Below, one piece after another: positions 1-64,000 of a stretch of 64,000 bases of DNA. The translations under genes were made by a program, and so were the position numbers. The notes under the pieces are model-generated. The model did no database searches. It was not told the origin of the DNA and saw nothing but the letters and a program-made list of their open reading frames with translations. Where the stretch lies: positions 62,001 through 126,000 of the IMG/VR virus record IMGVR_UViG_3300031951_000003. One strand, 5' to 3'. How positions within the stretch are numbered: the stretch's first letter is position 1; each line of letters begins with the position of its first letter.

Positions 1-2685
1 TAATTCATACATGTAATTAGGGTCAAGTCCACGTTTTTCCCAATAAGATAGTTCATCCGATGTTATATCTAAAACATCTTCTTGAAGTTTATCTTGGTCT
101 CCATCTTCGAATGGCATACCGTTGATTAGTTCACATTGTTCTCCCGTAAAAATTCCCCTTTCTTCAGGATTCGTAACAAGTAGTTGGTCACGAACGTCTT
201 GTTTATAAACAACAAGTAAAGGTTCAATTCTTTTGTTGAAAGTTACAATTGCTCTTGGAACATTATATTCACCTGTCAGATTGGGGTTATTTTCTAATAT
301 GTTTGCATCCAACATGTAACAATTAATCTGAACACTGTCTCCCTTTTTTTGGACATCACCATGAGAGGCTTTGACACCATTATTAACATACATAATAACA
401 TCTCCCAAGTTTACACCTATCCCCGTTTGAAGTGCAAGTTCCATGTGTGCCATACGGGACATTGTATTCCCTGCTTTAGTCTTTTGGGTTAATCTTTTTT
501 TATAATCCTCGAGTGTTAACTTAACTTTCGCTCTTTGTGCAATCTTTGAAAGGGGAATTTGTTGGTTGAATATTTTTTGAAGATACTCATAATAATATTC
601 CACGAAGTCTTTACCCTTACCCTCCAAAAGTAATTTGATACCTTTATCCAAAAACTCCTCGATATACAATGGAAGTTTTTTTGATTTGATGGAATTGCCA
701 GTCAATTTAATCTTTCCTTTGGCGTCCATGACCGCATAATTTTTTCTGGCAAGATTAATACATGAAGGCCACACACCATCAGTATCGAGAGCCATCTCAC
801 CCCTCATGAATATGTCATTGTATTCTGCAACGTCCGCTTCAGGACCTTTATAAACTTTTCCCGCCTTTACCTTCCAATTCAACCCACGACCAACATAGTG
901 ATGACTTTCCACATCATCGGGACTGGAGAAGTTTACACCGTCTGTATCCATTACAAGTGGGACATAACCCTTAGACATAAAAAATTTAATCATTTGTCTC
1001 AGATATTGTCTACCTGTGCAAGTAATCTGTTCCCCCATATACATGTCACCCCAAGCAAAAACTTGTGGAGCAGACAAAGCACCAAACATGGAGTTGATGA
1101 ATATTTTGATGGGCAATTGTTTGTTTGAATATGATGCGGACTTTTGTGGGTCAGACTTTTCAAACTCTTCCGCAAGTTGTTTGTAACGAATACGTGTGTC
1201 ACGGAAATACTTCAACATTCCTTTCATCGCACCTGTCACATCACAATCAGGAAATACATCATGCACAAGCTGAATAGAGGGGTATAGAGAGGAGAAGTCG
1301 AGCTTTAATACATTCTTACTATAACCAACCTTAAGTAGTCGAGAAAGACCTCCTACGAAGTCTGTCTTCGATTGTTTGGCAGGGATTGCCAGTCCGTGTT
1401 TGTATGACCAAGCAAGCATCAGCATTTTCCAAAGAGTCGCAGTTCCCATGGTTGATACTCTTTCGTAAGTCGTAGGAATCATAGATGCAAGTAGAAATGA
1501 CGCTTGGTTAAATTCTTTATCCACAGCCAAGGTTTCTTCCAAGTCATCATCAAGATATCTCTCAACAAGATTGTCACCAGTAGTTTTGATATAAATGTCA
1601 TTTCTTTTTTCACATACCTCATCAATCTTTGGGTCCAAACCAACCTTCTTGTAATTACCGTTTTTAATATTTAACCAATATTCTTCCTTAGCGGCATAAA
1701 ATTTTCCAATGTCCGTGTGTTCGATATAAACACGGTCAGGAGCCTCTTTATTAATAAACTTTGTGATATACTTCAAACCAGCCGCCTTGATATTTGAATT
1801 GATGGCTTGAGCTCTTCGAACAGCATGAATTATATCGATTACATTATATCCCCAAATTGATGTTTGAAGAAAATCTTCGACTTCATTTGCTAATTTGAGA
1901 ATCGTATCTTTTCTTGTGTATGAGTGTTGGGGATGTAAGGATTTAATCGCCTTCCTCATATCTAAACCAAGTCTTTGACCTCTTTCGAATATCCAGTGCC
2001 AGTCGAAGTTTGCCGAATTATATCCACCTATGATTGATGGTTTGAGTTGGTCAATCACATTGAAGAACTCCTGTATAGCACCCTTCTCTTGTGATTCATC
2101 CAAACATTCAATTACTCTATGATATCCTTTATTGGTCTTAATTCCTATCATGAATATTCTACCATCTTTGGGGTCTAACGCATTTGTTTCCAAGTCAAAT
2201 ACAAGACGTGTCACATCATCATAATCAGTAAACCCCTTGAATAATCTTTTTTCTTTAGAGACCAAATATTGTTCTACAGGTGGAAGGATTAATATTTTAT
2301 CTTTCGTTTTTTCTCCCCATGGGTCGCATCCACCATCTCTAAAAAACTGAATCAGTTCTCTGTATCCCTTGAGCGATTTTACCATATAGGTCAAACCGTT
2401 TTCTAATCTTTCATTATCCTTTGTATCTAATTTTTGTATTACAATTCCATATTTTGTCATGGCTTCTTTTTGAGCCATTTTGGAATCGTTGTAGAAATTT
2501 ACACCACGTAAATCACCGACCCATGCGAATGGGATAAAAGTGTCTTTACGTATTTCCTTACCTTTACCAGGTATTTCTTTTACCTTGAAAATTGAATTGG
2601 AGACGTAGTCAAATTCTATTGCTACAATAAATTCTTCGGGGTCGTTTCCTAATAGGAAAGACTCAATTGCTTCGTGACTGAACAT
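1..2685 (-). CDS. polB: Family B DNA polymerase with 3'-5' exonuclease (3' end runs off the window)
   Basis: Translated by hand; absent from the ORF track because there is no stop in the window. ATG at 2685 (MFSHEAIESFLLGNDPEEF). Motifs: ExoI FDLET, ExoII GYNSANFDW, Pol A KLDFSSLYPS, Pol B KIFINSMFG, Pol C MDTDG. No intein-sized insertion seen. Confidence 0.95.
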   Translation of the reverse strand, partial: MFSHEAIESFLLGNDPEEFIVAIEFDYVSNSIFKVKEIPGKGKEIRKDTFIPFAWVGDLRGVNFYNDSKMAQKEAMTKYGIVIQKLDTKDNERLENGLTYMVKSLKGYRELIQFFRDGGCDPWGEKTKDKILILPPVEQYLVSKEKRLFKGFTDYDDVTRLVFDLETNALDPKDGRIFMIGIKTNKGYHRVIECLDESQEKGAIQEFFNVIDQLKPSIIGGYNSANFDWHWIFERGQRLGLDMRKAIKSLHPQHSYTRKDTILKLANEVEDFLQTSIWGYNVIDIIHAVRRAQAINSNIKAAGLKYITKFINKEAPDRVYIEHTDIGKFYAAKEEYWLNIKNGNYKKVGLDPKIDEVCEKRNDIYIKTTGDNLVERYLDDDLEETLAVDKEFNQASFLLASMIPTTYERVSTMGTATLWKMLMLAWSYKHGLAIPAKQSKTDFVGGLSRLLKVGYSKNVLKLDFSSLYPSIQLVHDVFPDCDVTGAMKGMLKYFRDTRIRYKQLAEEFEKSDPQKSASYSNKQLPIKIFINSMFGALSAPQVFAWGDMYMGEQITCTGRQYLRQMIKFFMSKGYVPLVMDTDGVNFSSPDDVESHHYVGRGLNWKVKAGKVYKGPEADVAEYNDIFMRGEMALDTDGVWPSCINLARKNYAVMDAKGKIKLTGNSIKSKKLPLYIEEFLDKGIKLLLEGKGKDFVEYYYEYLQKIFNQQIPLSKIAQRAKVKLTLEDYKKRLTQKTKAGNTMSRMAHMELALQTGIGVNLGDVIMYVNNGVKASHGDVQKKGDSVQINCYMLDANILENNPNLTGEYNVPRAIVTFNKRIEPLLVVYKQDVRDQLLVTNPEERGIFTGEQCELINGMPFEDGDQDKLQEDVLDITSDELSYWEKRGLDPNYMYEL

Positions 2686-2696
2686 ATGATTAAGAC

Positions 2697-2741
2697 GAGT
2701 GGTTTATTGGCTTTCACACTATCGTGAAATTCACCTTACTC
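2697..2741 (-). promoter_or_regulatory. Structured 5' leader hairpin 11 nt upstream of the polB start
   Basis: mRNA sense reads GAGU aa GGU gaa UUUCAC gauagu GUGAAA gccaauaa ACC ACUC, giving nested stems GAGU/ACUC, GGU/ACC and UUUCAC/GUGAAA. Confidence 0.5.
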
Positions 2742-2781
2742 ATTCAATAATAAATATAAAAAAAATTAAGTCTTAATCAAA

Positions 2782-3159
2782 TCAACAACACGCAGTTTCG
2801 GAAATGAAACTTGGTTGAATATTAATATAAAGTTGTTCTCTGATTGGAAGAATTAAATTTCCTTCATCATTTTTGATTAAGAATTGTCCTTCGTATCTTC
2901 CTGGCGTATCAGTATCTCTCGAAGTAAATTTGAAATAAATGTAGTATTCTGCAGGAGCACCAGGGTCCAAAATGAGATTAACTATTTCACATGGGGCTGA
3001 AACTATTTTTGGAATCCCAGTCTCATAATCTATCATAGTGAAATATATTGTGGAAACCTCCAACGCTTCCATAAACTGAATATACCCCGCTCTACCGTCT
3101 TTTACGACTTGCATTTTCAAAACTGGTAACGTAGCATTTTGTTTGATATAAAATTCCAT
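2782..3159 (-). CDS. Putative BppU-like baseplate/virion protein
   Basis: N-terminal FYIKQNATLPVL and C-terminal DTDTPGRYEGQF pattern resemble BppU N-terminal domains; TATTTATT upstream. Confidence 0.5.
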   Translation of the reverse strand: MEFYIKQNATLPVLKMQVVKDGRAGYIQFMEALEVSTIYFTMIDYETGIPKIVSAPCEIVNLILDPGAPAEYYIYFKFTSRDTDTPGRYEGQFLIKNDEGNLILPIREQLYINIQPSFISETACC

Positions 3160-3175
3160 AACAATAAATATATTG

Positions 3176-4849
3176 TTAGGACTCTTTACGTAACTCTCTG
3201 TTGTAATGTTCGAAACGGTCGTGTTCAGTTGGTGTCATTAGAAGTAAACCAGGATTTAATTTTTCTTCTTTTGTCAGTTGATACATATGACTCATCCACG
3301 TTTGTTCAAATGGATGTGCCCAAGTAACATCCAAAAACATTTTTTTGTTACCTGGTCTTGAAATAATTTGAGGCCAGTTACAATAATATATGTCGCCTGT
3401 CGCATATGGAACTTTTCTGTGTGAAAGAACTTTTTTGAACTCTGTCTTTGGCGCATTCGGGTCCAATCCTATTTGTGGTAATCTTGGATTTAAGGGCCAA
3501 TACTTTGACCTAACATCTTGAGGAACATTATACCAAGACCATTGAGTCCCGTTATCTCCGTAGAATTCAGAATAATTCAATTTTAAGAAATCAAAGTTTT
3601 CCTTTTGCATTATTTGCATCGAGATTGAAAATAGATTTGGTTCGTATCTTGAAAAACCGTTTTTACATTTCGAACCTTCATTCGGATAAAAAAACATGTC
3701 ATCTTCAAAAAACAAATAATAATCCAAATCTGTTTCTTCAAAATGTTCTGCAATCCACTGCCTTCCTCCACAAATACCCAAGTTATCTTTTTTGATATGT
3801 TCAAAATTATATTCATCACAAAGTTGTTTATACTCTTCTGTTGTTGACAAATCACTTGAGTTATCAAGTAAGAATTTTTTTGTTTTAAGTATGAATTCTT
3901 TATCATACATTAACATTGAATTAATCAACGTTTTGAATTGGTTTGGACTATTGAAAGTTATAACATATAGACCAACTTTGTTAATATCCAAATTTGAAAC
4001 TTGTCTATGAACTGATTCTGTTTTTACTTTCAAATCATCGTTCTTCAAATCCTCAAAAAATTTACCTAACAAACCATTTGATTCTATTTCAAAATAATTT
4101 ATTAACTCGGAGTGTCTATAACACATTATGCTGAATAAAGATTCTTCAGTTCCCATATATCCCGAATCCAAGGTTTCTTTCATCAGAGAATAATATATTG
4201 AATTGATTTCTGATATTGAGTGTTTTGGTCCACCGAAGAACCCACCTCTAGCAACCCTCTCAACTTTAGCACCTGCCATAGAGTTCATCTTATCGAAATT
4301 GAACCCGTGGACTTCTGTATTAGCTTCATAAGGAAAACAAACGAAACTGAATTTGGAGATATATTTTACTAATTTATCCAAAACCTTGTCGTGTGTAAAG
4401 TAACCAGGATGCACAGTATTTGTCAACCCACCGTCAATCCAAAACAGATATTCTGAATCAAACCTATCCATTATTTTTGCATCATTCAAAAGATAAACTT
4501 TTGACATAACCAACGGGTTATAGTTTTCCAATCTCGATTGAGTTGAATCTTTTAACCAACCAACTTGATTATACCACTCAGGGTTATTTCTTATGTTTTG
4601 GATTTTATCAAAAAATTCATTATTCCTGAACCAAGACATGTCTCTTACAATAAATTGTGTATTTGACTTATCCCTTTTTGAAAAAACAAATTCCTCTAAA
4701 CTTTTATCACCATAGATAATCATATTGGTATTGACATCCAATAGTTTTTCAAATTTATCCAAATAATGTTGAAAAGGTCTTGACCAACCTTCACTTAAAT
4801 CACCTCTTCCGATGTCCCAAATTCCTGTTACAAGTGTTATATTACTCAT
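3176..4849 (-). CDS. Two-domain glycosyltransferase (WlaTC/HtrL-like N-terminal domain plus GT-A-like C-terminal domain)
   Basis: TLVTGIWDIGR...FWIDGG typical of the HtrL family; second half VGLYVITFNSP...YYLFFEDD carries a DxD-like motif. Confidence 0.7.
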   Translation of the reverse strand: MSNITLVTGIWDIGRGDLSEGWSRPFQHYLDKFEKLLDVNTNMIIYGDKSLEEFVFSKRDKSNTQFIVRDMSWFRNNEFFDKIQNIRNNPEWYNQVGWLKDSTQSRLENYNPLVMSKVYLLNDAKIMDRFDSEYLFWIDGGLTNTVHPGYFTHDKVLDKLVKYISKFSFVCFPYEANTEVHGFNFDKMNSMAGAKVERVARGGFFGGPKHSISEINSIYYSLMKETLDSGYMGTEESLFSIMCYRHSELINYFEIESNGLLGKFFEDLKNDDLKVKTESVHRQVSNLDINKVGLYVITFNSPNQFKTLINSMLMYDKEFILKTKKFLLDNSSDLSTTEEYKQLCDEYNFEHIKKDNLGICGGRQWIAEHFEETDLDYYLFFEDDMFFYPNEGSKCKNGFSRYEPNLFSISMQIMQKENFDFLKLNYSEFYGDNGTQWSWYNVPQDVRSKYWPLNPRLPQIGLDPNAPKTEFKKVLSHRKVPYATGDIYYCNWPQIISRPGNKKMFLDVTWAHPFEQTWMSHMYQLTKEEKLNPGLLLMTPTEHDRFEHYNRELRKES

Positions 4850-5726
4850 AAATTCTTTTAAATTCTTCTAATATTTTATAGAAACTTTTATTTTTCTGAA
4901 ATAACTCATCTGTTACACCTTGAGGTGCATTATCCCTGCACCACCAAATATCAAAATGTTTTCTCTCAAATAACTCAATATGATTGAAATACATAAGAGT
5001 CATTATTTGTTCTTCATGAGGTAAACCCTCATCGTTAGATAAAACTTCTTGGACATAGTTTTCGAATATATTGACTATATTATCCCACTTGTCCCTGTGA
5101 CCACCAAACAATCCTCCTATGATATGAATACTTCTATCATAATTTTTATACCATCTTGGACTTACAGTTCCTGACCAATAGTTTCTTTCATTTTCTTTTC
5201 CTAAAATTAAAAATTTGTCTTTAGTGTCTTCTATCAAATTTTTCAAAAAATCATTATCAAACAAATTGCTTTCATAAAATCTTCTTAAGGCATGTTTTGT
5301 TTCAGTCAAATACTTGAGAGGTATTAAACCACAATGGGATAATCCCGCGTCTATCCAATAATAGTTATCGTAGGATTTATCCTCATTCCACCACCATGAA
5401 AATTTAGAATATTGTATTTCGATACATCTATCCCCTCTTTTAATCTCATCGACATTTTTTCTCGAATCAATTAAATGTTTAAACTTGGAATTTGAAATAT
5501 CGTATGTTGTAAATTTCAACTTGGATTCTGGTATATTGTTTTCTTCATAGAAAAATTTCTTTAGGGAATCTATTTCTCTATCCGAGGTATAACATAAAAA
5601 ATCCGCATCGGTCATCTTCAATAATGACAATAAACTATATCTATAGTGGGCACCTCTGTTAGGTCTACCACCAAATTCAGTTCCATAAAGGTCACTATAA
5701 ATTGCGGTTATAAACTTAGTTGACAT
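4842..5726 (-). CDS. WlaTC/HtrL-like glycosyltransferase
   Basis: KFITAIYSDL...YYWIDAGL...IIGGLFGG...HEEQIMT parallels the N-terminal domain of the adjacent 557-aa protein. Confidence 0.65.
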   Translation of the reverse strand: MSTKFITAIYSDLYGTEFGGRPNRGAHYRYSLLSLLKMTDADFLCYTSDREIDSLKKFFYEENNIPESKLKFTTYDISNSKFKHLIDSRKNVDEIKRGDRCIEIQYSKFSWWWNEDKSYDNYYWIDAGLSHCGLIPLKYLTETKHALRRFYESNLFDNDFLKNLIEDTKDKFLILGKENERNYWSGTVSPRWYKNYDRSIHIIGGLFGGHRDKWDNIVNIFENYVQEVLSNDEGLPHEEQIMTLMYFNHIELFERKHFDIWWCRDNAPQGVTDELFQKNKSFYKILEEFKRIYE

Positions 5727-6459
5727 TATAAGGTAAATATTTTTTTTCTGTTTTCATTTTTTTATTTTCTGATTCATTCAAAAATCTGTGATTAATCTTG
5801 ATTGGTGAATAGACATTCCAATTGTATGTTTGGGCGTAGAAATTGTTATACATTCCCTGCGACACATCAGAATAAGAATTTTTCTGAGGGGCAATTGGTA
5901 AGATTGGTGCATATGATTGAATTGAAGGATACACATGTTTTACCAATTGTTCATCAATAGGAATGATAAAATCACCACTATAAAAACACTTATCTTTAAT
6001 TTTTTCTATTTTTTCGAAAGATGATTCATCGTATATCAGAATATTTGTTGCGAAAGTTTCGGTCAATCTTTCATGTGGTTTTGGAGGTAAGTTTGTCAAA
6101 TCCAAAAGCATACTGTATTTTTCACTGACGTTCATTGGACGATTGAGTGTTGGAGAAAGATTCAATACACCAAAATCAATTCCATTTATATTTCTCTCCA
6201 AATCCTCAATGAAATTTTTTGCATAAGGCATAAATACACAATCATCTTCTATCACCATTACTCTCTTGTAACCTCTTTCTTTAGCCATTTCAATTATTGA
6301 CAAATGAGAAAGAGCACAACCCATATAATCGTTACGTGGAACAGCCTTAAACAAATCGTAATCCCAACCGATGTAATTCATCTCGAACTTTATATCTTCA
6401 AGTCTGTCAGGTCTACTTTCCAAATTTATAACAAATTTTGGTATGTCTTTGAAAATCAT
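5716..6459 (-). CDS. Glycosyltransferase family 25
   Basis: FVINLESRPDR, GCALSH...AKERGYKRVMVIEDD signature. Confidence 0.85.
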   Translation of the reverse strand: MIFKDIPKFVINLESRPDRLEDIKFEMNYIGWDYDLFKAVPRNDYMGCALSHLSIIEMAKERGYKRVMVIEDDCVFMPYAKNFIEDLERNINGIDFGVLNLSPTLNRPMNVSEKYSMLLDLTNLPPKPHERLTETFATNILIYDESSFEKIEKIKDKCFYSGDFIIPIDEQLVKHVYPSIQSYAPILPIAPQKNSYSDVSQGMYNNFYAQTYNWNVYSPIKINHRFLNESENKKMKTEKKYLPYNVN

Positions 6460-7733
6460 TAGCTTACAACATTATGATTTAATTGTCCAGTGATTCTATC
6501 ACACCATCCTTTTGATACCGAGTGAGGCCAAACAACCCAATATGTGGGAGTAACGTCCGTTTGAAATTCTCTCCAAATCTTACAATATTTGTCAGGGTCT
6601 CTCATATAACCAGCAATTTCATTTTTGTCGGAGTCCTTTCTGAATAAAGTTTCGTCGTTAGGTCCGTGGAAAGCCACAACCCAAAAATCATAATCCGTTT
6701 CAGGAACCTGTGAGTATCCAATATCTATACAATGTTTGAATACCTTAGCAAAATCATTTTTCCAATCTTCCTCTGATGAATAGTTATATGGGTTTGGAGG
6801 ATAATTCTTATCGAGTGTATATTTTTGAACAGCTCTCTTTTCAAATAAAATACCAGCATACTTCTCATATTCTCTTAAAGTTCTCACAGGACCAAAACCA
6901 TAAGGTCCATCATGACCCTCTTGGGTTTCACCATCCATACCAAAAAGTTTTCTGTTGGTCAAATGGGATACTTTGTTTTTCTCACCCCAAGTTTTGTCAT
7001 CATCCCATTGTTTTGTCCTACCCTTACGTGTGTATTCATGATAGACAACAGGAATGTGAGGGTGAAATAAATCATAACCCCATGTGTAAGCTCTAGCTGC
7101 AATTGAGATTTCTTCTCCGTGGAAGTAATATTCAGGATTGTGTTGGACTTCTAGAGAAAACTGACCCAAAGTAAAACAAAAATGTGCAGAATAAAATCTC
7201 GCTGTTACGGGTTTTGTCATCTCTCTCCAACCAGGAATTGTTTCAGGGAGAAAAAACACAGCACCCTCAGGAATGAATCTATCAAATGCCATTCTCCAAG
7301 CATCTTGTGCCCTTCCCGCTGGGTCATTTTCAGGGTCAAAGGAGGGCACATAACCCGTAAGTAGAGGTTTTTCATACCCATCCTTTTGTAGACCCTTAAT
7401 CATTTTTATTAATATTTCATCCCAATCCTTTACAAATCTCATGTGGGAATCAATTTGCATTGTGTATCCTTCACCATCGTAAAGTTGTTGGGTTAAGTTT
7501 CTTGCCCAACAAACGCCTCTAGATTCTTGATAAGGTATATCTAAAATCTTGAATCTTTTATCTTCTCTAAACTCATCTAAGTTGTCAAATCCATCTGTTT
7601 CACTAAATTGTCTTGCGATTGAGAAAACCAAGTTCTTTGGTTTTTTAGCGTTTGCAATCATATCTTTGAGTGTTGGAACTAACTGTGGGTCCCTGTATGA
7701 TGCGATTTGAATAAAAATTTTACTGTTAGACAT
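6459..7733 (-). CDS. GT60-like polypeptide/hydroxyproline alpha-N-acetylglucosaminyltransferase (GlcNAc family)
   Basis: IFIQIASYRDP, SRGVCWARNL, YTMQIDSHMRF..DWD and FHGEEISIAARAYTWGYDLFHP match the Skp1 Gnt1 / GT60 pattern. Confidence 0.8.
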   Translation of the reverse strand: MSNSKIFIQIASYRDPQLVPTLKDMIANAKKPKNLVFSIARQFSETDGFDNLDEFREDKRFKILDIPYQESRGVCWARNLTQQLYDGEGYTMQIDSHMRFVKDWDEILIKMIKGLQKDGYEKPLLTGYVPSFDPENDPAGRAQDAWRMAFDRFIPEGAVFFLPETIPGWREMTKPVTARFYSAHFCFTLGQFSLEVQHNPEYYFHGEEISIAARAYTWGYDLFHPHIPVVYHEYTRKGRTKQWDDDKTWGEKNKVSHLTNRKLFGMDGETQEGHDGPYGFGPVRTLREYEKYAGILFEKRAVQKYTLDKNYPPNPYNYSSEEDWKNDFAKVFKHCIDIGYSQVPETDYDFWVVAFHGPNDETLFRKDSDKNEIAGYMRDPDKYCKIWREFQTDVTPTYWVVWPHSVSKGWCDRITGQLNHNVVS

Positions 7734-7754
7734 ATTATCTTTTTGTCTAAAAAT

Positions 7755-7784
7755 AAAAAACCCTCCACGAAAGTAGAGGGTTTT
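7755..7784 (-). terminator. Rho-independent terminator after the 672-aa Thr-Pro protein
   Basis: Minus strand AAAACCCTCTAC-TTTC-GTGGAGGGTTTTTT. Confidence 0.75.
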
Positions 7785-7803
7785 ATCTTTATTATTTTTA
7801 AAT

Positions 7804-9822
7804 TTAATCTGTAAGTGTGATTTTTGCTACATCTGTATCTTGTAAAGGAACTCCACCACTAGTTAATCCAATCATTGATGGTGGGATTGTTGACCCTGAA
7901 TATAAGAACGACCCATTAAGTTCAACTATAAAATTAACAGGAGTTCCTGTTATAGAAGCTCTTGGATTACCGAATGTTAGACCGTGTAGTGCTGTAAAAG
8001 TTTGACCTGATGTTACAGGTAAAGCTCCTGATAGATTGGTAAGTGTTATACTTCCACCATCATCAACAAAATCTATAATTTCCGCTCCACCTGTTGATTC
8101 GTTAACCGCTATGATTTCGGGACAAATAAGAGTTCCTGTTATTTCACCGTTAGTTAATTCCCATCCGCCACCGCCAAGTAAGTTAAGCCATCCTGATGGA
8201 TAAATATCTGAGAAAGATGCCCCACTAAATATGATATCATTCGGATATGACGGTTGATTATAGTAATAAGAAGTTGTCGAAGTTCCTCCTGAACAAGCGT
8301 CCAATCCAGACACTGTTGAAAATTTAGTTGCACCAATTAATGCGAAAGTTCCTGGTGTTTCAGTAGGTGTTGGTGTGTATGTTGCAGTTTGAGATGGTGT
8401 TTGAGTTGGAGTTTCTGTGTTGGTTGGTGTTTGAGTTGGAGTTTCTGTGTTGGTTGGTGTTTGAGTTGTTGTTGGTGTTGGTGATGATATTGGTGTAGAT
8501 GTTGAAGTCACTGTAGGTGTCGGTGTCGGTAAGTTCGAACATCCGTTAGGGTCGGAACTTGTAATCAATCCTGCTCCACCGCTAACAATAAACCAAGCAA
8601 TCCCATTAGAATAATAACCATCAATAACAGGAACTGTCAGAGCTGTATTTTGATAAAGTGACTCACCAACGTTTGGACCTACTCCACCCGCTACAGTTCC
8701 GTAGACAGGATTAGTTGAACCCAAACAAGCTTCATTCGGAGTTGAACCTGAACCTAAATTATATGTATAGTATCCAAATGTTGCTGTTGGTGTTGTAGTT
8801 GGAGTCGGTGTTGGTGTTTCAGTTGGAGATGCGGTTACAGTTGCTGTTGGTGTTGGAACAACCAAACAAGAACTGAATGCACCCACTTGAGCACCATTCG
8901 AATCTATTTCTGTTACAATATTTGAACTGTTATAAAAACCTGCCAACATTGTTGACGGACCAAAACTTTCAGGATAGAATTGTGTGCAGTTATCGAAAAG
9001 AACCGCATTACCCCAAATATTTCCAACTATTCCTGAAGAACATGCTTCATTCTCAGTTGAACCTGAACCTACTGAAAACTCAAATCTTACTGGTGTCGGT
9101 GTAGGTGTTGGAGTTTGAGTTGGTGTTTCTGTGTTAGTTGGAGTTGGTGTAGGTGTTTGACTTGAAGTAGGAGTTGGTGTTGGACCACAATTTCCATCAA
9201 CTGTAATTGTAGCTCCCGTAATACAACCTGGTCCACAACCAGAAGCAACTATGTAAATAATACCATCTTCAGTATAATAACCTTCCGGATTACCTGTATT
9301 TGGACCTGTAGCATCTGACCAAACTAATGTTGAATCCGCCAAACTTGTTCCATTTACAAATATGTTTGCTGTTTGAACACAATCACAAGTTAGTAATATA
9401 TCCGTCTCATCGTGACATCTCACAATAGCAGTTCTCTCAACGTTTGTAGGTGTTGGAGTTTGCGTTGGAGTTTCCGTGTTAGTCGGAGTCTGTGTGAACG
9501 TTGGAGTATTTGTCGGTGTTTCTGACGCAGTTGGTGTCTGAGTATTGGTTGGTGTTGTTGTAGGCGTTGCAGTGTTCGAAGGTGTTTGAGTCGGACTAGA
9601 TGTCGGAGTAGGTGTGGGTCCAGTTGGTGGGAACGCACCCATATTTTGGAGAACGATTGTTGTATTCGCCGTGGAATATGTTCCATCTATCAACCAAATG
9701 TTTTTTACCTGATTTGGTTCTAATTCTACTTGGTAATCCCACATTGAATCTTCGCATCTTCTATAGTTGAAAGTTGCTATTGTGGAACCTGTGTTTGTTA
9801 AAATATATTTACTACAAGCCAT
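7804..9822 (-). CDS. Mucin-like Thr/Pro-repeat putative virion protein (672 aa)
   Basis: Several TPTPT/TETPT tracts separate Cys-bracketed globular modules; no signal peptide; TATTTATA at 9836-9843 (minus strand). Confidence 0.75.
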   Translation of the reverse strand: MACSKYILTNTGSTIATFNYRRCEDSMWDYQVELEPNQVKNIWLIDGTYSTANTTIVLQNMGAFPPTGPTPTPTSSPTQTPSNTATPTTTPTNTQTPTASETPTNTPTFTQTPTNTETPTQTPTPTNVERTAIVRCHDETDILLTCDCVQTANIFVNGTSLADSTLVWSDATGPNTGNPEGYYTEDGIIYIVASGCGPGCITGATITVDGNCGPTPTPTSSQTPTPTPTNTETPTQTPTPTPTPVRFEFSVGSGSTENEACSSGIVGNIWGNAVLFDNCTQFYPESFGPSTMLAGFYNSSNIVTEIDSNGAQVGAFSSCLVVPTPTATVTASPTETPTPTPTTTPTATFGYYTYNLGSGSTPNEACLGSTNPVYGTVAGGVGPNVGESLYQNTALTVPVIDGYYSNGIAWFIVSGGAGLITSSDPNGCSNLPTPTPTVTSTSTPISSPTPTTTQTPTNTETPTQTPTNTETPTQTPSQTATYTPTPTETPGTFALIGATKFSTVSGLDACSGGTSTTSYYYNQPSYPNDIIFSGASFSDIYPSGWLNLLGGGGWELTNGEITGTLICPEIIAVNESTGGAEIIDFVDDGGSITLTNLSGALPVTSGQTFTALHGLTFGNPRASITGTPVNFIVELNGSFLYSGSTIPPSMIGLTSGGVPLQDTDVAKITLTD
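8401..8460. repeat. Perfect 30-bp tandem repeat x2 encoding [10 protein letters not shown]
   Basis: ttgagttggagtttctgtgttggttggtgt repeated twice. Confidence 0.9.
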
Positions 9823-9873
9823 TTTACTTTTTTTATATAAATACTGAGAACTCGCTCAATTTTATTTTCTTTT

Positions 9874-10509
9874 TTAATAAATCTTATTCAGAACAAAAAT
9901 ATCACTGAAAATTGAGTTCAAAGGACTATTAGAACTAAACTGAGCAGTCACATTCAGAGTATTCGGAATAGTTGTATCAAAGGTTGTATCGTTTACAGTA
10001 TTGAACGCAAAACCTGCAGGAACACCACTTGATTGTTTTGTTGTATGAAATACTCCAAGAGATACAATATCGGCAACTCCAGCAACACCAAGAGTTCTAA
10101 TTGTAAAATTTATTGAGAACTGCCAAACATCGTCTGTCGCTGAACTCATAGTTTGTACACCACTGTCCGCCAACACAACTGAACCCGCCTTCACACGGAT
10201 TTGAATTGTGTCTCCATTTTTTGAAGACAATAACCCACCAAAATCCGCTCTAAAAGAATCCCCAATTTGAAATTGATTCGCACCAACGGTAAGAGTTCCA
10301 ACACCCCCATTGATTAAAGTCCCTTCAACAGTTGTTGCACTAATTGATACGCTATTTGCCGTTTGGGAAAATAATCCATAAACAGTTGGAAATGGTGCTA
10401 ATGTGCTATTTTTAACACGATAAGTTACTCCTCCTTGAGCAACTGCGAATTCAGCGTTGGCAGTCATCGCGGTTAATTCTGGTAATGCAGATATTGGTAA
10501 ATTAGGCAT
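9874..10509 (-). CDS. Putative virion/tail-associated protein
   Basis: N-terminal MPNLPISALPELT, seen in phage fibre-type proteins; beta-rich composition. Confidence 0.55.
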   Translation of the reverse strand: MPNLPISALPELTAMTANAEFAVAQGGVTYRVKNSTLAPFPTVYGLFSQTANSVSISATTVEGTLINGGVGTLTVGANQFQIGDSFRADFGGLLSSKNGDTIQIRVKAGSVVLADSGVQTMSSATDDVWQFSINFTIRTLGVAGVADIVSLGVFHTTKQSSGVPAGFAFNTVNDTTFDTTIPNTLNVTAQFSSNSPLNSIFSDIFVLNKIY

Positions 10510-10510
10510 A

Positions 10511-10786
10511 TTATGTAATTAAAATTTTGTAATTATCCTCTTGGTCAAGGGTTGAATAATCTTCTTGTAATAAATAGTTTGTATCGGGGTTAGAAATATA
10601 GGTATAACATGTTTGGTCAAAAGCCCCAAAATAAAGTTCATAACTTCCATTAAAATATTCCAACTCAACCGTATATGGTAACACATTTGCACCCAAGCTC
10701 ACAGTTCCTCCCGTATCAGGATAAAAGGTAATATTGGCTATCTGACCATTAAAATTCGTGCTTGATATTTGTACTCCTGTAGTCAT
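10511..10786 (-). CDS. Small putative virion protein
   Basis: Lies in the operon between structural-type genes; C-terminal YLLQED motif. Confidence 0.55.
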   Translation of the reverse strand: MTTGVQISSTNFNGQIANITFYPDTGGTVSLGANVLPYTVELEYFNGSYELYFGAFDQTCYTYISNPDTNYLLQEDYSTLDQEDNYKILIT

Positions 10787-10787
10787 T

Positions 10788-13700
10788 TTATAATAGTGGT
10801 ATATTCCATTTATTTGATAGATATTGTTGGACAGATTGTAACTCCGATGGAGATAAAGCTCTACTGTAAGCTAACACATCAAACAAAAATCCATTATAGA
10901 AGAACTGTGTGGTTCCCGCGGGTGCTCCCGTATAGGATACTCCCAAGAACACATAATCAAGAAGTGCATTTGTTGTTGTTCCAACATTAGTTATATAGGT
11001 CAAGGTTTGTCCTGAACCATCAATATAAAACTTTAATTTATCTTGATTGGTCACACCTGTTCCACTAAACACATAAGATATAATGTGTGGATTTGTATTA
11101 ACAACACCACCCGTAGCAAAACCACCACCAGCCGCAATGTTGTATGTTGAACCACTTTGTCTTATGTATGTTGCATCCAACCCTGTATTTCCATCAGAAC
11201 CTCCCTGAATATATTGAGCCGTATTAGTTGAATTGAGTGTCTTAACAACCATAATGATTGTTTGTCCTGATTTTGATGATAAGTCAACAAGAGGGTTTAC
11301 ACTTAAACCATCTGAGGTTCCATTGAACCAAACTCCTCCTAAACCATTTTGAACACCGCTCCACCATTCAGGAGAAGGACCAGCTCCACCACCAATTGGG
11401 TTGGCATTGTGCGCACTTGCAGATGAATCTTCCCATTGTGTAAATGTCGAACCACTTGTTGCATTAGGGTTAAATTGGTCACCAGTCTGACCTTGATAAT
11501 AAATTTCAAGGGTTGGGTCACTTGGTACAATCGCTTGAGTTGGTGTAGGTGTTACATCTGGTGTGTTGGTTTGTGTTGGAGTACTTGTTACCTCAGGTGT
11601 TGGTGTTTGAGTTGGAGTTTCAGTAGGTGTTGGACTTGGTTCATTTGTTGGTGTTGGTGTCTGAGTTGACGAAGGAGTAGGTGTTGGTAGTAAGGTTATT
11701 TGAATATCACAAACAGGATTAGGTGTTACATCAGGTGTTGGTGTTTGAGTTGGAGTTTCAGTATTAGTAGGAGTATTAGTAGGTGTATCTGTGATTGTTG
11801 GAGTTGTAGTATTAGTAGGAGTATTAGTAGGTGTATCTGTAATTGTTGGAGTTGTAGTATTAGTAGGAGTATTAGTAGGTGTATCTGTAATTGTTGGAGT
11901 AGGCGTAGATGTAGAAGTATCGGTTATGGTTGGTGTTACAGTATTAGTAGGTGTTTGAGTTGGAGACTCAGTTGGCGTATTTGTAGGAGTTTCAGTTGGA
12001 GTGTTAGTAGGAGTTTCTGTTGGTGTTTGGGTTACGGTTTCTATCGGGGTTCCTGTTGGAGTGTTAGTAGGAGTTTCTGTTGGAGTCTCAGTTTGAGTTG
12101 GTGTCTCAGTCGGAGTGTTAGTAGGAGTCTCTGTAGGAGTTCCGGTGTTAGTTGGAGTTTGTGTTATGGTTTCTGTTGGAGTCTCAGTAGGAGTTTGTGT
12201 TGGTGTCTCAGTTTGAGTTGGGGTATTTGTTGGGGTTTCACTCGGAGTTTGTGTTGGCGTCTCACTCGGAGTCTGTGTAACCGTTGATGTTGGTGTTGTT
12301 GTAGGACATATTGAGAAACTACCAATTGTGAACCCCTCTGAATCAAGTTCAACCACAATGTTATTATATGAATAATATCCAGAAAGATTAACCGTGTTTG
12401 AACCCGTAGGAGAATCAAAGAATTGATTATTCTCATCGAAGTTCTCAAACTCACCATATATAATTCCATTATCAACACATTGACATGCATCAATCAAAGT
12501 AGTTCCCGAACAAACATTAAACGCGAATCTCAATTTCGTCGGTGTTGGAGTGTTGGTAGGTGTTTCGGTTGGAGTTTCAGTTGGTGTCTCCGAAGGTGTG
12601 GATGTAGGAGTTGATGTTTCTGTAGGAGTATTTGTTGGTGTCTCGGTAGGTGTAGGTGTTTGAGTTTCAGTTGCAGTTGGAGTTTGACCAGGACTTGCAG
12701 TAATTGAAGGTGTAGGAGTATTTGTTGGGGTTTCTGATGGCGTAACGGTTGGTGTTTCCGTACTTGTTGGTGTCAAGGTTGGTGTTTCCGAAGCGGTAAT
12801 CGAAGGTGTTGGTGTTACAGTAGGAGTTACTGTAGGTGAAGGTGTTGGTAAAATTAAAACTCTACAGTCAGGACACTTAGGGTCTAACAAATCATATTTG
12901 TCTTTTTGAATTTTGAAATTGTGCCAAATCTGTGAAGCATTTAAAGGCTCTGTATACATTCTAAATGCACTAATGTCCCCAATTAAACTGCCACCAAAAT
13001 ATTCTTCAAGTTTGATGTGTGTTGTTAAACCTGAATAGATTGTGTTGTCCAAATCATGTGTTGTTAAACACTCTGGGTCTTGTTGATAAACTATTTCGTC
13101 AACAGTTTCAGGACATCCTCCTGAGAATGTAAGGTTGTCGTGTAATCCCTGTGTTCCACCACCAACAGAAATGTTATAAGAAACGCCTATTTGTTTTTCT
13201 CTTGGTGTGTCTAAAAGTCTCGGAATAATCTCTTCAAAGTTTTCAACAACCATGAAAAGTCTACCATTTACGTATAACTTGAATTTACCCAAACGGTATA
13301 TTTGTTCAAGTGTCCAATTGTCATTAAAAGTTACAATTTCAGTTGTTGCCGGGTCATAATCTTTCTCATGGGTTAGAGGAGGTTCAATAAGACTAACACT
13401 ATTGTGAGCAGGAGTAGCGGTATAGATTGTTTCTGTTATCAAACCTAATCCCCCTTTTTCATATAAATCACAAGTATCAAACCATTCATTTCTTTCAAAA
13501 ACAGCATCTATTTGTACCCAATGCTCAAGCTTTGAATAATCAGTTTGTTCACAATCATGGAAGATACCCCTTGTTGAACACCATTCATTTACTGTAACAC
13601 CAGTAACATAAGTTAAACCCGACAGGCATGCACCTGTAAATTCACAATCCCCTGTAATTCTATATGTTTTAACACACAGTCTTGGATTACCAGTGTCCCC

Positions 13701-14717
13701 ACTCAATCTCAAAGAAAGTGCATTTGACACTCCGTCATATAGTGGGTCTAGCTCAGGATACTTGACAGTTGTTTCACAATTACACGGACAACCACAGGAG
13801 CAATTTGTTGATGTTCCTCCCGATTGTTGATAAACTTTCATACAAGAATGTTCAGCGGTAATTCCCGTCAGTAGACATTCGCAGGTATGCATACAAGTCA
13901 ACCCAGATGTAACTCTTGTGTAACCTGTATCTTGTTTTGGGTGTCCGTCCGCATAATGATAAAATTTGTTTTCGGCTCTCGCACCCATGTAGAAGAATGC
14001 CCCTTTATTTTCAGGGTATCTTTTATTCAAACCTACATTTGTATCACCAGTCCATCTATAACGTAACATAACCTCAGTTGTCCAACCCCAATGAGGTCTT
14101 TGAGGGAATACTTGATAGGTATAACCTGGTAACTTATAGAATCCTTGGTAAAATCCTCCATTCAATCTGGCAAAATTTCCTACTAAATCACCATAACTGT
14201 CATACGATAAATCGTAGGTATATGAATCATCATTCCAAAGACGGTTACTTGTTGTTGTAAAACCTGTGATAGGATGAAGTTTCATTCTCCTATCATATTT
14301 GTATCTTGAAAACTTGTCGGATATGTTTGTATATAGACCAGTCGTTATCTCAATTGTTTCACCCGACATTCTTTTTACTAAACCATTATCAATACCCGTA
14401 AGACCAACATCACAAAGAGTTTGTGCTGATGGACAAAAATTTGGGTCGAGGTTGTCTGGGTTCCAGTAGTTTTCGGATACTATGGTATCAAAATCAAATG
14501 TTACCGCAGAGACTGTCGCAACAGTTGTCCCTGTCGAATTAAATTCAAATTTAAAAGGCATTCTATTACCGTCATCATCACCAATTAATAATGGTGAAAA
14601 AATTACCTCTTGGTCAAAGGTTTTTTCGTCTGACGCAAGACAAATATCCGTTATTTCATTAACAGGTAATAGGCCTAACCTTCTAAAATTGTATTGATTA
14701 ATATTCTGATACGACAT
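10788..14717 (-). CDS. Large mucin-like putative virion protein (1309 aa) with LamG/ConA-like domains and long Thr-Pro tracts
   Basis: [22 protein letters not shown] and [28 protein letters not shown] are LamG-type C-terminal patterns; hundreds of residues of TP repeats in the middle; TATTTATC upstream. Confidence 0.8.
11761..11904. repeat. 48-bp tandem repeat x3 encoding [16 protein letters not shown]
   Basis: Unit gtattagtaggagtattagtaggtgtatctgt(g/a)attgttggagttgta starting at 11761, 11809 and 11857. Confidence 0.9.
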
Positions 14718-14725
14718 AAACTAAT

Positions 14726-14754
14726 GATAAATACCTTGTGTCATAGTATTTATA
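14726..14754. promoter_or_regulatory. Divergent pair of candidate late-promoter motifs
   Basis: TATTTATC on minus (14726-14733) before the 1309-aa gene and TATTTATA on plus (14747-14754) before the 272-aa gene. Confidence 0.65.
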
Positions 14755-14769
14755 GTTTAAAAAGAAGCG

Positions 14770-15588
14770 ATGATTACAACAGATAAAGAATTTTATTCTT
14801 CACCATATTATTTCTTTTTAAGAGATAAAGGAAAAGACTATTCATTATATTTCTCTGTAGAGCCAACTCTTGTGGAAGCAAGAAAAAAAGATGAAATGAT
14901 TAAGGTCCCTAAATCTAAGGTTAAACACGTCTTAAATTATTTGGAAAAATTATTGAAAAATAAATCAAATAAAAACACAAAAGACATGAAAGGGGAAATT
15001 GAGGAGCTAGTTGCAACCGATGGTTCAATGACAAACTCTAAAATCCCAATCTTAGACCCGAAACTTCACCCTAGAAAAACTATGGACCAAACTGTTGCAG
15101 CTTCCCGTATAACAAACGACCCAATTTCACGTGGTTACAGAACTTACTATGGCGAGTCAATCGAAGAAATGAGCGAAGAGGATATGTCTGCAGCTTTCGG
15201 ATATGAAGAAACAAAAGACCTCGACGGAAAAGAAACTTTCAAGTATTTCAAAGATGAATTAGAAATGGGTTCCGAAGAGGCCAAGGACCGAACAGAACAA
15301 CAAGGCAAAGACCCTTCAGGTAAAAGAGACAAAAAGTCAAAATACAGAAAAGACCCTAATTTTATTTCAAGACAAATTTTACCTGAAATCCAAAAACAAA
15401 AAGCAATAAAAATGTTAGAGGATATGTTGGCCAAGAAAAAGGATTCGTCGAACGCAGACATTTCAGAAAAAGAAAAAAATATAGAAGTTTCAAGTCTGCT
15501 TAAGAAAAATGCGAAATCTTTGTTGAAACAAATGGAAAAAGAAGGATTATCTAAAAAAGACTTTTTGAAATTACTAGACGGTGAATAA
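14770..15588 (+). CDS. Hypothetical protein (272 aa), possible head-associated
   Basis: Long ORF after a TATTTATA motif; highly charged. Confidence 0.7.
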   Translation: MITTDKEFYSSPYYFFLRDKGKDYSLYFSVEPTLVEARKKDEMIKVPKSKVKHVLNYLEKLLKNKSNKNTKDMKGEIEELVATDGSMTNSKIPILDPKLHPRKTMDQTVAASRITNDPISRGYRTYYGESIEEMSEEDMSAAFGYEETKDLDGKETFKYFKDELEMGSEEAKDRTEQQGKDPSGKRDKKSKYRKDPNFISRQILPEIQKQKAIKMLEDMLAKKKDSSNADISEKEKNIEVSSLLKKNAKSLLKQMEKEGLSKKDFLKLLDGE

Positions 15589-16048
15589 AGATTTATACGA
15601 TAAGGAAATTGAATTACCCGCACACATAAGAAAGCATCTAAAAAAATCTTTCAAATATGTGGGAGAAGTTGATGAAAACACTGAAGGACTTAAAAGAAAT
15701 AAAGAACTTCAAGACAAAAGATTTATTGGGTATAAACAATTGAAAAGAATAAAAAACTTTTTCGATAGTTTTAAGGGAAATCAAAACGAAAAGGAATTCA
15801 TTCTAAACGGTGGTCATCTGATGAAAAATTTTGTGAATGATGAGTTAAGAAAAATGAGGGAATTTGGTCACCTTACTAAAAGAAATAAGATGGATGCAGG
15901 AATGCAGAATCAATTTATAAAACCTCACGAAAAAAAGGATTTTACAAATGTGAGACCTTCAAAAGAACATTCGAAAACCGTGGACAAATATACTGCCGCG
16001 GTAACTGAAAGTCTGAAAAGGATAAACGAAATAATTTCAAAATTGTAA
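15581..16048 (+). CDS. Hypothetical protein (155 aa)
   Basis: Overlaps the upstream ORF as in an operon. Confidence 0.7.
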   Translation: MNKDLYDKEIELPAHIRKHLKKSFKYVGEVDENTEGLKRNKELQDKRFIGYKQLKRIKNFFDSFKGNQNEKEFILNGGHLMKNFVNDELRKMREFGHLTKRNKMDAGMQNQFIKPHEKKDFTNVRPSKEHSKTVDKYTAAVTESLKRINEIISKL

Positions 16049-16051
16049 TTT

Positions 16052-16345
16052 ATGTCAGAACAAATCAATGTTGATTTATCACAGAACATACCTAATACCC
16101 TTACCGCTATCGCAGACGCTGAGAGAGCAAAGTTAATTCCAAAAAACGATTTTAATGCGGTTGGGAATGAATACTCATCAGTTAATAGAGACGCTGTTGC
16201 CGACGGTGATTCAATGGGTAGAGGAACGGGAACATTTTTAGATGTTTACAATGTTAATGCAGGAACAATCACAGACATTGTTGAAAGAAAAAATGAAATA
16301 AAAATCAACAAATTCAATTCAAGTAAAACTTACCCTGATTTCTAA
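16052..16345 (+). CDS. Hypothetical protein (97 aa)
   Basis: Tightly coupled ORF in the same operon. Confidence 0.65.
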   Translation: MSEQINVDLSQNIPNTLTAIADAERAKLIPKNDFNAVGNEYSSVNRDAVADGDSMGRGTGTFLDVYNVNAGTITDIVERKNEIKINKFNSSKTYPDF

Positions 16346-16749
16346 TGAATCTAACGAACACACTAAAAGGTTTACTCACGGAGATTGCTTCCATACAAAC
16401 AGTTCAAGATGCTGTCAATGGGAGAAAAGTTTGTGTGATATACTACGATGGTGACGAGCCAGGTGGTAGAGGACTTCGTGAAATAGAGCCCGTGGCTTTA
16501 GGTAAAAGTAAGGCAGGTAATTTAGTCATGAGAGGTTGGGATAGAGAAGGAGCATCTCACACAGGATATAAGGGTGAACAACCTTTACCTGGATGGAGAT
16601 TATTTAGACTTGATAAAATCCTATCTATGAAACCAACAGGTGAAGTTTACAATACTCCGAAACCAAATTATAATTTTAACGGAGATAAGAGTATGGTATC
16701 AGTAATTACGATTGCTAAGTTTGATAATACTCAACCTCAAACAACATAA
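16345..16749 (+). CDS. Stand-alone WYL-domain protein
   Basis: VIYY...REIEPVALG...GNLVMRGWD...WRLFRLDKI matches the WYL pattern. Confidence 0.75.
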   Translation: MNLTNTLKGLLTEIASIQTVQDAVNGRKVCVIYYDGDEPGGRGLREIEPVALGKSKAGNLVMRGWDREGASHTGYKGEQPLPGWRLFRLDKILSMKPTGEVYNTPKPNYNFNGDKSMVSVITIAKFDNTQPQTT

Positions 16750-16753
16750 TTTT

Positions 16754-17359
16754 ATGAACGAGAACGATTTAATGAGTAGATTAGTGGCTTCAAAAGCCAT
16801 AATGGACAGTCCAAAATTCAACCAATCTAGAAATAGTATTAGTGGTGGATTGCCACCAACATCTTTACAAGACTTCGATGTCCCACAAGCAAAATACAAT
16901 ATTCCACAGGAGTATTTACAAGAACAACAATCTGCACCTCTTCTGAGTCAAATCCCAAGAGAAAATACTAAACCTGTTGGAGTTCCTAGTGTCGATGCAA
17001 TCAAGAACTCAAAATTACCTGACGAAATCAAAAGATTAATGATTGAACATCCGATTGCGCAAGCACAACAACAACAAGCAACTCTATCAAATGACTTAGT
17101 AGAAAAAGCTTCAAGATTAATGAAGAGAGAAGATAGTAACTACATTCCTGAATCTGCTAAGAACAAACAAACAACAAAAGTATCCTCAGGTATTGACTAC
17201 AACATGATTCAAAAAATGATTGAAGAGGCCGTAGAGAAAGCATTAGAAAAAAATGGACTTTTGGTTGAAAGTGCAGAAAAAACTAATGAGATTTTCTCTT
17301 TCAAGGTTGGTAAACATATTTTCGAAGGAAAGGTTACAAAGATTAAAAAGTTATCCTAA
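16754..17359 (+). CDS. Hypothetical protein (likely start MNEND at 16754)
   Basis: ATG directly after the WYL stop; Gln/Pro-rich. Confidence 0.65.
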   Translation: MNENDLMSRLVASKAIMDSPKFNQSRNSISGGLPPTSLQDFDVPQAKYNIPQEYLQEQQSAPLLSQIPRENTKPVGVPSVDAIKNSKLPDEIKRLMIEHPIAQAQQQQATLSNDLVEKASRLMKREDSNYIPESAKNKQTTKVSSGIDYNMIQKMIEEAVEKALEKNGLLVESAEKTNEIFSFKVGKHIFEGKVTKIKKLS

Positions 17360-17414
17360 CATATTTCTTTATTCAACATAGATTGTTATATTTCTCCAAT
17401 ATAACAATTTTTTT

Positions 17415-18626
17415 ATGCCCAAAATTAACGTATTAGTTGTCCCATCAGATAGAACAGGTGTTGGCAAATTTAGGTCTGTAGACCCTCACATTTTTCTACA
17501 AAATTTATATCCTGAAGAGTTTCATGTCGATATTATATATGAAGTTCCGTATAACGATGATTCTTTTTGGAAGAAATACCAAATAGTTGCGTTCCATAGA
17601 AGTTTAGGTGCTGATTTCGAAAAAGCCTATGAATTGATTCCGAGATTGAAATCAATGGGAATTAAAACAATATGTGACATCGATGACTATTGGATGCCAG
17701 GTAAGGAACACCCAATCCACGATGTAATAAGATTCAACAAAATAAATGAGAAAATTACAAACAATCTCAAAGTCGCCGAATTTGTTACAACAACTACCTC
17801 AATATTTGCAGACGAAATAAAAAAATTGAACAAAAACGTTTTCGTTTTTCCAAACGCAATTAACCCAACAGAATCACAATTTAAGGAACCAACACCTGAA
17901 TCAGACAGATTACGAGTAGGTTGGCTTGGAGGTTCTTCTCATCTACACGACCTACAGTTGTTAGACCAATCATTCAGTAAGTTATCTAAACTTTCAGACA
18001 AACTACAGTTTGTAATTTGTGGATTTGACACAAGAGGAACAATAACTGAAATCAACCAACAAACAGGAGAACATAAAAAAAGAAACATATTACCACACGA
18101 AACTGTTTGGGCTAATTACGAAAAAATATTCACACAAGATTTCTCTATTGTATCCGAAGAATATAAAAATTATCTTTTGAAATACTCTCAAGAATCTTAC
18201 CCTGAAGAAAACAAAGAATCATATATCAGAGTCTGGACCAAACCAGTTCAGTCATATGCAAAAAACTATTCAAAGTTCGACATATCTTTAGCACCAATTA
18301 AAAATCATATGTTCAACAGAATGAAATCTCAACTTAAAGTAATTGAGGCTGGTTTTTACAAAAAAGCAATAATTGCTTCTAACTTAGGTCCTTATACAAT
18401 AGATTTAAAACACGCTTTAAAAAATGGAGAATTTACAGACGGTAATGCTCTTTTAGTTGAAGAAAATAGAAATCATTCAGATTGGGCTAAGTTTATAGAA
18501 AAATTAGAAAAAAATAGAAATTGGGTTACCGATTTAGGTGAAAGGTTGTATGAAACCGTGAAGGACAAATATGATTTGAACATAGTCACCAAACATAGAG
18601 CAGAGTTTTATAAATCTATATTATGA
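17415..18626 (+). CDS. GT-B (GT4-like) glycosyltransferase
   Basis: DIDDYW, VGWLGGSSH and DISLAPI...KSQLKVIEAG...IIASNLGPY are typical of phage GT4-like enzymes. Confidence 0.8.
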   Translation: MPKINVLVVPSDRTGVGKFRSVDPHIFLQNLYPEEFHVDIIYEVPYNDDSFWKKYQIVAFHRSLGADFEKAYELIPRLKSMGIKTICDIDDYWMPGKEHPIHDVIRFNKINEKITNNLKVAEFVTTTTSIFADEIKKLNKNVFVFPNAINPTESQFKEPTPESDRLRVGWLGGSSHLHDLQLLDQSFSKLSKLSDKLQFVICGFDTRGTITEINQQTGEHKKRNILPHETVWANYEKIFTQDFSIVSEEYKNYLLKYSQESYPEENKESYIRVWTKPVQSYAKNYSKFDISLAPIKNHMFNRMKSQLKVIEAGFYKKAIIASNLGPYTIDLKHALKNGEFTDGNALLVEENRNHSDWAKFIEKLEKNRNWVTDLGERLYETVKDKYDLNIVTKHRAEFYKSIL

Positions 18627-19324
18627 TAAACATTCCACTTAGTAAGATTCTTTTTTTAGATATCGAAACCGTTGGAGTCCAACCCAATTGGGATTCCTTG
18701 GTAAAAAACCAACCAGCGTTGTCTTTCCAATTTGAAAACTATTTTGATTGGTTTCAAAAAAGATTCCCAGAAGATGCGGACAAACCAATCGGTGATATGT
18801 TCGTCAATAGAGCGGCACTTGTCCCTGAGTTTGCAAGAATTGCATGTATAAGTGTTGCATTTGTGACCGAACAAGGTAACACACGAATGCAATCTTTCAG
18901 TGACCCTGATGAGAAAAAGATATTATTTGAAGTTCAGAAACTTTTACAAAAAGTTGGGGAGTTAGGTTTTTTTCTTTGTGGACATAATGTAAAAGGTTTT
19001 GACATTCCAATGTTGGCTAAAAGAATGATTATAAACGGTTTTCAACCACCAAAGATATTACCAGGACACGATACGAAACCTTGGGAAATAAAGGCTTTTG
19101 ACACTAAGGAATTTTGGCAATACGGTGGCTATGGCTCAATTGCATCCTTGGAACTTATGTGTGTATGTTTGGGTGTAGAATCTTCGAAGACCATGGAAAT
19201 TACAGGTAATAAGGTTCATGACGCTTTTTGGGTAAAAAAAGATATTGAAGGTATTGTAAAATATTGTGAGAAAGATGTGTCTGTATTAATTGATGTAATT
19301 AAAAAAATTCAAAAACTTAAATAA
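18623..19324 (+). CDS. PolB-like 3'-5' exonuclease (DEDD)
   Basis: FLDIETV, GHNVKGFDIP and YCEKDV motifs. Confidence 0.85.
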   Translation: MINIPLSKILFLDIETVGVQPNWDSLVKNQPALSFQFENYFDWFQKRFPEDADKPIGDMFVNRAALVPEFARIACISVAFVTEQGNTRMQSFSDPDEKKILFEVQKLLQKVGELGFFLCGHNVKGFDIPMLAKRMIINGFQPPKILPGHDTKPWEIKAFDTKEFWQYGGYGSIASLELMCVCLGVESSKTMEITGNKVHDAFWVKKDIEGIVKYCEKDVSVLIDVIKKIQKLK

Positions 19325-19325
19325 C

Positions 19326-19931
19326 ATGCAAAAAAAAGATGAAGAACTTCTGAAAGAAATCATGGAACAATTCCAAAGGATAAAGGATGAGGTAGGTATG
19401 GAACCTGATGAGAATTACCAACGTGAGTTGGAAGATTTATTTGGGATGTCCATGGAACAAATGAATGCCGACGCAACAATTGCATTACAGACACAAACGG
19501 TTGAGATTGAACTAATTCATGAGGACGCAATCTTTCCATCATATAACTACCCAACTGATTCAGGATTTGATTTATATTCTGTTGATGAAATGACCTTAGA
19601 ACCATTTGGAAGAGGTTTGGTTTCTACTGGTCTAAAGTTCAATTTCGAAGAGGGATATGAAATACAAATAAGAACCAAAAGTGGATTAGCAGTTAATCAA
19701 GGTTTAATGGTCTTAAACTCGCCAGGCACCGTAGACCAAGGATACACAGGGGAAATAAAAGTGCCTGTTTTTAATGCAAACCCAACCAAATTTACAATCT
19801 CAAAAAACATGAAAGTTGCTCAAGCAGTTCTTTGTCCTGTGAAAAACGGAAGATTTGTCAATTTAGTTCCTGTTGATGAGATTGGTCAAAAAGACAGGGG
19901 AGACAATGGTTTTGGAAGCACAGGAATTTAA
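19326..19931 (+). CDS. dut: Trimeric dUTPase with an acidic N-terminal extension
   Basis: SGFDL, RTKSG, GTVDQGYTGEIKV and RGDNGFGSTG motifs. Confidence 0.95.
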   Translation: MQKKDEELLKEIMEQFQRIKDEVGMEPDENYQRELEDLFGMSMEQMNADATIALQTQTVEIELIHEDAIFPSYNYPTDSGFDLYSVDEMTLEPFGRGLVSTGLKFNFEEGYEIQIRTKSGLAVNQGLMVLNSPGTVDQGYTGEIKVPVFNANPTKFTISKNMKVAQAVLCPVKNGRFVNLVPVDEIGQKDRGDNGFGSTGI

Positions 19932-19941
19932 ATTTTTGATA

Positions 19942-20112
19942 ATGGGAAAATACTACGAAAATCTGGACACTTTGATTGAATTAATCAAAAAACTAGAGAG
20001 GAAACATTTGCTCGCTGAGTTTATTTTGGATTGCATCCAAATATCCAAAATTGACCCCAACAAAACACCACACGAAATTATAAAAGAAGCAAAGAAAAAA
20101 AGATTAGGATAA
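19942..20112 (+). CDS. Small hypothetical protein (likely start MGKYY)
   Basis: Fills the gap between dut and the next glycosyltransferase. Confidence 0.5.
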   Translation: MGKYYENLDTLIELIKKLERKHLLAEFILDCIQISKIDPNKTPHEIIKEAKKKRLG

Positions 20113-21740
20113 TGATAACAGTTGGTTATTCAAGCAGAGAACACAAGCCTGAATTTATAGAATATTTAAAAAAGTCATCAGGATACAAAAAAATTAACGT
20201 TATTGAAAAAATAAATAACGGAGAAAAATCATTGGCTCAAGTTTATAACGAAATTCTGAAAGAATCAGAAACTGATATTATCGTATTTTGTCATGATGAC
20301 ATTTATTTCGATACAAACTCCTGGTATTCCAAAATCACTAAACATTTCGAAAAAACCGACTATGGTATTATCGGTATGGCAGGAACAACATCTATGCCCG
20401 CGAGTGGAAAATGGTGGGAGGATAGAAGAAAAATGATAGGAATTGTTAATCACGAAAGTGGAGGAAAAAAATGGGAATCAAAATACTCGGAATCAATTGG
20501 TAGTTCGGTGACTCCTGTGATTGTCTTGGACGGTGTTTTCATTGCTGTCAGTAAAAGTCGAATTAAGAAAAACTTCAATGAAGAATTCGAAGGATTTCAT
20601 TTCTATGATATCCCATTTTGTTTTGAAAACTTTATGGAAGGTGTTAAGATTGGAGTAATCACAAATATAAGAATAACTCACAAATCAATCGGTGCCACCA
20701 ATGACCAATGGGAAAAAAATAGACAGTTATTCGAAACCAAATACAGCCAAAACCTACCTGTCAAAATACCATATGATACTCAAAGAAAAATTAGAGTTTT
20801 ATTGAGTTGTTTATTTTTTAAAACTTTTACCGGTTCTGAATTATACGTTTATGAATTAGCACAAAAATTACAAAAATTGGGTTGTGATGTTACAATCATG
20901 TCTCAAATAGGTGGAGTGTTAACCGATATGGCAAAAAGACAAGGTATCAAGGTTATAAGTTTCGAACAAGCGCCTGGTTTTAAATTGGGTGACGGGAAAT
21001 GGGGATTTACAACGGAAAAAGGATTTCAACCTTCTACACCAAATATGATGTATAGAGTTACAGAGGCGCCATTCGATATTATTCATATGCAACACAAACC
21101 TGTTGCGGAAAGGATGATTCAATTCTATCCTGAGGTTGAAAAAGTTTATTCGATACATTCTGAAGTCATTGAATTAGAAAATCCAATCAAACATGAATCT
21201 ATAAAAAAATACATTGCAATCAGACCTGAAATAAAAAATTATATGATTGAAAATTTTCAGATTTCTGAAAATGAGATTGAAGTGATTTATAACCCTATAG
21301 ATGAAAACAAATTTGTTACTAAGAATGTAAAAAAAGAAAACGCGATATTGTTTGTTGGGACTATAGATTATCTTAGAAGAGAAACAATAATGGATTTGAT
21401 TGACTACACAAAAGAAAATGAAAAGGAACTTTGGATTGTTGGAGAGGATAAATCGAATTATCTTCCACAAATTCTTTTGAATTCACACGTCAAGCATTTC
21501 CCACCAACTTGGAATGTTGAAAGTTTTATAAATAGATGTTCAGAGACAGCCGGAATACAATTGGGTAGAACAACAATAGAGGGTTGGTTATGCCAGAAAC
21601 CAGGTTGGATATATAAGGTAGATTCGAATGGATTTATTATTTCTAAAGAACTTTATCAAGTTCCCGATGACGTTGAGAAATACCACAGTAGTAAAGTAAG
21701 TGAAAAAATAAAAAATATATACAGAGAAGTTTTATCATGA
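20112..21740 (+). CDS. Fused glycosyltransferase (GT2-like N-terminal plus GT4-like C-terminal)
   Basis: DIIVFCHDDIYF and FHFYDIPFC in the N-terminal half; TGSELYVYELA and ILFVGTIDYLR in the C-terminal half. Confidence 0.8.
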   Translation: MITVGYSSREHKPEFIEYLKKSSGYKKINVIEKINNGEKSLAQVYNEILKESETDIIVFCHDDIYFDTNSWYSKITKHFEKTDYGIIGMAGTTSMPASGKWWEDRRKMIGIVNHESGGKKWESKYSESIGSSVTPVIVLDGVFIAVSKSRIKKNFNEEFEGFHFYDIPFCFENFMEGVKIGVITNIRITHKSIGATNDQWEKNRQLFETKYSQNLPVKIPYDTQRKIRVLLSCLFFKTFTGSELYVYELAQKLQKLGCDVTIMSQIGGVLTDMAKRQGIKVISFEQAPGFKLGDGKWGFTTEKGFQPSTPNMMYRVTEAPFDIIHMQHKPVAERMIQFYPEVEKVYSIHSEVIELENPIKHESIKKYIAIRPEIKNYMIENFQISENEIEVIYNPIDENKFVTKNVKKENAILFVGTIDYLRRETIMDLIDYTKENEKELWIVGEDKSNYLPQILLNSHVKHFPPTWNVESFINRCSETAGIQLGRTTIEGWLCQKPGWIYKVDSNGFIISKELYQVPDDVEKYHSSKVSEKIKNIYREVLS

Positions 21741-22447
21741 TTATTCTAACCACCACTTTTAACTGCGAACAATTCATTGAAAGGTGTTTGTTGAGTATAA
21801 TGGGTCAAAAATTCAAAGATTTTATATGTTACATAACTGATGATTTATCTACGGATAAAACTAGAGAAATCATCAAAAGGACTATATCTGACGACCCAAG
21901 GTTTATTCTTATTGAAAATCATATCAAGTTTTATCAACCAGGCAACTACGACCAAATAATAAGATGGAGAGGTATTGAAGGGGAAGAAATCTGTGTTGAG
22001 ATTGATGGAGACGATTGGTTACCAAACTCACAAGTTCTGTCCAATATTGCAAAAGTCTATGAAGATAAAAATGTTTGGATGACAAGTGGTTCGTTCAAGT
22101 ATCATGACGGAAGACCAGGTTTTGCAAATCCACCTACGACAAATGTAGATGTAAGAAAACAAGTTTTCACCCTTTCTCACATGAGAACATGGAAATCTTG
22201 GCTTTGGAAAAAAATTGACGAAAAAGACTTGAGAGACGACAAAGGTAACTATTGGGATGTTGCTGGTGACCTATCTTTTATGTTTCCGATGTTTGAAATG
22301 TCAGGTATGGAACATTATAGATTTTTGACCGACATAAATTATATTTACAATGAATCTAACCCACTCAATGACCATAAAGTCAATATGAACAAGGTTATTG
22401 AAACGGTCAATAAAATCAGAAACAAAACCCCCTACACAAAACTATGA
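21737..22447 (+). CDS. GT2 family glycosyltransferase
   Basis: ILTTTFNCEQFIERCL, DDLSTDKT and VEIDGDDW. Confidence 0.85.
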   Translation: MIILTTTFNCEQFIERCLLSIMGQKFKDFICYITDDLSTDKTREIIKRTISDDPRFILIENHIKFYQPGNYDQIIRWRGIEGEEICVEIDGDDWLPNSQVLSNIAKVYEDKNVWMTSGSFKYHDGRPGFANPPTTNVDVRKQVFTLSHMRTWKSWLWKKIDEKDLRDDKGNYWDVAGDLSFMFPMFEMSGMEHYRFLTDINYIYNESNPLNDHKVNMNKVIETVNKIRNKTPYTKL

Positions 22448-23091
22448 GTTTTGATTCAAGTATAGAAAACATTATTTTGGAAATTAACCAAACAAAAAAA
22501 ATAGACAACATCCTCCACATCGGAGCGTGTTTAGGTGAAGAAGTAACTTTTTACAACAGACTCAATCCAAAAAAAGTTTACTGGTTCGAACCAAACCCAA
22601 AACTATTGAGCCAATTAGAAAAAAACCTTGCAGGATATAATTTTGAAAACTCATTATTTCCCTATGCGGTAAGCAATAAGAAAGGAGTTGCTAGTTTCAA
22701 CATAATTGAAAACACATCGAAAACAAACCCAGGATGTTCATCCCTTCAGGATTTGAAAATCCACTTGGAACTTTATCAAGATATACAGAAAGTTGATACT
22801 TGCCAAGTTAATACAATCAACATAGATGAATTCATTTCTGAAAATAATTTAGAGTCTAATTTCGATTTAGTCAGTCTTGATACACAAGGACATGATTTTG
22901 AAATACTTAATTCGAGTGAATTAATTTTTAATGCGAATATAATAGTAATTGAGACGGCTAAAGTAGAATTATACGAAGGTCAGAAAATTGACACAGAAAT
23001 AGATTCATTAATGGAGTCCAAGGGATTTCATAAAAAATACTATCACCAATTTCATAGTGTTTGGGGTGATACTCTATATGTAAAAAATTAA
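22444..23091 (+). CDS. FkbM family SAM-dependent methyltransferase
   Basis: LHIGACLGEE, WFEPNP and LDTQGHDFEIL. Confidence 0.85.
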   Translation: MSFDSSIENIILEINQTKKIDNILHIGACLGEEVTFYNRLNPKKVYWFEPNPKLLSQLEKNLAGYNFENSLFPYAVSNKKGVASFNIIENTSKTNPGCSSLQDLKIHLELYQDIQKVDTCQVNTINIDEFISENNLESNFDLVSLDTQGHDFEILNSSELIFNANIIVIETAKVELYEGQKIDTEIDSLMESKGFHKKYYHQFHSVWGDTLYVKN

Positions 23092-23092
23092 A

Positions 23093-23923
23093 GTGATGTC
23101 GAATTTAATATCAGCACACCTTATGGGTGGATTAGGAAATCAATTGTTTGAGGCTGCACACGCTTTAGCTCAAGGCTGGAAACACAACAGAGAGGTAAAA
23201 TTCTTTCCTGATTCTTGGACACCAGGTCAAGGGAGAAATGCTAAAAATTACATCGATAACGTATTCAGAAACTTGGAATTTTCAGATAAGATTGAAGGTT
23301 TTACACACGTATATGAAGGACCTTTCGAGTATTCTGAAGTGAATCCACTGGAAACCAATACCTCATTCTATGGATACTATCAAAGTTCCAAAAATTGGTT
23401 TGGATACGATGAAAAAATAAGAGATATTTTTCAACCTAACCCTGAATTGGTCGAAGAAATGAAATTAAAATATCCTCAATTATCCCAACCAAATACTTTA
23501 TCTCTCCACGTCAGAAGAAGTGAATATCTTCAATTCCCTGAGATTCACCCAACAATTAGTTTAGAGTATATTCAAGAAGCTCTAAAAGTAATTGGGGAAT
23601 ACTCAACAGTATTTGTTTTCAGTGATGACCACGATTTTGTTAAACAAAATTTAAATTTTCCAAGTGTAGTTTATGTAAATGAGTCTGAGGATTGGAGAGA
23701 ATTATACTTAATGGGACTCTGTCAAAATCACATAATATCAAACTCCACTTTTTCATGGTGGGGTGTATTTTTGAACAAAAACTTAAATAAAAAAATTGTC
23801 GCCCCATCTCGTTGGTTCGGTCCTAAAGGTCCTAATGCAAAGGATATCTACGAATCTTACTGGCACACTATAAATTGTGATTGGGTTGAGGGTGGAAGAT
23901 TAATTCCTCTAAAAAATGATTAA
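23093..23923 (+). CDS. GT11 alpha-1,2-fucosyltransferase-like protein
   Basis: GGLGNQLF, LHVRRSEY and HIISNSTFSWW signature motifs. Confidence 0.9.
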   Translation: MMSNLISAHLMGGLGNQLFEAAHALAQGWKHNREVKFFPDSWTPGQGRNAKNYIDNVFRNLEFSDKIEGFTHVYEGPFEYSEVNPLETNTSFYGYYQSSKNWFGYDEKIRDIFQPNPELVEEMKLKYPQLSQPNTLSLHVRRSEYLQFPEIHPTISLEYIQEALKVIGEYSTVFVFSDDHDFVKQNLNFPSVVYVNESEDWRELYLMGLCQNHIISNSTFSWWGVFLNKNLNKKIVAPSRWFGPKGPNAKDIYESYWHTINCDWVEGGRLIPLKND

Positions 23924-24548
23924 TACAAGTCCAAACAGCGAATCTTGTCAAATATCTGACGTAAAAAAAATTGTTACATCTCGAAACTTCAAATTGGATG
24001 GTGATGTAATTGAATTTGGAACTTTCACAGGTGGGAGCACCAAAGTCCTTTCAGGTCTTTTCCCCGATAAAACCATCTTCACAATAGACCATTTTCAAGG
24101 GTTAGAAAAAACAAACAAAAACGTTCCTAAAGATAGTGATTGGATTGAGAGAGCATTTGCTTTGGACAATCCTTTGTATAAACATATTTCTAGTGTTCCA
24201 AAATCTATAGAAGAACTTAAAAATAGATTCAAAGGTCATAATAATATCGAAATGATTATATCGGATATCCATGACTTAACTGAACCTTCGGATTATAATA
24301 TCTCAAAAATTTCCATATGTAACCTTGATGTTGACATTTATGAACCAGCAGTTTCTTCATTAGAGTTTTTAACAAAATGCGAATGGTCCGAGATATTCAT
24401 CAGGTTTGACGATTGGCACGGAGGTGAATCCGAATACGACCAACATGAACGTTTAGCATTCGTAGAGTGGATTGAAAAATATAAATATGATTTCCAAATA
24501 ACTCACGGTGGTTATATAGGTGGGGTCCACGTAAAAAGAGCAAGATGA
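23916..24548 (+). CDS. TylF/MycF-like sugar O-methyltransferase (copy 1)
   Basis: VIEFGTFTGGS, DHFQGL, LDVDIYE and FDDW. Confidence 0.75.
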   Translation: MINTSPNSESCQISDVKKIVTSRNFKLDGDVIEFGTFTGGSTKVLSGLFPDKTIFTIDHFQGLEKTNKNVPKDSDWIERAFALDNPLYKHISSVPKSIEELKNRFKGHNNIEMIISDIHDLTEPSDYNISKISICNLDVDIYEPAVSSLEFLTKCEWSEIFIRFDDWHGGESEYDQHERLAFVEWIEKYKYDFQITHGGYIGGVHVKRAR

Positions 24549-25153
24549 ACAACTCAAACCTTTCATGTAAATTAGAAATTTTAAAAGAGATATCGAAAAA
24601 ATATTCTCTAATTGGTGATGTTTTGGAGTTTGGAACTTGCACTTGTCAAAGTGCAATCCAACTTGCCACAATGTTTCCTGACAAAACAGTATTCACAATT
24701 GACCATTTTCAAGGACTTGGAAAAAGTTCCAAACCATTACCATCCTCAAGTGATTGGAGGGAAGGTTCTTTTGCGTTGGGTGCATGGAACGCAAAAGGTT
24801 GCGAGTTTCCAAAAACAATAGATGAGGCCCTGCAAAAACTATCAAGTAAGCCAAATATAAAACCAATTATCTCAGATATTCACAAATTAACACATCCATC
24901 AGATTACGGAATCGGAAAAATTTCTATATGTAATGTTGATGTAGACATATATGAACCAACGGTATCATCACTCGAATTTTTGTTAAAATGTGAATGGTCA
25001 GAGGTTTTCATAAGATTTGATGATTGGCATGGTGGGAATTCTGAATATGACCATCACGAAAGGCAGGCCTTCAACGAATGGATAAATAAACATAATCTCC
25101 AATTTGAATTAACCCATAATGGGACTTATGGTGGAGCATATATTAAAAGATAA
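24545..25153 (+). CDS. TylF/MycF-like sugar O-methyltransferase (copy 2)
   Basis: VLEFGTCTCQS, DHFQGL, VDVDIYE and FDDW; close paralogue of the upstream gene. Confidence 0.75.
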   Translation: MNNSNLSCKLEILKEISKKYSLIGDVLEFGTCTCQSAIQLATMFPDKTVFTIDHFQGLGKSSKPLPSSSDWREGSFALGAWNAKGCEFPKTIDEALQKLSSKPNIKPIISDIHKLTHPSDYGIGKISICNVDVDIYEPTVSSLEFLLKCEWSEVFIRFDDWHGGNSEYDHHERQAFNEWINKHNLQFELTHNGTYGGAYIKR

Positions 25154-25156
25154 AAA

Positions 25157-25990
25157 ATGGAAAAAAAATTAATCAGGAAAGTATCAGATTGGTGGGGTGA
25201 ATATGATTGTTCATCAAACCGCAACATGCCAAAGTATATACAATGGCTATCTAGAGAAACTGAAACACCACACGAAGTTAGTGTATATGTTGATAACTAC
25301 ATTAAAGATTGGGGATTCAATGACCCATCAAGAGAAAAAATTGGATGGTTACTCGAATCACCACAGATGAATGAGCACACAATCAAATATCTCTTAGATA
25401 ATATTGACAAAACAAGGGAACATTATAAGTGGATATTCACTTGTATGGATAGTCTTGTCGAAATGGGTGCACCATTTGTTTACAATATATCAAATGCGGT
25501 TCCTTGGATTTGGGAAAGAAATAGAATGATACACCCAAAAACTAAACTTGTATCCATGATTGCATCCAATAAAGGATGGTTGAGGGGTCACCAAAACAGA
25601 CTACAATGGGTTGAGAGATTGAAAGATAAAGTGGACCTATTCGGTTCAGGCAGACCCCACCAAATAAACGATAAAGAGGATGGATTGAGAGATTATATGT
25701 TTTCAGTCTCAATTGAAAATGATAATTCTGACACATACTTCACAGAGAAACTTACAGATAATTTTGTTATGGGAACTGTCCCTGTATATTATGGTTCGAG
25801 GAAGGTCGTTGAGAAATACTTCGACCCAACAGGAGTAATATTCTTGGAGGATGACCCCGACTTGTCAAGTTTAACTGTAGAAAAATATCAGTCCATGATG
25901 CCCGCAATTGAAAGAAATTTCAAGAAAGCGTTGGAATTACCACTAGCAGAAGATTACATGTGGGAAAACTATCTTAAAAATTTATTCTAA
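25157..25990 (+). CDS. GT10 (alpha-1,3-fucosyltransferase)-like protein
   Basis: DYMFSVSIEN...YFTEKL...GTVPVYYG is the GT10 C-terminal motif. Confidence 0.75.
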   Translation: MEKKLIRKVSDWWGEYDCSSNRNMPKYIQWLSRETETPHEVSVYVDNYIKDWGFNDPSREKIGWLLESPQMNEHTIKYLLDNIDKTREHYKWIFTCMDSLVEMGAPFVYNISNAVPWIWERNRMIHPKTKLVSMIASNKGWLRGHQNRLQWVERLKDKVDLFGSGRPHQINDKEDGLRDYMFSVSIENDNSDTYFTEKLTDNFVMGTVPVYYGSRKVVEKYFDPTGVIFLEDDPDLSSLTVEKYQSMMPAIERNFKKALELPLAEDYMWENYLKNLF

Positions 25991-26805
25991 TGAAATATCT
26001 TGTTTTAGGCTCCGAAGGACAAATCGGAATGGAATTATGTAAATTCCTCAGAAACAAAGGGGAAACAGTAATAGAATTTGATAACGCTAAAATACCCAGT
26101 CAAGATTTAAGAATACCAAATATCATTGATGATTTGGTGATGGAATCTGATTTTGTGATGTTCTTGGCTTTTGATGTTGGTGGTTCAAGATATTTGAAAA
26201 AATATCAACACACATATGAATTTATTGAAAATAATACAAAGCTAACACTATACACTTTTGAAAGTTTGAAAAAACATAACAAACCTTTTATATTTGCATC
26301 ATCACAAATGGCAAATATGTCATATTCACCATATGGAGTTTGTAAAAGTTTAGGTGAGATTTTCTCAACTGCACTGAATGGAGTCACAGTCAAGTTTTGG
26401 AACGTGTATGGACCTGAACATGATTTGGAAAAATCACACGTTGTGACTGATTTCATATTAAAGGCTAAAAAAGGTCAAATTACAATGATGACCGATGGAA
26501 CAGAAGAAAGACAGTTTTTACATGCTGAGGATTGTTCAAATTGTTTGTATATTCTTTCACAAAAATATAATGAGATTGATAGGTCAAAAAACCTACACAT
26601 AACAAATTTTGAATGGAATACAATTTTAGAAGTTGCAAATATTATTCGTGAGACAATTCCTTGTGAAGTCATTCCTTCAACCGAAAAAGATTCTGTTCAA
26701 CTTAATAAAAAGAACGAACCCGACCCTTACATATTGAATTTTTGGAAACCTGAGATATCCTTGAAAGAGGGTATCAATAAAATTATAAATGAAATGACAA
26801 ATTAG
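25990..26805 (+). CDS. NAD-dependent epimerase/dehydratase (SDR)
   Basis: GSEGQIG Rossmann motif, ASS, YGVCK, FWNVYGP. Confidence 0.85.
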   Translation: MKYLVLGSEGQIGMELCKFLRNKGETVIEFDNAKIPSQDLRIPNIIDDLVMESDFVMFLAFDVGGSRYLKKYQHTYEFIENNTKLTLYTFESLKKHNKPFIFASSQMANMSYSPYGVCKSLGEIFSTALNGVTVKFWNVYGPEHDLEKSHVVTDFILKAKKGQITMMTDGTEERQFLHAEDCSNCLYILSQKYNEIDRSKNLHITNFEWNTILEVANIIRETIPCEVIPSTEKDSVQLNKKNEPDPYILNFWKPEISLKEGINKIINEMTN

Positions 26806-26806
26806 T

Positions 26807-27907
26807 ATGAAACAAAAAAAAGTAGTTGTTTTAGGTGGTGGAGGATTCATAGGGGGGCATTTGGCTAAAAGATTAAAAGAAGAAGGATGTCACGTTAGAA
26901 TATGTGATATAAAAAAACATGAATACTTTTTCCAAGATGAAATATGTGATGAATTTATTTTGGGTGATTTGACTGACCCAAAGGTTGTGGAATTGGTAAT
27001 CGAAGAAGGTGTTGACGAAATTTATCAGTTAGCTGCAGATATGGGGGGTGCTTTGTATATTTTCACAGGAGAACACGATGCAGATGTAATGTATAACTCA
27101 GCAATGATTAATCTCAATGTTGCAAGAGAATGTGTTAAGAAAAAAGTAGGAAAGGTTTTTTACTCTTCTTCTGCTTGTATGTATCCCGAGCACAATCAAT
27201 TAGACCCCAACAATCCAAATTGTGAAGAATCTTCAGCATATCCTGCAAATCCAGATTCGGAATACGGATGGGAAAAGTTATTCTCAGAGAGAGTATTCCT
27301 TTCATTTCATAGAAACTATGGACTCAATGTTAGAATAGCAAGATTTCATAATATTTTTGGACCTCAAGGAACTTGGAAAGGGGGTAGAGAAAAATCACCC
27401 GCAGCGATGTGTAGAAAAGCTGCAGAATCAAAAGACGGTGATGAGATAGAGGTTTGGGGAGAGGGTAATCAAACCCGTTCATTTCTTTATGTAGACGAAT
27501 GTGTAGAAGCTGTGTTAAGATTAATGAAGTCTGACTTTACCGGACCTGTCAACATAGGAAGTGAAGAAATGGTTTCAATCAACGAATTAGCAATTCTAGC
27601 AATCAATATTTCAGGTAAGAAATTAAAAGTCAAAAATATTGCAGGTCGAGAGTTTGAAAAAAAATACGGTTTCAAGTGTCCGTTGGGTGTTAAGGGAAGA
27701 AACTCAGACAACAAGTTATATAGAGAAAAAATTGGATGGGAAGTTAGTCAACCTTTAGAAGTTGGTATAAGAAAAACATATCAATGGATTAAATCTCAGG
27801 TTGATGACTATGAGACACAAACCCCTTGGATATATGAAACACCTGACAATGGTAAAACAGTTTATAGAAGAGAAATAAACAATCCAATTAGAAAAAAAAT
27901 TAAATAA
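26807..27907 (+). CDS. GDP-mannose 3,5-epimerase-like nucleotide-sugar epimerase
   Basis: GGGGFIGGH, LAADMGG, YSSSACMYP, YGWEK and REKSPAAMCRK are characteristic of the GME clade. Confidence 0.8.
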   Translation: MKQKKVVVLGGGGFIGGHLAKRLKEEGCHVRICDIKKHEYFFQDEICDEFILGDLTDPKVVELVIEEGVDEIYQLAADMGGALYIFTGEHDADVMYNSAMINLNVARECVKKKVGKVFYSSSACMYPEHNQLDPNNPNCEESSAYPANPDSEYGWEKLFSERVFLSFHRNYGLNVRIARFHNIFGPQGTWKGGREKSPAAMCRKAAESKDGDEIEVWGEGNQTRSFLYVDECVEAVLRLMKSDFTGPVNIGSEEMVSINELAILAINISGKKLKVKNIAGREFEKKYGFKCPLGVKGRNSDNKLYREKIGWEVSQPLEVGIRKTYQWIKSQVDDYETQTPWIYETPDNGKTVYRREINNPIRKKIK

Positions 27908-27908
27908 A

Positions 27909-28295
27909 ATGATAAATGTCCCTGTTAGTGTCGGAGAGTTAATTGATAAACTTTCCATCCTTCAAGTAAAAAAGACAAAAGTAAAAAATACAGAAAAACT
28001 TGAATACATCAAAAAGGAATTCGAGTTACTTTACAACTTGTCTTCAGAATATTTGAACGATATGACAATTGAAAATTTATACCACGATTTGGTAAACACA
28101 AACTCAAATCTGTGGGAAATTGAGGATAGACTCAGAGTTTTGGAACTTGAAAGTAAATTCGAGGGTGAGTTTATAGATTTGGCTAGAAAAGTGTATATCA
28201 CAAACGACAGAAGATTCGAATTGAAAAACGAAATCAATTCAATCACTTCATCTGAAATAAGAGAAGTAAAAGAATATGTGAACTACAAAAGATAA
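27909..28295 (+). CDS. DUF6165-like protein
   Basis: VPVSVGELIDKLSILQVK...LWEIED...VYITNDRR...K. Confidence 0.75.
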   Translation: MINVPVSVGELIDKLSILQVKKTKVKNTEKLEYIKKEFELLYNLSSEYLNDMTIENLYHDLVNTNSNLWEIEDRLRVLELESKFEGEFIDLARKVYITNDRRFELKNEINSITSSEIREVKEYVNYKR

Positions 28296-28311
28296 AAATT
28301 AAATTTATACA

Positions 28312-29046
28312 ATGGCAAAAACGACGAGAAAGTTGAGTGGAACGACCGCTCAGAGAGATGAGGCACAAATAAAAACAAAGAAAGACTTAATTTGTTCGAT
28401 AGTAAAAAAGAAAACCAAACAAAAATTTTTATCTGAAAATCAAAAAATATATTACGACACACTTTTAAATAATCAAATTACAATCTGTTCAGGACCAGCA
28501 GGTGTTGGTAAAAGTTATGTTGCAATGAAATGTGCAATAGACTTACTTTCTGACCCTCTAACTCCTTTCGAAAAGATTATCATCGTCAGACCGGCGGTGG
28601 AGGCAGAAGAAAAATTAGGTAGTTTACCTGGTGGCGTTGAAGAAAAGTTAGACCCATACATTTTTCCATCATACTATCTTTTGAATAAAATAATAGGTAA
28701 AGAGACGAGAGAAAAACTTAAGGAAGCTGAAGCTATTGAGGTCTTTGCATTAGCTTATATGAGAGGTATGAATATTGATAATTCAATACTCATTTTCGAA
28801 GAAGCTCAAAACTCAACTCCGAGTCAAATGAAATTATTATTGACAAGAATAGGATTCAATTCGAAATTTTTCATATCAGGGGATTTGGAACAATTTGACA
28901 GACATAAAGATAAAACACAAACAGGTTTATGGGACGTGATTAGAAGATTCGATGACATTGAAGATGTTGGCATTTTCGAATTCAAACCTTATGATGTAGT
29001 TAGAAATCCATTGATTTCGAAAATATTAAAAAAATACGAACAATGA
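28312..29046 (+). CDS. phoH: PhoH family ATPase
   Basis: GPAGVGKS P-loop, RPAVEAEEKLGSLPG, YMRG, EEAQN, LLTRIG and GDLEQ. Confidence 0.95.
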   Translation: MAKTTRKLSGTTAQRDEAQIKTKKDLICSIVKKKTKQKFLSENQKIYYDTLLNNQITICSGPAGVGKSYVAMKCAIDLLSDPLTPFEKIIIVRPAVEAEEKLGSLPGGVEEKLDPYIFPSYYLLNKIIGKETREKLKEAEAIEVFALAYMRGMNIDNSILIFEEAQNSTPSQMKLLLTRIGFNSKFFISGDLEQFDRHKDKTQTGLWDVIRRFDDIEDVGIFEFKPYDVVRNPLISKILKKYEQ

Positions 29047-29636
29047 GAATTGGAATCGAAATAAATGGAGTTTTAAGAGACACCTTAAAAAAGATTCAAG
29101 AAGTTTATGAGAAGTGGTTTATAGAAAATCGTTTCGATGATGACGAAGAACCTAAAGGTGAAGTTTTTTCAGAATTGAATTCCTTAGAAATTATGAAACA
29201 TCTTAAATTTAAAGATGAAGATGAATTATATAATTTCTTATACAAAGAGTATACTATGGAAATATTCGGTCATGCCGGTTCTAAGGAATATAACGGTATG
29301 AATGATTTTAATGATTTTTATTTGGACATGAGAGAAGAACATGATATTATTGTTGTTTCTGACGAAATAGGAAAATCGAAACCAGCTTCTTTATTTTTTC
29401 TATCCAAGTTCGGATGTCTTACAGAAAACGTCAAATTTTATAGTGAATCTACAATAAATTATCTTTGGGACAGCGTAGACGTTTTACTTACTGCAAATCC
29501 AAACCTATTATTAAATCATCCTTCTAATGTGGAAGTCATTAAATATGAAACGTCATACAATAAGGATATAAATACAAACCATTCAATTCAGTCGATAGGA
29601 GAATTGAAATCAAAATTGAACAAACTTTATGATTAG
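29043..29636 (+). CDS. HAD-fold 5'(3')-deoxyribonucleotidase-like protein with a degenerate catalytic motif
   Basis: MRIGIEINGVLRD in place of the canonical IGIDIDGVL. Confidence 0.55.
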   Translation: MRIGIEINGVLRDTLKKIQEVYEKWFIENRFDDDEEPKGEVFSELNSLEIMKHLKFKDEDELYNFLYKEYTMEIFGHAGSKEYNGMNDFNDFYLDMREEHDIIVVSDEIGKSKPASLFFLSKFGCLTENVKFYSESTINYLWDSVDVLLTANPNLLLNHPSNVEVIKYETSYNKDINTNHSIQSIGELKSKLNKLYD

Positions 29637-29910
29637 TGTTTTAGGTGAAACTTATTATATCGATTTGGATAAAGTCGAAAATTATTTAGACATGTCCAAT
29701 GATGAAAACTACGAGCCACTTTCAGGAACATCTGAAATGAGAATAAATGTTATTAAATTTGAACTCATAAAATTATTATTAGAAACTGTTCTATCAGAAC
29801 AGGAACCTCTCGAAGATAAGTTAGGTTTAAACAATCCGAAGAACGTTAGTATACCGTTCAAATTGGCATTTAATACCTTACTAAACAAAAAATTAATAAA
29901 TCATTATTGA
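29629..29910 (+). CDS. Hypothetical protein (93 aa)
   Basis: Coupled ORF in the operon. Confidence 0.65.
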   Translation: MISVLGETYYIDLDKVENYLDMSNDENYEPLSGTSEMRINVIKFELIKLLLETVLSEQEPLEDKLGLNNPKNVSIPFKLAFNTLLNKKLINHY

Positions 29911-29911
29911 T

Positions 29912-30961
29912 ATGCAGGCACCAGTAAAAGAAAAATTAGAAATTTCAATCAAAAATTTGGAAGACAAAAAAGCCAGAATTTATTTTTTGGTTCAAGATAC
30001 CAAAAACAACGCTAAAGCTTCTGTTAGATTTATCTATCAAGTTGCAAAAACCCTTTTGGATAATGGATTCAATCCAATCATTTTACATGAAAAGAAAGAT
30101 TACTTAGGTGTAAATTGGATGGGTGAGGAATACATGAAGATTCCTCATAAAACAATTGAAGGTGAGAATTTAGAAATTTCTCCCGAAGACTTTTTGGTAA
30201 TCCCCGAGATATTTGGATACGTTATGGAGCAAGTTAAACAATTGCCATGTGCTAAAATTGTTATAACTCAACAATATGCTCACATGTTAGAAACTCTCAA
30301 TCCAGGTCAATCGTGGTCACAGTTTGGATTTTACAAATGTATAACTACCAATTTCAAACAAAAAGAATATATCGAGAAGGTAATGAGACAATCCTCAATT
30401 GATGTTTTGAAACCTTATATAAATGATAAGTTCCAACCAAAAAATTTACCACCAATGCCGATTATTGGTATTCACACCAAAGAACAATCTGATGCGGTGA
30501 ACATAATCAAAACTTTTTATCTCAGGTTTCCACAATATAGATGGTTTACCTTCCGAGACTTAAGAGGGTTGTCGGAAACAGAATTTGCAAACTCTTTGAA
30601 AGAATGTTTTGTCAGCGTTTGGATTGACGATAAGAGTGGATTTGGAACATTTCCTTTAGAATCCATGAAATGTGGTGTTCCTTGTATTGGCAAAATTCCA
30701 GATTTGATGCCCGATTGGATGAACGAAGACAATGGGATATGGATTACAGACCAAACATTATTCCCTGATGTATTAGCAGATTTTGTTCAAAATTGGTTGG
30801 AGGATAACATCAAACCTGAACTTTACGAACAATTTCAAAAAACAGCAGAAACTTTCTCAAATAAACAAGAGTTTGAAGAGAACGCAGTTGAACTATTTCA
30901 ATCGTATCTAACCACAAGAGCAAACTCATTTAAAGAACAAATGTCAAAAACAGAAAACTAA
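29912..30961 (+). CDS. GT-B (GT4-like) glycosyltransferase
   Basis: DFLVIPEIFG; FVSVWID..SGFGTFPLESMKCGVPCIG C-terminal motif. Confidence 0.75.
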   Translation: MQAPVKEKLEISIKNLEDKKARIYFLVQDTKNNAKASVRFIYQVAKTLLDNGFNPIILHEKKDYLGVNWMGEEYMKIPHKTIEGENLEISPEDFLVIPEIFGYVMEQVKQLPCAKIVITQQYAHMLETLNPGQSWSQFGFYKCITTNFKQKEYIEKVMRQSSIDVLKPYINDKFQPKNLPPMPIIGIHTKEQSDAVNIIKTFYLRFPQYRWFTFRDLRGLSETEFANSLKECFVSVWIDDKSGFGTFPLESMKCGVPCIGKIPDLMPDWMNEDNGIWITDQTLFPDVLADFVQNWLEDNIKPELYEQFQKTAETFSNKQEFEENAVELFQSYLTTRANSFKEQMSKTEN

Positions 30962-30962
30962 T

Positions 30963-31769
30963 ATGGAAAACAAATTTTCAGTATCTGTAATATTACCTAT
31001 CAAATCTTCTAAAGCAAAAGACTTTGAAGAGTATTTTAATAAAGCAATCAATTCAATCAAAAATCAGTCTGTAGAGCTAGAGGAAATTCTAATCGTTCAT
31101 TCAATTGAAGAATCACTTCAAGAATTTTTGAAAAGTTATAATTTCGAAAATCTGAATGTAAAATTATTAGAGTGGAGTCAAAAACCTAATTACTGTTCTC
31201 AAGTCAACTTCGGAATTAAAAATGCGAAAGCAACTTGGATTTCTCTTTTTGAATTTGATGATGAATACTCAAATATTTGGTTCAAAAATGTAAAGAAATA
31301 CGCTGAATCATATCCTGATGTTCAGATGTTCTTACCAGTAGTTGTCGAAGTGGACGAAAAAGGGACCTTCGCTGGTTTCACAAATGAAGCAACGTTTGCG
31401 GCAAACTTTACACAAGAAATGGGATTCTTGACAAATGACACACTTCAAGATTATCAGAACTTCCAAACCGCAGGGTCAGTATTCAAAAAATCTTTGATTG
31501 ATGATTTTGGTGGTTTCAAACCCTCAATCAAACTCACTTTTATTTATGAGTTCCTTTTGAGACTTACGTATAATTCAGTTTCTATTATGACTATACCCAA
31601 ACTTGGTTACAAACACGTTAACCTTAGAGAGGGTTCAATATTTTGGAATTACAAAAATGGTGATTCGAAAATGTTAGAAGATGAAGTTAAGTTTTGGCTA
31701 CAGACAGCCAAGAAAGAATATTTCTTTACTGACGACAGAGTCATAAAATATGAATCACCAAATGCGTAA
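30963..31769 (+). CDS. GT2 family glycosyltransferase
   Basis: VSVILPI, VNFGIKNA and FEFDDEY. Confidence 0.8.
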   Translation: MENKFSVSVILPIKSSKAKDFEEYFNKAINSIKNQSVELEEILIVHSIEESLQEFLKSYNFENLNVKLLEWSQKPNYCSQVNFGIKNAKATWISLFEFDDEYSNIWFKNVKKYAESYPDVQMFLPVVVEVDEKGTFAGFTNEATFAANFTQEMGFLTNDTLQDYQNFQTAGSVFKKSLIDDFGGFKPSIKLTFIYEFLLRLTYNSVSIMTIPKLGYKHVNLREGSIFWNYKNGDSKMLEDEVKFWLQTAKKEYFFTDDRVIKYESPNA

Positions 31770-32515
31770 TGCAAGAAACCCTCTCCGCTTTAACAGAAGA
31801 TATATCATCGAAAAAAAGGGGTAGGAAAGCAGTTAAAGAAAATTATTTTGACGTAAGGGAAGAGACTGCGGTAAGAAACTTTTTGTTAGCCGAATCTTCA
31901 GAAGAAAAAAATAAAATCTATAACGAATTCCTAAGAGCTCCTTTGGATAAGATGATATCATCTATTATCCGAAGATACAAATTGTATCGTAAAGATATGG
32001 ATTTCATTGAAATACACACTGACACTCATTCTTTCCTGATGACAAAGGTGGATAAATTCAAACCCTCTAAAAACAAAAAAGCTTATTCTTATTTCGGCAC
32101 TATTTGTAAGAATTATTTGATGGGTCAAATAATTAAAGACCAAAAAGAGACGAACAGAAAAATATCTTATGAGGATATATCCTCAATGATTGAAGAGCGT
32201 CCAGATATGATTTACACAATTGATGATGACGTTTTGGAAACAGATGTATTGATTGTAGAATATCTCAAAGAATTGAAGGATTTTATTGAGGTAGAAAACT
32301 TGAATGAAAATGAAAAAAAGTTGGGTTATGCACTCATAGACTTGTTTGACAACTACGAAAGTATTTTCTCCGGCGCAGATAACAATAAATTCAATAAAAA
32401 TGTAATCTTATTGTCATTGAGAGAGATGACAAATCTAAGCACCAAAGAAATCAGAAGTTCAATCAAAAGATTCAAAAAGTTATACTTGGTTATTCAACAT
32501 AAATTAAAAAATTAA
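31769..32515 (+). CDS. Sigma-70-like factor, candidate late sigma (gp55 analogue)
   Basis: KFKPSKNKKAYSYFGTICKNYL resembles sigma region 2.3-2.4 (FDP...AFSY...I.N); C-terminal HTH-like segment LREMTNLSTKEIRSSIKRFK. Confidence 0.6.
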   Translation: MQETLSALTEDISSKKRGRKAVKENYFDVREETAVRNFLLAESSEEKNKIYNEFLRAPLDKMISSIIRRYKLYRKDMDFIEIHTDTHSFLMTKVDKFKPSKNKKAYSYFGTICKNYLMGQIIKDQKETNRKISYEDISSMIEERPDMIYTIDDDVLETDVLIVEYLKELKDFIEVENLNENEKKLGYALIDLFDNYESIFSGADNNKFNKNVILLSLREMTNLSTKEIRSSIKRFKKLYLVIQHKLKN

Positions 32516-32534
32516 TGAAAAAGTATTTATTGAT

Positions 32535-32900
32535 ATGCCAAGACCACAAAGAAAAGAAATTAATTTCACTAAGGACTCCATCCTTGCCTTGATGCAAGAG
32601 ATATACAACGAACTTGTAGAACAAAGACAAACCGCTATTCGTATCCAAAATAAAATGTTGTCAATGTTAAAGGACCCTGAAGACATGACAACCATAGGTC
32701 CCGTTATAGAGAAACAACAAAAAATTGTAAACGATTGTGTTGAGAAAAAAATAAGTCTTTCGAAACTACAGTCTAGTATTTGGGAAAAATCCAATAATTC
32801 ACAGGAAAGCTTCTCAATGGCTGATTTGGATGACGACCTACTTCAAAATCTCATTGAAAAGGATGTTTCTAATGACGAGGGAACATACAAAATGAGATAA
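32535..32900 (+). CDS. Hypothetical helical protein (121 aa)
   Basis: TATTTATT at 32524-32531 upstream. Confidence 0.7.
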   Translation: MPRPQRKEINFTKDSILALMQEIYNELVEQRQTAIRIQNKMLSMLKDPEDMTTIGPVIEKQQKIVNDCVEKKISLSKLQSSIWEKSNNSQESFSMADLDDDLLQNLIEKDVSNDEGTYKMR

Positions 32901-32901
32901 G

Positions 32902-35013
32902 ATGCAAGCTAACAATGTCATAGATTTAACAAGTGGGGAACAAAGAGTAAACTCAAGAATAAGCGCTCTCAAGGCCGCGGTGGAAACTCTTAAAGCTGAA
33001 AAAGATTTATCAAAGTCAGTTGCGAACTCATTTGCCGAATCAAAAAATTTTACAACAAGTCAACTCGATAAAGTAAAAGATTTACAAAAAAGGTATCAAA
33101 GAAATCCCCCTAATTCGTTAGACCAATTAATAGGATACATCTTTCAAACTAAAGGACAAGGTTCTGAAACATTAAAATATCTAAGAAAAAAACTTTTAGA
33201 GGTAGCTACTACCTTAGAGCCAAAAGCCGCCGCAATTCTCAAAGAAGAATCTATAAAAGCTTTAGGTTGTTCACAAGAACAAACCTATAAAGGTGTATCA
33301 CCTTCTTTACTTCAACTTCAACCACTCTCAACAATTCCTCAGGGACCTAATGATGGATTCCTTTACATACCCGTGCAATCAATCGATTTTTTAGAAAATT
33401 TAAAAAATGCACCCGATACTAAGATAGGAAAAGTTTATTACGAAAAACCAGAGCCATCCGCTGACCCAAAATTTAAACCATTTGGTGGGATTGATTATTA
33501 TCCAATGAATAAACAACTCTATCAACTCATGGAACCTTCAAATAGTGGTAGAAGTTTATCTCAAATCTTGGGAAAAAATTACCAAGGAAAATCAGGACAG
33601 AATTTATTTGATGTTCAATATACCACAACAAATGGATTGGGTATTACTGGTAACTTTTATCGTGTTGCGTTAATTGATAGGGAAAATAATGCTGGGTTAA
33701 CCTCTAACAAGGTTGGTGAATTTATCTCGGACTACTATAGCACAATAACCATAAATGACCCAGTGGATATTGGTGCACAGCTTGTTAACATAATTTCAGG
33801 TGCAATTGATATTGAAGCCAAAACAGGGTCAGGGCAAATCGATAATCAATCAAGATATGGAATCATATTACAGAGGATTTTGGGATTATGTTTTGATAAC
33901 AGAAGGGAGATTGATGTCAGTGGAATTGCAAAGATAGCCGAATTAGATGGGGTTGATGAAAGCTTTTTTGAATTCAATGAGATTGATTTAAGAAATATTG
34001 ATATACAAATTTCAAACATCAAAAATGGTGTGATGGAATTTGAAGACTGTGATAATATCAAACTCCCAGTAGACGCTACAAATTTAGTTGACCAATTAAT
34101 TGCTTTTAGGGATTTAACTGGTGCCACAGTAGAAGAAAAAGTTGGTGTTTTGGAACAAATTCTAGATTCAATAGTAGAAAATCCTGAATGGAAAGTTTAT
34201 GGAATCAATAATTTGAATTTGGATGTTTCTGTGAACAACAAAATTCTGAAAACTTTGCCATTAGCGGTTGTGGCAAATATTCTATCGCCAAAGGTTCTTT
34301 TACCAATATTCTCTGTGATGGCCATAACACAATCGGCTGCAACATTTACCTATAACCAAGCAGTTACAAGTGCCAACACTTACATAAATTCCGCGAATAC
34401 AATAATCAATTCAGGAAACACCATGGCTACTGAAATTGGTCGAGAGGGTAGTAACATCATCACAAGTGGAACTGATTTTACAAAAAAATGGAAACAATTT
34501 ATGATTTCCATGGTCACCAAAATCAATGCTGAATTTCTGAAAACACTTTATGATATTTTGAAAAGGGACATATTGAATTTAATTAGTATCATAATAAAAG
34601 ATGTCGAAAATTCCAAAAGATTAAAAAACTATGCAATCATACTTAGATTAATTGAACTTGTATTAATAGTATCTCAATTAGTAAATGATTTTGCAAGGTG
34701 TAAAGATTTGACAAAAAATATTTTATTACTATTGAACTCAATCAATGGAATTTCTAATAATGCAATCCCTTTGGCATTGTTACCCGCAGCAGCAATATTA
34801 CCAGGTTTTTCACCTCAAAGAGCAAACATTAACTTTTTGGAAAAATTACAGGCCTTGGGAATACCCACAGGTGTATTACCCGATGGCTCCCCCAATTTAA
34901 TGAATTTGTATAATTTACTAACCAATAGAGCAATTGACGAGGAAAGAGCAGCAAACGAAAAAGTGGAAATCGTATTAACAAGCCCAATTAGTGGAGTCGG
35001 AAAAGCAATATAA
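32902..35013 (+). CDS. Hypothetical protein, probable tail/baseplate component (703 aa)
   Basis: Long ORF in a late-type operon next to the gp5-like gene. Confidence 0.6.
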   Translation: MQANNVIDLTSGEQRVNSRISALKAAVETLKAEKDLSKSVANSFAESKNFTTSQLDKVKDLQKRYQRNPPNSLDQLIGYIFQTKGQGSETLKYLRKKLLEVATTLEPKAAAILKEESIKALGCSQEQTYKGVSPSLLQLQPLSTIPQGPNDGFLYIPVQSIDFLENLKNAPDTKIGKVYYEKPEPSADPKFKPFGGIDYYPMNKQLYQLMEPSNSGRSLSQILGKNYQGKSGQNLFDVQYTTTNGLGITGNFYRVALIDRENNAGLTSNKVGEFISDYYSTITINDPVDIGAQLVNIISGAIDIEAKTGSGQIDNQSRYGIILQRILGLCFDNRREIDVSGIAKIAELDGVDESFFEFNEIDLRNIDIQISNIKNGVMEFEDCDNIKLPVDATNLVDQLIAFRDLTGATVEEKVGVLEQILDSIVENPEWKVYGINNLNLDVSVNNKILKTLPLAVVANILSPKVLLPIFSVMAITQSAATFTYNQAVTSANTYINSANTIINSGNTMATEIGREGSNIITSGTDFTKKWKQFMISMVTKINAEFLKTLYDILKRDILNLISIIIKDVENSKRLKNYAIILRLIELVLIVSQLVNDFARCKDLTKNILLLLNSINGISNNAIPLALLPAAAILPGFSPQRANINFLEKLQALGIPTGVLPDGSPNLMNLYNLLTNRAIDEERAANEKVEIVLTSPISGVGKAI

Positions 35014-35016
35014 TTT

Positions 35017-35226
35017 ATGACAAAAGAACAACTTGACGAAATTGTAAAAGAACAACCAAATCTGAATAATTTACCAAACAACTTATTGGTCAAATACATG
35101 GATTTATTGACAGATGATTTCGAATCAACAAAGAAAAATATTATCGCAGGGACGATTTATTTAGATAAAGTTGAAATGTTATATAATAATATTTTGAAAA
35201 TTTACAACGATAGAGGAAATGGATAA
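35017..35226 (+). CDS. Small hypothetical protein
   Basis: Coupled ORF between two long genes. Confidence 0.55.
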   Translation: MTKEQLDEIVKEQPNLNNLPNNLLVKYMDLLTDDFESTKKNIIAGTIYLDKVEMLYNNILKIYNDRGNG

Positions 35227-36751
35227 CAATTCAATTTTTTTTCAGGTAAGAGTTATCGATAACAATGACCCAATGATGCTCGGTAGAATTAGAGGGTGTC
35301 TCGAAATTGATAACGTTGAGGACATTTTAAGAGCAGTGTCGGACCCACCGTGGAATCCAGAGAAAGACCCTTGGACATCCCGTGACCCATTGGTATTTAA
35401 TCCGCTCCTACCATACTTCTTATACCAAGTCCCCAAAAACGAGGAAATGGTTCAGGTTATATATTTGAACAAAGATTTCAAATATCAGAACCAATATTAT
35501 GTTCAAAACACATATTTTAGCCCAACTTCAACATTCAATCAATTCCAATTTGGCGCAAATAAATTTACAGGAACGGGTATGCAAATCAAAAGCCCAAAAC
35601 CTTTAAAAAACCAAGATGGAACTTATTCTGATAAGGCAATACATAAAGGTGTTTTTCCTGAACCTGGTGATAATGCTTTATTGGGTAGGGGTAGTGCTGA
35701 CGTAGTCATCAAACAGGACGACGTTTTATTAAGAGCGGGTAAATTCAAAGGGGAAACTTTACAACCTAATGTTGTCCCCGTCAATAATCCCCAAAGGAGT
35801 TTTCTTCAACTTTCAAGATTTCAATACATTAAAAGAAATCAGCCAGATAGAACGTTTTATCAGTTACAAGAAAATGTAGTTTTGGTAAAATATCTTATAG
35901 AATGGGTTCTCAACAATCCCGAAAATTCCCAAGACAAATTCAATGGTTCGGTTTTTCTTTATCAGTTGAAACCTGACGCAACCGTAAACTCTAAAAACTT
36001 AAAAGTTGATAGTGTAGTTAAGGAAAATCTTAAATTCTTGGTGACGAAACAAAGTTTCACAATGTTGTCAAAAGAGGATGCCATCAAATATATAAATAAT
36101 TTTATCAGGGACTGTAACAGTTCAGATAGAACCGTAGGTGGTAGAGTTGTTTTTCCGAATAACAACGCTGCCGAAAAGTTCCCAATATTTTATAGACCAA
36201 GTCGATTGATGAGTGAAAAACTAAATCTTACGACCCCGTCAGGTGTTAATGCAACATCAATTGAGGTCAAGAACATTTCGGATGTTTATAATAACATAAA
36301 ATTATTATCAGGAATAAAAGGTGGTTATGGTCTCATATATGCAAAAAATAAAGTTGGTGAACCTCAAACAATTAAAAAACTTAAAGTTCCTGACGTAAAA
36401 TATATAAACCAACAAAATACAGTTGGGGCTCTAGGTGGTGACAAATTATTCTTACTATCACATAATTCTCAAATTCCAGGTAAAGGAAAAATAAATTTTG
36501 ACAATACCTTGTATGGTATCGGTCCTGAAGAATTTGCAAACATAGAATCTAAAACATCTAGCACCGTTAGAGGTGAAGAGTTATTGGAACTTATAAATTT
36601 GATTGTAAGATATCTTATTACACACACTCACGCTTATCCTGGATTACCACCAATACCTGTGACAGAAGACGGTTCTACGTCTCAAGAAATACTTACTGAA
36701 CTACAAAATGCGGTAAACAAAATTCTGAACTCCAATATCCGAATTAATTGA
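35219..36751 (+). CDS. gp5-like baseplate hub/spike protein
   Basis: N-terminal FQVRVIDNNDPMMLGRIR matches the gp5/VgrG OB-fold start; C-terminal THTH resembles the HxH spike-apex motif. Confidence 0.65.
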   Translation: MDNNSIFFQVRVIDNNDPMMLGRIRGCLEIDNVEDILRAVSDPPWNPEKDPWTSRDPLVFNPLLPYFLYQVPKNEEMVQVIYLNKDFKYQNQYYVQNTYFSPTSTFNQFQFGANKFTGTGMQIKSPKPLKNQDGTYSDKAIHKGVFPEPGDNALLGRGSADVVIKQDDVLLRAGKFKGETLQPNVVPVNNPQRSFLQLSRFQYIKRNQPDRTFYQLQENVVLVKYLIEWVLNNPENSQDKFNGSVFLYQLKPDATVNSKNLKVDSVVKENLKFLVTKQSFTMLSKEDAIKYINNFIRDCNSSDRTVGGRVVFPNNNAAEKFPIFYRPSRLMSEKLNLTTPSGVNATSIEVKNISDVYNNIKLLSGIKGGYGLIYAKNKVGEPQTIKKLKVPDVKYINQQNTVGALGGDKLFLLSHNSQIPGKGKINFDNTLYGIGPEEFANIESKTSSTVRGEELLELINLIVRYLITHTHAYPGLPPIPVTEDGSTSQEILTELQNAVNKILNSNIRIN

Positions 36752-36770
36752 TATTTATAAAAAAAAGTGA

Positions 36771-38279
36771 ATGTCAATTTTAAGGTCATATTTCAGTAAA
36801 AATAACACAATTATTTCCAATTCATACGTGAACACAGGACGTAACCCTGTTGTTCAATTGAATTTTGGTGCGTCGGATTACATAGTTCCAAACTATGGAT
36901 ATACACGTTTCATTTTTGATTTAGACCTACAACAACTAAGAGATTCGATTGCAAACGGAACAATTTCGACAGGATGCACATCGGCGATGACACATACACT
37001 TAAGATGACAAACACGTCTTCTTTTGACAACGAGTTACTCAACACCTTTATGTCCGACTCAAGGAGAAGGGCGACCTCATTCGATTTAATATTATTCAGA
37101 ATCCCCAAAACCTCAGGCTCAACAGGTAACCCTCAAGAATGGGATGAAGGGGTTGGATACGATTATAACAATTTTAATTTAGCACAGAACAGTGCACAAG
37201 GTGGTCAATCCCCTTTGACATACGTTGACCCAAGAGCCTTTTCTACAAGACCATCCAATTGGTATCAGACTACCACAATTGATGATTGGTCACAAGCAGG
37301 AATTTACAATAACAAGAATGAGGGCAGTGTTAATTATACGGGTCTTACAGTCGTTTCTAGACAACATTTCGAGTTGGGTAATGAAGACCTCAACATGGAC
37401 ATGACAAACGAAATTAACGGTGTTTTAAACGGTTCTATAACGGGTGTAACAGGTTGGGGTTTAGCATATCTTCCTCAGATTGAAAATATAACAGGTTTGA
37501 CCGATAGTTACAGTGTTGCATTCTTCTCGAGACATACCCAAACTTTCTACCAACCATACCTTTTGACCAATTACGACGATTTGATTCAGGATGATAGAAA
37601 CCAATTTCTGAAGAACCAAGAGAATAGATTATATCTCTACATTTATCAGAATGGTGATTTGGTTAATCTTGATAGTGACCCGTTTGTGAGAATAGAAGAT
37701 AGAGTTGGTGTTGCTGTAACTGGTATGGAGGCATTGACAACTTGTTTAAGAACTAAAGGGGTTTATGAAGTAATTGTTCCGAATGGTTTTACAGGTGCTA
37801 CCCCATGTCAATACTACGATGTTTGGTCAGGATTAACAATTAATGGTCAATCACTTCCAAACGTATCGAATACCTTCACTCTTCAACAATATTCTGCAGG
37901 AATACAAATCGGAACTCTATCCAAAGAACCTCAAAAGTTTGGTTTCAATTTTTACGGGATTCTACAGAACGAACAAATTTTGAATACAGACATTAGAAAG
38001 GTTGGTGTCACAATTAAAAAAGCATACACCGGTCAACAAATGTTATTAGATGTATCAGCATTTTACAGGGTTTATGTCAAAGAAGGAACAACAGAAGTAT
38101 TAGTTCAAGATTGGACACCAATAAACAGAACGCCAAATGAGTATTATTTCATTTTCGATATGAGAGATAAAATTCCTAATCAATATTATGTTGACATTCA
38201 AGTTAACACTTCAGGTGAGAAAGATACTTATAAAAGACAATTAACGTTTAACATAGTAAATCAGAAACAAAATGGCTAA
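36771..38279 (+). CDS. Putative virion structural protein (502 aa)
   Basis: TATTTATA at 36752-36759; beta-rich; YTRFIFDLD motif. Confidence 0.6.
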   Translation: MSILRSYFSKNNTIISNSYVNTGRNPVVQLNFGASDYIVPNYGYTRFIFDLDLQQLRDSIANGTISTGCTSAMTHTLKMTNTSSFDNELLNTFMSDSRRRATSFDLILFRIPKTSGSTGNPQEWDEGVGYDYNNFNLAQNSAQGGQSPLTYVDPRAFSTRPSNWYQTTTIDDWSQAGIYNNKNEGSVNYTGLTVVSRQHFELGNEDLNMDMTNEINGVLNGSITGVTGWGLAYLPQIENITGLTDSYSVAFFSRHTQTFYQPYLLTNYDDLIQDDRNQFLKNQENRLYLYIYQNGDLVNLDSDPFVRIEDRVGVAVTGMEALTTCLRTKGVYEVIVPNGFTGATPCQYYDVWSGLTINGQSLPNVSNTFTLQQYSAGIQIGTLSKEPQKFGFNFYGILQNEQILNTDIRKVGVTIKKAYTGQQMLLDVSAFYRVYVKEGTTEVLVQDWTPINRTPNEYYFIFDMRDKIPNQYYVDIQVNTSGEKDTYKRQLTFNIVNQKQNG

Positions 38280-38742
38280 AGTTGTAAAATTAACCGAATC
38301 AGATATAACCAAGTTGGTTAACAAAGTTCTCAATGAATCATACCAAGAGCATGAAAATTACATGTTTTTTTCTAACCTCAAACAGATTATGAGACAATGT
38401 AAAATGTTGTTGGAGTTTGACCCACAGATGATAGATGAAATTTTACAAAACGGTCACGACTGGGCCGATGACCACGTTACTGAGGCTAAAACCAACATGG
38501 ACCAAGTTTTTGATTTTTTCATGAATGAAAAATCTAAAATGGGAGATTATTTAGATTTCGAAGATTTGAGTGAAGGTAGAAAAAAAACAGGAACTAAACT
38601 TTGTGCAAGAGGTAAGGCAGCGGCTAAGAGTAAATTCAAAGTTTACCCATCAGCTTATGCAAATGGATATGCCGTTCAGGTTTGTAAAGGAAAAATGCCA
38701 GGTTTAGATGGAAAAAAACAATGTTCAGGTGCATATTGTTAA
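38272..38742 (+). CDS. Hypothetical multi-module protein with an LTESD leader and a YPSAYANG module
   Basis: MAKVVKLTESDITKLVNKVLNE leader, HDWADDH segment and KFKVYPSAYANGYAVQVCK C-terminus. Confidence 0.65.
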   Translation: MAKVVKLTESDITKLVNKVLNESYQEHENYMFFSNLKQIMRQCKMLLEFDPQMIDEILQNGHDWADDHVTEAKTNMDQVFDFFMNEKSKMGDYLDFEDLSEGRKKTGTKLCARGKAAAKSKFKVYPSAYANGYAVQVCKGKMPGLDGKKQCSGAYC

Positions 38743-38769
38743 TTTGATTATTATTTTTATCTTTGATTA

Positions 38770-39180
38770 ATGGATAACAAAGTTGTTGGTTTCATCCCGA
38801 ATATATTATATAAGGTTTTTTTAGCACTCAAGGAAAAGTTCGACCCCAAAAAACCGTTGCCGGCTGACGAAAGAATCACCTACGAAATATGTAGAAAGGT
38901 CCTTGACGACTCAGATTCAAAATTAACTTTAGCCCCATTATCTAATAAAAGATTTATAAAAAACGAGTCCAAGGATATGTTTATTGTTTTACATGACCAT
39001 AGTGTAAAACTAATAAATCATATATACAGTTATTCCGTGTATATCTCAGACACAAGTCTTTACGTAGAGTTAGTCGAAAAATTTGACAAGAAATTGGATG
39101 ATGAAAGAATGAAACTTGAGATTGAAATCAATAATAATATCAATCATTCTTTAGAGGAAATTTTAAAAAAACTTGATTAG
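38770..39180 (+). CDS. Hypothetical protein (136 aa)
   Basis: TATCTTTG (Bacteroidota -7 type) at 38758-38765, directly upstream. Confidence 0.65.
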   Translation: MDNKVVGFIPNILYKVFLALKEKFDPKKPLPADERITYEICRKVLDDSDSKLTLAPLSNKRFIKNESKDMFIVLHDHSVKLINHIYSYSVYISDTSLYVELVEKFDKKLDDERMKLEIEINNNINHSLEEILKKLD

Positions 39181-40070
39181 TATCTCCCACTAAAATATAC
39201 GTATAATACCTCAGGTATTCTGAAACAACTTTTCTTTTCACCTTTATTGTTTACACAATCTATTGGTTTTAGATTTTTTACAAGTTTTCTCAGTTCATAT
39301 GGGGCTTTACTTGTCATTAGGTAAACCTGTTCAACAGGATATAACAAATTGGGACTATATTCTTCTTTTAAAACCCTCTTAATTAATCCCCTCAAAGATT
39401 CATTTTTTGGTTTATATGAAGTCATTGTTGGTTTGTTACCTGTTCCCATTTTAGGGTCTTTTTTCTCAGCTTTCCTTTTTTGAGCACATGCATTCTTTTT
39501 TTGAGAGTCACTCATTTTTGAAGCAACACCTGCCGCTCTACATTTTGGATATCCCTTACTATCTGCCTCGGGTCTTCCACACGGAGGATGTCCCCCACCT
39601 TCTTTTTTTCTACATATATTTACCCAAGGTCCTTTGGGTTGTTTACTACCTTTTGGTTTCTTTTTTGTCCCAAACCATACCGCTAAATCCTCTTTTAAAA
39701 CTGGTTCATATTCAGTTTTTGGTATATGTGCAATTCTTTTTACTTCTTTGGGTGTTCCAAGGGCATCACTTCCCATGGGTGAATACCCATTTATTGGATT
39801 TCCGTCATCATCGCTTTGTGAAAACATTTCTTTTGCTTTTTTAGCTCTTTTTATTGCCTTCGTTTCGTTTTTTCTTATTAACGTTTGGTCCCTTTCCATT
39901 TCACCATCATAACTATCGTAAGCATTCACCGCACTAACAAAGTTCGATACTGGTTTCGTGAAAGGTTCCAAGGGCTCTTTTTCCCATATTTGGGGTGCAA
40001 GAACTAATGGTATTTTCATTCTACCTGAACTACCTGAACCAGTGGCTTCATTAATGAATCTTTTTTTCAT
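39177..40070 (-). CDS. Hypothetical protein with an EDLAVWFG...YPKC module (likely start MKKRF at 40070)
   Basis: TATTTATA at 40082-40089 (minus) supports the later ATG. Confidence 0.65.
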   Translation of the reverse strand: MKKRFINEATGSGSSGRMKIPLVLAPQIWEKEPLEPFTKPVSNFVSAVNAYDSYDGEMERDQTLIRKNETKAIKRAKKAKEMFSQSDDDGNPINGYSPMGSDALGTPKEVKRIAHIPKTEYEPVLKEDLAVWFGTKKKPKGSKQPKGPWVNICRKKEGGGHPPCGRPEADSKGYPKCRAAGVASKMSDSQKKNACAQKRKAEKKDPKMGTGNKPTMTSYKPKNESLRGLIKRVLKEEYSPNLLYPVEQVYLMTSKAPYELRKLVKNLKPIDCVNNKGEKKSCFRIPEVLYVYFSGRY

Positions 40071-40098
40071 ATATTTCTTAATATAAATATCCTGTAAA

Positions 40099-40296
40099 AT
40101 GTTTGATAACAAGAATCAATTAATTTCTCGAATTATAGAAATTGAATATCACATTACCTCAGAAATCTCTAAAGGACATAAACCTTTTTTTGGTGACTAT
40201 TTAGAACCTCTCAGACAAGAAGTTGACACATTGAGATGTATTGTATTCGGTTACAATAGTCCATATTGTAAAAAAAAATTGGTGGATAAAAAATAA
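40099..40296 (+). CDS. Small hypothetical protein
   Basis: 65-aa ORF filling the gap. Confidence 0.5.
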   Translation: MFDNKNQLISRIIEIEYHITSEISKGHKPFFGDYLEPLRQEVDTLRCIVFGYNSPYCKKKLVDKK

Positions 40297-40315
40297 TCGA
40301 TTAATTTTGTGTGAT

Positions 40316-40705
40316 ATGAAAAAATATTATTTATTTATCTTGTTTGTTATATCTGTTTTTTCCACTTTCGGACAAAACCTCGGATTTAAAAATCCGAAAG
40401 ATTGTTATCAATTTTTATCACAATCAGAAAAAATCTTACTAAATGAATGTTTGGATTCTCTAAATGTTAAACTTGATTCAATCAAAGGAGTTGATGAAAT
40501 TTATGATTCACCAATTTTATTGAACTGTAATATAAAAGCTGTAGTTAAAAGTGATTACCTTTTCAAGGATTCTAGAACACAAACTTATACAAACTATTTA
40601 ATTGAAACACTATTTCGTAATGCAACACTGATGGAACCAAAATACATGGTTTTTGTTAATAGGGATACTAATGGTTCAAAAATAACGGTGCAACAATATT
40701 ATTAA
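40316..40705 (+). CDS. Putative secreted protein with a signal peptide (likely start MKKYY)
   Basis: MKKYYLFILFVISVFSTFG-Q looks like a Sec signal; TAATTTTG at 40302-40309 upstream. Confidence 0.6.
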   Translation: MKKYYLFILFVISVFSTFGQNLGFKNPKDCYQFLSQSEKILLNECLDSLNVKLDSIKGVDEIYDSPILLNCNIKAVVKSDYLFKDSRTQTYTNYLIETLFRNATLMEPKYMVFVNRDTNGSKITVQQYY

Positions 40706-41268
40706 ACTTCGTAGGGTTTTGCTTCTTCCACGTCTTTAACTTCTAAAGAACGACCCTTGTTTTGTTTTACAATGAAATAATCATTTGGGGTGTAGGATTC
40801 TCCAGTCTTAAGTTTCTTTCTATTTTTTTTGTATTTGTCTAAAATATCAAAATCATACACAGGACCCAAAGATAATTTTCCGATAGCAGGTAAACCATTT
40901 TCTTTTGTATAGACAACCCAATTACCCTGACTCCTTTCGAAGTTAGTTTTAATCAAAGAGGCAATCATATTCGCGGTTTCGGTTGTCTCATTATTTTCGA
41001 ATGTGGAACCATTCCACCTTAGCGATAACTCAGAAAGTTTCGGTAAACTAAATTCAGTTTTCTCAATGATGTTACTTTTAGGTCTTTTCGCAAAAACATC
41101 ATAGGTATCTCCATTTTTAACCAAATATATTTCCTCCGCCTTGGTAGGTTCCGTTAAGGATGTGTTTCTTGAAAAAATAAAATCATAGTTTTGCTGTTGT
41201 TCATTAATTACTCTATTAACAATTTCCACAAATTCCGATTCCGTTAATCTTATTATTTTCTTGGTCAT
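40702..41268 (-). CDS. Hypothetical protein with an LTESE leader (likely start MTKK at 41268)
   Basis: MTKKIIRLTESEFVEIVNRVINEQ; TATTTATT at 41272-41279 (minus). Confidence 0.65.
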   Translation of the reverse strand: MTKKIIRLTESEFVEIVNRVINEQQQNYDFIFSRNTSLTEPTKAEEIYLVKNGDTYDVFAKRPKSNIIEKTEFSLPKLSELSLRWNGSTFENNETTETANMIASLIKTNFERSQGNWVVYTKENGLPAIGKLSLGPVYDFDILDKYKKNRKKLKTGESYTPNDYFIVKQNKGRSLEVKDVEEAKPYEV

Positions 41269-41286
41269 ATAAATAAATATCATAAT

Positions 41287-41315
41287 AAAAAAAAAGGGTC
41301 CCGAAGGACCCTTTT
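41287..41315 (-). terminator. Rho-independent terminator after the major capsid gene, with a cUUCGg tetraloop
   Basis: Minus strand AAAAGGGTCC-TTCG-GGACCC followed by a T-tract. Confidence 0.9.
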
Positions 41316-41334
41316 ATATTTTGGTTAGACCATA

Positions 41335-43146
41335 TTATCTCAACTCTTTCAAATCGAATGTTCTAACACCATCAACTGTGATTCTACCGTAGAATCTGTT
41401 GTTCACCATTTTCTTAGCGTATCTAGTCATGATACCTTTGATTGGTGTGAAGTTGAATGGGTTATACATTGTTGGAGTAAGTTGTAAAGGTACATATGGT
41501 GCGTAAATGTAACCTGTATCAAGAAGCGAAGTTCCTTTGTGACCGATTAACACTTGGTTTGGTGGGAAGTAAGGGTCTCTATAAACTTGGTATCTACCAG
41601 CTAGAGTTCCTACTCTTTCAATACCCATGTTGTATTGGTCTTGCTCAGGAGCTGCGTTTGAAACGTGGAAATATTCTAAATCATCAAAAATCGCAGAGAT
41701 TTCAGAAGATACAACAATCCAGTTAGCACCGCCTCTTAAAGTTGATTTGTGAATTTGAGCTGACAATTGATTGATTGCAGTAATCAACGTTTGGTTCCAG
41801 TCTTTCTGAGTGTAAGAAACTGCGCCAGTTCCACCACCGAGTCTCTTCCAACCGTTGTAATCCCATCTCAAGTTCCATGCTGCACCTTTTCTAAGGTCTC
41901 TCAAGATTTCTCTATCGATTTCAGCCGCAACCTGCTCAGACAATAAAGCTGTCAATTCAGCTTCAGCGTCAATGTTGTGGAATGCTGCAACGTCTTGTGC
42001 CATTTCAGGTGACCATTGTGCTCTTAACTTTCTTTCTGTAACAGAAACAGTTACTGACATAAGGTCAAATGAAACCTCACCAATTTTATCTTCAAATTCT
42101 AAGTTCTTATACAATCTGTAAGTAGCTGAGAACGCTGAGTTTGCAGCTGTTGTTGAAGAGAATGTAGAACCTGTGTAACCGTCCATAGAACCTGTACATG
42201 TAATACATACTGGAACTTGAAGGTCGATTTCAAGATAGATATCACCATTTACATCACAGATGTTGTCATACTGACCACCATCAGTTAATGAACCTGGGAA
42301 ATCTAAAGTAGCGTTGTTGTTACCGTATTGAACGATACCTTTACCATATCTTTGAGTTACTACTCTGAAAAGGTAAGGACCACCACCCGCTGTTGTTGGG
42401 TTAGCAGATACACCGTAGATAGTCAAATCAGACAAGAATGATTCTGTGTCGATTGGGTTACCATCAGGACCGATTAATTTACCTGCTCCGTCAGATGCAA
42501 AACCTGACATGATAACTAATACTTTTCTATAGTTATCTGTTGCGTATGCCGCTGGTTCAAGATTCAAAGTTGTGTTGTTCCACTGAGCTGTTACAACTGA
42601 AGTTATTGCAGATGTTACAGAAGTGAAAGAACCCTTAGAATAATCGAATAAACCTGGTGGGTCTAACGCTGGTTCATTACCCTCATAAAATCTATCATAA
42701 AGGTCTCTACCATTGTTATAGTTGTATCCTGCATTTGGAGATGTTGGACCATCTGGTGCACCGTATGGTGAATAGTGTTGATTAAGACCTGCAGGTGCTG
42801 CTGGGTCATAGCTCTGAATGTTTGGTACAAAGTAGAACAATTTACCGATTGGTAAGTTCATTGCTTGTACTGAAACGATATCGTTAGCCAACAACTTAGA
42901 GAACACTCTTCTCACGATTGGAAATACAACAGTTTCAAATGCACCTGTATCAGATGTAGATGAAGCTTCGTTGATTAAGTGAGAAGCTTGGTTTTCATAA
43001 AGTTGAGCTACGTTTTCTCTCATGTGACCTTTAAGACCCTCTAAGAATCCTAATTTGTCCCATTTGTTGATTGTGTCTTCTTTGATAACTTTAAGGTGCT
43101 TAAGACCGATGTTACCAACAAGACCTGATTCTAATAATGCTCCCAT
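41335..43146 (-). CDS. gp23: Major capsid protein (T4 gp23-like)
   Basis: VSVQAMNLPIGKLFY, RKLRAQWSPEMAQDVAAFHNIDAEAEL, EIDREIL, YAPYVPL and GIMTRYA motifs. Confidence 0.95.
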   Translation of the reverse strand: MGALLESGLVGNIGLKHLKVIKEDTINKWDKLGFLEGLKGHMRENVAQLYENQASHLINEASSTSDTGAFETVVFPIVRRVFSKLLANDIVSVQAMNLPIGKLFYFVPNIQSYDPAAPAGLNQHYSPYGAPDGPTSPNAGYNYNNGRDLYDRFYEGNEPALDPPGLFDYSKGSFTSVTSAITSVVTAQWNNTTLNLEPAAYATDNYRKVLVIMSGFASDGAGKLIGPDGNPIDTESFLSDLTIYGVSANPTTAGGGPYLFRVVTQRYGKGIVQYGNNNATLDFPGSLTDGGQYDNICDVNGDIYLEIDLQVPVCITCTGSMDGYTGSTFSSTTAANSAFSATYRLYKNLEFEDKIGEVSFDLMSVTVSVTERKLRAQWSPEMAQDVAAFHNIDAEAELTALLSEQVAAEIDREILRDLRKGAAWNLRWDYNGWKRLGGGTGAVSYTQKDWNQTLITAINQLSAQIHKSTLRGGANWIVVSSEISAIFDDLEYFHVSNAAPEQDQYNMGIERVGTLAGRYQVYRDPYFPPNQVLIGHKGTSLLDTGYIYAPYVPLQLTPTMYNPFNFTPIKGIMTRYAKKMVNNRFYGRITVDGVRTFDLKELR

Positions 43147-43181
43147 TTTGAGTATTTTTTAGTTTTTATTTATTTTATTTT

Positions 43182-44759
43182 TTACCCCAACTTAGACATT
43201 AAGTCTTTCATTCTTAAGAATTGAGGATTTTCGTATGTTTTAGATTCAATCAAATTTGTCGCTGAACCTGATGAAACAGTATTGTTAATTTTCTTTTCAA
43301 CTGATTCGTTGATAGACTTTGATTCAGTCTTACCCAACTCATCTTTGATTGACTTATAAAGAGATTTCGATTCTTTCAATGATTCAACGTCGTCAAATCT
43401 TCTTAGAATATTAATTTTCTCTTTTTTAGTTGTTGAATGTTCTGTAAACAATCTTGTAGCATATGCTAAGTTTGAATTGAAGATTGCAACTTCGTTCAGT
43501 TTTTCTCTGAATACATTAAGCGCTTTTCTATACTCTTCATTTTTCTCTCTCAACATTGTTACTTCAGCTTCTGTAGATTCTACTTTCACACCATTTTTAC
43601 CATAAACAAAGTTTCTGTTTGGTGTAATTTTTCTTAGACCTCTACCTTCTTTTGAACCCATTCCGTAAGTTCTTGCAGCTTCTTTAGTTTCTGCCTTTTT
43701 AATAACTTTGGATTTTCCTTCCATATTTTCGCCTTTCTTGTAGTCGAATTTAGCTTTACCAGTGCCCATTGTTTTAGGACCTTCTTTTTTGTCCTCTTTG
43801 AATCCACCAGCTGCTTTGTCCTTGTATTTGAATTTAGGACCGCTACCAATTCCAACCCCTTTAGGTTTTACTGACATTTTTTTACCCTCTTTAGTCTCAG
43901 ACTTTTTCAAGCCCTTATGAGCTTTTTTGTGGTTGTATGCTTCGTCCAACATATCATCATCTTCTTCGATTTCTTCAGAATCATCCATGTCATCAGATTC
44001 GTCCATCATGTCTTCATCTTCTTCGTCCATTTCTTCAGATTCGTCCATCATGTCTTCATCCTCATCCATTTCTTCAGATTCGTCCATCATGTCTTCATCT
44101 TCTTCTAAAGATGACTCGATGTCAAGTTCAGTGTCCATGGGTTGTTCGTCCATTTCTTCCTCTTCTTCATCGAATTCGATTTCATACATAACTTCTTCTT
44201 CATCTTGGTCAACTTCAAAGTCGTTGCCGTCATTTGAGAAGATTGCGTCAATAACTTTTTGAGTATCAACGTCTTCCATTTCGTCCATTTCCATTTCTTC
44301 TAAGTTTTGGTCTTCTTCAGACTCACCAAGCTTTACAAGATATTCTGTGTCAGCATCGTTATCTTTAAGGTGAATGTCTTCACCATCTTTTTTAACAATA
44401 ATTCCGTCTTCTTCGCCCATAGCTTTGAAGACTCTTAGAATTTCCTCGTCAGAAGCGTCAGTTAAATCTATTGGAGTTTCATCAGAATCCATGTCCATGT
44501 CTAATTCTACATCCATGTCCATTTCATCATCATTATCAGTATCCATCTCGTCGTCTGACTCAACGTCTCCGACTTCCATGTCTACCTCTGCATCAACCTC
44601 TTCTTCATCGTCTTGCTCTGAAAGAGATTCTTTTACTAATTGATTGATTTCTTCCTTCATAGTAGAAGCAAGTATTCCTTTTGCATTTTGGGCAATAGCT
44701 TCTTCAACATTCTTCATTTGAAGAAGAGCCTCTTGTACTAAATTTTTATTTTCTTGCAT
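43182..44759 (-). CDS. Prohead core/scaffold protein
   Basis: Directly upstream of the capsid gene; extremely acidic centre, coiled C-terminus; TATTTATA at 44783-44790 (minus). Confidence 0.75.
   Translation of the reverse strand: MQENKNLVQEALLQMKNVEEAIAQNAKGILASTMKEEINQLVKESLSEQDDEEEVDAEVDMEVGDVESDDEMDTDNDDEMDMDVELDMDMDSDETPIDLTDASDEEILRVFKAMGEEDGIIVKKDGEDIHLKDNDADTEYLVKLGESEEDQNLEEMEMDEMEDVDTQKVIDAIFSNDGNDFEVDQDEEEVMYEIEFDEEEEEMDEQPMDTELDIESSLEEDEDMMDESEEMDEDEDMMDESEEMDEEDEDMMDESDDMDDSEEIEEDDDMLDEAYNHKKAHKGLKKSETKEGKKMSVKPKGVGIGSGPKFKYKDKAAGGFKEDKKEGPKTMGTGKAKFDYKKGENMEGKSKVIKKAETKEAARTYGMGSKEGRGLRKITPNRNFVYGKNGVKVESTEAEVTMLREKNEEYRKALNVFREKLNEVAIFNSNLAYATRLFTEHSTTKKEKINILRRFDDVESLKESKSLYKSIKDELGKTESKSINESVEKKINNTVSSGSATNLIESKTYENPQFLRMKDLMSKLG
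43990..44105. repeat. Three imperfect direct repeats encoding DEDMMDES(E/D) in the scaffold
   Basis: Core cagattcgtccatcatgtcttcatc occurs three times. Confidence 0.8.
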
Positions 44760-44813
44760 GAAAAAATATATTTATTTTACCTTATAAATAGTGTCAAAAG
44801 ATAAAAAGTTTAT

Positions 44814-45137
44814 TTAGGCTTGTATAAAAGCCCTATTTTGTTTTGATAAAGAATTCAATGTTTTGTCAGTCTGATTAGCAATCCAACTATTCACATTAGA
44901 TAATGTGTCATAAATCAAATATGATTGTTGTAGATTACTTTGGTTCAATAAAATCACACTGTAACAAACCTGTGACGATGGTTCATTGAGAATAACCTCC
45001 GTATCGAAATTTGAAATTGCCTGAGGTATAAAATTGTTTGAGTCACAATACAAAATTGCTGCGGACATACTACTACCACTTAAATTCACGAGGTGTAGAG
45101 TATTCTGAGAGTCTTTATAGGATAAATTGAATAGCAT
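44814..45137 (-). CDS. Hypothetical protein (107 aa)
   Basis: TATTTATA at 45150-45157 (minus) upstream. Confidence 0.6.
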   Translation of the reverse strand: MLFNLSYKDSQNTLHLVNLSGSSMSAAILYCDSNNFIPQAISNFDTEVILNEPSSQVCYSVILLNQSNLQQSYLIYDTLSNVNSWIANQTDKTLNSLSKQNRAFIQA

Positions 45138-45172
45138 ACTTATTTTCTTTATAAATATGTTATTACAAAAAA

Positions 45173-45196
45173 AAAGTGGTCAAATTTGACCACTTT
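45173..45196 (-). terminator. Rho-independent terminator after the DUF4494-like gene
   Basis: AAAGTGGTCAA-N-TTGACCACTTT inverted repeat with a T-tract on the minus strand. Confidence 0.75.
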
Positions 45197-45199
45197 GAA

Positions 45200-45412
45200 T
45201 TATTTTTCGATTACTTCATCGATTTTACTTTCGGAAACTGAGGTTATCCTCCAATCATATGAAAATGATTCATATCTTTTGGTAACTTTAGCTTCCACAT
45301 CGGTTACAGAAAAACCTTTTACTAATTTTTCCTCTCTAATTTTTTTGATTTTTCCTGTGCTATCGTCAGGTAATTCATATTGAATTTTTGCTACAAAATA
45401 CTTTTCGTCCAT
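45200..45412 (-). CDS. DUF4494-like small protein
   Basis: YFVAKIQYE...KIKKIREEKLVKGFSVTDVEAKV resembles the Bacteroidota DUF4494 N-terminal pattern. Confidence 0.6.
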   Translation of the reverse strand: MDEKYFVAKIQYELPDDSTGKIKKIREEKLVKGFSVTDVEAKVTKRYESFSYDWRITSVSESKIDEVIEK

Positions 45413-45416
45413 AAAT

Positions 45417-46133
45417 TTATTTTCCTAAATAATGAGTAAGTTTTTTCATTAAGTCAATAGACTTGTCCTTGGTATCAGTAACTTCTCTTGACTTTTTTTC
45501 CTCCTCCAAATTTTCTTCATATTTAATTCTGTCCTCAGGATTCGTGAACAAGTAAGCACCTGGTGTCGATGGTGATGAAACTAAATCAAAACAAATTAAT
45601 TCAAAATCGTCTTGAACTTCATTTCTTTCCCCTACTTTTTTTAATGAACCAACTCCACGAGATGATATACCCAAAGTAACTCCTTGTCTCATGAGATTTG
45701 CAGCTACGTCACCTTTGGATGATACTATACCTCTCTCATGAAAACCTGGTGTGGTAAGTAATTTTAACTTACCCATCAAAATATTTTTATCCCACCAAAT
45801 GTCTGTAATTAAATGTGATACTCTATCCAAATCAATTAGAGAGGATTCGGGATGGTTCAACTCAGAAGTAGACAAACCCTTAGAAATTATTTTTTTATAA
45901 TTGTCAGCTTCTCTTTTCAGAATTCTTTCAGGATAAAATCTACCGTTCCTATTTGGTGTGTCATACTTTTGTAAAACAGCATAAAACTCAAATGGGTTCT
46001 TATAATCTAATTTTGCAGATTCTTGTAGTATCTTAAAATTATTTTCATCTTTTGGTGAAACATATCCCGCATCCATTTCGATGAGAATACCATGACCGAG
46101 TTCACTTGCTTCTAATATACGTAAATTTTTCAT
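45417..46133 (-). CDS. gp21: Prohead core protease (T4 gp21-like)
   Basis: NRNGRFYP, SELNHPE, LDRVSH, GISSRGVGS and FDLVSSPS. Confidence 0.92.
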   Translation of the reverse strand: MKNLRILEASELGHGILIEMDAGYVSPKDENNFKILQESAKLDYKNPFEFYAVLQKYDTPNRNGRFYPERILKREADNYKKIISKGLSTSELNHPESSLIDLDRVSHLITDIWWDKNILMGKLKLLTTPGFHERGIVSSKGDVAANLMRQGVTLGISSRGVGSLKKVGERNEVQDDFELICFDLVSSPSTPGAYLFTNPEDRIKYEENLEEEKKSREVTDTKDKSIDLMKKLTHYLGK

Positions 46134-46158
46134 TAAGTCTTTTAGGATAAATATATTG

Positions 46159-46608
46159 TTAATCCAAGTTTGTTTGTTCAGCCTTCTTAGTAATCATAAA
46201 AATGAAATGATTATTATTTGAAATGTTATTTTTATAAATTGATTTTACAATTGATTTGATAGAATCTTTTAATTCTTTAGACTTAAAATCTAATGTGTTC
46301 TTTGTGAAAAGATTTACTTCTAAATTGAAGAATGATTTTTTTCCTGATGATATTCCACTTGTTCTTAAGTCTAAATCAACAATACTTTGTTCTCTGAATA
46401 TTTCAGTATCTATTGAATTAAATACTGAGTGTTTTATCTCTCGACTGAGGTTACATACAACTCTATTCCAATTATCATTTTCATTTTTTGGAGTTACCCA
46501 AGACTGTATGTTTATGTATAAAGATTTTAAGTTTTTAGAGTCTACTGTTCCATACATTGTTTTGATGGGTTGAAATAGCTTCAACTTGACACTTTTTCCT
46601 TTCTTCAT
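46159..46608 (-). CDS. Hypothetical protein (149 aa)
   Basis: ORF in the head module. Confidence 0.7.
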   Translation of the reverse strand: MKKGKSVKLKLFQPIKTMYGTVDSKNLKSLYINIQSWVTPKNENDNWNRVVCNLSREIKHSVFNSIDTEIFREQSIVDLDLRTSGISSGKKSFFNLEVNLFTKNTLDFKSKELKDSIKSIVKSIYKNNISNNNHFIFMITKKAEQTNLD

Positions 46609-46710
46609 TAAGTTTCATATTATATTAGTTTATTTTGTAAAAAAATACTATATATAATCAGTAATGTCAAAAAAATGAATTTTTGGAATAATTCCAAATA
46701 TATGTAATAT

Positions 46711-46896
46711 ATGTTGATTATTAATATAAAAGAAAACGAGAATATCGAAAAGGCACTCAAAACCCTTAAATCAAAAGTAATTAAAACCAAACAGAATCAA
46801 ATTTTGTTTGAAAGAAAAGAATATACCAAACCCTCAATTAAAAAAAGGTCAGAAATACTTAAAGCAATCTACATAGAAAAAAAGAGAAAATCTTAA
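46711..46896 (+). CDS. rpsU: Ribosomal protein bS21 (Bacteroidota-type)
   Basis: MLIINIKENENIEKALK..KSKVIKT...RKEYTKPSIKKR..ILKAIY matches Flavobacterium-type bS21; antisense to the head genes. Confidence 0.9.
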   Translation: MLIINIKENENIEKALKTLKSKVIKTKQNQILFERKEYTKPSIKKRSEILKAIYIEKKRKS

Positions 46897-47591
46897 ATAG
46901 AATTCTCTAAGTCTTTCAATTTCATAAAGTTAATTTGGTCAAATTTTTCATCTTTCAATTTAACAATTGTTTCATTGATTTTTTCTTTGACTTCATTTTC
47001 TTTTTCTTGTTCTAAAATGCTTTCTAATTTTACTATAGTTTTTGTCTTAAGTTCTTCAAACTTATTCTCCAAAGTTTTGTTGTCTTCAGAAATTATTTGA
47101 AAAAATTCCTTTTTGGAATTTTCGTCCATAGTTTCAATAAAATTCATTAAAGTTTGATTCGCAATTTTGACCATGGAACTTACAGGAATATTGATAGATT
47201 CTTTTATTGTATTCATCTCCTCTTTTAGAACTGAAACAATATTTTCTTTAGCCGTAATTCTTTCTTTCAAACTTATGTTTTTAGTATAAACCAAGGTATC
47301 AATATCTTTGTATTTGTTTTCAATACTTTCTTGTAATGACTTAGGCATTTTGATATTCGGTAATATTCTCTGTAGTAGAGAAACTCCTTCTTCCAAAAAT
47401 TCTTTAGCTTGAGATTCTGACAACCCTTGAGGTGAACTCAATTGGTCATAAATTGAGTAGGCTTTTGACAATGATTTATTATTCAAAACATTGTGTTTGA
47501 ATTCTCTAATGTTTTTCTTAAATTGTGCTTCATCTCTGTAAGATTCAAGCAAGTTTTTTTCAATGATTGATTTTACTTTACCGAAAGTCAT
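46893..47591 (-). CDS. Hypothetical head-module protein (232 aa)
   Basis: Follows the portal gene; TATTTATT at 47607-47614 (minus). Confidence 0.7.
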   Translation of the reverse strand: MTFGKVKSIIEKNLLESYRDEAQFKKNIREFKHNVLNNKSLSKAYSIYDQLSSPQGLSESQAKEFLEEGVSLLQRILPNIKMPKSLQESIENKYKDIDTLVYTKNISLKERITAKENIVSVLKEEMNTIKESINIPVSSMVKIANQTLMNFIETMDENSKKEFFQIISEDNKTLENKFEELKTKTIVKLESILEQEKENEVKEKINETIVKLKDEKFDQINFMKLKDLENSI

Positions 47592-47614
47592 CTTGGTGTA
47601 TTTTCAAATAAATA

Positions 47615-49453
47615 TTATGAGTTCAACAACTTATCCAATTCTTTTTCAATTTCACCCAAAGATTGTTGTGCAATACCAAGATTGAGGGAACTCTTCCCTT
47701 TAATCATGTCATTTTCCAATAAAATATTAAGTTCTTTCTCTTTCGATTCAGGAGTAATCTCACCCCCCTCAGTAGGTGGTGGTGGAGGAGGAGCAGCCCC
47801 TAACTCTTCACCTCCCCCTGGAGGAAGTGGTGGTGGAGGTGCAAGTTCTTCTTCTCCGCCTGGTGTTGTTGAAGCACCTGCGGAAGGTGTGCTACCTGAA
47901 GAGCTACCATATAATTTGTCAATATTATCAAATAACCCTGTTTTACTTATAACAGTAGGTGTTGCTTTCAATTCTTCACCAACTGCTCTTTCGATTCTTT
48001 GTTGTTGTAAATCGAGTCTGATTTCTTCATCAGACCAATTAAATATGTGTTTCTTAGCCCATGTTGCAGAAGTTGCCGCAATACCAAATCCAGTATCTGC
48101 AACCAAATCTTTATATAGAAGAACTTTTTCTTTCCAAACATCAACTTTCAATAAGTCAGCTTGAGTTGATGGGTTAGTTAGTCCTAAAGTAAAATTATTC
48201 AATTCATCTTCGAATCCTAATAAGAACAGATGAACAATTGCAATCTTATTAAGTTCCGCCAACATACTCTTCTGAATTCTGTTGATAGTTCTAGCAAATC
48301 TAATATCTTGTAAGGCTAAGTTTTTACCATCTCCAACTACTTCCTCGAAACCTAAAAACGCCTTTGGAACACGGAGTGCAGTGAGTAACTTTTTCTGAAT
48401 ATACTCTATATCGGCAATCTCTGATAGGTTCGTTGCACCTGGTAATGTATCGATTGGACTAGGTGCCGCAGGGTCACGAACAGGAACAAAGTAGTCTTGG
48501 TCAACCGCCATTTGATTGAATCTCATGTCTACATTACCTGTCTTACTATCAACAATTTGTTCTCTTTTGAATTTGTTGGCCACACGTTGAACATATGCTT
48601 CAACATCGTCATCGTTCATATTCCCTACGAACACCTTGAAAATTCTTCTTTCAGGTGCTCTTGAGGTTCTATAAATCAACATCGCATCTTCACAAAGAAG
48701 AAGTTGTTTCCAAGTTCTTCTCGCTTTCTCCAACATAGATGTTCCATAAGGAAGTTTTCTGTCATCACCTAATAATCTAAAGTGAGCCATTTCCCAAGAT
48801 TGGAATTCCATATTCTTGTTCTTCCATGTAAAATGAAGGGCTTTTTTGTCTTTATCTAATTCTTGTGTAATATCAACTGAGATTTTTGCACTAACTCCAA
48901 CCTCATGTCTTTCTATTTCAATTGTTGGTAGTTGTTGACAACCTACAACACCCTTTTCAGGGTCCAGTTTCAAATAAACAAAGTTATCACCATACTTACA
49001 AGTGTTTCTTGTCCACATTGGCAAGTTGGTGTTGATGTCTAAATTACTATTGAATAAATCCGCCAAAACTCCTTTGATTCTTTTTGACTCAGAATATATC
49101 TGAAGAATAAAACCATCCTCATTTGTAGTTGTCGACTCCTCTGCGTATATATCCAAAGCGGCTGAAATTTCGGGTGTATACTCCATTGACTCATAGTCAT
49201 ACTGAGCAGACAATCTTGTTGGTTCGTAGTAGATTGCTTGAGAATATAAATTATTCTCTACCTTAGCCCACTGATTAGCCAAGTAGTAAGTCTGTTGTGC
49301 TTGAAGTTTTTCAACCTCGTATTCCTCTCTACTTTTGGTGCGTAGTAATTCTTTTTTATCAAACTTGAATGTAGGATAATCTTGATTCAGTAAAGAATTA
49401 GGTCCAAAAGTTTTCGACAGTCGTTGCCAAACTGTCATTTTTTGTTCAGCCAT
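47615..49453 (-). CDS. gp20: Portal protein (T4 gp20-like)
   Basis: EDAMLIYRTSRAPERRIFKVFVGN, QDYFVPVR, TLPGATNL and ALRVPKAFL. Confidence 0.95.
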   Translation of the reverse strand: MAEQKMTVWQRLSKTFGPNSLLNQDYPTFKFDKKELLRTKSREEYEVEKLQAQQTYYLANQWAKVENNLYSQAIYYEPTRLSAQYDYESMEYTPEISAALDIYAEESTTTNEDGFILQIYSESKRIKGVLADLFNSNLDINTNLPMWTRNTCKYGDNFVYLKLDPEKGVVGCQQLPTIEIERHEVGVSAKISVDITQELDKDKKALHFTWKNKNMEFQSWEMAHFRLLGDDRKLPYGTSMLEKARRTWKQLLLCEDAMLIYRTSRAPERRIFKVFVGNMNDDDVEAYVQRVANKFKREQIVDSKTGNVDMRFNQMAVDQDYFVPVRDPAAPSPIDTLPGATNLSEIADIEYIQKKLLTALRVPKAFLGFEEVVGDGKNLALQDIRFARTINRIQKSMLAELNKIAIVHLFLLGFEDELNNFTLGLTNPSTQADLLKVDVWKEKVLLYKDLVADTGFGIAATSATWAKKHIFNWSDEEIRLDLQQQRIERAVGEELKATPTVISKTGLFDNIDKLYGSSSGSTPSAGASTTPGGEEELAPPPPLPPGGGEELGAAPPPPPPTEGGEITPESKEKELNILLENDMIKGKSSLNLGIAQQSLGEIEKELDKLLNS

Positions 49454-49490
49454 ATTACAATTTAACTTATTACGTCAATAATATAAATAG

Positions 49491-51248
49491 TTATTTGGCA
49501 CCAAATAACCACCCATATTTTTGATAATCCTGTTTAGAAGGACCCTGATTATTTGGGTGTTGCCTTCCCATTTGTGGCACGAAAGGATTGAAAAATTCTG
49601 AAGTATTTTTGTTTTCATTTACAACTGATGTCCATGAATTCAACATTGCCTTAGTATGATTTACGACTTTCTGTAATGATTGAAATGATTTTTCCGCAAC
49701 ATAAATTGCCATTGACATCCCCATAATACAGTCGTCGTGATGTCCCTTTTGATGGTCGGGTCTACCATTTACATAAATGAACGTATTCATTTCGTTGTAT
49801 AATCTATGTGAATATATTTTGAATTTGTGTCTAACCGCTTCCTCAAATGATGAAATAATTTGAACTCTCTTGGAATTGAAATTTATTCCTGGAATTTTTT
49901 CATTCAGTTTGGGGTCCCATTTCCATTTGTTGGTTGTATCTACATTATCAACATATAGTCCTGCAGGATAAGACATCTCTTGCATTTTTCTTGCAGTTGA
50001 AACCCCCATCCCTCCTGTTATATCTATAACACAATATGCATTATACATTGAACCCCATTTGAATGCTATTTCTGCAATTACATCAGGTGGGACTTTACCA
50101 ACATATTCTAATACCTGTTCTCTTTCATCAAAATCGATTATTTGTATACACGAAAAATCCTCAGAATCTCCACGTGATACGTCAACACCCATAACATATT
50201 TGTGATTATTTTCGGGTTCCTTGAATATCCATAACGCACCCCCCATTAGTTTTGCTGATGGTTCCCTTAGAGTGTTATGTGAGATTTCTTGCATCAAATC
50301 AGATTCGAAAACGTTATCACCTGAACCCAAGAAGTTACATTCCAATTCCTGAGCAACTTTTCTTCTATCGAATTTGAGTTTCTTTACCATACCCTCAAAC
50401 CAAGCAGAACAAGGTTTGTATCCTTTAGCAATATAATCTGTTGTTGTTGTATGGTCCCTTTCATAAGGGTTTTCTACAGATAAATCTAAAACTGTATCGG
50501 CAGGATAATCCTCCCTATTCAACAGAAAATGAACTAAGTCATTCGTTTTCACCATATACAGGTCTTTAGTATATCTTGGGTCTCTATACCAAAACATCTC
50601 AGAGATTTTGAATTCATTCATTCCTCTCAAGGCTTGGTCATAGATATCATAATAAATTGGGTCATAACCGTTTGGAGTTGATATTACAATCACCTTACCA
50701 CCCGTGGAGAGTGATGCCATACAAGCGGACCAAAAGTCGTTGTCGGCTTCAATGAACGCCGCTTCATCAAATACAAGTATAGTAGGGGTATAACCTCTCA
50801 GGGCATCTCTTGATGTTGCAACCGCTTTTACTTCACAATCATTTGTGAGTTTGAAATGTCGTTGAGAATTTTTTTCAGCGGAAAATCCAACACCAACCCA
50901 TGATGGCCATTGTTCAGTGAATCCCCTGATTTTGTTTGCCATCTCGACAGATGTATCGAGTTTGTTAGCGATAATGAGAATTTTTTCTGGCTTATTCTTT
51001 TTTGCAAATACTAATTTTTTTGATGCCCAAGCAGCAGTCACTGTTGATACTCCAGCCTGACGATACTTTAAGGCAATATTTTCATTATACTTATCGTAAT
51101 CTTCTATCAGTGAGACTTGGTCAGGGAATAAATCTAATGGAACATACTTCTGAACAGTGTTGTCGTATGTTTGTAAATAAGTTCGAAGTGCATAAGGAGT
51201 GCTCCTAACACACTTCGTAACCTCTATAATTAATTGTTCTTTAGTCAC
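49491..51248 (-). CDS. gp17: Terminase large subunit (T4 gp17-like)
   Basis: KYRQAGVST (Walker A variant), LVFDEAAF (Walker B), ISTPNG, GVDVSRG and HDDCIM nuclease motifs. Confidence 0.95.
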   Translation of the reverse strand: MTKEQLIIEVTKCVRSTPYALRTYLQTYDNTVQKYVPLDLFPDQVSLIEDYDKYNENIALKYRQAGVSTVTAAWASKKLVFAKKNKPEKILIIANKLDTSVEMANKIRGFTEQWPSWVGVGFSAEKNSQRHFKLTNDCEVKAVATSRDALRGYTPTILVFDEAAFIEADNDFWSACMASLSTGGKVIVISTPNGYDPIYYDIYDQALRGMNEFKISEMFWYRDPRYTKDLYMVKTNDLVHFLLNREDYPADTVLDLSVENPYERDHTTTTDYIAKGYKPCSAWFEGMVKKLKFDRRKVAQELECNFLGSGDNVFESDLMQEISHNTLREPSAKLMGGALWIFKEPENNHKYVMGVDVSRGDSEDFSCIQIIDFDEREQVLEYVGKVPPDVIAEIAFKWGSMYNAYCVIDITGGMGVSTARKMQEMSYPAGLYVDNVDTTNKWKWDPKLNEKIPGINFNSKRVQIISSFEEAVRHKFKIYSHRLYNEMNTFIYVNGRPDHQKGHHDDCIMGMSMAIYVAEKSFQSLQKVVNHTKAMLNSWTSVVNENKNTSEFFNPFVPQMGRQHPNNQGPSKQDYQKYGWLFGAK

Positions 51249-51256
51249 AGGTAAGG

Positions 51257-52564
51257 TTATTTAGGTCTTGATATACCTAAACTACCTAAGAAATCATCTA
51301 AGTCATCTTCGTCATCCTCATCTTCAGAGTCTGACCCAGTTTCTTCCTTGTAGTCATCAAACTCTCTTTTGAGTTCTTTAGCTTCTTTCATGATTTCATC
51401 GAATCTTTGAGTTGCTTTTTTCACTTTTGATTGGTCTTCGGAAATAGCGTTTCCGATAATCTCCAAAAATTCTTCGGCAGGTATTTGGTATAACTGAATG
51501 TGGAACCAGTTTATTAGACCCTTGTTTTCCTCTTCAAACATTTCATCGGGTAATGCGAATCTGATTTTTTCTACGATTTCAGGACCTATTCTTAATTGCA
51601 TAGGTTCGTTAGATAAAATATCAACTTGACCTTGAACCTTTTGTCTCATGTCCGGGTCTTCAGGTAGACCATATCTACCTTTAGCTTCTTCTATACCTTT
51701 TATAATTTCATGACACAAGATTGGGAAAATCATACCAAAGGCGTTTATTACAGTATCTGGTTTTTCTTCAGATTCTCCTTCTTCATCTCCTTCTTCATCA
51801 TCATTGTCAGAGTTTCCTAATTCGACCTTTCCAGCTACGCCTTGACCTGTTTGGCTCATCATCTCAATCATTTGTTCCATAGTGAAATACATGAAATCAT
51901 TGATTGCCATTATACCCAAGTAATCCCTATATAGAGATGGGTCAATTGCATCCAACCTTTCTTTAATTTCAGGTTTTTGAAAAACGTAGTGTCCTTTTTT
52001 TGCCGCCCCTTGAATTATAGCATTAATGATGTTTCTTTTGTGTTTTTCAAGTTCTAATTGTTCTTCATCTGTCAAATCTTCAACATCAAAAGAAATTTGT
52101 GGCATTTGAGGTTTTTTTTCCTTTTCTTCTTCTTCGTCTTCTTCAGGTTCATATCTGAAGTTAGAAACATCGATTGGTTCCCTATTAAGATATGGCTTTA
52201 TAGTAAACCAACCAGCAGGAATTTCGGTCTCATCTAAAGACGCCTCAACAGCTAACTGCTCTAACTCATCCCTGTGTTGAGATTCGATTCTCATTATGTT
52301 AGGTAAACGACTCATCATTTCCTGATAAATCATGCCTTGAACCTGTTTTGAACTTATATTTCTATTTCCAGTAACTTCTCTCAACTTATCGGCTACTTTT
52401 CCGAAACGGGAACTCACTAACCTTTGAACATCTTCAGTCCCCTTTTTCAGTGCAGGATTTTTTGCATAAAGACCTTCAGGGTCTTTCAATTTTCTTTCAA
52501 GACTAGGGTCCATTCTTTCGCTTCTCCCACCGTAATTGATTTGTTCTTTAATTCTCTTTGCCAT
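51257..52564 (-). CDS. Hypothetical protein (435 aa)
   Basis: Long acidic ORF adjacent to the terminase. Confidence 0.7.
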   Translation of the reverse strand: MAKRIKEQINYGGRSERMDPSLERKLKDPEGLYAKNPALKKGTEDVQRLVSSRFGKVADKLREVTGNRNISSKQVQGMIYQEMMSRLPNIMRIESQHRDELEQLAVEASLDETEIPAGWFTIKPYLNREPIDVSNFRYEPEEDEEEEKEKKPQMPQISFDVEDLTDEEQLELEKHKRNIINAIIQGAAKKGHYVFQKPEIKERLDAIDPSLYRDYLGIMAINDFMYFTMEQMIEMMSQTGQGVAGKVELGNSDNDDEEGDEEGESEEKPDTVINAFGMIFPILCHEIIKGIEEAKGRYGLPEDPDMRQKVQGQVDILSNEPMQLRIGPEIVEKIRFALPDEMFEEENKGLINWFHIQLYQIPAEEFLEIIGNAISEDQSKVKKATQRFDEIMKEAKELKREFDDYKEETGSDSEDEDDEDDLDDFLGSLGISRPK

Positions 52565-52565
52565 G

Positions 52566-53444
52566 TTATTTTTCTAATAGATTCATAATTAAGTCAATCA
52601 CCTCATCTTTAGCAGACTTAGCGGAAACCTTTTTAGCTTTAGGTGCTGGATTTTCACCAGGGTTAGGATTTTGTCCAGGGTGTTTTGGTCTTGGTCTCGG
52701 GGCAGGTTTTCCAGGTTTCGTGCCAGGTTGTGTTTTTGGTTTGGTAGGAGCTGTTGAAGGTCCTTGTTCCGAGATATATTTAACTAAATCACCTTTAGTT
52801 ATTCTTGGAGGCAAGTTTTTTTCTACTATCTTCATAATTTCGTTTTCTAAGAATAAAGATACAGGATTTTTTCCTTCCTTCAAAGACTTTTTTACATCCT
52901 TTACACATCTTTCGTATTTGTTTTTTTCTTTAGCACTCCAAAGATGTCTTTCCTTTGTTCCAAATTCTTTTCCTAATTGTGCAGTGCAGATAGCCCATGG
53001 ATTTTTCTTTGTCTTCTCTTCCGACATCCCCATCATTTTTCTATTATTATCAGAATCATTATCCATTCCGTCAGGAGCCATATCATTTGCATCATGAGGT
53101 GCCTCTTGACCTGTAAGTGATTGTAACGCATCCGCACCCAAGGCGTTTTGGTCAGTTACATCATCTGTTTCAGTCTCATCTAATTCTCCTTCGGTTGTTT
53201 GAGATGCAACCACATTACCCGCAGCATCCATCTTTATAGATACTCCATCAACATTAGCACCCGTAGTCCTTGCAGTTGCCGCAGGTATAGTTGTCTTTGT
53301 GATTTGTTTTTTTTCTTGTTTAACTTGTTCACTAATTACAAATCTATCAACAAGAATATCAATTTGGCTTTCGCTCAATTTAGAAAGTGTCTTTTCAGTA
53401 AGACCCTTCTCTATCAGTTTTTTAATCTTTATTTCAGTTTTCAT
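52566..53444 (-). CDS. Hypothetical protein (292 aa), possible head internal protein
   Basis: Multiple (L/I)xE sites; Pro-rich C-terminal linker. Confidence 0.65.
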   Translation of the reverse strand: MKTEIKIKKLIEKGLTEKTLSKLSESQIDILVDRFVISEQVKQEKKQITKTTIPAATARTTGANVDGVSIKMDAAGNVVASQTTEGELDETETDDVTDQNALGADALQSLTGQEAPHDANDMAPDGMDNDSDNNRKMMGMSEEKTKKNPWAICTAQLGKEFGTKERHLWSAKEKNKYERCVKDVKKSLKEGKNPVSLFLENEIMKIVEKNLPPRITKGDLVKYISEQGPSTAPTKPKTQPGTKPGKPAPRPRPKHPGQNPNPGENPAPKAKKVSAKSAKDEVIDLIMNLLEK

Positions 53445-53826
53445 AAACTACTTTCTTTTCAAATTCTAAAATCAAATCTCTTTCGTAGAGTTTGTCTTTT
53501 ATTTGTTGTTCTGTTTCACCAAATCTGAAGACTAATCTTTTTTTATTTTCATCATCAGACTCCCAAGCTAACGAGACTACGTCATCAATTGCATCTACCA
53601 TAGAAAAAAAATCGGAGTTCTGAATCAAATCCAATTTTATCTCGGTATTTCTCAGAACTCCTACTTTCTTTATATATTTTAACTCAGGTGGTGTCGGGTA
53701 TCCATTAGATGGTTTACTCTCCCAATATTCTCCCCACACATCCAAAGTATCTGAGAAAATGAATTCGTAAAGGTTGTCTCCTTTATAGTTGGGACCTAAT
53801 CCGTTTACAAATATCAATTGACTCAT
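53434..53826 (-). CDS. Hypothetical protein (130 aa)
   Basis: Coupled ORF. Confidence 0.65.
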   Translation of the reverse strand: MSQLIFVNGLGPNYKGDNLYEFIFSDTLDVWGEYWESKPSNGYPTPPELKYIKKVGVLRNTEIKLDLIQNSDFFSMVDAIDDVVSLAWESDDENKKRLVFRFGETEQQIKDKLYERDLILEFEKKVVYEN

Positions 53827-55148
53827 ACTAATAATCCTTCAGGTGAAATTTTAACTTGTTTTCCTTTATTTTCAAAAACTAAGTTTTTTTTGTTACTTTT
53901 ACCTATGATGGTTGCGTTAATGTTTTCTTCTAAAAACTTTTTTGCTGCCATTTTTTGTTCGATAGATTCACCAAGTCTTTTGACTTCGGTCATCTGTCTT
54001 TTCAAAGAAATCATAGATTGTTTTTTTCTCTCACCAAATTTTTCTCTATTCTCCAATATTTCTTTTTTACTAATCTCGAAATATTTCGAAATAACTTTGT
54101 CGATTTTGGATTCACCAAAAATACTGTCAAAAATTGCTCCATTAGTAGATTTCTTTTCTTGCTCGTCTGATTGTGTTAGTTTCGAAGTTACATAAGATGC
54201 TACTACAGGTGCCGCTGCTCTTGCAATTGTATCCCATTGTTCACCTACCTCACCTTCAACTGGAATGTCCATATCTGTTTGGATATCTTCTACTTCAGTA
54301 TCATAAGTAATATCTTCCTCTGCTGATGGTTCTTCCATACCCATTTCTTCATCTTCACCTTCAACCTCTTCAAATTTAGATAAAATATCTTCTTTATCTT
54401 CTTCACTTAAAACACCTAAATCCAATGAAGATAAAACCATGTTGATAACGTATTTCACGTTTTCAGATGTCATACCTTCTTCACTATCAAGAGTTCTTAT
54501 TTTTTGTGTGAGTTTACCAGTAAGTTTTTGTATTGTTTTGAATGTAACTTTCTCTTCTCCACCAATTTCTACTTCAGCATCCATTTCAACTTCACCTTCA
54601 GGTGCACCCATTTCATCAGCCCCCATGTCTTCCATTCCCATTTCTTCACCGCCAATTGCATCTGGTGCATCTGCGGCAGAAACTTCAGCATCAGGTGATG
54701 GTGGTAATTCAGGAGATGGAACTGCAGGTGGTTCAGCTGGTGGAACATCCTGTGGTTCAGCAACGGGTTTTGGAGTCTTTAAAACGATTTTTTTTTGCTC
54801 ACCATAAAGTGAGACACCTTCTTCGTTTTCGTTAATTCTATTCAACTCTCCCGCCAATAAATTCAATCTTTTGAATGCTTGAGAATATGATGAATAATAT
54901 TTTCTATTCTTCATCGGCTCGATGTAATCTGTCTGACCTTCAGATACCATTTTCTTAATGATGTAACCTTGTCTTTCTTTTACAATCTCATAAGAATTAC
55001 CGTCAGCTAGACCGATAGAATATTCGCTTCTACTTGTCTCATTAATTTGATTAGGAATAGACTCATTGAAACGAGCTATTTCCATAATTCTTTTAATTTT
55101 TTCTTGGCCTGTGAGCTTTTCACTTCCAATTGGTTTTAAGTCTGCCAT
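53823..55148 (-). CDS. Hypothetical acidic protein (441 aa), possible prohead core component
   Basis: Acidic, Pro/Met/Glu-rich low-complexity centre. Confidence 0.65.
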   Translation of the reverse strand: MADLKPIGSEKLTGQEKIKRIMEIARFNESIPNQINETSRSEYSIGLADGNSYEIVKERQGYIIKKMVSEGQTDYIEPMKNRKYYSSYSQAFKRLNLLAGELNRINENEEGVSLYGEQKKIVLKTPKPVAEPQDVPPAEPPAVPSPELPPSPDAEVSAADAPDAIGGEEMGMEDMGADEMGAPEGEVEMDAEVEIGGEEKVTFKTIQKLTGKLTQKIRTLDSEEGMTSENVKYVINMVLSSLDLGVLSEEDKEDILSKFEEVEGEDEEMGMEEPSAEEDITYDTEVEDIQTDMDIPVEGEVGEQWDTIARAAAPVVASYVTSKLTQSDEQEKKSTNGAIFDSIFGESKIDKVISKYFEISKKEILENREKFGERKKQSMISLKRQMTEVKRLGESIEQKMAAKKFLEENINATIIGKSNKKNLVFENKGKQVKISPEGLLV

Positions 55149-55167
55149 ATCTTAAATTATAATTTTT

Positions 55168-56178
55168 TTAGTTGTTTAATCCGTTAAACCCTCCTAAGGT
55201 TATTGCGTTTAGTTGTATCGCAATGCCATTCTCGGTTGCGTATGCTGGATGAGGTACTTGTGTTCCTGCAGGTAATGTCCCGCCACTGAACGAACCTAAC
55301 ATTTCAGCAGTATATTCATAATTTTGGTTTACAGAAGTTCCAGTATAAACCACACCACAATCTGCACAATCAACAAATGGACCGTCTACAAATGTTGCAG
55401 TTGCAACGATTGGACCATAACTTGTATCAGTTATGAAATAACAGTTATAATCTAAATTGTTGTTATCAAACGTGAATAAATACATTTCACCAATAGTTGG
55501 TGAAACTCCTGAAATCTCTACACTCCATGTTGTTCCAATACAATCCGTAATTAACCAGAATCCTGGAGGTGTTGGAGTTGGAGTTCTTGTTGGCGTAGGT
55601 GTTGTTGTGTTTGTTGGTGTCACAGGTGGTGTTCCTGTTGGCGTTGATGTTACAGTCGGAGACACAGTAGGTGTAGTTGTTGTTGTCGGTGTAACCGCTG
55701 GAGTTCCTGTGTTTGTTGGTGTTTGAGTTAATGTTGCCGATACTGATGGTGTAGGTGTTGATGTTTGAGCAGGTGTTCCTGTATTGGTATTCGTTGGTGT
55801 GTTTGTTGCCGTTACCGACGGAGTTGGTGTTGACGTAACTGAAGGAGTTCTTGTTGGAGTAGGTGTTTGAGTTCCTGTTACAGGAGGTGTTGATGTTACC
55901 GTAGGAGTTTGAGTTGTGGTAACTGATGGTGTAGGCGTTGGGGTGACAACCGCTTGACATGTTGCACAATCACCATAATCAGATGACATGAAACTAACCA
56001 CATCCAAACCTGTTGTAGGCTCAGCATTATCGATAATGTCATAACAACCCTCAGCTGTAGCTCCTGTGAATCTTAAAAAGTAATTCCCGTTTACCGCAGG
56101 GAGATTTGAACTATCAAAATCGACTAGTATCGCTGGACCGCCACTACAAGCACCAATAAGATATGTAACTAAAGCCAT
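55168..56178 (-). CDS. Third mucin-like Thr/Pro protein (336 aa)
   Basis: A TP tract of over 100 aa lies between two related modules that each end in DCxxC; TATTTATA at 56191-56198 (minus). Confidence 0.75.
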   Translation of the reverse strand: MALVTYLIGACSGGPAILVDFDSSNLPAVNGNYFLRFTGATAEGCYDIIDNAEPTTGLDVVSFMSSDYGDCATCQAVVTPTPTPSVTTTQTPTVTSTPPVTGTQTPTPTRTPSVTSTPTPSVTATNTPTNTNTGTPAQTSTPTPSVSATLTQTPTNTGTPAVTPTTTTTPTVSPTVTSTPTGTPPVTPTNTTTPTPTRTPTPTPPGFWLITDCIGTTWSVEISGVSPTIGEMYLFTFDNNNLDYNCYFITDTSYGPIVATATFVDGPFVDCADCGVVYTGTSVNQNYEYTAEMLGSFSGGTLPAGTQVPHPAYATENGIAIQLNAITLGGFNGLNN

Positions 56179-56227
56179 CTAATTTTTCTTTATAAATATA
56201 CGATTTATATAAAATAACTAATTATTA

Positions 56228-56971
56228 TCAATCAAGAGACTTAATTTCAATTGAAAGTTCTTTGTCTTTGATTTTCGTTTTTTCATCGAATAATTTTCCA
56301 ATGTGTCCTGACCTTCTCAAAAATTTGAAAACTAAATTTTCATATGAGAATTCACCGTCTTTATTTAAACCTGATTGTCTGTAGTCTTTGAGTTTTTCTT
56401 TCAATTTTTTCAACTCTTCAGTTTTACCTGTTGATTTAGCGTCTTCAACAGCATCGTCAATTTTTTCAGTCCAACATTTGATTTTATTTTTCAAAACTGA
56501 CATATTAAGCTTCAATTCCTTTTTTTCAGGTTTATGAATCCATTCGTCATTCATTATTGAAAATACACCATCACTGTGGTGTTCGTCAGATTCACCCTGC
56601 GCATAGACTTCCACATCATATCCATAAATTTTGATATTGTGTTTGGAATTGAATATTTTCTTTTTTAAGTCAAATAGTTCTACGTAAAGTTCTTTTTCTT
56701 TTCCGTATCTCTCAAAATCTATAATAACGTGTAAATCAAAGTCTGAAAACTCAGACCAATTGTAGTTTGCCAAAGAACCCATTAGAAACACGTCTTCAAC
56801 AAAAACATCATCACCTAAATCATCCACAAATTCTTCAGCAATCTTCATTAACCCTTTTCTGATTTTAGGTTTCAAAGTTGCCTCCTTTGGGTCATTTGGA
56901 TTTTCCCAAATTTTTGGATTCAAAGTATCACGAACCGAAAAACTACTTATAATTTTTTGAAAATTACTCAT
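56228..56971 (-). CDS. Pol-beta superfamily nucleotidyltransferase
   Basis: GSLANYNWSEFSDFDLH (GS...SDxD) plus a downstream YDVEVY. Confidence 0.8.
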   Translation of the reverse strand: MSNFQKIISSFSVRDTLNPKIWENPNDPKEATLKPKIRKGLMKIAEEFVDDLGDDVFVEDVFLMGSLANYNWSEFSDFDLHVIIDFERYGKEKELYVELFDLKKKIFNSKHNIKIYGYDVEVYAQGESDEHHSDGVFSIMNDEWIHKPEKKELKLNMSVLKNKIKCWTEKIDDAVEDAKSTGKTEELKKLKEKLKDYRQSGLNKDGEFSYENLVFKFLRRSGHIGKLFDEKTKIKDKELSIEIKSLD

Positions 56972-56992
56972 CCTAAATAAATAGTCAGAGTG

Positions 56993-57235
56993 TTATAGTT
57001 TTTTATATTTGAATTTTTTTGAAATATCAGTTGTGAAAAACTTTCCTTGTGATTCTGATTTTCTGAACTTTGTGTAAATCTGATGTGGAACTTCATCGTA
57101 TTCATATCGAAACCCGTTGTTAAATTCAACAATCATTTTTTTAGTTTCAGTATCATATTCGCTTTTTTTGATATTTGAAGATTTTATTTCATTCAAAATC
57201 TTTGTTCCTTTAATTTCTTCTTTAATTATTGCCAT
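56993..57235 (-). CDS. KTSC domain protein
   Basis: SSNIKKSEYD...LIVEF-like MIVEFNNG..YEYDEVP...SQGKFF. Confidence 0.85.
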   Translation of the reverse strand: MAIIKEEIKGTKILNEIKSSNIKKSEYDTETKKMIVEFNNGFRYEYDEVPHQIYTKFRKSESQGKFFTTDISKKFKYKKL

Positions 57236-57524
57236 TTTCGAGTGGGGTTAATGAATCAATTTTAGATAATTTAGGTTTTAAATAAAGTATGAAATCATCA
57301 TGAGAAACATCAAACCCATAATTTTTTAATTGTTTTTGAAGATTGTCTGCAAGCATGGATATTTCTGCTCTGATTTCAAAAATTCGGATTGGACCAGACG
57401 ATACACTTTCAAGAGACTTATCAGAATAACCTTGTTCTTGAAATATAATTCTAAGTTCCAAGTATTTTTCTAAGATTTCTTGGAAGGAGGAATTATCCTC
57501 AACAAATTTTTTCCATAGTTCCAT
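57222..57524 (-). CDS. Hypothetical protein (100 aa)
   Basis: Coupled to the KTSC gene. Confidence 0.55.
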   Translation of the reverse strand: MELWKKFVEDNSSFQEILEKYLELRIIFQEQGYSDKSLESVSSGPIRIFEIRAEISMLADNLQKQLKNYGFDVSHDDFILYLKPKLSKIDSLTPLENGNN

Positions 57525-57566
57525 ATTGTTAAATAGTTCTGATGATTATTACTATTTACTAATATC

Positions 57567-58148
57567 GTGTCATCTTTAGAAAAAATAATAAAAAAAGTTT
57601 TAATTGAGGTAAGAACCCAAAAAAAAGACGAATTCAATCGTGGTATGGAACATAGAATATATGCATCCAAATCTAACCCCGATAGACTATTCAAAGTGGG
57701 AGATGAGGGTGTAGGATATTGGGTCGAAGTATTCCGTTCAAATCCTGATATTTTTGCACAAGTTTACAGAACAGGAAAATTGGATAAATGGAATTATTAC
57801 GCCGAGATAGAAAAATTGGAAACAAATAGGGTTTTAAACGAATGGCAACAAATTGAAGAAAAATTAGAAGAAATTGGAATTATCGATTCTGAAGATGGTT
57901 CATACGGAAGAGATATTACCGACATATACACCAATCATGGGCATGACCAAAAAACAATAACAGAAATTTCAGAGAAACTGAGAGATTACGACAAACAAAC
58001 CTATAGTCTTTTTATCAAATATTTTAAACTTTTCAAAGATTGTGAAAGAGCTATTGAAAAAATTGTTGGTCATGAGACACTTGTTGATGCACATCGTTAC
58101 AATTTTGGTTATAGTAAGGATGGTAAATTGAAATGTTTGGACATATAA
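57567..58148 (+). CDS. Minimal protein-kinase-like protein
   Basis: RGMEHRIY (Gly loop-like), LFKV (catalytic Lys), DAHRYNFG (catalytic loop) and CLDI (metal-binding Asp) at the C-terminus; GTG start. Confidence 0.6.
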   Translation: MSSLEKIIKKVLIEVRTQKKDEFNRGMEHRIYASKSNPDRLFKVGDEGVGYWVEVFRSNPDIFAQVYRTGKLDKWNYYAEIEKLETNRVLNEWQQIEEKLEEIGIIDSEDGSYGRDITDIYTNHGHDQKTITEISEKLRDYDKQTYSLFIKYFKLFKDCERAIEKIVGHETLVDAHRYNFGYSKDGKLKCLDI

Positions 58149-58177
58149 AAAACCCCCGCCATTGATAACGAGGGTTA
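58147..58177. terminator. Possible terminator between the convergent kinase and hsp20 genes
   Basis: AAAAACCCCCG...CGAGGGTTAT imperfect hairpin with a T-tract on the minus strand. Confidence 0.5.
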
Positions 58178-58197
58178 TGGATGTTCCTTTTCAGAGC

Positions 58198-58596
58198 CTA
58201 TAGAATACTAATTCTTTTCTTTTCTTGTTTTATATAATTGGGAACAAAAACTGTTAACATGCCGTCTTCAATTGTTGCTTCGATTGATGAAGGATTGTAA
58301 CCTTCACCAATTTTAAATTCCTTAGAAATTTTCTTGGTTTTTTCTTCACCATTCAGTTTATAGTTTCTCATTCCGTCAATATGTAAAACACCATCTTCCA
58401 TTTCTACTTTCAAATTTGTTTTGTTGAATCCTGGTGCTTCGAAAAAAAGATAAGCACCGTCTTTGGTGTGGTTTATTTCATAATTTTCTTCAGAATTATT
58501 TTTTAACACTGAGGTGGTGAAATTGTAATTTCCCCTTTTGTTGTTAAAGAATGAATCCATAAGGTCTTCAAAATTTGAGAAATTTGAGTAATACAT
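58198..58596 (-). CDS. Small heat shock protein Hsp20 (likely start MYYSN at 58596)
   Basis: FEAPGFNKTNLKVEMEDGVLHIDG and ATIEDGMLTVFVP alpha-crystallin motifs. Confidence 0.9.
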   Translation of the reverse strand: MYYSNFSNFEDLMDSFFNNKRGNYNFTTSVLKNNSEENYEINHTKDGAYLFFEAPGFNKTNLKVEMEDGVLHIDGMRNYKLNGEEKTKKISKEFKIGEGYNPSSIEATIEDGMLTVFVPNYIKQEKKRISIL

Positions 58597-58669
58597 AATT
58601 TTTAATTTTTGTTTTATAAATTTATTATTTATTTTTGAGTAGTCAACTTTGATACCAAACCACCACAAA

Positions 58670-58743
58670 TGACAATTTGTAAGTGGAATTATAGATAATA
58701 TGACAAAGTGTCAATAAAAAAAATAAATCCTGTCAATTTGTCA
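58670..58743. promoter_or_regulatory. Array of three TGACA-N3-TGTCA near-palindromes between the divergent hsp20 and clpC genes
   Basis: TGACAattTGTAA (58670), TGACAaagTGTCA (58701, perfect) and TGTCAattTGTCA (58731). Confidence 0.65.
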
Positions 58744-58794
58744 AAACATTTGTTTGTGTCTCAAATTTGATGTTAATTTGTAAAAATATCTACT

Positions 58795-60810
58795 ATGAAT
58801 GATTTAATGGATGACGACGAAAAAATGATGAGCAAGAAACAAAAACAATCATCAGACAGTCCAACCCCTGTGTTGGATAATTTTAGTCGAGACTTAAATA
58901 AGCTCGCAGAACAAGGTAAGTTGGACCCAGTTATAGGTCGCGACAGAGAAATCTTGAGAATTGCACAAATTCTTTCAAGAAGAAAAAAGAACAATCCAAT
59001 TATTATCGGAGAACCAGGTTGTGGTAAAACCGCAATTGTTGAGGGACTGGCAATGAAAATTGTAAGTGGTGATTGTCCCCGTAACTTAGTTGACAAACGT
59101 ATCGTAAACTTAGACCTTACCTCTGTTGTCGCAGGAACAAAATATCGCGGCCAATTTGAGGAAAGAATGAAAGTTATCATCGAAGAACTACAATCCAATC
59201 CGAACGTTGTTGTATTCATTGATGAAGTACACACATTGGTTGGTTCTGGTAACTCGGCGGGGTCTATGGATGGTTCCAATATTTTCAAACCCGCTCTTTC
59301 ACGCGGTGAGATTCAAATTATCGGTGCTACAACCCTCGATGAATTCCGAAAGAATATAGAAAAAGACGGGGCACTAGAGCGTAGATTCCAAAAAGTTGTT
59401 GTTGACCCATCAACAGTTGTTGAAACAATCCAAATTCTCAAAAACATCCGTGAGAAATATGAAAGTTATCACAAGGTTTCATATTCGGATGAGGTCATCG
59501 AATCATGTGTTAAACTTGCAGACCGATACATCACCGACCGTGAATTCCCTGATAAAGCATTCGACATCTTGGATGAAGTAGGTGCAAGAATGCAGACAGA
59601 ACTCAAGGTCCCTGAATCAATCGAAGAATTGAAAAAGAAGGCGGCTGAAATACGTCAGTTAAAAGTTGATGTAGTAAAAAAACAGAACTACGAACAAGCG
59701 GCACAGTTACGCGATAAGGAAAAGAAATTGTTGGACAAATTGGATACTGAGAAGAAGAAATTCGAAGAAGAAATGATTAACAACAAACAACAAATTTCCG
59801 TTGAGGATGTGTATGATGTGGTTTCTTCTATGACCAAAATCCCTGTGAATAAAATGAGTGTTGATGACACTAAAGCTCTTGTCAATTTGGATAAGGAATT
59901 AATAGGTAAAGTCATTGGACAAGACGATGCTGTTAGGAAAATTGCTAAGGCAATCAAAAGAAACAGACTTGGTATCAAAGACCCAAATCGTCCCATCGGT
60001 TCATTTGTTTTCTTGGGTTCGACAGGTGTGGGTAAAACTCACTTAGCTAAACAATTGGCAAAAGAAATGTTTGGAAGTGAAGACTCCCTAATCAGAGTTG
60101 ATATGAGTGAATATCAAGAAAAACATACCGTATCTAAATTAGTAGGTGCTCCTCCAGGTTACGTAGGTTACGAAGAAGGTGGACAGTTGACTGAAAAGGT
60201 AAAAAATAAACCATACTCAGTTATTCTTTTCGACGAAGTTGAAAAGGCGCACAAAGATGTGTTCACAATTCTTCTTCAAATTTTAGATGATGGACATGTA
60301 ACTGACAGCTTAGGTCGTAAAATCAATTTCAAAAATACCTTGATTATTTTGACATCAAACCTCGGTGTAAAGAAATTACAAGATTTTGGAACAGGTATTG
60401 GGTTTGGTTCTAGCACTTATAGTAATGAAGAGGCCAAGAAACAAGTATTGATGAAGGAAATGAAAAATTTCTTCTCTCCTGAGTTTTTGAATCGTATTGA
60501 CGATACAATTGTATTCAACTCTCTTAGTCAAGATGATATTAAAAAAATCACTAAGATTGAACTTGATAAGTTAATCTCACGTCTCAACGAAATGAATTAT
60601 AAAATCACATACGATGAGACCTTGACTGAACATCTCGCAAAAGTTGGATTCGATGAACTATATGGTGCAAGACCTCTCAAACGAGCAATCCAAGATAAAG
60701 TCGAGGATTTGATTTCAGAAGAAGTTTTGACCGACAAATTAGTAGAAGGAAAAAACTATATTGTCAAAGTAGAAGAAGATACTGTTAAGGTTGTTAAGAA
60801 AGGAAGATAA
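58795..60810 (+). CDS. clpC: ClpC-type AAA+ chaperone/protease subunit lacking the N-terminal Clp-repeat domain
   Basis: Two AAA+ modules (GEPGCGKT, GSTGVGKT), UVR-like KKQNYEQAAQLRDKE middle domain, GIGFG ClpP-docking loop; starts directly at TPVLDNFSRDL. Confidence 0.88.
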   Translation: MNDLMDDDEKMMSKKQKQSSDSPTPVLDNFSRDLNKLAEQGKLDPVIGRDREILRIAQILSRRKKNNPIIIGEPGCGKTAIVEGLAMKIVSGDCPRNLVDKRIVNLDLTSVVAGTKYRGQFEERMKVIIEELQSNPNVVVFIDEVHTLVGSGNSAGSMDGSNIFKPALSRGEIQIIGATTLDEFRKNIEKDGALERRFQKVVVDPSTVVETIQILKNIREKYESYHKVSYSDEVIESCVKLADRYITDREFPDKAFDILDEVGARMQTELKVPESIEELKKKAAEIRQLKVDVVKKQNYEQAAQLRDKEKKLLDKLDTEKKKFEEEMINNKQQISVEDVYDVVSSMTKIPVNKMSVDDTKALVNLDKELIGKVIGQDDAVRKIAKAIKRNRLGIKDPNRPIGSFVFLGSTGVGKTHLAKQLAKEMFGSEDSLIRVDMSEYQEKHTVSKLVGAPPGYVGYEEGGQLTEKVKNKPYSVILFDEVEKAHKDVFTILLQILDDGHVTDSLGRKINFKNTLIILTSNLGVKKLQDFGTGIGFGSSTYSNEEAKKQVLMKEMKNFFSPEFLNRIDDTIVFNSLSQDDIKKITKIELDKLISRLNEMNYKITYDETLTEHLAKVGFDELYGARPLKRAIQDKVEDLISEEVLTDKLVEGKNYIVKVEEDTVKVVKKGR

Positions 60811-60813
60811 TAG

Positions 60814-60839
60814 AAAAGGGGGATATTCCCCCTTTTTTT
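60814..60839 (+). terminator. Rho-independent terminator after clpC
   Basis: AAAAGGGGGA-TAT-TCCCCCTTTTTTT. Confidence 0.85.
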
Positions 60840-60851
60840 GTATTTATAAGT

Positions 60852-61460
60852 ATGAGTAATTTTTCAAGATTATTAGGTCAGTTCAAAGAACAGTTTCCTG
60901 ATGAATTTAAATCAAAAGTTGACATTATCGAAAAATTTGTTGTTGATTATATTAATAAAAACAAAATCACAATCAAGTTTTTGAATTCATGTGGAACCGG
61001 TTTCAGTGGGGTAAGAACCAAAGAACAAGTAATCATTTGTTCGCCAATGAACATGAGAACAATTGGTGATTTTCTTTATACCATATTTCACGAAATACGT
61101 CACGAAAAACAAATCCGAGATATTAAGATGGATAATCCCTTAACCGATTATGATTTGGAGGATTTTGAAAAACTATATAATCAATACTGGGAAATGGAAC
61201 TGGATGCAGACCAGTTTGCAAAAAATATGATTGCCAAATTAGTTATTAAATTAGAAATACCCATTTGGTTTGCCAAAGGGCAGTTCAATTTATCACACTA
61301 TATCGAACAATATCCATCGATGTCAAAAAGTGTTCAGATGTCCCTCAGGTCAATTGTAGACACAATTCGACATATAAAAAAATCGGGTGGTGAATTTAAT
61401 GATATTCAAGACCACCCGATGGTTAAAACACATATTGAAAGATTAGAAAACTTTATCTAA
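60852..61460 (+). CDS. Putative zincin metalloprotease-like protein (HExxH)
   Basis: IFHEIRHEKQ and a downstream E-x-DA (EMELDADQFA); TATTTATA at 60841-60848. Confidence 0.55.
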   Translation: MSNFSRLLGQFKEQFPDEFKSKVDIIEKFVVDYINKNKITIKFLNSCGTGFSGVRTKEQVIICSPMNMRTIGDFLYTIFHEIRHEKQIRDIKMDNPLTDYDLEDFEKLYNQYWEMELDADQFAKNMIAKLVIKLEIPIWFAKGQFNLSHYIEQYPSMSKSVQMSLRSIVDTIRHIKKSGGEFNDIQDHPMVKTHIERLENFI

Positions 61461-62302
61461 ACCTTATAAGGGTTTTGGTTGTAACTATATTCCTTAGCCT
61501 TTTTAAAATGTAGTTTGTACCCAAGTTCTTCAATCATTTTTCTTCCCATATCGATTCCATTGTAAACATCTTCCACAACAACGTATTCATTTTTTGTGTG
61601 GTAATCATAGTACCCTATTGAGAAATTAATACAAGAAAAATCAAACTTTCCTCTCAAGGCATAAACATCTGTATATGGATGGACCATATATTCCATATCC
61701 GTTGGGACCATACCTTCAGTTAGTACTTTGTCACACGCCTTAAAAAAGTCCGTATCTCTATCGAATAGAATTTGACCGAAACATTTTTCAGTAATCATCC
61801 AGTTTTCAGGTGCGTCAAACTGAATTCCATATCCAACATTTTCGAAAAATTCAGGGTCTGCGTTTCTTGAACCGTGACAACCTGTTTCTTCAGAAACGAA
61901 AAACGCTGCTTTCAAATATGGAAGTTCTTTGAGTAATGTAAGACATGCAAACACTCCGCATTTATCATCTCCACCTATACCAGTGGGATTACCTTGGTCG
62001 TTATATGCCTTTAAAGATAATTTGAGTGCTCCTTGAGCATTTGGAAGATTTTCTTCAACAACGTTAATCGTGTCAAGTTTGTGTACAGTGTCTGTGTGAG
62101 ATATTACACAAGGGAAATAAAAACCTTCAGGTAAATCCCCAACCGGTTTCTTTGTTGCATACACATTATTTTTTTCATCGAGATAATATTCGATTTGATT
62201 TTCTTCCAACCATTTGGTTAGATAAAGAACCATTAAATCTTCTTTGTATGTGTGTGTTGGAACACTTAAAACTTCTTTGAGTAACTCTAAACTTTTTGTC
62301 AT
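61457..62302 (-). CDS. M20/M28 family zinc peptidase (likely start MTKSL at 62302)
   Basis: SHTDTVH, GGDDKCG, EETGCHGS and YHT; TATATTTG at 62307-62314 (minus) upstream. Confidence 0.8.
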   Translation of the reverse strand: MTKSLELLKEVLSVPTHTYKEDLMVLYLTKWLEENQIEYYLDEKNNVYATKKPVGDLPEGFYFPCVISHTDTVHKLDTINVVEENLPNAQGALKLSLKAYNDQGNPTGIGGDDKCGVFACLTLLKELPYLKAAFFVSEETGCHGSRNADPEFFENVGYGIQFDAPENWMITEKCFGQILFDRDTDFFKACDKVLTEGMVPTDMEYMVHPYTDVYALRGKFDFSCINFSIGYYDYHTKNEYVVVEDVYNGIDMGRKMIEELGYKLHFKKAKEYSYNQNPYKV

Positions 62303-62322
62303 ACTGCAAATATATGACAAAA

Positions 62323-63369
62323 TTACAATTCAACCAAATTAAATAATTCTGGTTGATAAAGTAATTTGTTGAAACCGTCTTCAGAAATTTTGAATTTATT
62401 TATACCCGACATCCCTTTCTTCTTTTTCAAAGATATGTCAATTTTTTTTGTTTCCCTATCAAAACCATCGATTCTAAAAATTAAATCCGACCCTTTTGGT
62501 ATTTCATACCATATACCGATTTTATGTTTTTTTGTAACCCTATCAATCATATCCATAAAGGTGTTAGAATCACCTGATTCATAATCTTCTTCAATTCTCT
62601 CCAAAATTTTTTCCAACGACCTATTTGCTTCTTTATTAAAACTTTCATTGTCGAATACATCATCATCTTGATATTCAAACCTATCTTCATCCCATCCACC
62701 AATTGTTCTATTGGAATCTTGGAATATAGTTTTCAGTAATTTTTTGATTGACACGTGTGGAACATTATATTGAATGAAATTTGATATTAAATCACCCACA
62801 GTTGTTTTGATTCCATCTCCATGTCTCTGAAAACCAAAATCCCCTAAAAAATTATTCAATTCCGAATTTACATGTTCAGATGCAACGTGTCTTATTTCAA
62901 TATTTTTTTCGTGGGTCCAATCAATCACTATTGAGCCAATCTCTCGGGGATAATACTTTTCTAAAAACACTGCAAAACCAGCTCTGTCTTCTTCATCCTC
63001 GTAGTCAAATTTTTTACTATATATAAGTTTGGATATTCTTTGTAAAAGTTCTTTATTATCTGAATCGAAATTGTACCAAGGACCATACCCGTCTAAAAAA
63101 TCTTGTTCGGATGCACTTGAATCTTGAATATCGTAAGTATTGTACGGATTGTTAATTGCCTGTTCGAACCAAATATCATCATCATCCAAACCAATAATTT
63201 TTCCAAACTCATTCATGTCTGTGAATTCTATAATAACTTTTGACAAAGCAGGATTTTCCCTACTCGCAATAACTCTTCCAATGGACTTATCCGCCCCTTC
63301 CAATTCATACTGATTAATTTTTCCTTTTACAAATTTTCTTAAAGCAAAAAAACTATCTCCTGGTTCCAT
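62323..63369 (-). CDS. Hypothetical acidic protein (348 aa)
   Basis: TATTTATA at 63374-63381 (minus) upstream. Confidence 0.7.
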   Translation of the reverse strand: MEPGDSFFALRKFVKGKINQYELEGADKSIGRVIASRENPALSKVIIEFTDMNEFGKIIGLDDDDIWFEQAINNPYNTYDIQDSSASEQDFLDGYGPWYNFDSDNKELLQRISKLIYSKKFDYEDEEDRAGFAVFLEKYYPREIGSIVIDWTHEKNIEIRHVASEHVNSELNNFLGDFGFQRHGDGIKTTVGDLISNFIQYNVPHVSIKKLLKTIFQDSNRTIGGWDEDRFEYQDDDVFDNESFNKEANRSLEKILERIEEDYESGDSNTFMDMIDRVTKKHKIGIWYEIPKGSDLIFRIDGFDRETKKIDISLKKKKGMSGINKFKISEDGFNKLLYQPELFNLVEL

Positions 63370-63441
63370 ATCGTATAAATAGACTTTTAATTTGGAAATT
63401 TAATATTTATGTATATCTTTGTTGTGTTCTTTGAAAATATT

Positions 63442-63834
63442 GGGGAAGTCATGGCAATTGATTGGCGTGTGTAGTTATAGGTGGCACGTAGGAGCTGAGT
63501 TAACTCCTTTATCAACTGATTTGAAAAAACAAATGGCAATACTTTTGCTAAGATGGCTGCTATCGGTTTAATCGCTGAAGAAGCTACTGTTGTTGCTTAA
63601 TTTAAGTCACGACACTCGGGTCGGTTAGGACATTAACCTAGGAACAGAAGTCCAATATACGGGTCACAGGTCAGAGCTCGTTTAAAATAATTCTGAGACC
63701 AAGTTGTTTGTAGGTGGGTTTCTCACATATATCAAACCTAATATTTCGGAACATTGAGAAACAATGTTGTAATAAACGTGTAGTCACTTATAGTTGTCGC
63801 GAACAAGACACGGGTTCGACTCCCGTCTTCTCCA
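63442..63834 (+). ncRNA. ssrA: tmRNA (phage-encoded)
   Basis: 5' GGGGAAG pairs with 3' CTTCTCC-A including the G3:U alanine identity pair; T-arm ACGGG-TTCGACT-CCCGT; internal tag ORF 63535-63600. CCA is not encoded (ends CCACAG). Confidence 0.92.
63535..63600 (+). other. Predicted tmRNA tag reading frame (A)GNTFAKMAAIGLIAEEATVVA*
   Basis: Resume codon GGC after AAAT, by analogy to Gly-starting Bacteroidota tags; Ala-rich frame ending in TAA. Confidence 0.7.
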
Positions 63835-63843
63835 CAGCAGATT

Positions 63844-63870
63844 AACCCCGAGAAACTCTCGGGGTTTTTT
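63844..63870 (+). terminator. Rho-independent terminator after the tmRNA
   Basis: AACCCCGAGA-AAC-TCTCGGGGTTTTTT. Confidence 0.9.
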
Positions 63871-63954
63871 ATTTGACTTGTTAAAGATTTATTAATATTA
63901 TTTAGACGACTTTGGAAATTAAGACCATACTTATTTTAGTCGGAGAGCAATTTT

Positions 63955-64000
63955 ATGAAATATTATTTACTGACGAACTTCAAAACTTGTAATATCGGAA
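63955..64000 (+). CDS. Start of an ORF running off the window (MKYYLLTNFKTCNIG...)
   Basis: ATG after an AT-rich promoter-like region; too short to assign. Confidence 0.35.
   Translation, partial: MKYYLLTNFKTCNIG

What the first reader, a model, noticed from the sequence alone, without database searches (positions are those of the whole stretch)
3163..63411. Recurrent sense-strand TATTTAT(A/T/C) motif before late-type genes: the reverse complement of the T4 late promoter
Seen about 3-30 nt upstream of start codons on both strands. Plus strand: 14747, 32524, 36752, 60841, and 63404 before the tmRNA. Minus strand: 3163, 9836, 14726, 40082, 41272, 44783, 45150, 46146, 47607, 49482, 56191, 56976, 63374. 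These precede mostly structural, head and TP genes; I did not see it in front of the 17.4-31.8 kb enzyme genes. Known: the T4 gp55 late promoter is TATAAATA on the sense strand; here the orientation is consistently opposite. Inference: a distinct late promoter class that produces very short leaders.
Basis: partly seen in the sequence, partly recalled or inferred. Interest (0 to 1): 0.7.

Follow-up and report, generated by a model that had tools for sequence, protein, structure and literature searches.

The report
Phage-specific TATTTAT promoter, many leaderless genes
A giant T4-like phage of freshwater Bacteroidota places a conserved 8-base signal (TATTTATW) just upstream of about 100 genes. 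It is most likely the promoter for a previously unannotated phage sigma factor, and often sits so close to the ATG that the mRNA would have no leader.

Summary
All 18 listed sites exist. In the window, 17 of 34 TATTTAT[ACT] matches lie within 40 nt upstream of a start codon on the sense strand, against 0.74 expected (P about 1e-19). In the whole 321-kb genome, 105 of 369 genes carry the motif, against 11.9±3.1 in AT-matched shuffles.

The motif has no -35 partner. It is the rarest 7-mer of its composition inside genes. It is invariant at orthologous sites in dozens of related contigs, and it also heads virion genes in the cultured Flavobacterium phage immuto.

A second class of canonical Bacteroidota promoters (TTTG-N19-TAnnTTTG) precedes about 30 other genes and shows the same spacing to the ATG. 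That identifies the host phylum and the register: TATTTATW sits where the host -7 element sits.

Spacing to the ATG falls into two groups. In 55 genes it is 4-6 nt, which implies leaderless mRNA. In about 31 genes it is 12-17 nt, giving a short A-rich leader.

The window gene 31769-32515 encodes an unannotated sigma-like protein whose closest single-domain structural match is T4 gp55. It is the best candidate reader of the motif.

"Reverse complement of the T4 late promoter" describes the sequence correctly but is not needed: the two 8-mers agree at 6 of 8 positions in the same orientation. Late timing and the start sites remain untested.

The parts
14747..14754 (+). TATTTATA, 15 nt before the ATG of 14770-15588. 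It heads the long + strand block that contains the glycosyltransferase genes and the sigma-like gene.
32524..32531 (+). TATTTATT, 3 nt before the ATG of 32535-32900 (leaderless type), directly after the stop of the sigma-like gene.
   Evidence: The same arrangement is found in 75 of 80 related contigs and in phage immuto.
36752..36759 (+). TATTTATA, 11 nt before 36771-38279.
60841..60848 (+). TATTTATA, 3 nt before 60852-61460 (leaderless type), directly after a hairpin plus T-run terminator.
3163..3170 (-). TATTTATT, 3 nt before 2782-3159 (leaderless type).
9836..9843 (-). TATTTATA, 13 nt before 7804-9822 (672 aa, phrog_15511 domain).
14726..14733 (-). TATTTATC, 8 nt before 10788-14717 (1309 aa). 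It is divergent from the 14747 site.
40082..40089 (-). TATTTATA, 11 nt before 39177-40070.
41272..41279 (-). TATTTATT, 3 nt before 40702-41268 (leaderless type), after a terminator.
44783..44790 (-). TATTTATA, 23 nt before 43182-44759. This gene lies upstream of the major capsid gene 41335-43146, which has no motif of its own.
   Evidence: Retained in 43 of 43 distinct orthologous upstream regions.
45150..45157 (-). TATTTATA, 12 nt before 44814-45137, after a terminator.
46146..46153 (-). TATTTATC, 12 nt before 45417-46133.
   Evidence: Retained in 48 of 48 orthologous regions.
47607..47614 (-). TATTTATT, 15 nt before 46893-47591.
   Evidence: Retained in 52 of 52 orthologous regions, with spacers of 13-19 nt.
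49482..49489 (-). TATTTATA, 28 nt before the portal gene 47615-49453.
   Evidence: Invariant in about 65 distinct relatives while the flanks vary.
56191..56198 (-). TATTTATA, 12 nt before 55168-56178.
   Evidence: Retained in 7 of 7 orthologous regions.
56976..56983 (-). TATTTATT, 4 nt before 56228-56971 (leaderless type).
   Evidence: Retained in 11 of 11 orthologous regions; the 7-mer spacer stays at 4-5 nt.
63374..63381 (-). TATTTATA, 4 nt before 62323-63369 (leaderless type).
2749..2756 (-). TATTTATT, 63 nt before the DNA-polymerase-like gene (..2685). A possible member with a longer leader.
63391..63421 (+). Host-type promoter TTTG-N19-TATCTTTG in front of the tmRNA.
63442..63837 (+). tmRNA gene.
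38758..38765 (+). Host-type -7 element TATCTTTG, 4 nt before the ATG of 38770-39180 (leaderless type).
62307..62314 (-). Host-type -7 element TATATTTG, 4 nt before the ATG of 61457-62302. TTTGG lies about 20 nt upstream.
31769..32515 (+). Sigma-like protein (248 aa): a gp55-like sigma-2 domain followed by a C-terminal helical domain that aligns with sigma-4. Candidate reader of TATTTATW.

Best explanation
TATTTATW, preceded by any base except T, is the promoter element of a phage-specific transcription class in a 321-kb T4-like phage of freshwater Bacteroidota.

It sits where the host -7 element TAnnTTTG sits, about -12 to -5, but has A at -7 and A or T at -5. It needs no -33/-35 box, like the T4 late promoter.

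It is most likely read by host RNA polymerase core carrying a phage sigma. The best candidate is the unannotated 248-aa protein at window 31769-32515, which has a gp55-like sigma-2 domain and a sigma-4-like C-terminal domain.

Initiation 4-5 nt downstream would start the mRNA at the A of the ATG in about 55 genes (leaderless). In about 31 genes it would leave a roughly 8-12 nt A-rich leader without a Shine-Dalgarno sequence.

Host-type promoters (TTTG-N19-TAnnTTTG) drive a smaller, presumably early set of genes. That set includes a second, conventional sigma gene and the tmRNA. The TATTTAT class drives most of the remaining genes, including the virion genes.

Shown here: enrichment, strand bias, placement, avoidance inside genes, conservation, and the sigma fold. 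Inferred: the start sites, the timing, and which sigma reads the motif.
For: Enrichment and orientation:
- 105 of 369 genes carry the motif, against 11.9±3.1 in shuffles. The sense-to-antisense ratio is 105:25.
- In the window, P = 9e-20 for placement upstream of starts.

Anatomy:
- There is no conserved -35/-33 region. The core is 7 invariant bases with V at the 5' flank and W at the 3' flank.
- Several sites directly follow a hairpin plus T-run terminator.

Selection:
- TATTTAT is the rarest of the 21 T5A2 7-mers inside genes (27 sense and 28 antisense, against medians of 63 and 83). It is the commonest upstream (109 against a median of 17).

Conservation:
- At six orthologous sites, 200 of 200 distinct relatives keep the motif while the spacers drift.
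- At three sites without the motif, 0 of 116 relatives have it.
- It is the top upstream 7-mer in 80 further related loci (302 of 1834 genes against 27 expected).
- It is also the top upstream 7-mer in the virion module of cultured Flavobacterium phage immuto (11 of 44 against 0.8), where it precedes TerL, portal and sheath genes.
- A TATTTAA variant is found in Rhodothermus phage RM378.

Register:
- Host-type TTTG-N19-21-TAnnTTTG promoters precede about 30 genes and show the same two spacing groups.
- In F. johnsoniae the start site lies 4-5 nt after this element, and 87% of mRNAs have leaders longer than 10 nt (PMC6847099).
- There is no Shine-Dalgarno signal; the upstream region is A-rich.

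Sigma:
- Weak hits to gp55 and Sigma70_r2 fall on the same ORF.
- 31 of 81 family members hit Sigma70_r2.
- A family profile hits SigA region 2 and gp55 in the PDB.
- The AF2 model has pLDDT 91. All 50 best VIA-align matches are sigma factors. T4 gp55 (7d7c_F) scores Z 10.8 over 117 residues.
- Homologs exist in immuto, RM378 and LR756508. Immuto has no other Sigma70_r2 hit.
- No RNA polymerase beta or beta' gene is found in the phage.
Against: - No transcription start was mapped. Metatranscriptome contigs covered only the capsid gene and its upstream neighbour at 200-nt resolution, and none lay on the promoter stretch.
- There are no timing data. The motif also precedes a DNA-polymerase-like gene and many small ORFs, so 'late' may be too narrow.
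- The sigma-like gene lies in a block headed by a TATTTAT site, with no host-type promoter seen. This leaves a bootstrapping problem.
- The sigma-like protein appears to have a sigma-4-like domain although the promoters have no -33 box.
- LR756508 has the sigma homolog but shows only TTTTAAA/TATTTAA-like motifs.
- My gene calls and start codons come from a simple home-made caller.
Confidence: 0.7

Rival explanations
1. The motif is a real promoter, but it is read by the phage's other sigma: the conventional sigma-70-family protein (regions 1.2, 2 and 4) at G000 291706-292503. That gene is expressed early from a host-type promoter. The gp55-like protein would then serve a different, unrecognised promoter set.
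For: - The conventional sigma gene lies directly behind a gene with a canonical host-type promoter, which gives a clean cascade.
- The gp55-like gene itself lies in a TATTTAT-headed block.
Against: - Immuto uses the same motif but has no detectable second Sigma70_r2 protein.
- The motif has no -33/-35 partner for a region 4 to bind.
- No third motif class was found for the gp55-like protein.
Confidence: 0.2
2. One reading: the element is the T4 late promoter used in inverted orientation, which would imply a different geometry of recognition by a gp55 homolog.
For: TATTTATA is the exact reverse complement of TATAAATA. The sense-strand orientation is consistent.
Against: - The two 8-mers share 6 of 8 positions in the same orientation, so no inversion is needed.
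- Sigma-2 domains read the non-template strand directionally (established knowledge).
- The register matches the host -7 element.
Confidence: 0.05
3. The motif acts at the RNA level, as a translation-initiation, processing or stability signal in the 5' UTR, rather than as a DNA promoter.
For: - It lies close to start codons in an organism without Shine-Dalgarno sequences.
- A-rich tracts follow it.
Against: - Spacing ranges from 3 to more than 28 nt and drifts between relatives while the motif stays fixed.
- It is avoided on both strands inside genes.
- It directly follows terminators.
- It copies the spacing distribution of the bona fide host DNA promoter element.
Confidence: 0.05
4. The motif is recognised by a host alternative sigma or by host sigma-A itself, and the phage sigma-like proteins have other roles.
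For: It shares T-12, A-11, T-8 and T-6 with the host -7 element.
Against: - It lacks the nearly invariant T-7 and G-5 and the -33 box.
- It is conserved together with a phage sigma-like gene in phages of different Bacteroidota/Rhodothermota hosts.
- Host genomes were not examined.
Confidence: 0.08

Closest known systems
T4 late promoter TATAAATA, read by gp55 with gp33 and the gp45 clamp (PMC2988020)
   Same: - A single 8-bp AT-rich element with no -35 box.
- About 50-100 copies on both strands in front of virion genes.
- 6 of 8 bases are identical.
- The phage has T4-like capsid, portal and terminase genes and a gp55-like sigma-2 domain protein.
   Different: - The central AA is replaced by TT.
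- The register and spacing follow the Bacteroidota -7 element.
- No gp45-family clamp was detected.
- The candidate sigma carries its own C-terminal sigma-4-like domain, instead of a separate gp33.
- The class may cover more than late genes.
- Many sites abut the ATG.
Bacteroidota primary promoter, -33 TTTG / -7 TAnnTTTG (sigma-ABfr; PMC6847099)
   Same: - Same position relative to the ATG.
- Shared T-12, A-11, T-8 and T-6.
- Bona fide examples of this class occur in the same genome.
   Different: - A at -7 and A or T at -5, in place of the nearly invariant T and G.
- No -33 element.
- Host mRNAs are mostly leadered (87% have leaders longer than 10 nt), whereas many of these sites imply no leader.
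Leaderless mRNAs of Actinobacteria, Deinococcus and Archaea
   Same: The promoter element lies at a fixed short distance from an ATG, so transcription would start at the start codon.
   Different: Here the evidence is spacing only. The setting is a phage of a phylum in which leaderless mRNAs are reported to be uncommon.

Membership tests
T4-type (gp55-dependent) late promoter | 8-bp consensus TATAAATA at about -13 to -6 | tested here: not met
   The consensus here is TATTTATW. T4-type TATAAATA occurs in sense orientation upstream of only 8 of 369 genes. The two 8-mers share 6 of 8 positions.
T4-type (gp55-dependent) late promoter | No -35 element | tested here: met
   Information content is about 0 at all positions from -45 to -2 relative to the motif in 97 aligned sites.
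T4-type (gp55-dependent) late promoter | Precedes virion (late) genes on either strand | tested here: met
   It precedes the portal gene, the gene upstream of the capsid gene, and large structural proteins here. In immuto it precedes TerL, portal, sheath and structural genes. It is not exclusive to such genes.
T4-type (gp55-dependent) late promoter | Phage encodes a gp55 homolog | tested here: inconclusive
   - phrog_234 E = 0.004.
- Family profile against gp55 chain 7d7c_F, E = 0.09.
- Structural match Z 10.8 over 117 residues.
The protein is clearly sigma-2-like. Specific orthology to gp55 is not proven.
T4-type (gp55-dependent) late promoter | gp45 sliding clamp and gp33 co-activator | tested here: not met
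   The gp45 family (phrog_223) has no match in the genome. gp33 was not searched for. A divergent clamp could have been missed.
T4-type (gp55-dependent) late promoter | Late timing and a start site a few nt downstream | not testable with these tools
   Only assembled metatranscriptome contigs were available, and none reached the promoter.
Bacteroidota sigma-A promoter | -7 element with invariant T-7 and G-5 | tested here: not met
   The motif has A at the T-7 position. At the G-5 position the counts are A 47, T 40, C 8 and G 2 of 97.
Bacteroidota sigma-A promoter | -33 TTTG about 19-21 nt upstream | tested here: not met
   No conservation there for TATTTAT sites. It is present at the separate TAnnTTTG sites.
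Sigma-70 family (protein at 31769-32515) | Region 2 fold and sequence signature | tested here: met
   - 31 of 81 family members match Pfam Sigma70_r2, best E = 5e-7.
- Sigma-2 crystal structures superpose at 2.7 A over 93 residues, Z 9.4-9.5.
Sigma-70 family (protein at 31769-32515) | Region 4 helix-turn-helix | tested here: inconclusive
   Full-length sigma factors align through residue 248. No Pfam region 4 hit was found, and the C-terminal domain was not searched on its own.
Leaderless mRNA | Primary 5' end at the A of the AUG | not testable with these tools
   Inferred from 55 genes with a 4-6 nt gap after TATTTAT and from the 4-5 nt element-to-start distance in F. johnsoniae.

The most novel reading that the evidence does not exclude
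T4-like phages of Bacteroidota use a single-chain late sigma: a gp55-like sigma-2 domain fused to a sigma-4/gp33-like domain. This is the 'fused late sigma' that the T4 literature notes has never been seen. It would read TATTTATW without a -35 box or a T4-type clamp, and start about one gene in six exactly at the AUG, in a phylum where leaderless mRNAs are rare.
Probability: 0.3. Interest if true: 0.75.

Novelty: new variant of a known kind. Interest (0 to 1): 0.6.

Why it matters
- It gives a usable promoter rule for a very abundant group of freshwater phages. More than 8000 near-identical copies of the sigma-like protein were found, and its family holds 1146 clusters at 50% identity.
- It assigns a function to a conserved "hypothetical" protein in cultured phages (immuto35A_152 and Rm378p020).
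- It shows how the T4 late-promoter logic was re-tuned to the unusual Bacteroidota transcription machinery.
- It predicts widespread leaderless translation in a phage of a phylum without Shine-Dalgarno sequences, which can be tested directly in immuto and its Flavobacterium host.
- The motif also helps with gene-start and operon annotation, and with host-phylum prediction for uncultured phages.

Tried and rejected
- **Start-site test.** The first read-laying run (window 40000-45999, four RNA runs) showed contig coverage only over the capsid gene and its upstream gene, with none from 44800 upward. That fits a start near 44783 but the bins are 200 nt wide. The second call, on 44680-44859, laid nothing. 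Inconclusive, and no raw RNA reads were on offer.
- **Nearest records.** A megablast of the head region against the phage collection found no match.
- **Single-protein scans of the sigma-like protein.** hmmscan against Pfam and PHROGs found nothing. Pairwise BLASTP against the RM378 sigma and T4 gp55 was uninformative. The single-sequence AF2 model was poor, pLDDT 48. Only the family alignment worked.
- **Homolog search.** The search for homologous proteins returned only relatives of at least 88% identity.
- **Other transcription proteins.** The gp45 family (phrog_223), phrog_12791 and the RM378 sigma had no match in the genome. The T7-type RNA polymerase search had no positive control, so it is uninformative.
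- **Function of motif-bearing genes.** A Pfam scan of ten motif-bearing genes outside the window gave almost no functions, so a functional split between the two promoter classes could not be made.
- **Third promoter class.** No third motif was seen in the 76 remaining intergenic regions.
- **Literature.** Six searches found no report of this motif or of this sigma family. The library lacks most subscription journals, so prior description cannot be excluded.
- **Chance in AT-rich DNA.** Rejected.

Full report
**What the window is.** The window is bases 62001-126000 of a 321,139-bp phage genome with direct terminal repeats, rated complete.
- It equals an IMG/VR lake contig and is held by many freshwater metagenomes.
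- It encodes T4-type major capsid, portal and large terminase proteins.
- The nearest capsid proteins are those of an uncultured huge phage (LR756508), Flavobacterium phage immuto and Rhodothermus phage RM378, at 37-45% identity.

**Checking the observation.** Every listed coordinate holds the motif on the stated strand; 63404 is TATTTATG.
- Overall counts are only mildly raised: 34 against 20.6±4.7.
- Placement departs far from chance: 17 of 34 matches lie within 40 nt upstream of a start on the sense strand, against 0.74 expected (P = 9e-20).
- I called 369 genes in the whole genome with a simple codon-usage caller and refined the starts.
- TATTTAT is by far the most enriched upstream 7-mer.
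- After start refinement, 105 genes carry it in sense orientation within 50 nt. Three hundred dinucleotide-preserving shuffles of those same AT-rich windows give 11.9±3.1 (maximum 22). The antisense orientation occurs for 25 genes, and T4's TATAAATA for 8.

**Anatomy of the motif.** I aligned 97 sites.
- They show seven invariant bases, with 'not T' on the 5' side and A or T on the 3' side.
- There is no information anywhere from -45 to -2, so there is no -35/-33 partner.
- Several sites directly follow a GC hairpin with a T-run.
- The gap from TATTTAT to the ATG falls into two groups: 4-6 nt in 55 genes and 12-17 nt in about 31 genes. The longer gaps usually read like TATTTATaaagaaaa.
- Upstream regions lack any Shine-Dalgarno signal (G is 4-10% at -6 to -12) and are A-rich.

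**Evidence of selection.**
- Among the 21 7-mers made of five T and two A, TATTTAT is the rarest inside genes on both strands (27 and 28, against medians of 63 and 83). It is the commonest upstream (109 against a median of 17).
- At six sites with orthologs in related contigs, every distinct relative keeps the motif: 43/43, 48/48, 52/52, 39/39, 7/7 and 11/11.
- Longer spacers drift by 1-6 nt between relatives, whereas the leaderless-type spacer stays at 4-5 nt.
- At three genes without the motif (capsid, 46159-46608 and terminase), none of 116 relatives has it.
- In 80 further loci fetched with the sigma-like protein (59-100% identity), it is again the top upstream 7-mer: 302 of 1834 genes against 27 expected.

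**A second promoter class fixes host and register.** About 30 genes are preceded by TA..TTTG, usually with TTTG or TTG 19-21 nt further upstream.
- This is the canonical Bacteroidota sigma-A promoter.
- In F. johnsoniae, T-12, A-11, T-8, T-7, T-6 and G-5 are nearly invariant, the start site lies 4-5 nt after the element, and 87% of mRNAs have leaders longer than 10 nt (PMC6847099).
- In the phage these sites show the same two spacing groups: a peak at 4 nt and a second group at 15-19 nt.
- As an 8-mer, TATTTATW peaks at 3-4 nt from the ATG. It therefore occupies the same register as the host element.
- It differs from the host element at -7 (A for T) and at -5 (A or T for G), and it lacks the -33 box.

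**Relation to T4.**
- The two also agree at 6 of 8 positions read in the same direction, so no inverted geometry is needed.
- The T4 element likewise lacks a -35 box, occurs about 50 times, and serves late genes on both strands (PMC2988020).
- The same TATTTAT motif is the top upstream 7-mer in the virion module of the cultured Flavobacterium phage immuto (11 of 44 genes against 0.8 expected). There it lies before TerL, portal, sheath and structural genes.
- RM378 has TATTTAA (9 of 31 against 0.5). LR756508 shows TTTTAAA/TATTTAA-like sequences.

**Who reads the motif.**
- No RNA polymerase beta or beta' gene was found, with working controls. Host core polymerase with a phage factor is therefore likely.
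- Two sigma candidates exist. The first is a conventional sigma (regions 1.2, 2 and 4) at G000 291706-292503. It lies behind a gene with a host-type promoter.
- The second is the window ORF 31769-32515.
  - It draws weak hits from both the gp55 family and Sigma70_r2 at the same place.
  - Its family holds 1146 clusters at 50% identity.
  - 31 of 81 aligned members match Sigma70_r2.
  - A family profile hits SigA region 2 (E = 0.007-0.02) and T4 gp55 (E = 0.09) among PDB sequences.
  - An AlphaFold model built from the alignment has pLDDT 91.
  - Foldseek's top hits are almost all sigma factors.
  - With VIA-align all 50 best hits are sigma factors. T4 gp55 (7d7c_F) scores Z 10.8 over 117 residues. 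Isolated sigma-2 domains fit at 2.7 A. Full-length sigma factors align through the C-terminal domain.
- Homologs occur in immuto, RM378 and LR756508. They are annotated as hypothetical in the two annotated records, immuto and RM378.
- Immuto has no other Sigma70_r2 match. This favours the gp55-like protein as the reader of the motif.
- In 75 of 80 relatives, and in immuto, a TATTTAT site follows this gene's stop directly, 3-6 nt before the next ATG.

**What remains open.**
- Start sites and timing are untested.
- The motif also lies 63 nt upstream of a DNA-polymerase-like gene and before many small ORFs.
- A simple assignment puts 222 genes downstream of TATTTAT sites and 102 downstream of host-type sites. 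'Non-early' is therefore safer than 'late'.
- The gp55-like gene sits in a block headed by a TATTTAT site, so how it is first expressed is unclear.
- No gp45-type clamp was detected.

**Verdict.** This is a real, conserved, phage-specific promoter class. It is a new variant of the T4 late-promoter principle adapted to Bacteroidota, with predicted leaderless or very short-leader mRNAs and a newly recognised sigma-like family as its probable reader.

Noticed in passing
window 17415-31769 (+): A long operon of glycan-synthesis genes in a phage: GT2, GT4, GT10 fucosyltransferase-like, GT11, and an NAD epimerase/GDP-mannose dehydratase-like enzyme. It has no internal promoter motif and no internal terminator signal.
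   Followed up: partly
window 58795-60810 (+) and intergenic 58600-58795: A ClpB-like double AAA+ ATPase. Its 198-nt divergent upstream region has neither promoter class, but it holds several TTGTCA/TGACAA boxes that look like regulator sites.
   Followed up: no
window 63442-63837 (+): A phage tmRNA (Rfam 76 bits) with the unusual tag AEEATVVA. It is driven by a canonical host-type promoter.
   Followed up: partly
G000 134,989-140,972 (-) and 161,395-161,483 (+): 24 tRNA genes, mostly in one minus-strand cluster.
   Followed up: no
G000 205,652-210,470 (-): Six adjacent genes (179-341 aa) that may be paralogs. Each has nearly the same upstream sequence, GGGTCGTGA-TATTTAT-TGTTG-ATG.
   Followed up: no
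window 41335-43146 (-) and upstream 43147-43181: The major capsid gene has no promoter motif of its own here or in 25 relatives. It has an A-rich leader that is similar in immuto and RM378. RNA contig depth rises about 25-fold at its start, but contigs of related phages may add to that depth.
   Followed up: partly
window 7804-9822, 10788-14717, 55168-56178 (-): Three large proteins share a repeated domain of unknown function (phrog_15511). Each is headed by a TATTTAT site.
   Followed up: no
window 32535-32900 (+): A 121-aa protein of unknown function always follows the sigma-like gene, in immuto as well (116 aa). Its size is similar to T4 gp33 (112 aa). No family hit was found.
   Followed up: no
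G000 291,706-292,503 (-): A second phage sigma factor with regions 1.2, 2 and 4. The gene directly upstream of it encodes a DUF6576 protein and carries a leaderless-type host promoter.
   Followed up: partly

What the first reader, a model, noticed from the sequence alone, without database searches (positions are those of the whole stretch)
3176..14717. Candidate phage-encoded mucin-type O-glycosylation system: GT60 initiator next to Thr-Pro mucin-like virion proteins
Seen: on the minus strand, two very large Thr/Pro-repeat proteins (1309 and 672 aa) are followed by a GT60-like transferase (6459-7733), a GT25 and two HtrL-like transferases; none has a signal peptide or membrane segment. Known: GT60 enzymes add alpha-GlcNAc directly to protein hydroxyls (Dictyostelium cytosolic Skp1 Gnt1 on hydroxyproline; Trypanosoma cruzi OGNT on mucin Thr) and are related to GT27 polypeptide GalNAc-transferases that start animal mucin glycans. 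Bacteroidota general O-glycosylation is extracytoplasmic and targets D-(S/T)-X, so it would not reach cytoplasm-assembled TPTPT tracts. Inference: the phage primes its own virion TP linkers with GlcNAc and extends them, building a mucin-like glycocalyx on the particle that could stiffen the linkers, resist proteases or mediate adhesion.
Basis: partly seen in the sequence, partly recalled or inferred. Interest (0 to 1): 0.92.

Follow-up and report, generated by a model that had tools for sequence, protein, structure and literature searches.

The report
Phage sugar-adding genes beside Thr-Pro proteins
A giant freshwater phage carries a conserved set of sugar-transferring enzymes, led by a relative of the enzymes that start mucin glycans in animals, directly next to long Thr-Pro-repeat proteins; it probably sugar-coats parts of its own particle, but nobody has tested this.

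Summary
On the minus strand lie two real, conserved Thr/Pro-repeat proteins (1309 and 672 aa), then a four-gene glycosyltransferase operon. This is PF11397/GT60 (224 bits), GT25, a distant HtrL-like protein, and a two-domain HtrL plus GT-A protein. All are soluble and acidic.

The window belongs to a ~321 kb T4-like jumbo phage of an abundant freshwater lineage. The AlphaFold model of the GT60 (pLDDT 94.5) matches animal and Toxoplasma polypeptide GalNAc-transferases (GT27) best, and the DxH, GEE and His motifs are invariant.

The same module occurs in Xanthomonas phage XacN1, whose virions contain Schiff-positive glycoproteins and whose DNA is cut by restriction enzymes. All four isolate phages with the module have (S/T)P linkers in a giant post-baseplate protein. 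A relative without it has none.

In close relatives a Thr-Pro gene sits directly upstream of GT60 in 37 of 40 alleles. This adjacency fades in diverged lineages (3 of 27).

The acceptor, the sugar and the virion location of the Thr-Pro proteins remain inferred. I rate phage-encoded O-glycosylation of virion Thr-Pro tracts as the best explanation (about 0.5). It is a new variant of known phage and giant-virus virion glycosylation.

The parts
10788..14717 (-). Thr-Pro protein 1 (1309 aa). It has a conserved N-terminal 619-aa domain, a Thr-Pro tract (620-731), a 66-aa Cys-bearing module, long Thr-Pro tracts (798-1069) and a C-terminal LamG-like domain. It is the candidate acceptor and a fibre-like protein.
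   Evidence: The N-terminus is 65-80% conserved while total length varies from 720 to 1496 aa, and relatives carry PF13385 in the distal part. A TATTTAT motif lies at 14727-14733, upstream of the start.
10511..10786 (-). Small acidic protein (91 aa) between the fibre-like genes. Function unknown.
   Evidence: Homologues at 35-79% identity sit in the same position in relatives.
9874..10509 (-). 211-aa protein, T/S-rich, with no family hit. It may be a fibre or adaptor component.
   Evidence: It is conserved in only some relatives.
7804..9822 (-). Thr-Pro protein 2 (672 aa). Five small globular modules are joined by four Thr-Pro linkers of 36-71 aa.
   Evidence: TATTTATA lies at 9836-9843, 14 nt upstream of the start. 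Number and length of such genes are hypervariable among relatives.
7757..7784 (-). Intrinsic-terminator-like hairpin (12-bp stem plus a T run) between the Thr-Pro gene and GT60.
6459..7733 (-). GT60-type (PF11397) GT-A glycosyltransferase, 424 aa. The catalytic domain is residues 1-304 with D95-x-H97, G206-E-E208 and H232. Residues 305-424 form a beta-rich C-terminal domain. It is the proposed initiating polypeptide HexNAc-transferase.
   Evidence: It is 85-90% identical across relatives whose neighbouring genes are 40-80% identical.
5716..6459 (-). GT25-family glycosyltransferase (247 aa, EDD at residue 71). Proposed extending enzyme. This slot is replaced by other tailoring genes in some relatives.
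4842..5726 (-). 294-aa protein, distantly HtrL-like (GGLFGG motif at 204). Probable glycosyltransferase.
   Evidence: It is 31% identical to XacN1 ORF332.
3176..4849 (-). 557-aa two-domain enzyme. The N-terminal domain is HtrL_YibB-like. The C-terminal domain is GT-A-like (EDD at 382), with sub-threshold similarity to DNA glucosyltransferase families.
   Evidence: It is 41% identical to XacN1 ORF330 and is paired with GT60 in many bacterial genomes.
2782..3159 (-). 125-aa protein. In other lineages this domain is the N-terminus of large Thr-Pro-rich proteins lying just downstream of the GT cluster.
   Evidence: A TATTTAT motif lies at 3164-3170.
17415..27907 (+). Second glycan cluster, a possible partner of the first. 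It holds a GT4-like gene, a GT2_5+GT4 fusion, GT2, an FkbM methyltransferase, GT11 and GT10 fucosyltransferase-like genes, two TylF-like methyltransferases, a GMER-like epimerase and a GDP-mannose 4,6-dehydratase. An exonuclease and a dUTPase lie inside the span at 18623-19931.
55168..56178 (-). Third Thr-Pro protein (336 aa; a 139-aa Thr-Pro tract between two small Cys-bearing modules). It lies within the head/neck/packaging module.
   Evidence: TATTTATA lies at 56191-56198.

Best explanation
The four soluble enzymes at 3176-7733 form a phage-encoded, cytoplasmic protein O-glycosylation module. The second cluster at 17415-27907 supplies GDP-fucose, fucosyltransferases and O-methyltransferases and may act with it.

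Proposed mechanism:
1. The GT60-type enzyme, a GT-A transferase of the DxH/Mn type related to GT27, transfers a first HexNAc from a UDP-sugar onto Thr hydroxyls in the long Thr-Pro tracts of the phage's own fibre-like proteins. These are the 1309-, 672- and 336-aa proteins. If a prolyl hydroxylase is encoded elsewhere in the genome, hydroxyproline is an alternative acceptor.
2. The GT25, the HtrL-like enzyme and the two-domain HtrL/GT-A enzyme extend the glycan.
3. Lineage-specific tailoring enzymes cap it by methyl, fucosyl or carbamoyl transfer.

The result would be a mucin-like, variable glycan coat on extended linkers of virion appendages.

Shown here: the identities and folds of the enzymes, their solubility, the conservation and synteny of the module, the variability of the tailoring slot, and virion glycoproteins in one cultured phage with the module.

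Inferred: the acceptor (Thr-Pro tracts), the sugar, the virion location of the Thr-Pro proteins, and any benefit such as stiffness, protease resistance, adhesion or masking.
For: Enzyme identity:
- PF11397 at 224 bits.
- D95-x-H97, G206-E-E208 and H232 are invariant in 39 homologues of 35-89% identity.
- The AF2 model has pLDDT 94.5. Its top 21 PDB matches are all GT27 polypeptide GalNAc-transferases, with E 3.5e-10 to 1.8e-8.

Protein-directed relatives:
- From my own knowledge, the three characterised GT60 activities all modify protein hydroxyls. Two act on Thr in Thr/Pro-rich mucin-like repeats: the T. cruzi OGNT and the Dictyostelium Golgi pp-alphaGlcNAc-T2.
- Bacterial relatives fuse 3-4 PF11397 domains to P4H-type 2OG-Fe(II) oxygenase domains.

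Synteny:
- A Thr-Pro ORF ends within 600 nt upstream of GT60 in 37 of 40 close alleles. All 21 loci with 5 kb of upstream sequence have one. None of 47 loci has one in the 10 kb downstream.
- In some lineages Thr-Pro genes flank the cluster on both sides.

Conservation pattern:
- GT60 is 85-90% conserved while the Thr-Pro genes vary in number and length.
- Tailoring genes are swapped between lineages: FkbM methyltransferase, GT10, an RMNT-like methyltransferase, a TylF fusion and a carbamoyltransferase. This is expected for a surface-exposed glycan.

Cultured relatives:
- XacN1 and Xoo-sp13 carry the module (GT60 49%, 294-aa protein 31%, 557-aa protein 41%), convergent on the baseplate-wedge genes and a 3313-aa protein.
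- XacN1 virions show at least two Schiff-stained protein bands. The authors attributed them to ORF328/ORF334, and ORF334 is the GT60 homologue (PMC5852040).
- (S/T)P linkers are present in the giant protein of XacN1, Xoo-sp13 and RAS14. They are absent in RsoM2USA, which lacks GT60.

Late-gene signal:
- The Thr-Pro genes share the TATTTATA-type motif with the portal, protease and other head genes. There are 16 copies against 6.25 expected.

Localisation:
- None of the enzymes or Thr-Pro proteins in 2782-14717 has a signal peptide or membrane segment, and no multi-pass membrane proteins occur in the window, though four other proteins there have one or two hydrophobic windows and the third Thr-Pro protein has one at residues 1-19.
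- All the enzymes are acidic, pI 5.6-5.9.
Against: - There is no direct evidence for any acceptor.
- The virion location of the Thr-Pro proteins is inferred only. They have no PHROG or Pfam structural annotation. The AF2 model of the N-terminal domain failed at pLDDT 41, and its fold search gave nothing significant.
- Adjacency is lineage-bound: 12 of 19 alleles at 70-80% GT60 identity and 3 of 27 below 70%. The GC-0.30 jumbo lineage has no Thr-Pro ORF within 10 kb.
- The GT operon follows a strong terminator and lacks the late-type motif, so co-expression is unproven.
- DNA polymerase lies next to the module here and near it in XacN1.
- The C-terminal domain of the 557-aa protein has weak, sub-threshold hits to DNA glucosyltransferase families: PF20691 at 16.8 bits against a cut-off of 27.5, and phrog_842 at 7e-5.
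- Bacterial homologues sit in heterogeneous contexts that name no acceptor: a T6SS cluster, and a small island beside an IS element.
- The isolate comparison has few independent lineages. (S/T)P linkers are also common in Xanthomonas-type secreted proteins.
- The XacN1 stained bands were not identified.
Confidence: 0.5

Rival explanations
1. The module does glycosylate phage proteins, but the acceptors are not the Thr-Pro tracts. They could be the capsid, the tail tube or sheath, globular fibre domains, or C-terminal tails as in mycobacteriophages. On this view the Thr-Pro tracts are ordinary unmodified extended linkers, and the adjacency is inherited synteny.
For: - Adjacency decays with divergence, and a whole lineage keeps the enzymes without nearby Thr-Pro genes.
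- In mycobacteriophages the glycans are on the C-termini of the capsid and tail-tube subunits (as summarised in PMC12619734).
- The XacN1 glycoprotein bands were not identified.
- A terminator separates the Thr-Pro gene from GT60.
Against: - GT60 and GT27 relatives characteristically act on Thr/Pro-rich unstructured repeats (my own knowledge; the structural similarity is).
- Linkers are present in GT60-positive isolates and absent in the GT60-negative one.
- The Thr-Pro tract is retained in all 120 homologues of the 1309-aa protein.
Confidence: 0.15
2. The enzymes build or modify a non-protein glycoconjugate during infection. Candidates are host LPS core or O-antigen, capsule or another envelope glycan (to block superinfection or change the receptor), or a soluble or lipid-linked oligosaccharide or small molecule.
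For: - The GT25 and HtrL_YibB families are annotated from LPS-core loci.
- The second cluster resembles O-antigen toolkits, with GMD, GMER, fucosyltransferases and methyltransferases.
- GT60+HtrL pairs occur in many bacterial chromosomes with no obvious protein partner.
- The GT operon lacks the late-type motif.
Against: - The window has no polyprenyl-phosphate priming transferase, flippase, polymerase or any multi-pass membrane protein.
- All the enzymes are soluble.
- The nearest structures to GT60 are polypeptide transferases.
- Relatives are fused to P4H-type domains.
- XacN1 virions contain glycoproteins.
Confidence: 0.2
3. The module hypermodifies phage DNA by glycosylating a hydroxylated pyrimidine, as in T-even phages, TET-associated systems and arabinosyl-5hoC phages, to evade restriction.
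For: - Multi-sugar DNA glycans made by several phage glycosyltransferases are now known (bioRxiv 10.1101/2023.12.21.572611 and PMC13326640).
- The C-terminal domain of the 557-aa protein has weak TAGT and phrog_842 hits.
- The module lies next to DNA polymerase here and near it in XacN1.
- A dUTPase and an exonuclease are embedded in the second cluster.
Against: - None of the ORFs of 220 aa or more in the window that were scanned is a thymidylate-synthase-like hydroxylase or hydroxymethylase, a 5mYOX/TET or a C5-methyltransferase.
- XacN1 DNA was mapped by digestion with BssHII, NaeI and SpeI, which argues against bulk base glycosylation in a phage carrying the module.
- All the enzymes are acidic, with net charge -4 to -12.
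- The TAGT hit is below the curated cut-off.
- Methyl, fucosyl and carbamoyl tailoring is unknown for DNA glycans.
Confidence: 0.07

Closest known systems
CAZy GT60 / Pfam PF11397: Dictyostelium and Toxoplasma Skp1 Gnt1, T. cruzi OGNT, Dictyostelium pp-alphaGlcNAc-T2
   Same: - The HMM match is far above threshold.
- It has a GT-A fold with DxH, GEE and a distal His.
- It is soluble like Gnt1.
- It lies next to Thr/Pro-rich repeats like those modified by OGNT and pp-alphaGlcNAc-T2 (acceptor preferences from my own knowledge).
   Different: - It is encoded by a phage and would act in a bacterial cytoplasm.
- It carries an extra 120-aa beta-rich C-terminal domain.
- It heads an operon with GT25 and HtrL-type enzymes.
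- Its activity, sugar and acceptor are untested.
- No prolyl hydroxylase was found in the window.
GT27 polypeptide GalNAc-transferases (initiation of mucin-type O-glycosylation)
   Same: - They are the best structural matches: the top 21 PDB hits, with probability 1.00.
- They share the DxH/His metal-site logic and a GEE motif resembling the Gal/GalNAc-T motif (motif comparison from my own knowledge).
- Their presumed acceptors are dense Thr/Pro tracts.
   Different: - Sequence identity is only 8-17%.
- There is no ricin-type lectin domain and no PF00652 hit.
- There is no membrane anchor and no secretory pathway.
- It is not a member of the family. The relationship is analogy plus distant homology.
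XacN1-type Xanthomonas and Stenotrophomonas jumbo phages (XacN1 ORF330-334)
   Same: - They have a homologous GT60, 294-aa-like and 557-aa-like module.
- The module lies next to baseplate and giant fibre-like genes with (S/T)P linkers.
- XacN1 virions hold Schiff-positive proteins, which the authors attributed to the phage glycosyltransferases.
   Different: - Identity is only 31-49%.
- A carbamoyltransferase is inserted.
- The linkers are short (24-50 aa) rather than hundreds of residues.
- The hosts are Gammaproteobacteria.
- The authors did not recognise the GT60/GT27 relationship or propose the linkers as acceptors.
Mycobacteriophage virion glycosylation (Freeman et al. 2023, as cited in PMC12619734)
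   Same: Phage-encoded glycosyltransferases, with methyltransferases, decorate virion proteins made in the cytoplasm.
   Different: - The reported sites are the C-termini of the capsid and tail-tube subunits, not long Thr-Pro repeats.
- Homology of the enzymes was not tested here.
- The host is an actinobacterium.
Chlorovirus and giant-virus self-encoded glycosylation
   Same: - The virus encodes its own nucleotide-sugar synthesis (GMD and GMER here), plus many glycosyltransferases and sugar methyltransferases.
- PF11397-type enzymes exist in Megaviridae and Pandoravirus.
   Different: Those are eukaryotic viruses. Chlorovirus glycans are N-linked to the capsid protein (my own knowledge).
Phage DNA glycosyltransferase systems (T4 alpha/beta-GT, TAGT, arabinosyl-5hoC)
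   Same: They are soluble phage glycosyltransferases, sometimes several acting in series.
   Different: - No hydroxypyrimidine-forming enzyme is nearby.
- Similarity is sub-threshold only.
- The enzymes are acidic.
- XacN1 DNA can be cut by restriction enzymes.

Membership tests
GT60 / PF11397 | Match to the family HMM above the curated threshold | tested here: met
   224.1 bits against a cut-off of 21, E 4.6e-66. phrog_24687 at 547 bits.
GT60 / PF11397 | GT-A fold with a DxH metal motif, a downstream His and a GEE-type motif | tested here: met
   D95, H97, E207, E208 and H232 are invariant in 39 sequences. AF2 pLDDT is 94.5.
GT60 / PF11397 | Transfers alpha-GlcNAc from UDP-GlcNAc to a polypeptide Thr, Ser or Hyp hydroxyl | not testable with these tools
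   This needs an enzyme assay or glycoproteomics. The only indirect evidence is the P4H fusions in relatives and the XacN1 glycoproteins.
GT27 polypeptide GalNAc-transferase | Catalytic domain structurally like the ppGalNAc-Ts | tested here: met
   The top 21 Foldseek PDB hits are GalNAc-T1, T2, T4 and TgGalNAc-T3; T10, T12, T7 and PGANT9 appear lower in the top 50. E ranges from 3.5e-10 to 1.8e-8.
GT27 polypeptide GalNAc-transferase | C-terminal ricin-type lectin domain and a type II membrane anchor | tested here: not met
   PF11397 is the only Pfam hit. No hydrophobic segment was found. The C-terminal domain is a beta-rich module of about 120 aa with six strands and one helix.
Phage-encoded virion protein glycosylation (mycobacteriophage type) | Phage-encoded glycosyltransferases and methyltransferases beside structural genes | tested here: met
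Phage-encoded virion protein glycosylation (mycobacteriophage type) | Glycans demonstrated on virion proteins | tested here: inconclusive
   This is shown only for the distant relative XacN1, by Schiff staining of unidentified bands. There are no data for this lineage.
Phage DNA glycosylation | A hydroxylated-pyrimidine pathway (ThyA-like hydroxylase or hydroxymethylase, or C5-MT plus 5mYOX) encoded with the glycosyltransferases | tested here: inconclusive
   None was found among the window ORFs scanned. About 80% of the ~321 kb genome was not available.
Phage DNA glycosylation | Homology to known DNA glycosyltransferases | tested here: not met
   There are only sub-threshold hits in the C-terminal domain of the 557-aa protein: PF20691 at 16.8 bits against a cut-off of 27.5, and phrog_842 at E 7e-5 over 58 residues.
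Phage DNA glycosylation | Virion DNA refractory to restriction enzymes | tested here: not met
   XacN1, which carries the homologous module, had its DNA mapped with BssHII, NaeI and SpeI digests. This was not tested for this lineage.
Bacterial LPS / O-antigen type glycan pathway | A polyprenyl-phosphate priming transferase, a flippase or polymerase, and membrane-associated steps | tested here: not met
   No such Pfam families were found in the cluster genes. No multi-pass membrane protein occurs in the window.

The most novel reading that the evidence does not exclude
An abundant lineage of freshwater jumbo phages, and the XacN1-like phages, runs a complete mucin-type O-glycosylation pathway inside the bacterial cytoplasm. 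A GT60/GT27-like polypeptide HexNAc-transferase densely primes hundreds of Thr residues in hypervariable Thr-Pro-repeat fibres. A swappable set of extending, fucosylating, methylating and carbamoylating enzymes then builds a lineage-specific 'phage mucin' coat. This would be the first mucin-like glycocalyx on a bacterial virus. It would also be a prokaryotic-virus branch of the enzyme clan that initiates mucin glycans in eukaryotes.
Probability: 0.4. Interest if true: 0.85.

Novelty: new variant of a known kind. Interest (0 to 1): 0.68.

Why it matters
Virion protein glycosylation by phage-encoded enzymes has been demonstrated in only a few phages. If this reading is right, it is widespread in nature. 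More than 7,000 clusters (90% identity) of this GT60 exist in public metagenomes, with the top 120 at 75% identity or more.

It would use an enzyme clan so far known to modify proteins mainly in eukaryotes. That gives a tractable, soluble, bacterial-cytoplasm model for dense Thr O-glycosylation of mucin-like repeats. It would explain why jumbo phages carry large glycan toolkits. It would also point to glycan-coated, length-variable fibres as a factor in adsorption, particle stability and antigenic diversity.

It offers enzymes for making mucin-like glycopeptides in E. coli. The pairing of GT60 with P4H-type oxygenases in bacteria also suggests that Skp1-like Hyp or Thr glycosylation chemistry has unexplored prokaryotic roots.

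Tried and rejected
- **DNA-level search against isolate phages.** The first 25 kb gave no match.
- **Sequence search of GT60 against PDB.** No hit, so a structure prediction was needed.
- **The 1309-aa protein and its neighbour.**
  - The N-terminal domain gave no tblastn hit in isolate phages.
  - The N-terminal domain and the 211-aa protein gave no PDB sequence hit. The C-terminal 240 aa gave only one chance-level match, E 0.84.
  - The AF2 model from 23 homologues was poor (pLDDT 40.8).
  - Its fold search gave only non-significant matches (E above 0.03, TM below 0.2) to generic lectin-like jelly-roll domains of unrelated proteins. I treat these as meaningless.
- **Prolyl 4-hydroxylase in the window.** A small HMM built from the bacterial fusion proteins found nothing. 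Sensitivity was limited, and the rest of the genome was unavailable.
- **Literature searches.** 'GT60 + phage', 'polypeptide GalNAc-transferase + bacteriophage', and Thr-Pro linker glycosylation in phage fibres returned nothing relevant. The Freeman 2023 paper is not held.
- **The 'moraphage' paper (PMC12619734).** It mentions core glycosyltransferases only in general terms.
- **Bacterial contexts of GT60 homologues.**
  - They were heterogeneous and named no acceptor: a T6SS cluster in a Neisseriaceae genome, and an IS-flanked island in Tepidamorphus.
  - Detecting Thr-Pro tracts in high-GC bacterial loci was too noisy to use.
- **Lipoprotein reading of the 336-aa protein.** I rejected it. 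The N-terminal hydrophobic stretch repeats the start of its second module and has no charged n-region.
- **T4-type TATAAATA late promoters.** This was superseded. The recurrent motif is TATTTATA on the coding strand.

Full report
**1. What is in the sequence**

The minus strand between 2782 and 14717 carries nine tightly packed genes. In order of transcription they are:
- a 1309-aa protein;
- 91- and 211-aa proteins;
- a 672-aa protein;
- a strong terminator-like hairpin at 7757-7784;
- four overlapping or abutting enzyme genes at 6459-7733, 5716-6459, 4842-5726 and 3176-4849;
- a 125-aa protein.

The two large proteins are about 20% Thr and 10% Pro, against 3-5% Thr and 2-6.5% Pro in the enzymes. 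Their Thr-Pro tracts total 593 residues, with T 41%, P 22% and 113 TP dipeptides. Imperfect tandem repeats of period 12-54 nt encode the tracts. Near-perfect recent duplications are present, for example 48 nt x 3.2 at 97%.

The tracts act as linkers between small Cys-bearing modules of 60-77 aa. In the 1309-aa protein they join a conserved 619-aa N-terminal domain to a LamG-like C-terminus. Relatives carry PF13385 in that distal part.

The enzyme assignments are:
- 6459-7733: PF11397 'GlcNAc' (GT60), 224 bits;
- 5716-6459: GT25, 48.5 bits;
- 3176-4849: an N-terminal HtrL_YibB domain (E 1.9e-21) plus a second GT-A-like domain with an EDD motif;
- 4842-5726: no family hit, but it aligns with the HtrL domain at equivalent positions (E 2e-4, GGxFGG motif).

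None of these proteins has a hydrophobic segment or a signal-like N-terminus in a Kyte-Doolittle scan.

**2. What the window is**

The window encodes a gp23-type major capsid protein, a portal, a large terminase, a prohead protease, PhoH and a dUTPase. The GT60 gene is 100% identical to genes on IMG/VR contigs of 317-321 kb. This is a T4-like jumbo phage.

It has no DNA-level relative among 50,697 isolate phage records. Its capsid protein is closest to an uncultured 484 kb phage, Microcystis phage Mel-JY01, Flavobacterium 'immuto' phages and Rhodothermus RM378.

The lineage is very abundant. More than 7,000 clusters (90% identity) match the GT60, with the top 120 at 75% identity or more. More than 6,300 match the 557-aa enzyme.

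The host is not established. The closest 'cellular' GT60 hits (58-71%) are MAG contigs labelled Saprospiraceae, Lewinellaceae, Cytophagaceae and Chitinophagia. This fits a Bacteroidota host but could reflect mis-binned phage contigs.

**3. The enzyme**

An alignment of 39 homologues (35-89% identity) has invariant D95, H97, E207, E208 and H232. That gives a DxH motif, a GEE motif and a distal His. From my own knowledge, this is the metal-site logic of the GT27/GT60 clan.

AlphaFold2 gives a confident model (pLDDT 94.5, pTM 0.89). Foldseek against the PDB returns polypeptide GalNAc-transferases (GalNAc-T4, T2, T1 and Toxoplasma GalNAc-T3) as the top 21 hits, with E from 3.5e-10 to 1.8e-8; T10, T12 and T7 appear lower in the top 50. 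Wall-teichoic-acid and other GT2-type enzymes follow. GT27 is heavily represented in the PDB, so the ranking is suggestive rather than decisive.

There is no PDB hit at sequence level. Residues 305-424 form an extra beta-rich domain that is conserved in part of the family. It is not a ricin-type lectin by Pfam.

PF11397-type enzymes also occur in other uncultured tailed phages, Megaviridae and Pandoravirus.

Among 4,441 representatives (50% identity clusters) are bacterial giants with three or four PF11397 domains fused to P4H-type 2OG-Fe(II) oxygenase and AhpC domains. One of them lies on an ordinary bacterial chromosome. This fusion links the family to peptidyl-proline hydroxylation chemistry, as in the Skp1 pathway. 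No P4H-like ORF was found in this window.

**4. Comparative evidence for a link to Thr-Pro proteins**

Among unique GT60 alleles from IMG/VR loci, the adjacency depends on divergence:

| GT60 identity to the window | Thr-Pro ORF ending within 600 nt upstream, same strand |
|---|---|
| 80% or more | 37 of 40 |
| 70-80% | 12 of 19 |
| below 70% | 3 of 27 |

For the closest group, all 21 loci with 5 kb of upstream sequence have a Thr-Pro ORF there. None of 47 has one in the 10 kb downstream.

A GC-0.30 jumbo lineage with contigs up to 333 kb keeps GT60, a GT25-like gene and a TylF-HtrL fusion. It has no Thr-Pro ORF within 10 kb. In other lineages the 125-aa domain downstream of the cluster is the N-terminus of very large Thr-Pro proteins, so Thr-Pro genes flank the enzymes on both sides.

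Within the close group, GT60 is 85-90% identical. GT25 is 47-78%, the 294-aa protein 60-81% and the 557-aa protein 66-78%. The Thr-Pro genes vary in number (one to five) and in length.

All 120 best homologues of the 1309-aa protein keep a Thr-Pro tract starting at residue 616-686. Its length ranges from 27 to 430 residues, and the distal domains differ. This is the pattern of a conserved anchor with a variable distal, receptor-facing part.

The slot between GT60 and the HtrL enzyme is exchangeable. It holds GT25 here. Elsewhere it holds an FkbM methyltransferase, a GT10 and an RMNT-like methyltransferase, and in XacN1 a NodU/CmcH-type carbamoyltransferase. Swappable capping chemistry is what one expects of a surface-exposed glycan.

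**5. Cultured relatives**

Only four isolate phages have a GT60 homologue: Xanthomonas XacN1 and Xoo-sp13, and Stenotrophomonas CM1 and RAS14.
- XacN1 and Xoo-sp13 carry GT60 (49%), a carbamoyltransferase, a homologue of the 294-aa protein (31%), ORF331, and a homologue of the 557-aa protein (41%). The module converges on the baseplate-wedge genes and a 3313-aa protein.
- That giant protein has two C-terminal (S/T)P linkers in XacN1 and in Xoo-sp13, and one in RAS14. The homologue in Ralstonia phage RsoM2USA, which has no GT60, has none. This is only about two independent lineages against one.
- The XacN1 paper reports at least two Schiff-positive protein bands in purified virions. It attributes them to the phage glycosyltransferases ORF328 and ORF334, and ORF334 is the GT60 homologue. 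The bands were not identified (PMC5852040).
- The same paper mapped the genome with BssHII, NaeI and SpeI digests. This argues against bulk glycosylation of its DNA.

**6. Expression signals**

A motif TATTTATA occurs 16 times against 6.25 expected, and none of 100 shuffles reached 16. It sits 5-35 nt upstream of the starts of the portal gene, the 525-aa and 107-aa head-module genes, the 336-aa and 672-aa Thr-Pro proteins, and others. Relaxed TATTTAT copies precede the protease gene, the 1309-aa protein and the 125-aa protein.

The Thr-Pro genes therefore belong to the same promoter class as head genes, which supports a late, structural role. The GT operon lacks the motif and follows the terminator. 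Its timing is unknown.

**7. Weighing the explanations**

*Protein glycosylation of virion components is the best fit.* The supporting points are:
- the enzyme clan;
- the P4H fusions;
- the solubility of the enzymes;
- the XacN1 glycoproteins;
- the exchangeable tailoring slot;
- a second cluster in the window that supplies GDP-fucose synthesis, two fucosyltransferase-like enzymes and three methyltransferases. From my own knowledge, this parallels chloroviruses.

*That the Thr-Pro tracts are the acceptor is a further inference.* It rests on the known preference of GT60 and GT27 enzymes for Thr/Pro-rich unstructured repeats, on the adjacency, and on the isolate comparison. I put the full statement at about 0.5.

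*The rivals:*
- **Glycosylation of other virion proteins (0.15).** The decay of adjacency with divergence favours this.
- **A non-protein envelope or small-molecule acceptor (0.2).** The GT25 and HtrL annotations and the heterogeneous bacterial contexts favour it. The absence of any priming transferase, flippase, polymerase or multi-pass membrane protein counts against it.
- **DNA hypermodification (0.07).**
  - For: weak sub-threshold hits of one domain, and the neighbouring DNA polymerase.
  - Against: no hydroxypyrimidine pathway in the window, acidic enzymes with pI 5.6-5.9, and restriction-sensitive XacN1 DNA.

**8. Comparison with what is known, and novelty**

The protein is a member of PF11397/GT60 by sequence and motif criteria. 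It is not a GT27 member, because it has no lectin domain or membrane anchor and only 8-17% identity. It may nevertheless work like one.

Phage-encoded virion glycosylation is established for mycobacteriophages (cited). It was hinted at for XacN1 in 2018.

The new elements here are:
- recognition that the conserved lead enzyme belongs to the mucin-initiating clan;
- its systematic pairing with hypervariable Thr-Pro-repeat fibre-like proteins;
- the exchangeable tailoring cassette;
- the very wide environmental distribution.

I found no paper making this connection. I class it as a new variant of a known kind, with interest 0.68. The hypothesis is plausible, is testable with cheap experiments, and would be notable if true. 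It remains unproven, and its key correlation is partly lineage-bound.

Noticed in passing
window 17415-27907 (+): A second, larger glycan gene cluster. It holds a GT4-like gene, a GT2_5+GT4 fusion, GT2, an FkbM methyltransferase, GT11- and GT10-type fucosyltransferase-like genes, two TylF-like O-methyltransferases, a GMER-like epimerase and a GDP-mannose 4,6-dehydratase. A 3'-5' exonuclease and a dUTPase are embedded at 18623-19931.
   Followed up: partly
window 55168-56178 (-): A third Thr-Pro protein (336 aa, with a 139-aa Thr-Pro tract between two small Cys-bearing modules). It lies inside the head/neck/packaging module and is preceded by the TATTTATA motif.
   Followed up: partly
window-wide, e.g. 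9836-9843, 44783-44790, 45150-45157, 49482-49489, 56191-56198, 63374-63381 (all minus strand): A promoter-like motif TATTTATA occurs 16 times against 6.25 expected. It lies 5-35 nt upstream of many structural-gene starts. It differs from the T4 late consensus TATAAATA.
   Followed up: partly
window 41335-43146 (-): The gp23-like major capsid protein is 603 aa. Its relatives align to only 53-59% of it, in two pieces, which suggests a lineage-specific insertion domain.
   Followed up: no
window 58795-60810 (+): A 671-aa AAA+ protein matches phrog_4871 'ATP-dependent protease' at 819 bits, which is unusual cargo for a phage.
   Followed up: no
P0122, P0123, P0125; L154 10001-17386: Bacterial giant proteins (1641-2461 aa) carry three or four PF11397 domains fused to P4H-type 2OG-Fe(II) oxygenase and AhpC/TSA domains. 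One sits on an ordinary chromosome between housekeeping genes. This may be a prokaryotic hydroxylation-plus-glycosylation system.
   Followed up: partly
L190 8001-9365; L180 7971-12560: A full-length GT60 homologue (40% identity) lies inside a type VI secretion gene cluster (TssF, TssG, TssA, DotU, OmpA-like) of a Neisseriaceae genome. In Tepidamorphus, a GT60 plus HtrL-like mini-island lies near a DDE transposase gene (about 1.1 kb beyond the island).
   Followed up: partly
L158, L162, L164 (MAG contigs); P0079: The closest 'cellular' GT60 hits (58-71% identity) are on MAG contigs labelled Saprospiraceae, Lewinellaceae and Cytophagaceae. A 77%-identical copy is on a 100 kb contig named Candidatus Elulimicrobium humile. 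These are either host hints or phage contigs binned into MAGs.
   Followed up: no
window 2782-3159 (-); L102 15521-21232, L153 7721-10564: The 125-aa protein downstream of the enzymes is homologous to the N-terminal domain of very large Thr-Pro-rich proteins in other lineages. It may be a remnant or a stand-alone anchor module.
   Followed up: partly
L004 15049-17781 (just beyond the window's left end): A family-B DNA polymerase gene follows the 125-aa gene on the same strand. In XacN1 the DNA polymerase lies about 5 kb upstream of the GT60.
   Followed up: no

What the first reader, a model, noticed from the sequence alone, without database searches (positions are those of the whole stretch)
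16345..58148. Shared N-terminal helix ending in (L/I/V)-x-E on unrelated late proteins: candidate capsid-targeting/cleavage leaders
Seen: MAKVVKLTESDITKLVNKVLNE|S (38272), MTKKIIRLTESEFVEIVNRVINE|Q (41268), SLEKIIKKVLIE|V (kinase, 57567), MNLTNTLKGLLTE|I (WYL, 16345), MKKRFINE|A (40070) and KSIIEKNLLE|S (47591), alongside LLE|S in the capsid protein and ILE|A in the protease. Known: T4 gp21 cleaves after Glu in (L/I)xE-type sites and removes capsid-targeting leaders from internal proteins. Inference: a set of cargo proteins, including enzymes, is packaged in the head and ejected into the host.
Basis: inference. Interest (0 to 1): 0.6.

Follow-up and report, generated by a model that had tools for sequence, protein, structure and literature searches.

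The report
Shared capsid-targeting-like leader on phage proteins
A jumbo freshwater phage with a T4-type head carries one conserved 22-residue N-terminal helix, ending in the cut-site motif of its head protease, on many unrelated small proteins, which most likely marks them for packaging into the capsid, as in phage T4, though no experiment shows this yet.

Summary
The proteins starting at 38272 (+) and 41268 (-) share a homologous N-terminal leader, M-x-K-I-I-[KR]-L-T-E-S-D-L-x-R-[LI]-V-K-[KR]-V-[ILVM]-x-E. The 321-kb genome has 12-14 such genes, always at residue 1. Five complete relatives have 7-16 each. Across IMG/VR the leader sits on 260 distinct proteins in 162 unrelated cargo clusters.

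- **Level of conservation:** it is at the protein level, since synonymous changes abound.
- **Final Glu:** the Glu, and the aliphatic residue two positions before it, are invariant in 117 of 117 leaders collected without constraining them. The residues flanking the Glu vary, and conservation stops at it.
- **Protease and capsid:** the genome encodes a gp21-type (S77) prohead protease. The gp23-type capsid protein has a conserved 60-residue N-terminus ending L-I-N-E.
- **Other leaders:** three further leader families (B, C, D) exist, and one cargo occurs with leader A or D.

Best reading (about 0.55): a T4-style capsid-targeting propeptide. Packaging and cleavage are inferred, not shown.

The WYL example looks like chance, and the "kinase" label is unsupported. 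This is a new variant of a known kind.

The parts
38272..38337 (+). Leader A, copy 1 (22 codons, Met to the invariant Glu) of the 156-aa protein 38272-38742
   Evidence: Leader profile E 4.8e-11. Orthologues in 15 related contigs keep the leader, and insertions/deletions begin right after the Glu. The cargo has a Cys-rich basic C-terminus (phrog_27331). The AlphaFold model is poor, pLDDT 48.
41200..41268 (-). Leader A, copy 2 (23 codons) of the 188-aa protein 40702-41268, the gene directly downstream of the major capsid gene
   Evidence: Leader profile E 6.3e-11. The start at 41268 is set by homology to the other leaders. The cargo has no Pfam or PHROG match and only three close homologues in the word-based search of 5.8 billion sequences.
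41273..41280 (-). Promoter-like box A-T-A-T-T-T-A-T, 4 nt upstream of the ATG of the 41268 gene
   Evidence: Read. [AGT]TATTTAT lies within 60 nt upstream of 12 of 14 leader-A genes, against 83 of 411 genes overall (odds ratio 27, p 1.5e-7). It also precedes the protease gene and the 232-aa gene.
41287..41311 (-). Hairpin plus T-run (terminator-like) between the capsid gene stop and the 41268 gene
   Evidence: Read. Similar hairpins precede several other leader genes, so each looks like its own transcription unit.
39177..40070 (-). 297-aa head-module protein ('p311'). It has an N-terminal short phi-x-E (40047-40070) and an internal leader-like helix at 39363-39386 followed by a 60-aa extension.
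   Evidence: Orthologues keep phi-x-E then [AT]-T near the N-terminus, and most end in the leader-like helix. In the window copy and in two relatives an extra domain follows the helix.
41335..43146 (-). Major capsid protein, gp23 type. Predicted maturation site L-I-N-E60, followed by A61 (codons at 42967-42978).
   Evidence: Pfam Gp23 4e-71 and PHROG 138. Residue 71 aligns with T4 gp23 residue 92. The first 60 residues are nearly invariant in 8 relatives, followed by a variable Ser/Thr/Gly-rich stretch. The site itself is inferred.
45417..46133 (-). Prohead protease, T4 gp21 type (Peptidase S77)
   Evidence: Pfam PF03420 1e-21, PHROG 207 6e-43, PDB 5JBL (T4 gp21) 3.7e-13. The H-P-E and S-S-R-G stretches align with T4 and are invariant in 9 clade sequences.
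46893..47591 (-). 232-aa helical, Glu/Lys-rich protein with 14 [LIVM]xE motifs; scaffold-like core protein
   Evidence: It lies between the portal and protease genes, where the T4 core genes sit. No family match.
43182..44759 (-). 525-aa very acidic protein with a basic C-terminal third and 25 [LIVM]xE motifs; second scaffold-like or core candidate directly upstream of the capsid gene
   Evidence: Conserved at both ends in relatives. No family match.
57585..57608 (+). Half-leader (8 residues ending in Glu) at residues 7-14 of the 193-aa protein 57567-58148; doubtful member
   Evidence: Matches the half-leader pattern but not the full profile (E 24). GTG start. No kinase or other domain found. 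Found only in one near-identical relative.

Best explanation
Leader A is a capsid-targeting propeptide of the T4 internal-protein type. The same probably holds for leader families B and D and for the shorter half-leader.

Proposed mechanism:
1. The N-terminal strand plus amphipathic helix docks the protein onto the scaffolding core while the prohead forms.
2. The gp21-type protease then cuts after the invariant Glu. It probably also cuts after the earlier L-T-E.
3. The cargo is freed inside the head and later leaves with the DNA.

Shown here:
- the leader family and its strict N-terminal position
- selection at the protein level
- the invariant phi-x-E end
- the unrelated cargos
- the presence of the protease and the T4-type head module

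Inferred: docking, cleavage, packaging and ejection.
For: (1) T4-type head module with an S77 protease whose T4-aligned H-P-E and S-S-R-G stretches are invariant in the clade.

(2) There are 12-14 leader-A genes in this genome, all starting at residue 1. Five complete clade genomes have 7-16 each.

(3) Leader codons differ at the third position in 55% of comparisons against 16% at the second, so the peptide is what is conserved.

(4) A scan that left the end of the leader free gave 117 distinct leaders. Glu16 of the core was present in 117/117 and I/L/V/M two residues before it in 117/117. The residues on either side varied. Met lay 6 residues upstream in 104/117, and there was no conservation after the Glu. 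This is the L/I-x-E rule of gp21 (PMC9026906).

(5) 260 distinct leader proteins fall into 162 cargo clusters. Own-genome cargos are mutually unrelated except one pair.

(6) One cargo family occurs with leader A or with leader D (P0076). Families A, B and D all end in phi-x-E, and leaders carry about two such motifs each: 57 observed against 27 +/- 4 in shuffles.

(7) The capsid protein's conserved N-terminal 60 residues end in L-I-N-E, like the leaders.

(8) The AlphaFold model of a 118-aa member has a helix at 10-26, low confidence at 23-31 starting at the Glu, then a confident separate domain.

(9) The leader is virtually absent from 185,579 prokaryote genomes (1 hit) and from the nearest outgroup phages.

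(10) Leader genes share an upstream box with the protease gene and the scaffold-like gene.

(11) T-even internal proteins likewise share only a packaging leader (PMC12373910, PMC3012670).
Against: - There is no proteomic or other experimental evidence for this clade. No cultured relative was found.
- All leader-bearing contigs belong to one clade, so co-occurrence with the protease (13/23 records, 4/4 complete) cannot discriminate between explanations.
- An invariant Glu could also be a contact residue of an uncleaved docking helix.
- Many family C leaders lack a terminal phi-x-E.
- In the p311 family the helix is C-terminal or internal, which is not the classical T4 arrangement.
- If all families count, about 9% of genes would be cargo, which is a lot.
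- The upstream box resembles the general Bacteroidetes -7 promoter element, so it does not prove late timing.
- RNA contigs give only one exact 226-nt piece inside the 41268 gene.
- Cargo pI does not differ from the proteome.
Confidence: 0.55

Rival explanations
1. Uncleaved docking or anchor helix. The leader attaches diverse small proteins to a common hub and stays on the mature protein. The hub could be the virion surface, the tail or baseplate, or a phage-made assembly in the cell.
For: Modular use on unrelated cargos. Amphipathic helix separated from the cargo by a linker. The helix also occurs at the C-terminus or internally in the p311 family. A few cargos carry peptidoglycan-binding or OmpA-like domains, which would also suit external virion proteins.
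Against: The strict Glu (never Asp) in 117/117, with variable neighbours and an abrupt end of conservation, is what a gp21-type site predicts. It is more than a helix surface needs. Four different leader families converge on phi-x-E.
Confidence: 0.2
2. Intracellular function unrelated to the virion. The helix would be an oligomerisation, regulatory or host-target-binding module of a fast-evolving set of accessory proteins, for example anti-defence proteins acting after synthesis in the cell.
For: The genes lie mostly in a variable region of small single-gene units, each with its own promoter-like box and hairpin. The cargos are orphans.
Against: It does not explain the fixed position at residue 1. 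It does not explain the phi-x-E convergence of unrelated leader families, or the resemblance to the capsid protein's predicted maturation site.
Confidence: 0.15
3. A nucleic-acid signal rather than a peptide: a conserved 5' coding region serving translation by ribosomes carrying the phage bS21, or a recombination cassette.
For: The clade encodes bS21 (PMC9723584). The ATG lies only a few bases from a conserved upstream box.
Against: Third codon positions differ in 55% of pairwise comparisons while the amino acids are kept: 236 synonymous-different against 303 identical codon pairs.
Confidence: 0.03
4. Chance resemblance of short Glu-ended hydrophobic stretches in an AT-rich, Lys/Glu/Ile-rich proteome.
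For: Generic [LIVM]xE is common (1.7 per 100 residues internally) and only 1.5-fold enriched in N-termini. This fits the WYL example and perhaps 57567.
Against: Profile E-values of 1e-9 to 1e-13 within the genome, all at start codons. More than 250 distinct copies in related contigs.
Confidence: 0.02

Closest known systems
Capsid targeting sequence (CTS) of T4 and T-even internal proteins IPI, IPII, IPIII (and the Alt propeptides), removed by gp21
   Same: N-terminal short propeptide. It ends in L/I-x-E. It is the only similarity among otherwise unrelated small proteins. The genes sit in variable loci. A gp21-type protease, a gp23-type capsid protein and a gp20-type portal are encoded together (PMC9026906, PMC3012670, PMC12373910).
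   Different: 22-23 residues instead of 10-19, with no evident sequence relation to the T4 CTS (not formally tested). Many more genes per genome (7-16 for leader A alone, against 3 in T4). At least three further leader families. Leader-like helices also occur at C-termini. The host is Bacteroidota. There is no experimental proof.
Propeptides of phiKZ / SPN3US inner-body and ejection proteins, cut by gp175/gp245 (distant gp21 homologues)
   Same: Jumbo phages. Many head proteins are cut after Glu at a short motif, often at several sites within a propeptide (PMC9026906, PMC10052503).
   Different: Those propeptides are long and are not a shared, alignable leader. Here a single 22-residue sequence is reused. 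Only one family C protein gives a weak, sub-threshold match to PF12699 (E 0.0013).
Encapsulin cargo-loading peptides
   Same: A short conserved terminal peptide directs unrelated cargo into an HK97-fold shell.
   Different: Those peptides are usually C-terminal, are not cleaved and bind the shell protein. No protease is involved.

Membership tests
T4-type capsid targeting sequence / internal proteins | Short propeptide at the extreme N-terminus | tested here: met
   All 12 profile hits in the genome start at the initiator Met. Met lies 6 residues before L-T-E in 104 of 117 unbiased copies.
T4-type capsid targeting sequence / internal proteins | Propeptide ends in the gp21 site (L/I)-x-E | tested here: met
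   I/L/V/M-x-E in 117 of 117 copies collected without constraining these positions.
T4-type capsid targeting sequence / internal proteins | Genome encodes a gp21-type (S77) prohead protease and a gp23-type shell | tested here: met
   PF03420 1e-21, PDB 5JBL 3.7e-13, PF07068 4e-71.
T4-type capsid targeting sequence / internal proteins | The leader is the only similarity among the proteins that carry it | tested here: met
   162 cargo clusters among 260 proteins. Own-genome cargos are unrelated except one pair.
T4-type capsid targeting sequence / internal proteins | Proteins are present in the head, the leader is removed, and the proteins are ejected | not testable with these tools
   No virion proteome exists for this clade. 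The complex prediction gave no verdict.
T4-type capsid targeting sequence / internal proteins | Sequence homology to the T4 CTS | not tested
   The T4 leader is too short for a search and was not available by reference.
phiKZ-like internal head proteins (PF12699) | Match to the family profile above its cut-off | tested here: not met
   Only one family C protein matched, at 18.5 bits against a cut-off of 27. Leader A proteins gave none.
Sec or lipoprotein signal peptide | Uncharged hydrophobic core of about 10-15 residues after a basic N-region | tested here: not met
   The leader alternates charged and aliphatic residues. True signal peptides in this genome look different, e.g. the ORF at 40241-40705.
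   No Pfam or PHROG family.
WYL domain protein (16345-16749) | Match to PF13280 above its cut-off | tested here: met
   22.4 bits against a cut-off of 21.8, residues 17-96. This is marginal, and it has no bearing on a leader.

The most novel reading that the evidence does not exclude
This clade of uncultured Bacteroidota jumbo phages runs a large, exchangeable address-tag system. At least four N-terminal leader families (A-D, plus a half-leader) all end in the prohead-protease motif. They load some 30-40 proteins per genome, about 9% of genes and well over a hundred cargo families across the clade, into the head for delivery into the host. The cargos include enzymes such as a PPK2. Tags are swapped between cargos. 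If so, the leader is a sequence handle for finding injected effectors in phages that have never been grown.
Probability: 0.4. Interest if true: 0.7.

Novelty: new variant of a known kind. Interest (0 to 1): 0.6.

Why it matters
Proteins injected with phage DNA act before any phage gene is expressed. In T4 they are specific inhibitors of host restriction systems. For uncultured jumbo phages there is no way to tell which of hundreds of orphan genes are such proteins.

A leader that can be recognised from sequence alone would give a ready list of candidate packaged effectors in an abundant freshwater phage clade. It would also show that the T4 targeting-and-trimming logic extends far beyond enterobacterial phages, and at much larger scale. 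It would offer a tag for loading foreign proteins into these capsids. All of this depends on a proteomic or biochemical test that has not been done.

Tried and rejected
- **Complex prediction:** protease (residues 20-200) with the first 45 residues of a leader protein gave no verdict (score 0.02). It is not evidence either way.
- **Structure of the 38272 protein:** too uncertain to use (pLDDT 48).
- **Fold search:** the well-modelled cargo of the 118-aa member gave no significant match, only weak leucine-rich-repeat-like rows.
- **Family scans:** Pfam and PHROGs found nothing for either in-window cargo, apart from an unnamed PHROG on the Cys-rich tail of 38272.
- **The search for related loci:** DNA patterns were used instead.
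- **Phage collection searches:** blastn of the head region found nothing. tblastn of a leader protein found nothing meaningful.
- **RNA contigs:** four metatranscriptomes cover the capsid gene heavily. They give only single exact pieces in the 41268 gene and the p311 gene, too little to claim expression.
- **Cargo charge:** pI equals that of the proteome, so there is no sign of T4-like basic proteins.
- **Protein Atlas:** returned only viral 'hypothetical protein' clusters.
- The analysis was redone from files.
- **Rejected ideas:** a DNA or RNA element, a host-type sorting signal, and one diverged paralogous family.
Full report
**What the window is**

The window is bases 62001-126000 of a complete 321,139-bp phage genome with direct terminal repeats and 35% G+C. 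On the minus strand it carries a T4-type head module, in this order:
- large terminase, 49491-51248
- gp20-type portal, 47615-49453
- a 232-aa helical protein
- a ribosomal protein bS21 gene on the opposite strand, at about 46720-46872
- a 149-aa protein
- a gp21-type S77 prohead protease, 45417-46133
- a 525-aa very acidic protein
- a gp23-type major capsid protein, 41335-43146

The bS21 gene sits antisense inside the head module. Together with the genome size, this places the phage in the bS21-encoding freshwater jumbo phages predicted to infect Bacteroidetes (PMC9723584). That paper does not mention N-terminal leaders. The nearest capsid proteins in the phage collection are only 37-45% identical: an uncultured huge phage, Microcystis phage Mel-JY01, Flavobacterium phage immuto and RM378.

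**Checking the observation**

A profile built from the genome's own copies shows that only two of them are significantly alike, 38272 (+) and 41268 (-). The same leader heads at least 12 proteins in the genome, and up to 14 with two weaker copies. In every case it lies directly behind the start codon.

The core is M-x-K-I-I-[KR]-L-T-E-S-D-L-x-R-[LI]-V-K-[KR]-V-[ILVM]-x-E.

The other examples score at chance level with the full profile. A shorter 'half-leader', the last eight residues, is 12.8-fold enriched in N-termini (17 against 7 internal, p 3e-9). It includes the 57567 protein.

The N-terminus at 40070 belongs to a conserved head-module protein. All its orthologues keep a phi-x-E followed by [AT]-T, and several have a clear half-leader there. 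The peptide at 47591 is the start of a scaffold-like protein with 14 [LIVM]xE motifs. The WYL protein shows nothing. Generic [LIVM]xE is only 1.5-fold enriched in N-termini.

**Peptide signal or DNA element?**

Among the leader codons of the core set, third positions differ in 55% of pairwise comparisons, against 16% for second positions. There are 236 synonymous-but-different codon pairs against 303 identical ones. The peptide is therefore what is conserved.

**One leader, many cargos**

Behind the leader, the genome's own proteins are unrelated to each other except for one pair.

The loci they returned hold 260 distinct complete leader proteins. These fall into 162 cargo clusters at BLAST E<1e-4, with cargo lengths of 44-482 residues and a median of 110.

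The contigs are fragments of phages of about 300 kb by CheckV. The S77 protease was found in 13 of 23 records and in all 4 complete ones. The leader profile finds 11, 8, 7, 8 and 16 copies in five complete genomes of the clade. It finds none in immuto or Mel-JY01 and one weak hit in the uncultured huge phage LR756508. The leader pattern has a single match in 185,579 prokaryote genomes, on a 3.4-kb contig of a metagenome-assembled genome. The leader is thus a clade-specific phage invention, not a host sorting signal.

**The end of the leader**

The second scan constrained only the first 13 residues of the core, and gave 117 distinct leaders:
- the Glu at core position 16 is present in 117 of 117
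- the residue two before it is I/L/V/M in 117 of 117
- the residue between them is K, N, S, R, E, Q, M or L
- the residue after the Glu is Q, N, E, S, D or G
- nothing is conserved beyond the Glu

In orthologue alignments, insertions and deletions begin right after the Glu.

The AlphaFold model of a 118-aa member has a helix at 10-26. Confidence is low from residue 23, which is the Glu, to residue 31. A confident separate domain follows.

This is the (L/I)-x-E-then-cut rule established for T4 gp21. In the T4 targeting sequence, the N-terminal residues serve targeting and residues 8 and 10 serve processing. Asp in place of the Glu blocks processing (PMC9026906).

The leader also contains a second invariant motif, L-T-E. 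Over three leader families the genome's leaders carry 57 [LIVM]xE motifs, against 27 +/- 4 in composition-preserving shuffles. Copies within a family are not independent, so this amounts to about three independent observations.

**Other leader families and swapping**

The genome has further N-terminal families, mostly in the region 121-156 kb in window coordinates:
- **Family B:** M-N-L-N-E-N-I-x-R-[VI]-K-E-x-M-G then phi-phi-x-E; 7-8 genes.
- **Family C:** M-K-Y-I-I-T-E-S-Q-L...; at least 10 genes. Some end in phi-x-E and some do not.
- **Family D:** two genes, ending L-L-K-E.

An orthologue of the 118-aa cargo, P0076, carries leader D instead of leader A. So leaders are exchangeable modules.

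A family B leader heads a PPK2 polyphosphate kinase (E 1.4e-70). Another heads a weak phosphatase-like protein. One family C protein gives a sub-threshold match to phiKZ internal head proteins.

Among the 60 largest leader-A cargo representatives, only three had a Pfam domain: peptidoglycan-binding, OmpA-like and a weak annexin.

**Head proteins**

The capsid protein's first 60 residues are almost invariant in eight relatives and end in L-I-N-E. A variable Ser/Thr/Gly-rich stretch follows. Residue 71 aligns with T4 gp23 residue 92, so the T4 cut at residue 65/66 falls around residues 45-61 here. I take L-I-N-E60 followed by A61 as the likely maturation site. It resembles the leader ends (V-I-N-E, V-L-N-E in the window).

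The protease's I-L-E8 is not conserved in relatives, while G-I-L-[IV]-E19 is.

**Expression context**

Twelve of 14 leader-A genes have [AGT]TATTTAT within 60 nt upstream of the ATG, often only about 4 nt before it. Overall 83 of 411 genes have it (odds ratio 27, p 1.5e-7). Half of all copies lie in the 4.5% of the genome that is intergenic. The box also precedes the protease gene and the 232-aa gene.

The box resembles the Bacteroidetes -7 promoter element (my own knowledge). It therefore fits co-expression with head genes but does not prove late timing.

The 41268 gene follows the capsid gene's hairpin terminator and has its own box.

Metatranscriptome contigs cover the capsid gene densely. 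They give only one exact piece each in the 41268 and p311 genes.

**Verdict**

The best explanation is a T4-style capsid-targeting and cleavage leader, reused on a very large and fast-changing set of small proteins (confidence about 0.55).

The main rival is an uncleaved docking helix (0.2). It is favoured by the C-terminal or internal copies in the p311 family. It is disfavoured by the strict Glu and by the convergence of unrelated leaders on phi-x-E.

Packaging, cleavage and ejection remain inferences, and the complex prediction gave no verdict.

The system is a new variant of a known kind. As far as the searched literature shows, it has not been described for this clade.

Noticed in passing
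window 46711-46896 (+): A ribosomal protein bS21 gene (PF01165, 39.9 bits) lies antisense between the scaffold-like 232-aa gene and the 149-aa gene of the head module. This is the hallmark of the bS21 jumbo phages of Chen et al. 2022.
   Followed up: partly
genome-wide; e.g. window 41273-41280 (-), 46154 (-), 47615 (-): The box [AGT]TATTTAT occurs 170 times, 86 of them in the 4.5% intergenic DNA. It usually sits about 4 nt, and in other cases up to some 30 nt, before the ATG of 83 genes. It resembles the Bacteroidetes -7 promoter element and would give very short or no 5' leaders. That may bear on why the phage carries its own bS21.
   Followed up: partly
G000 genome 165560-166666 (window coordinate 103560-104666, outside the window; locus L227:563-1666 -): A PPK2 polyphosphate kinase (E 1.4e-70) carries a leader of family B and about 125 extra N-terminal residues.
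   Followed up: partly
window coordinates 121000-156000 (loci L002, L003): A variable region is packed with small single-gene units. Each has a hairpin, the upstream box and one of four N-terminal leader families (A-D).
   Followed up: partly
window 39177-40112 (-) and relatives L126, L127: The conserved head-module protein normally ends in a leader-like helix. In this genome and in two relatives the helix is followed by different extra domains. In L126 a full leader A with its own Met lies in frame, as if a downstream leader gene had been fused.
   Followed up: partly
window 38590-38739 (+) and 39500-39700 (-): A Lys/Cys-rich basic segment (phrog_27331, phrog_23735; motif P-S-A-Y-A-N-G-Y) ends the 38272 protein. 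A similar Cys/Lys-rich stretch lies in the middle of the neighbouring p311 protein. Its function is unknown; it may bind metal or DNA.
   Followed up: no
window 40241-40705 (+): An ORF opposite to its neighbours, between p311 and the 41268 gene, has an internal Met followed by a typical Bacteroidetes-style signal peptide. It is a secreted protein or lipoprotein candidate inside the head region.
   Followed up: no
window 17415-27907 (+): A glycosyltransferase (phrog_7162, 1e-45) and a nucleotide-sugar epimerase (phrog_540, 6e-80) lie in the plus-strand block. This points to a sugar-modification cluster.
   Followed up: no
window 43182-44759 (-): The 525-aa protein upstream of the capsid gene has about 200 residues of almost pure Asp/Glu/Met repeats and a basic C-terminal third. 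Its length varies strongly among relatives (455-549 aa).
   Followed up: no
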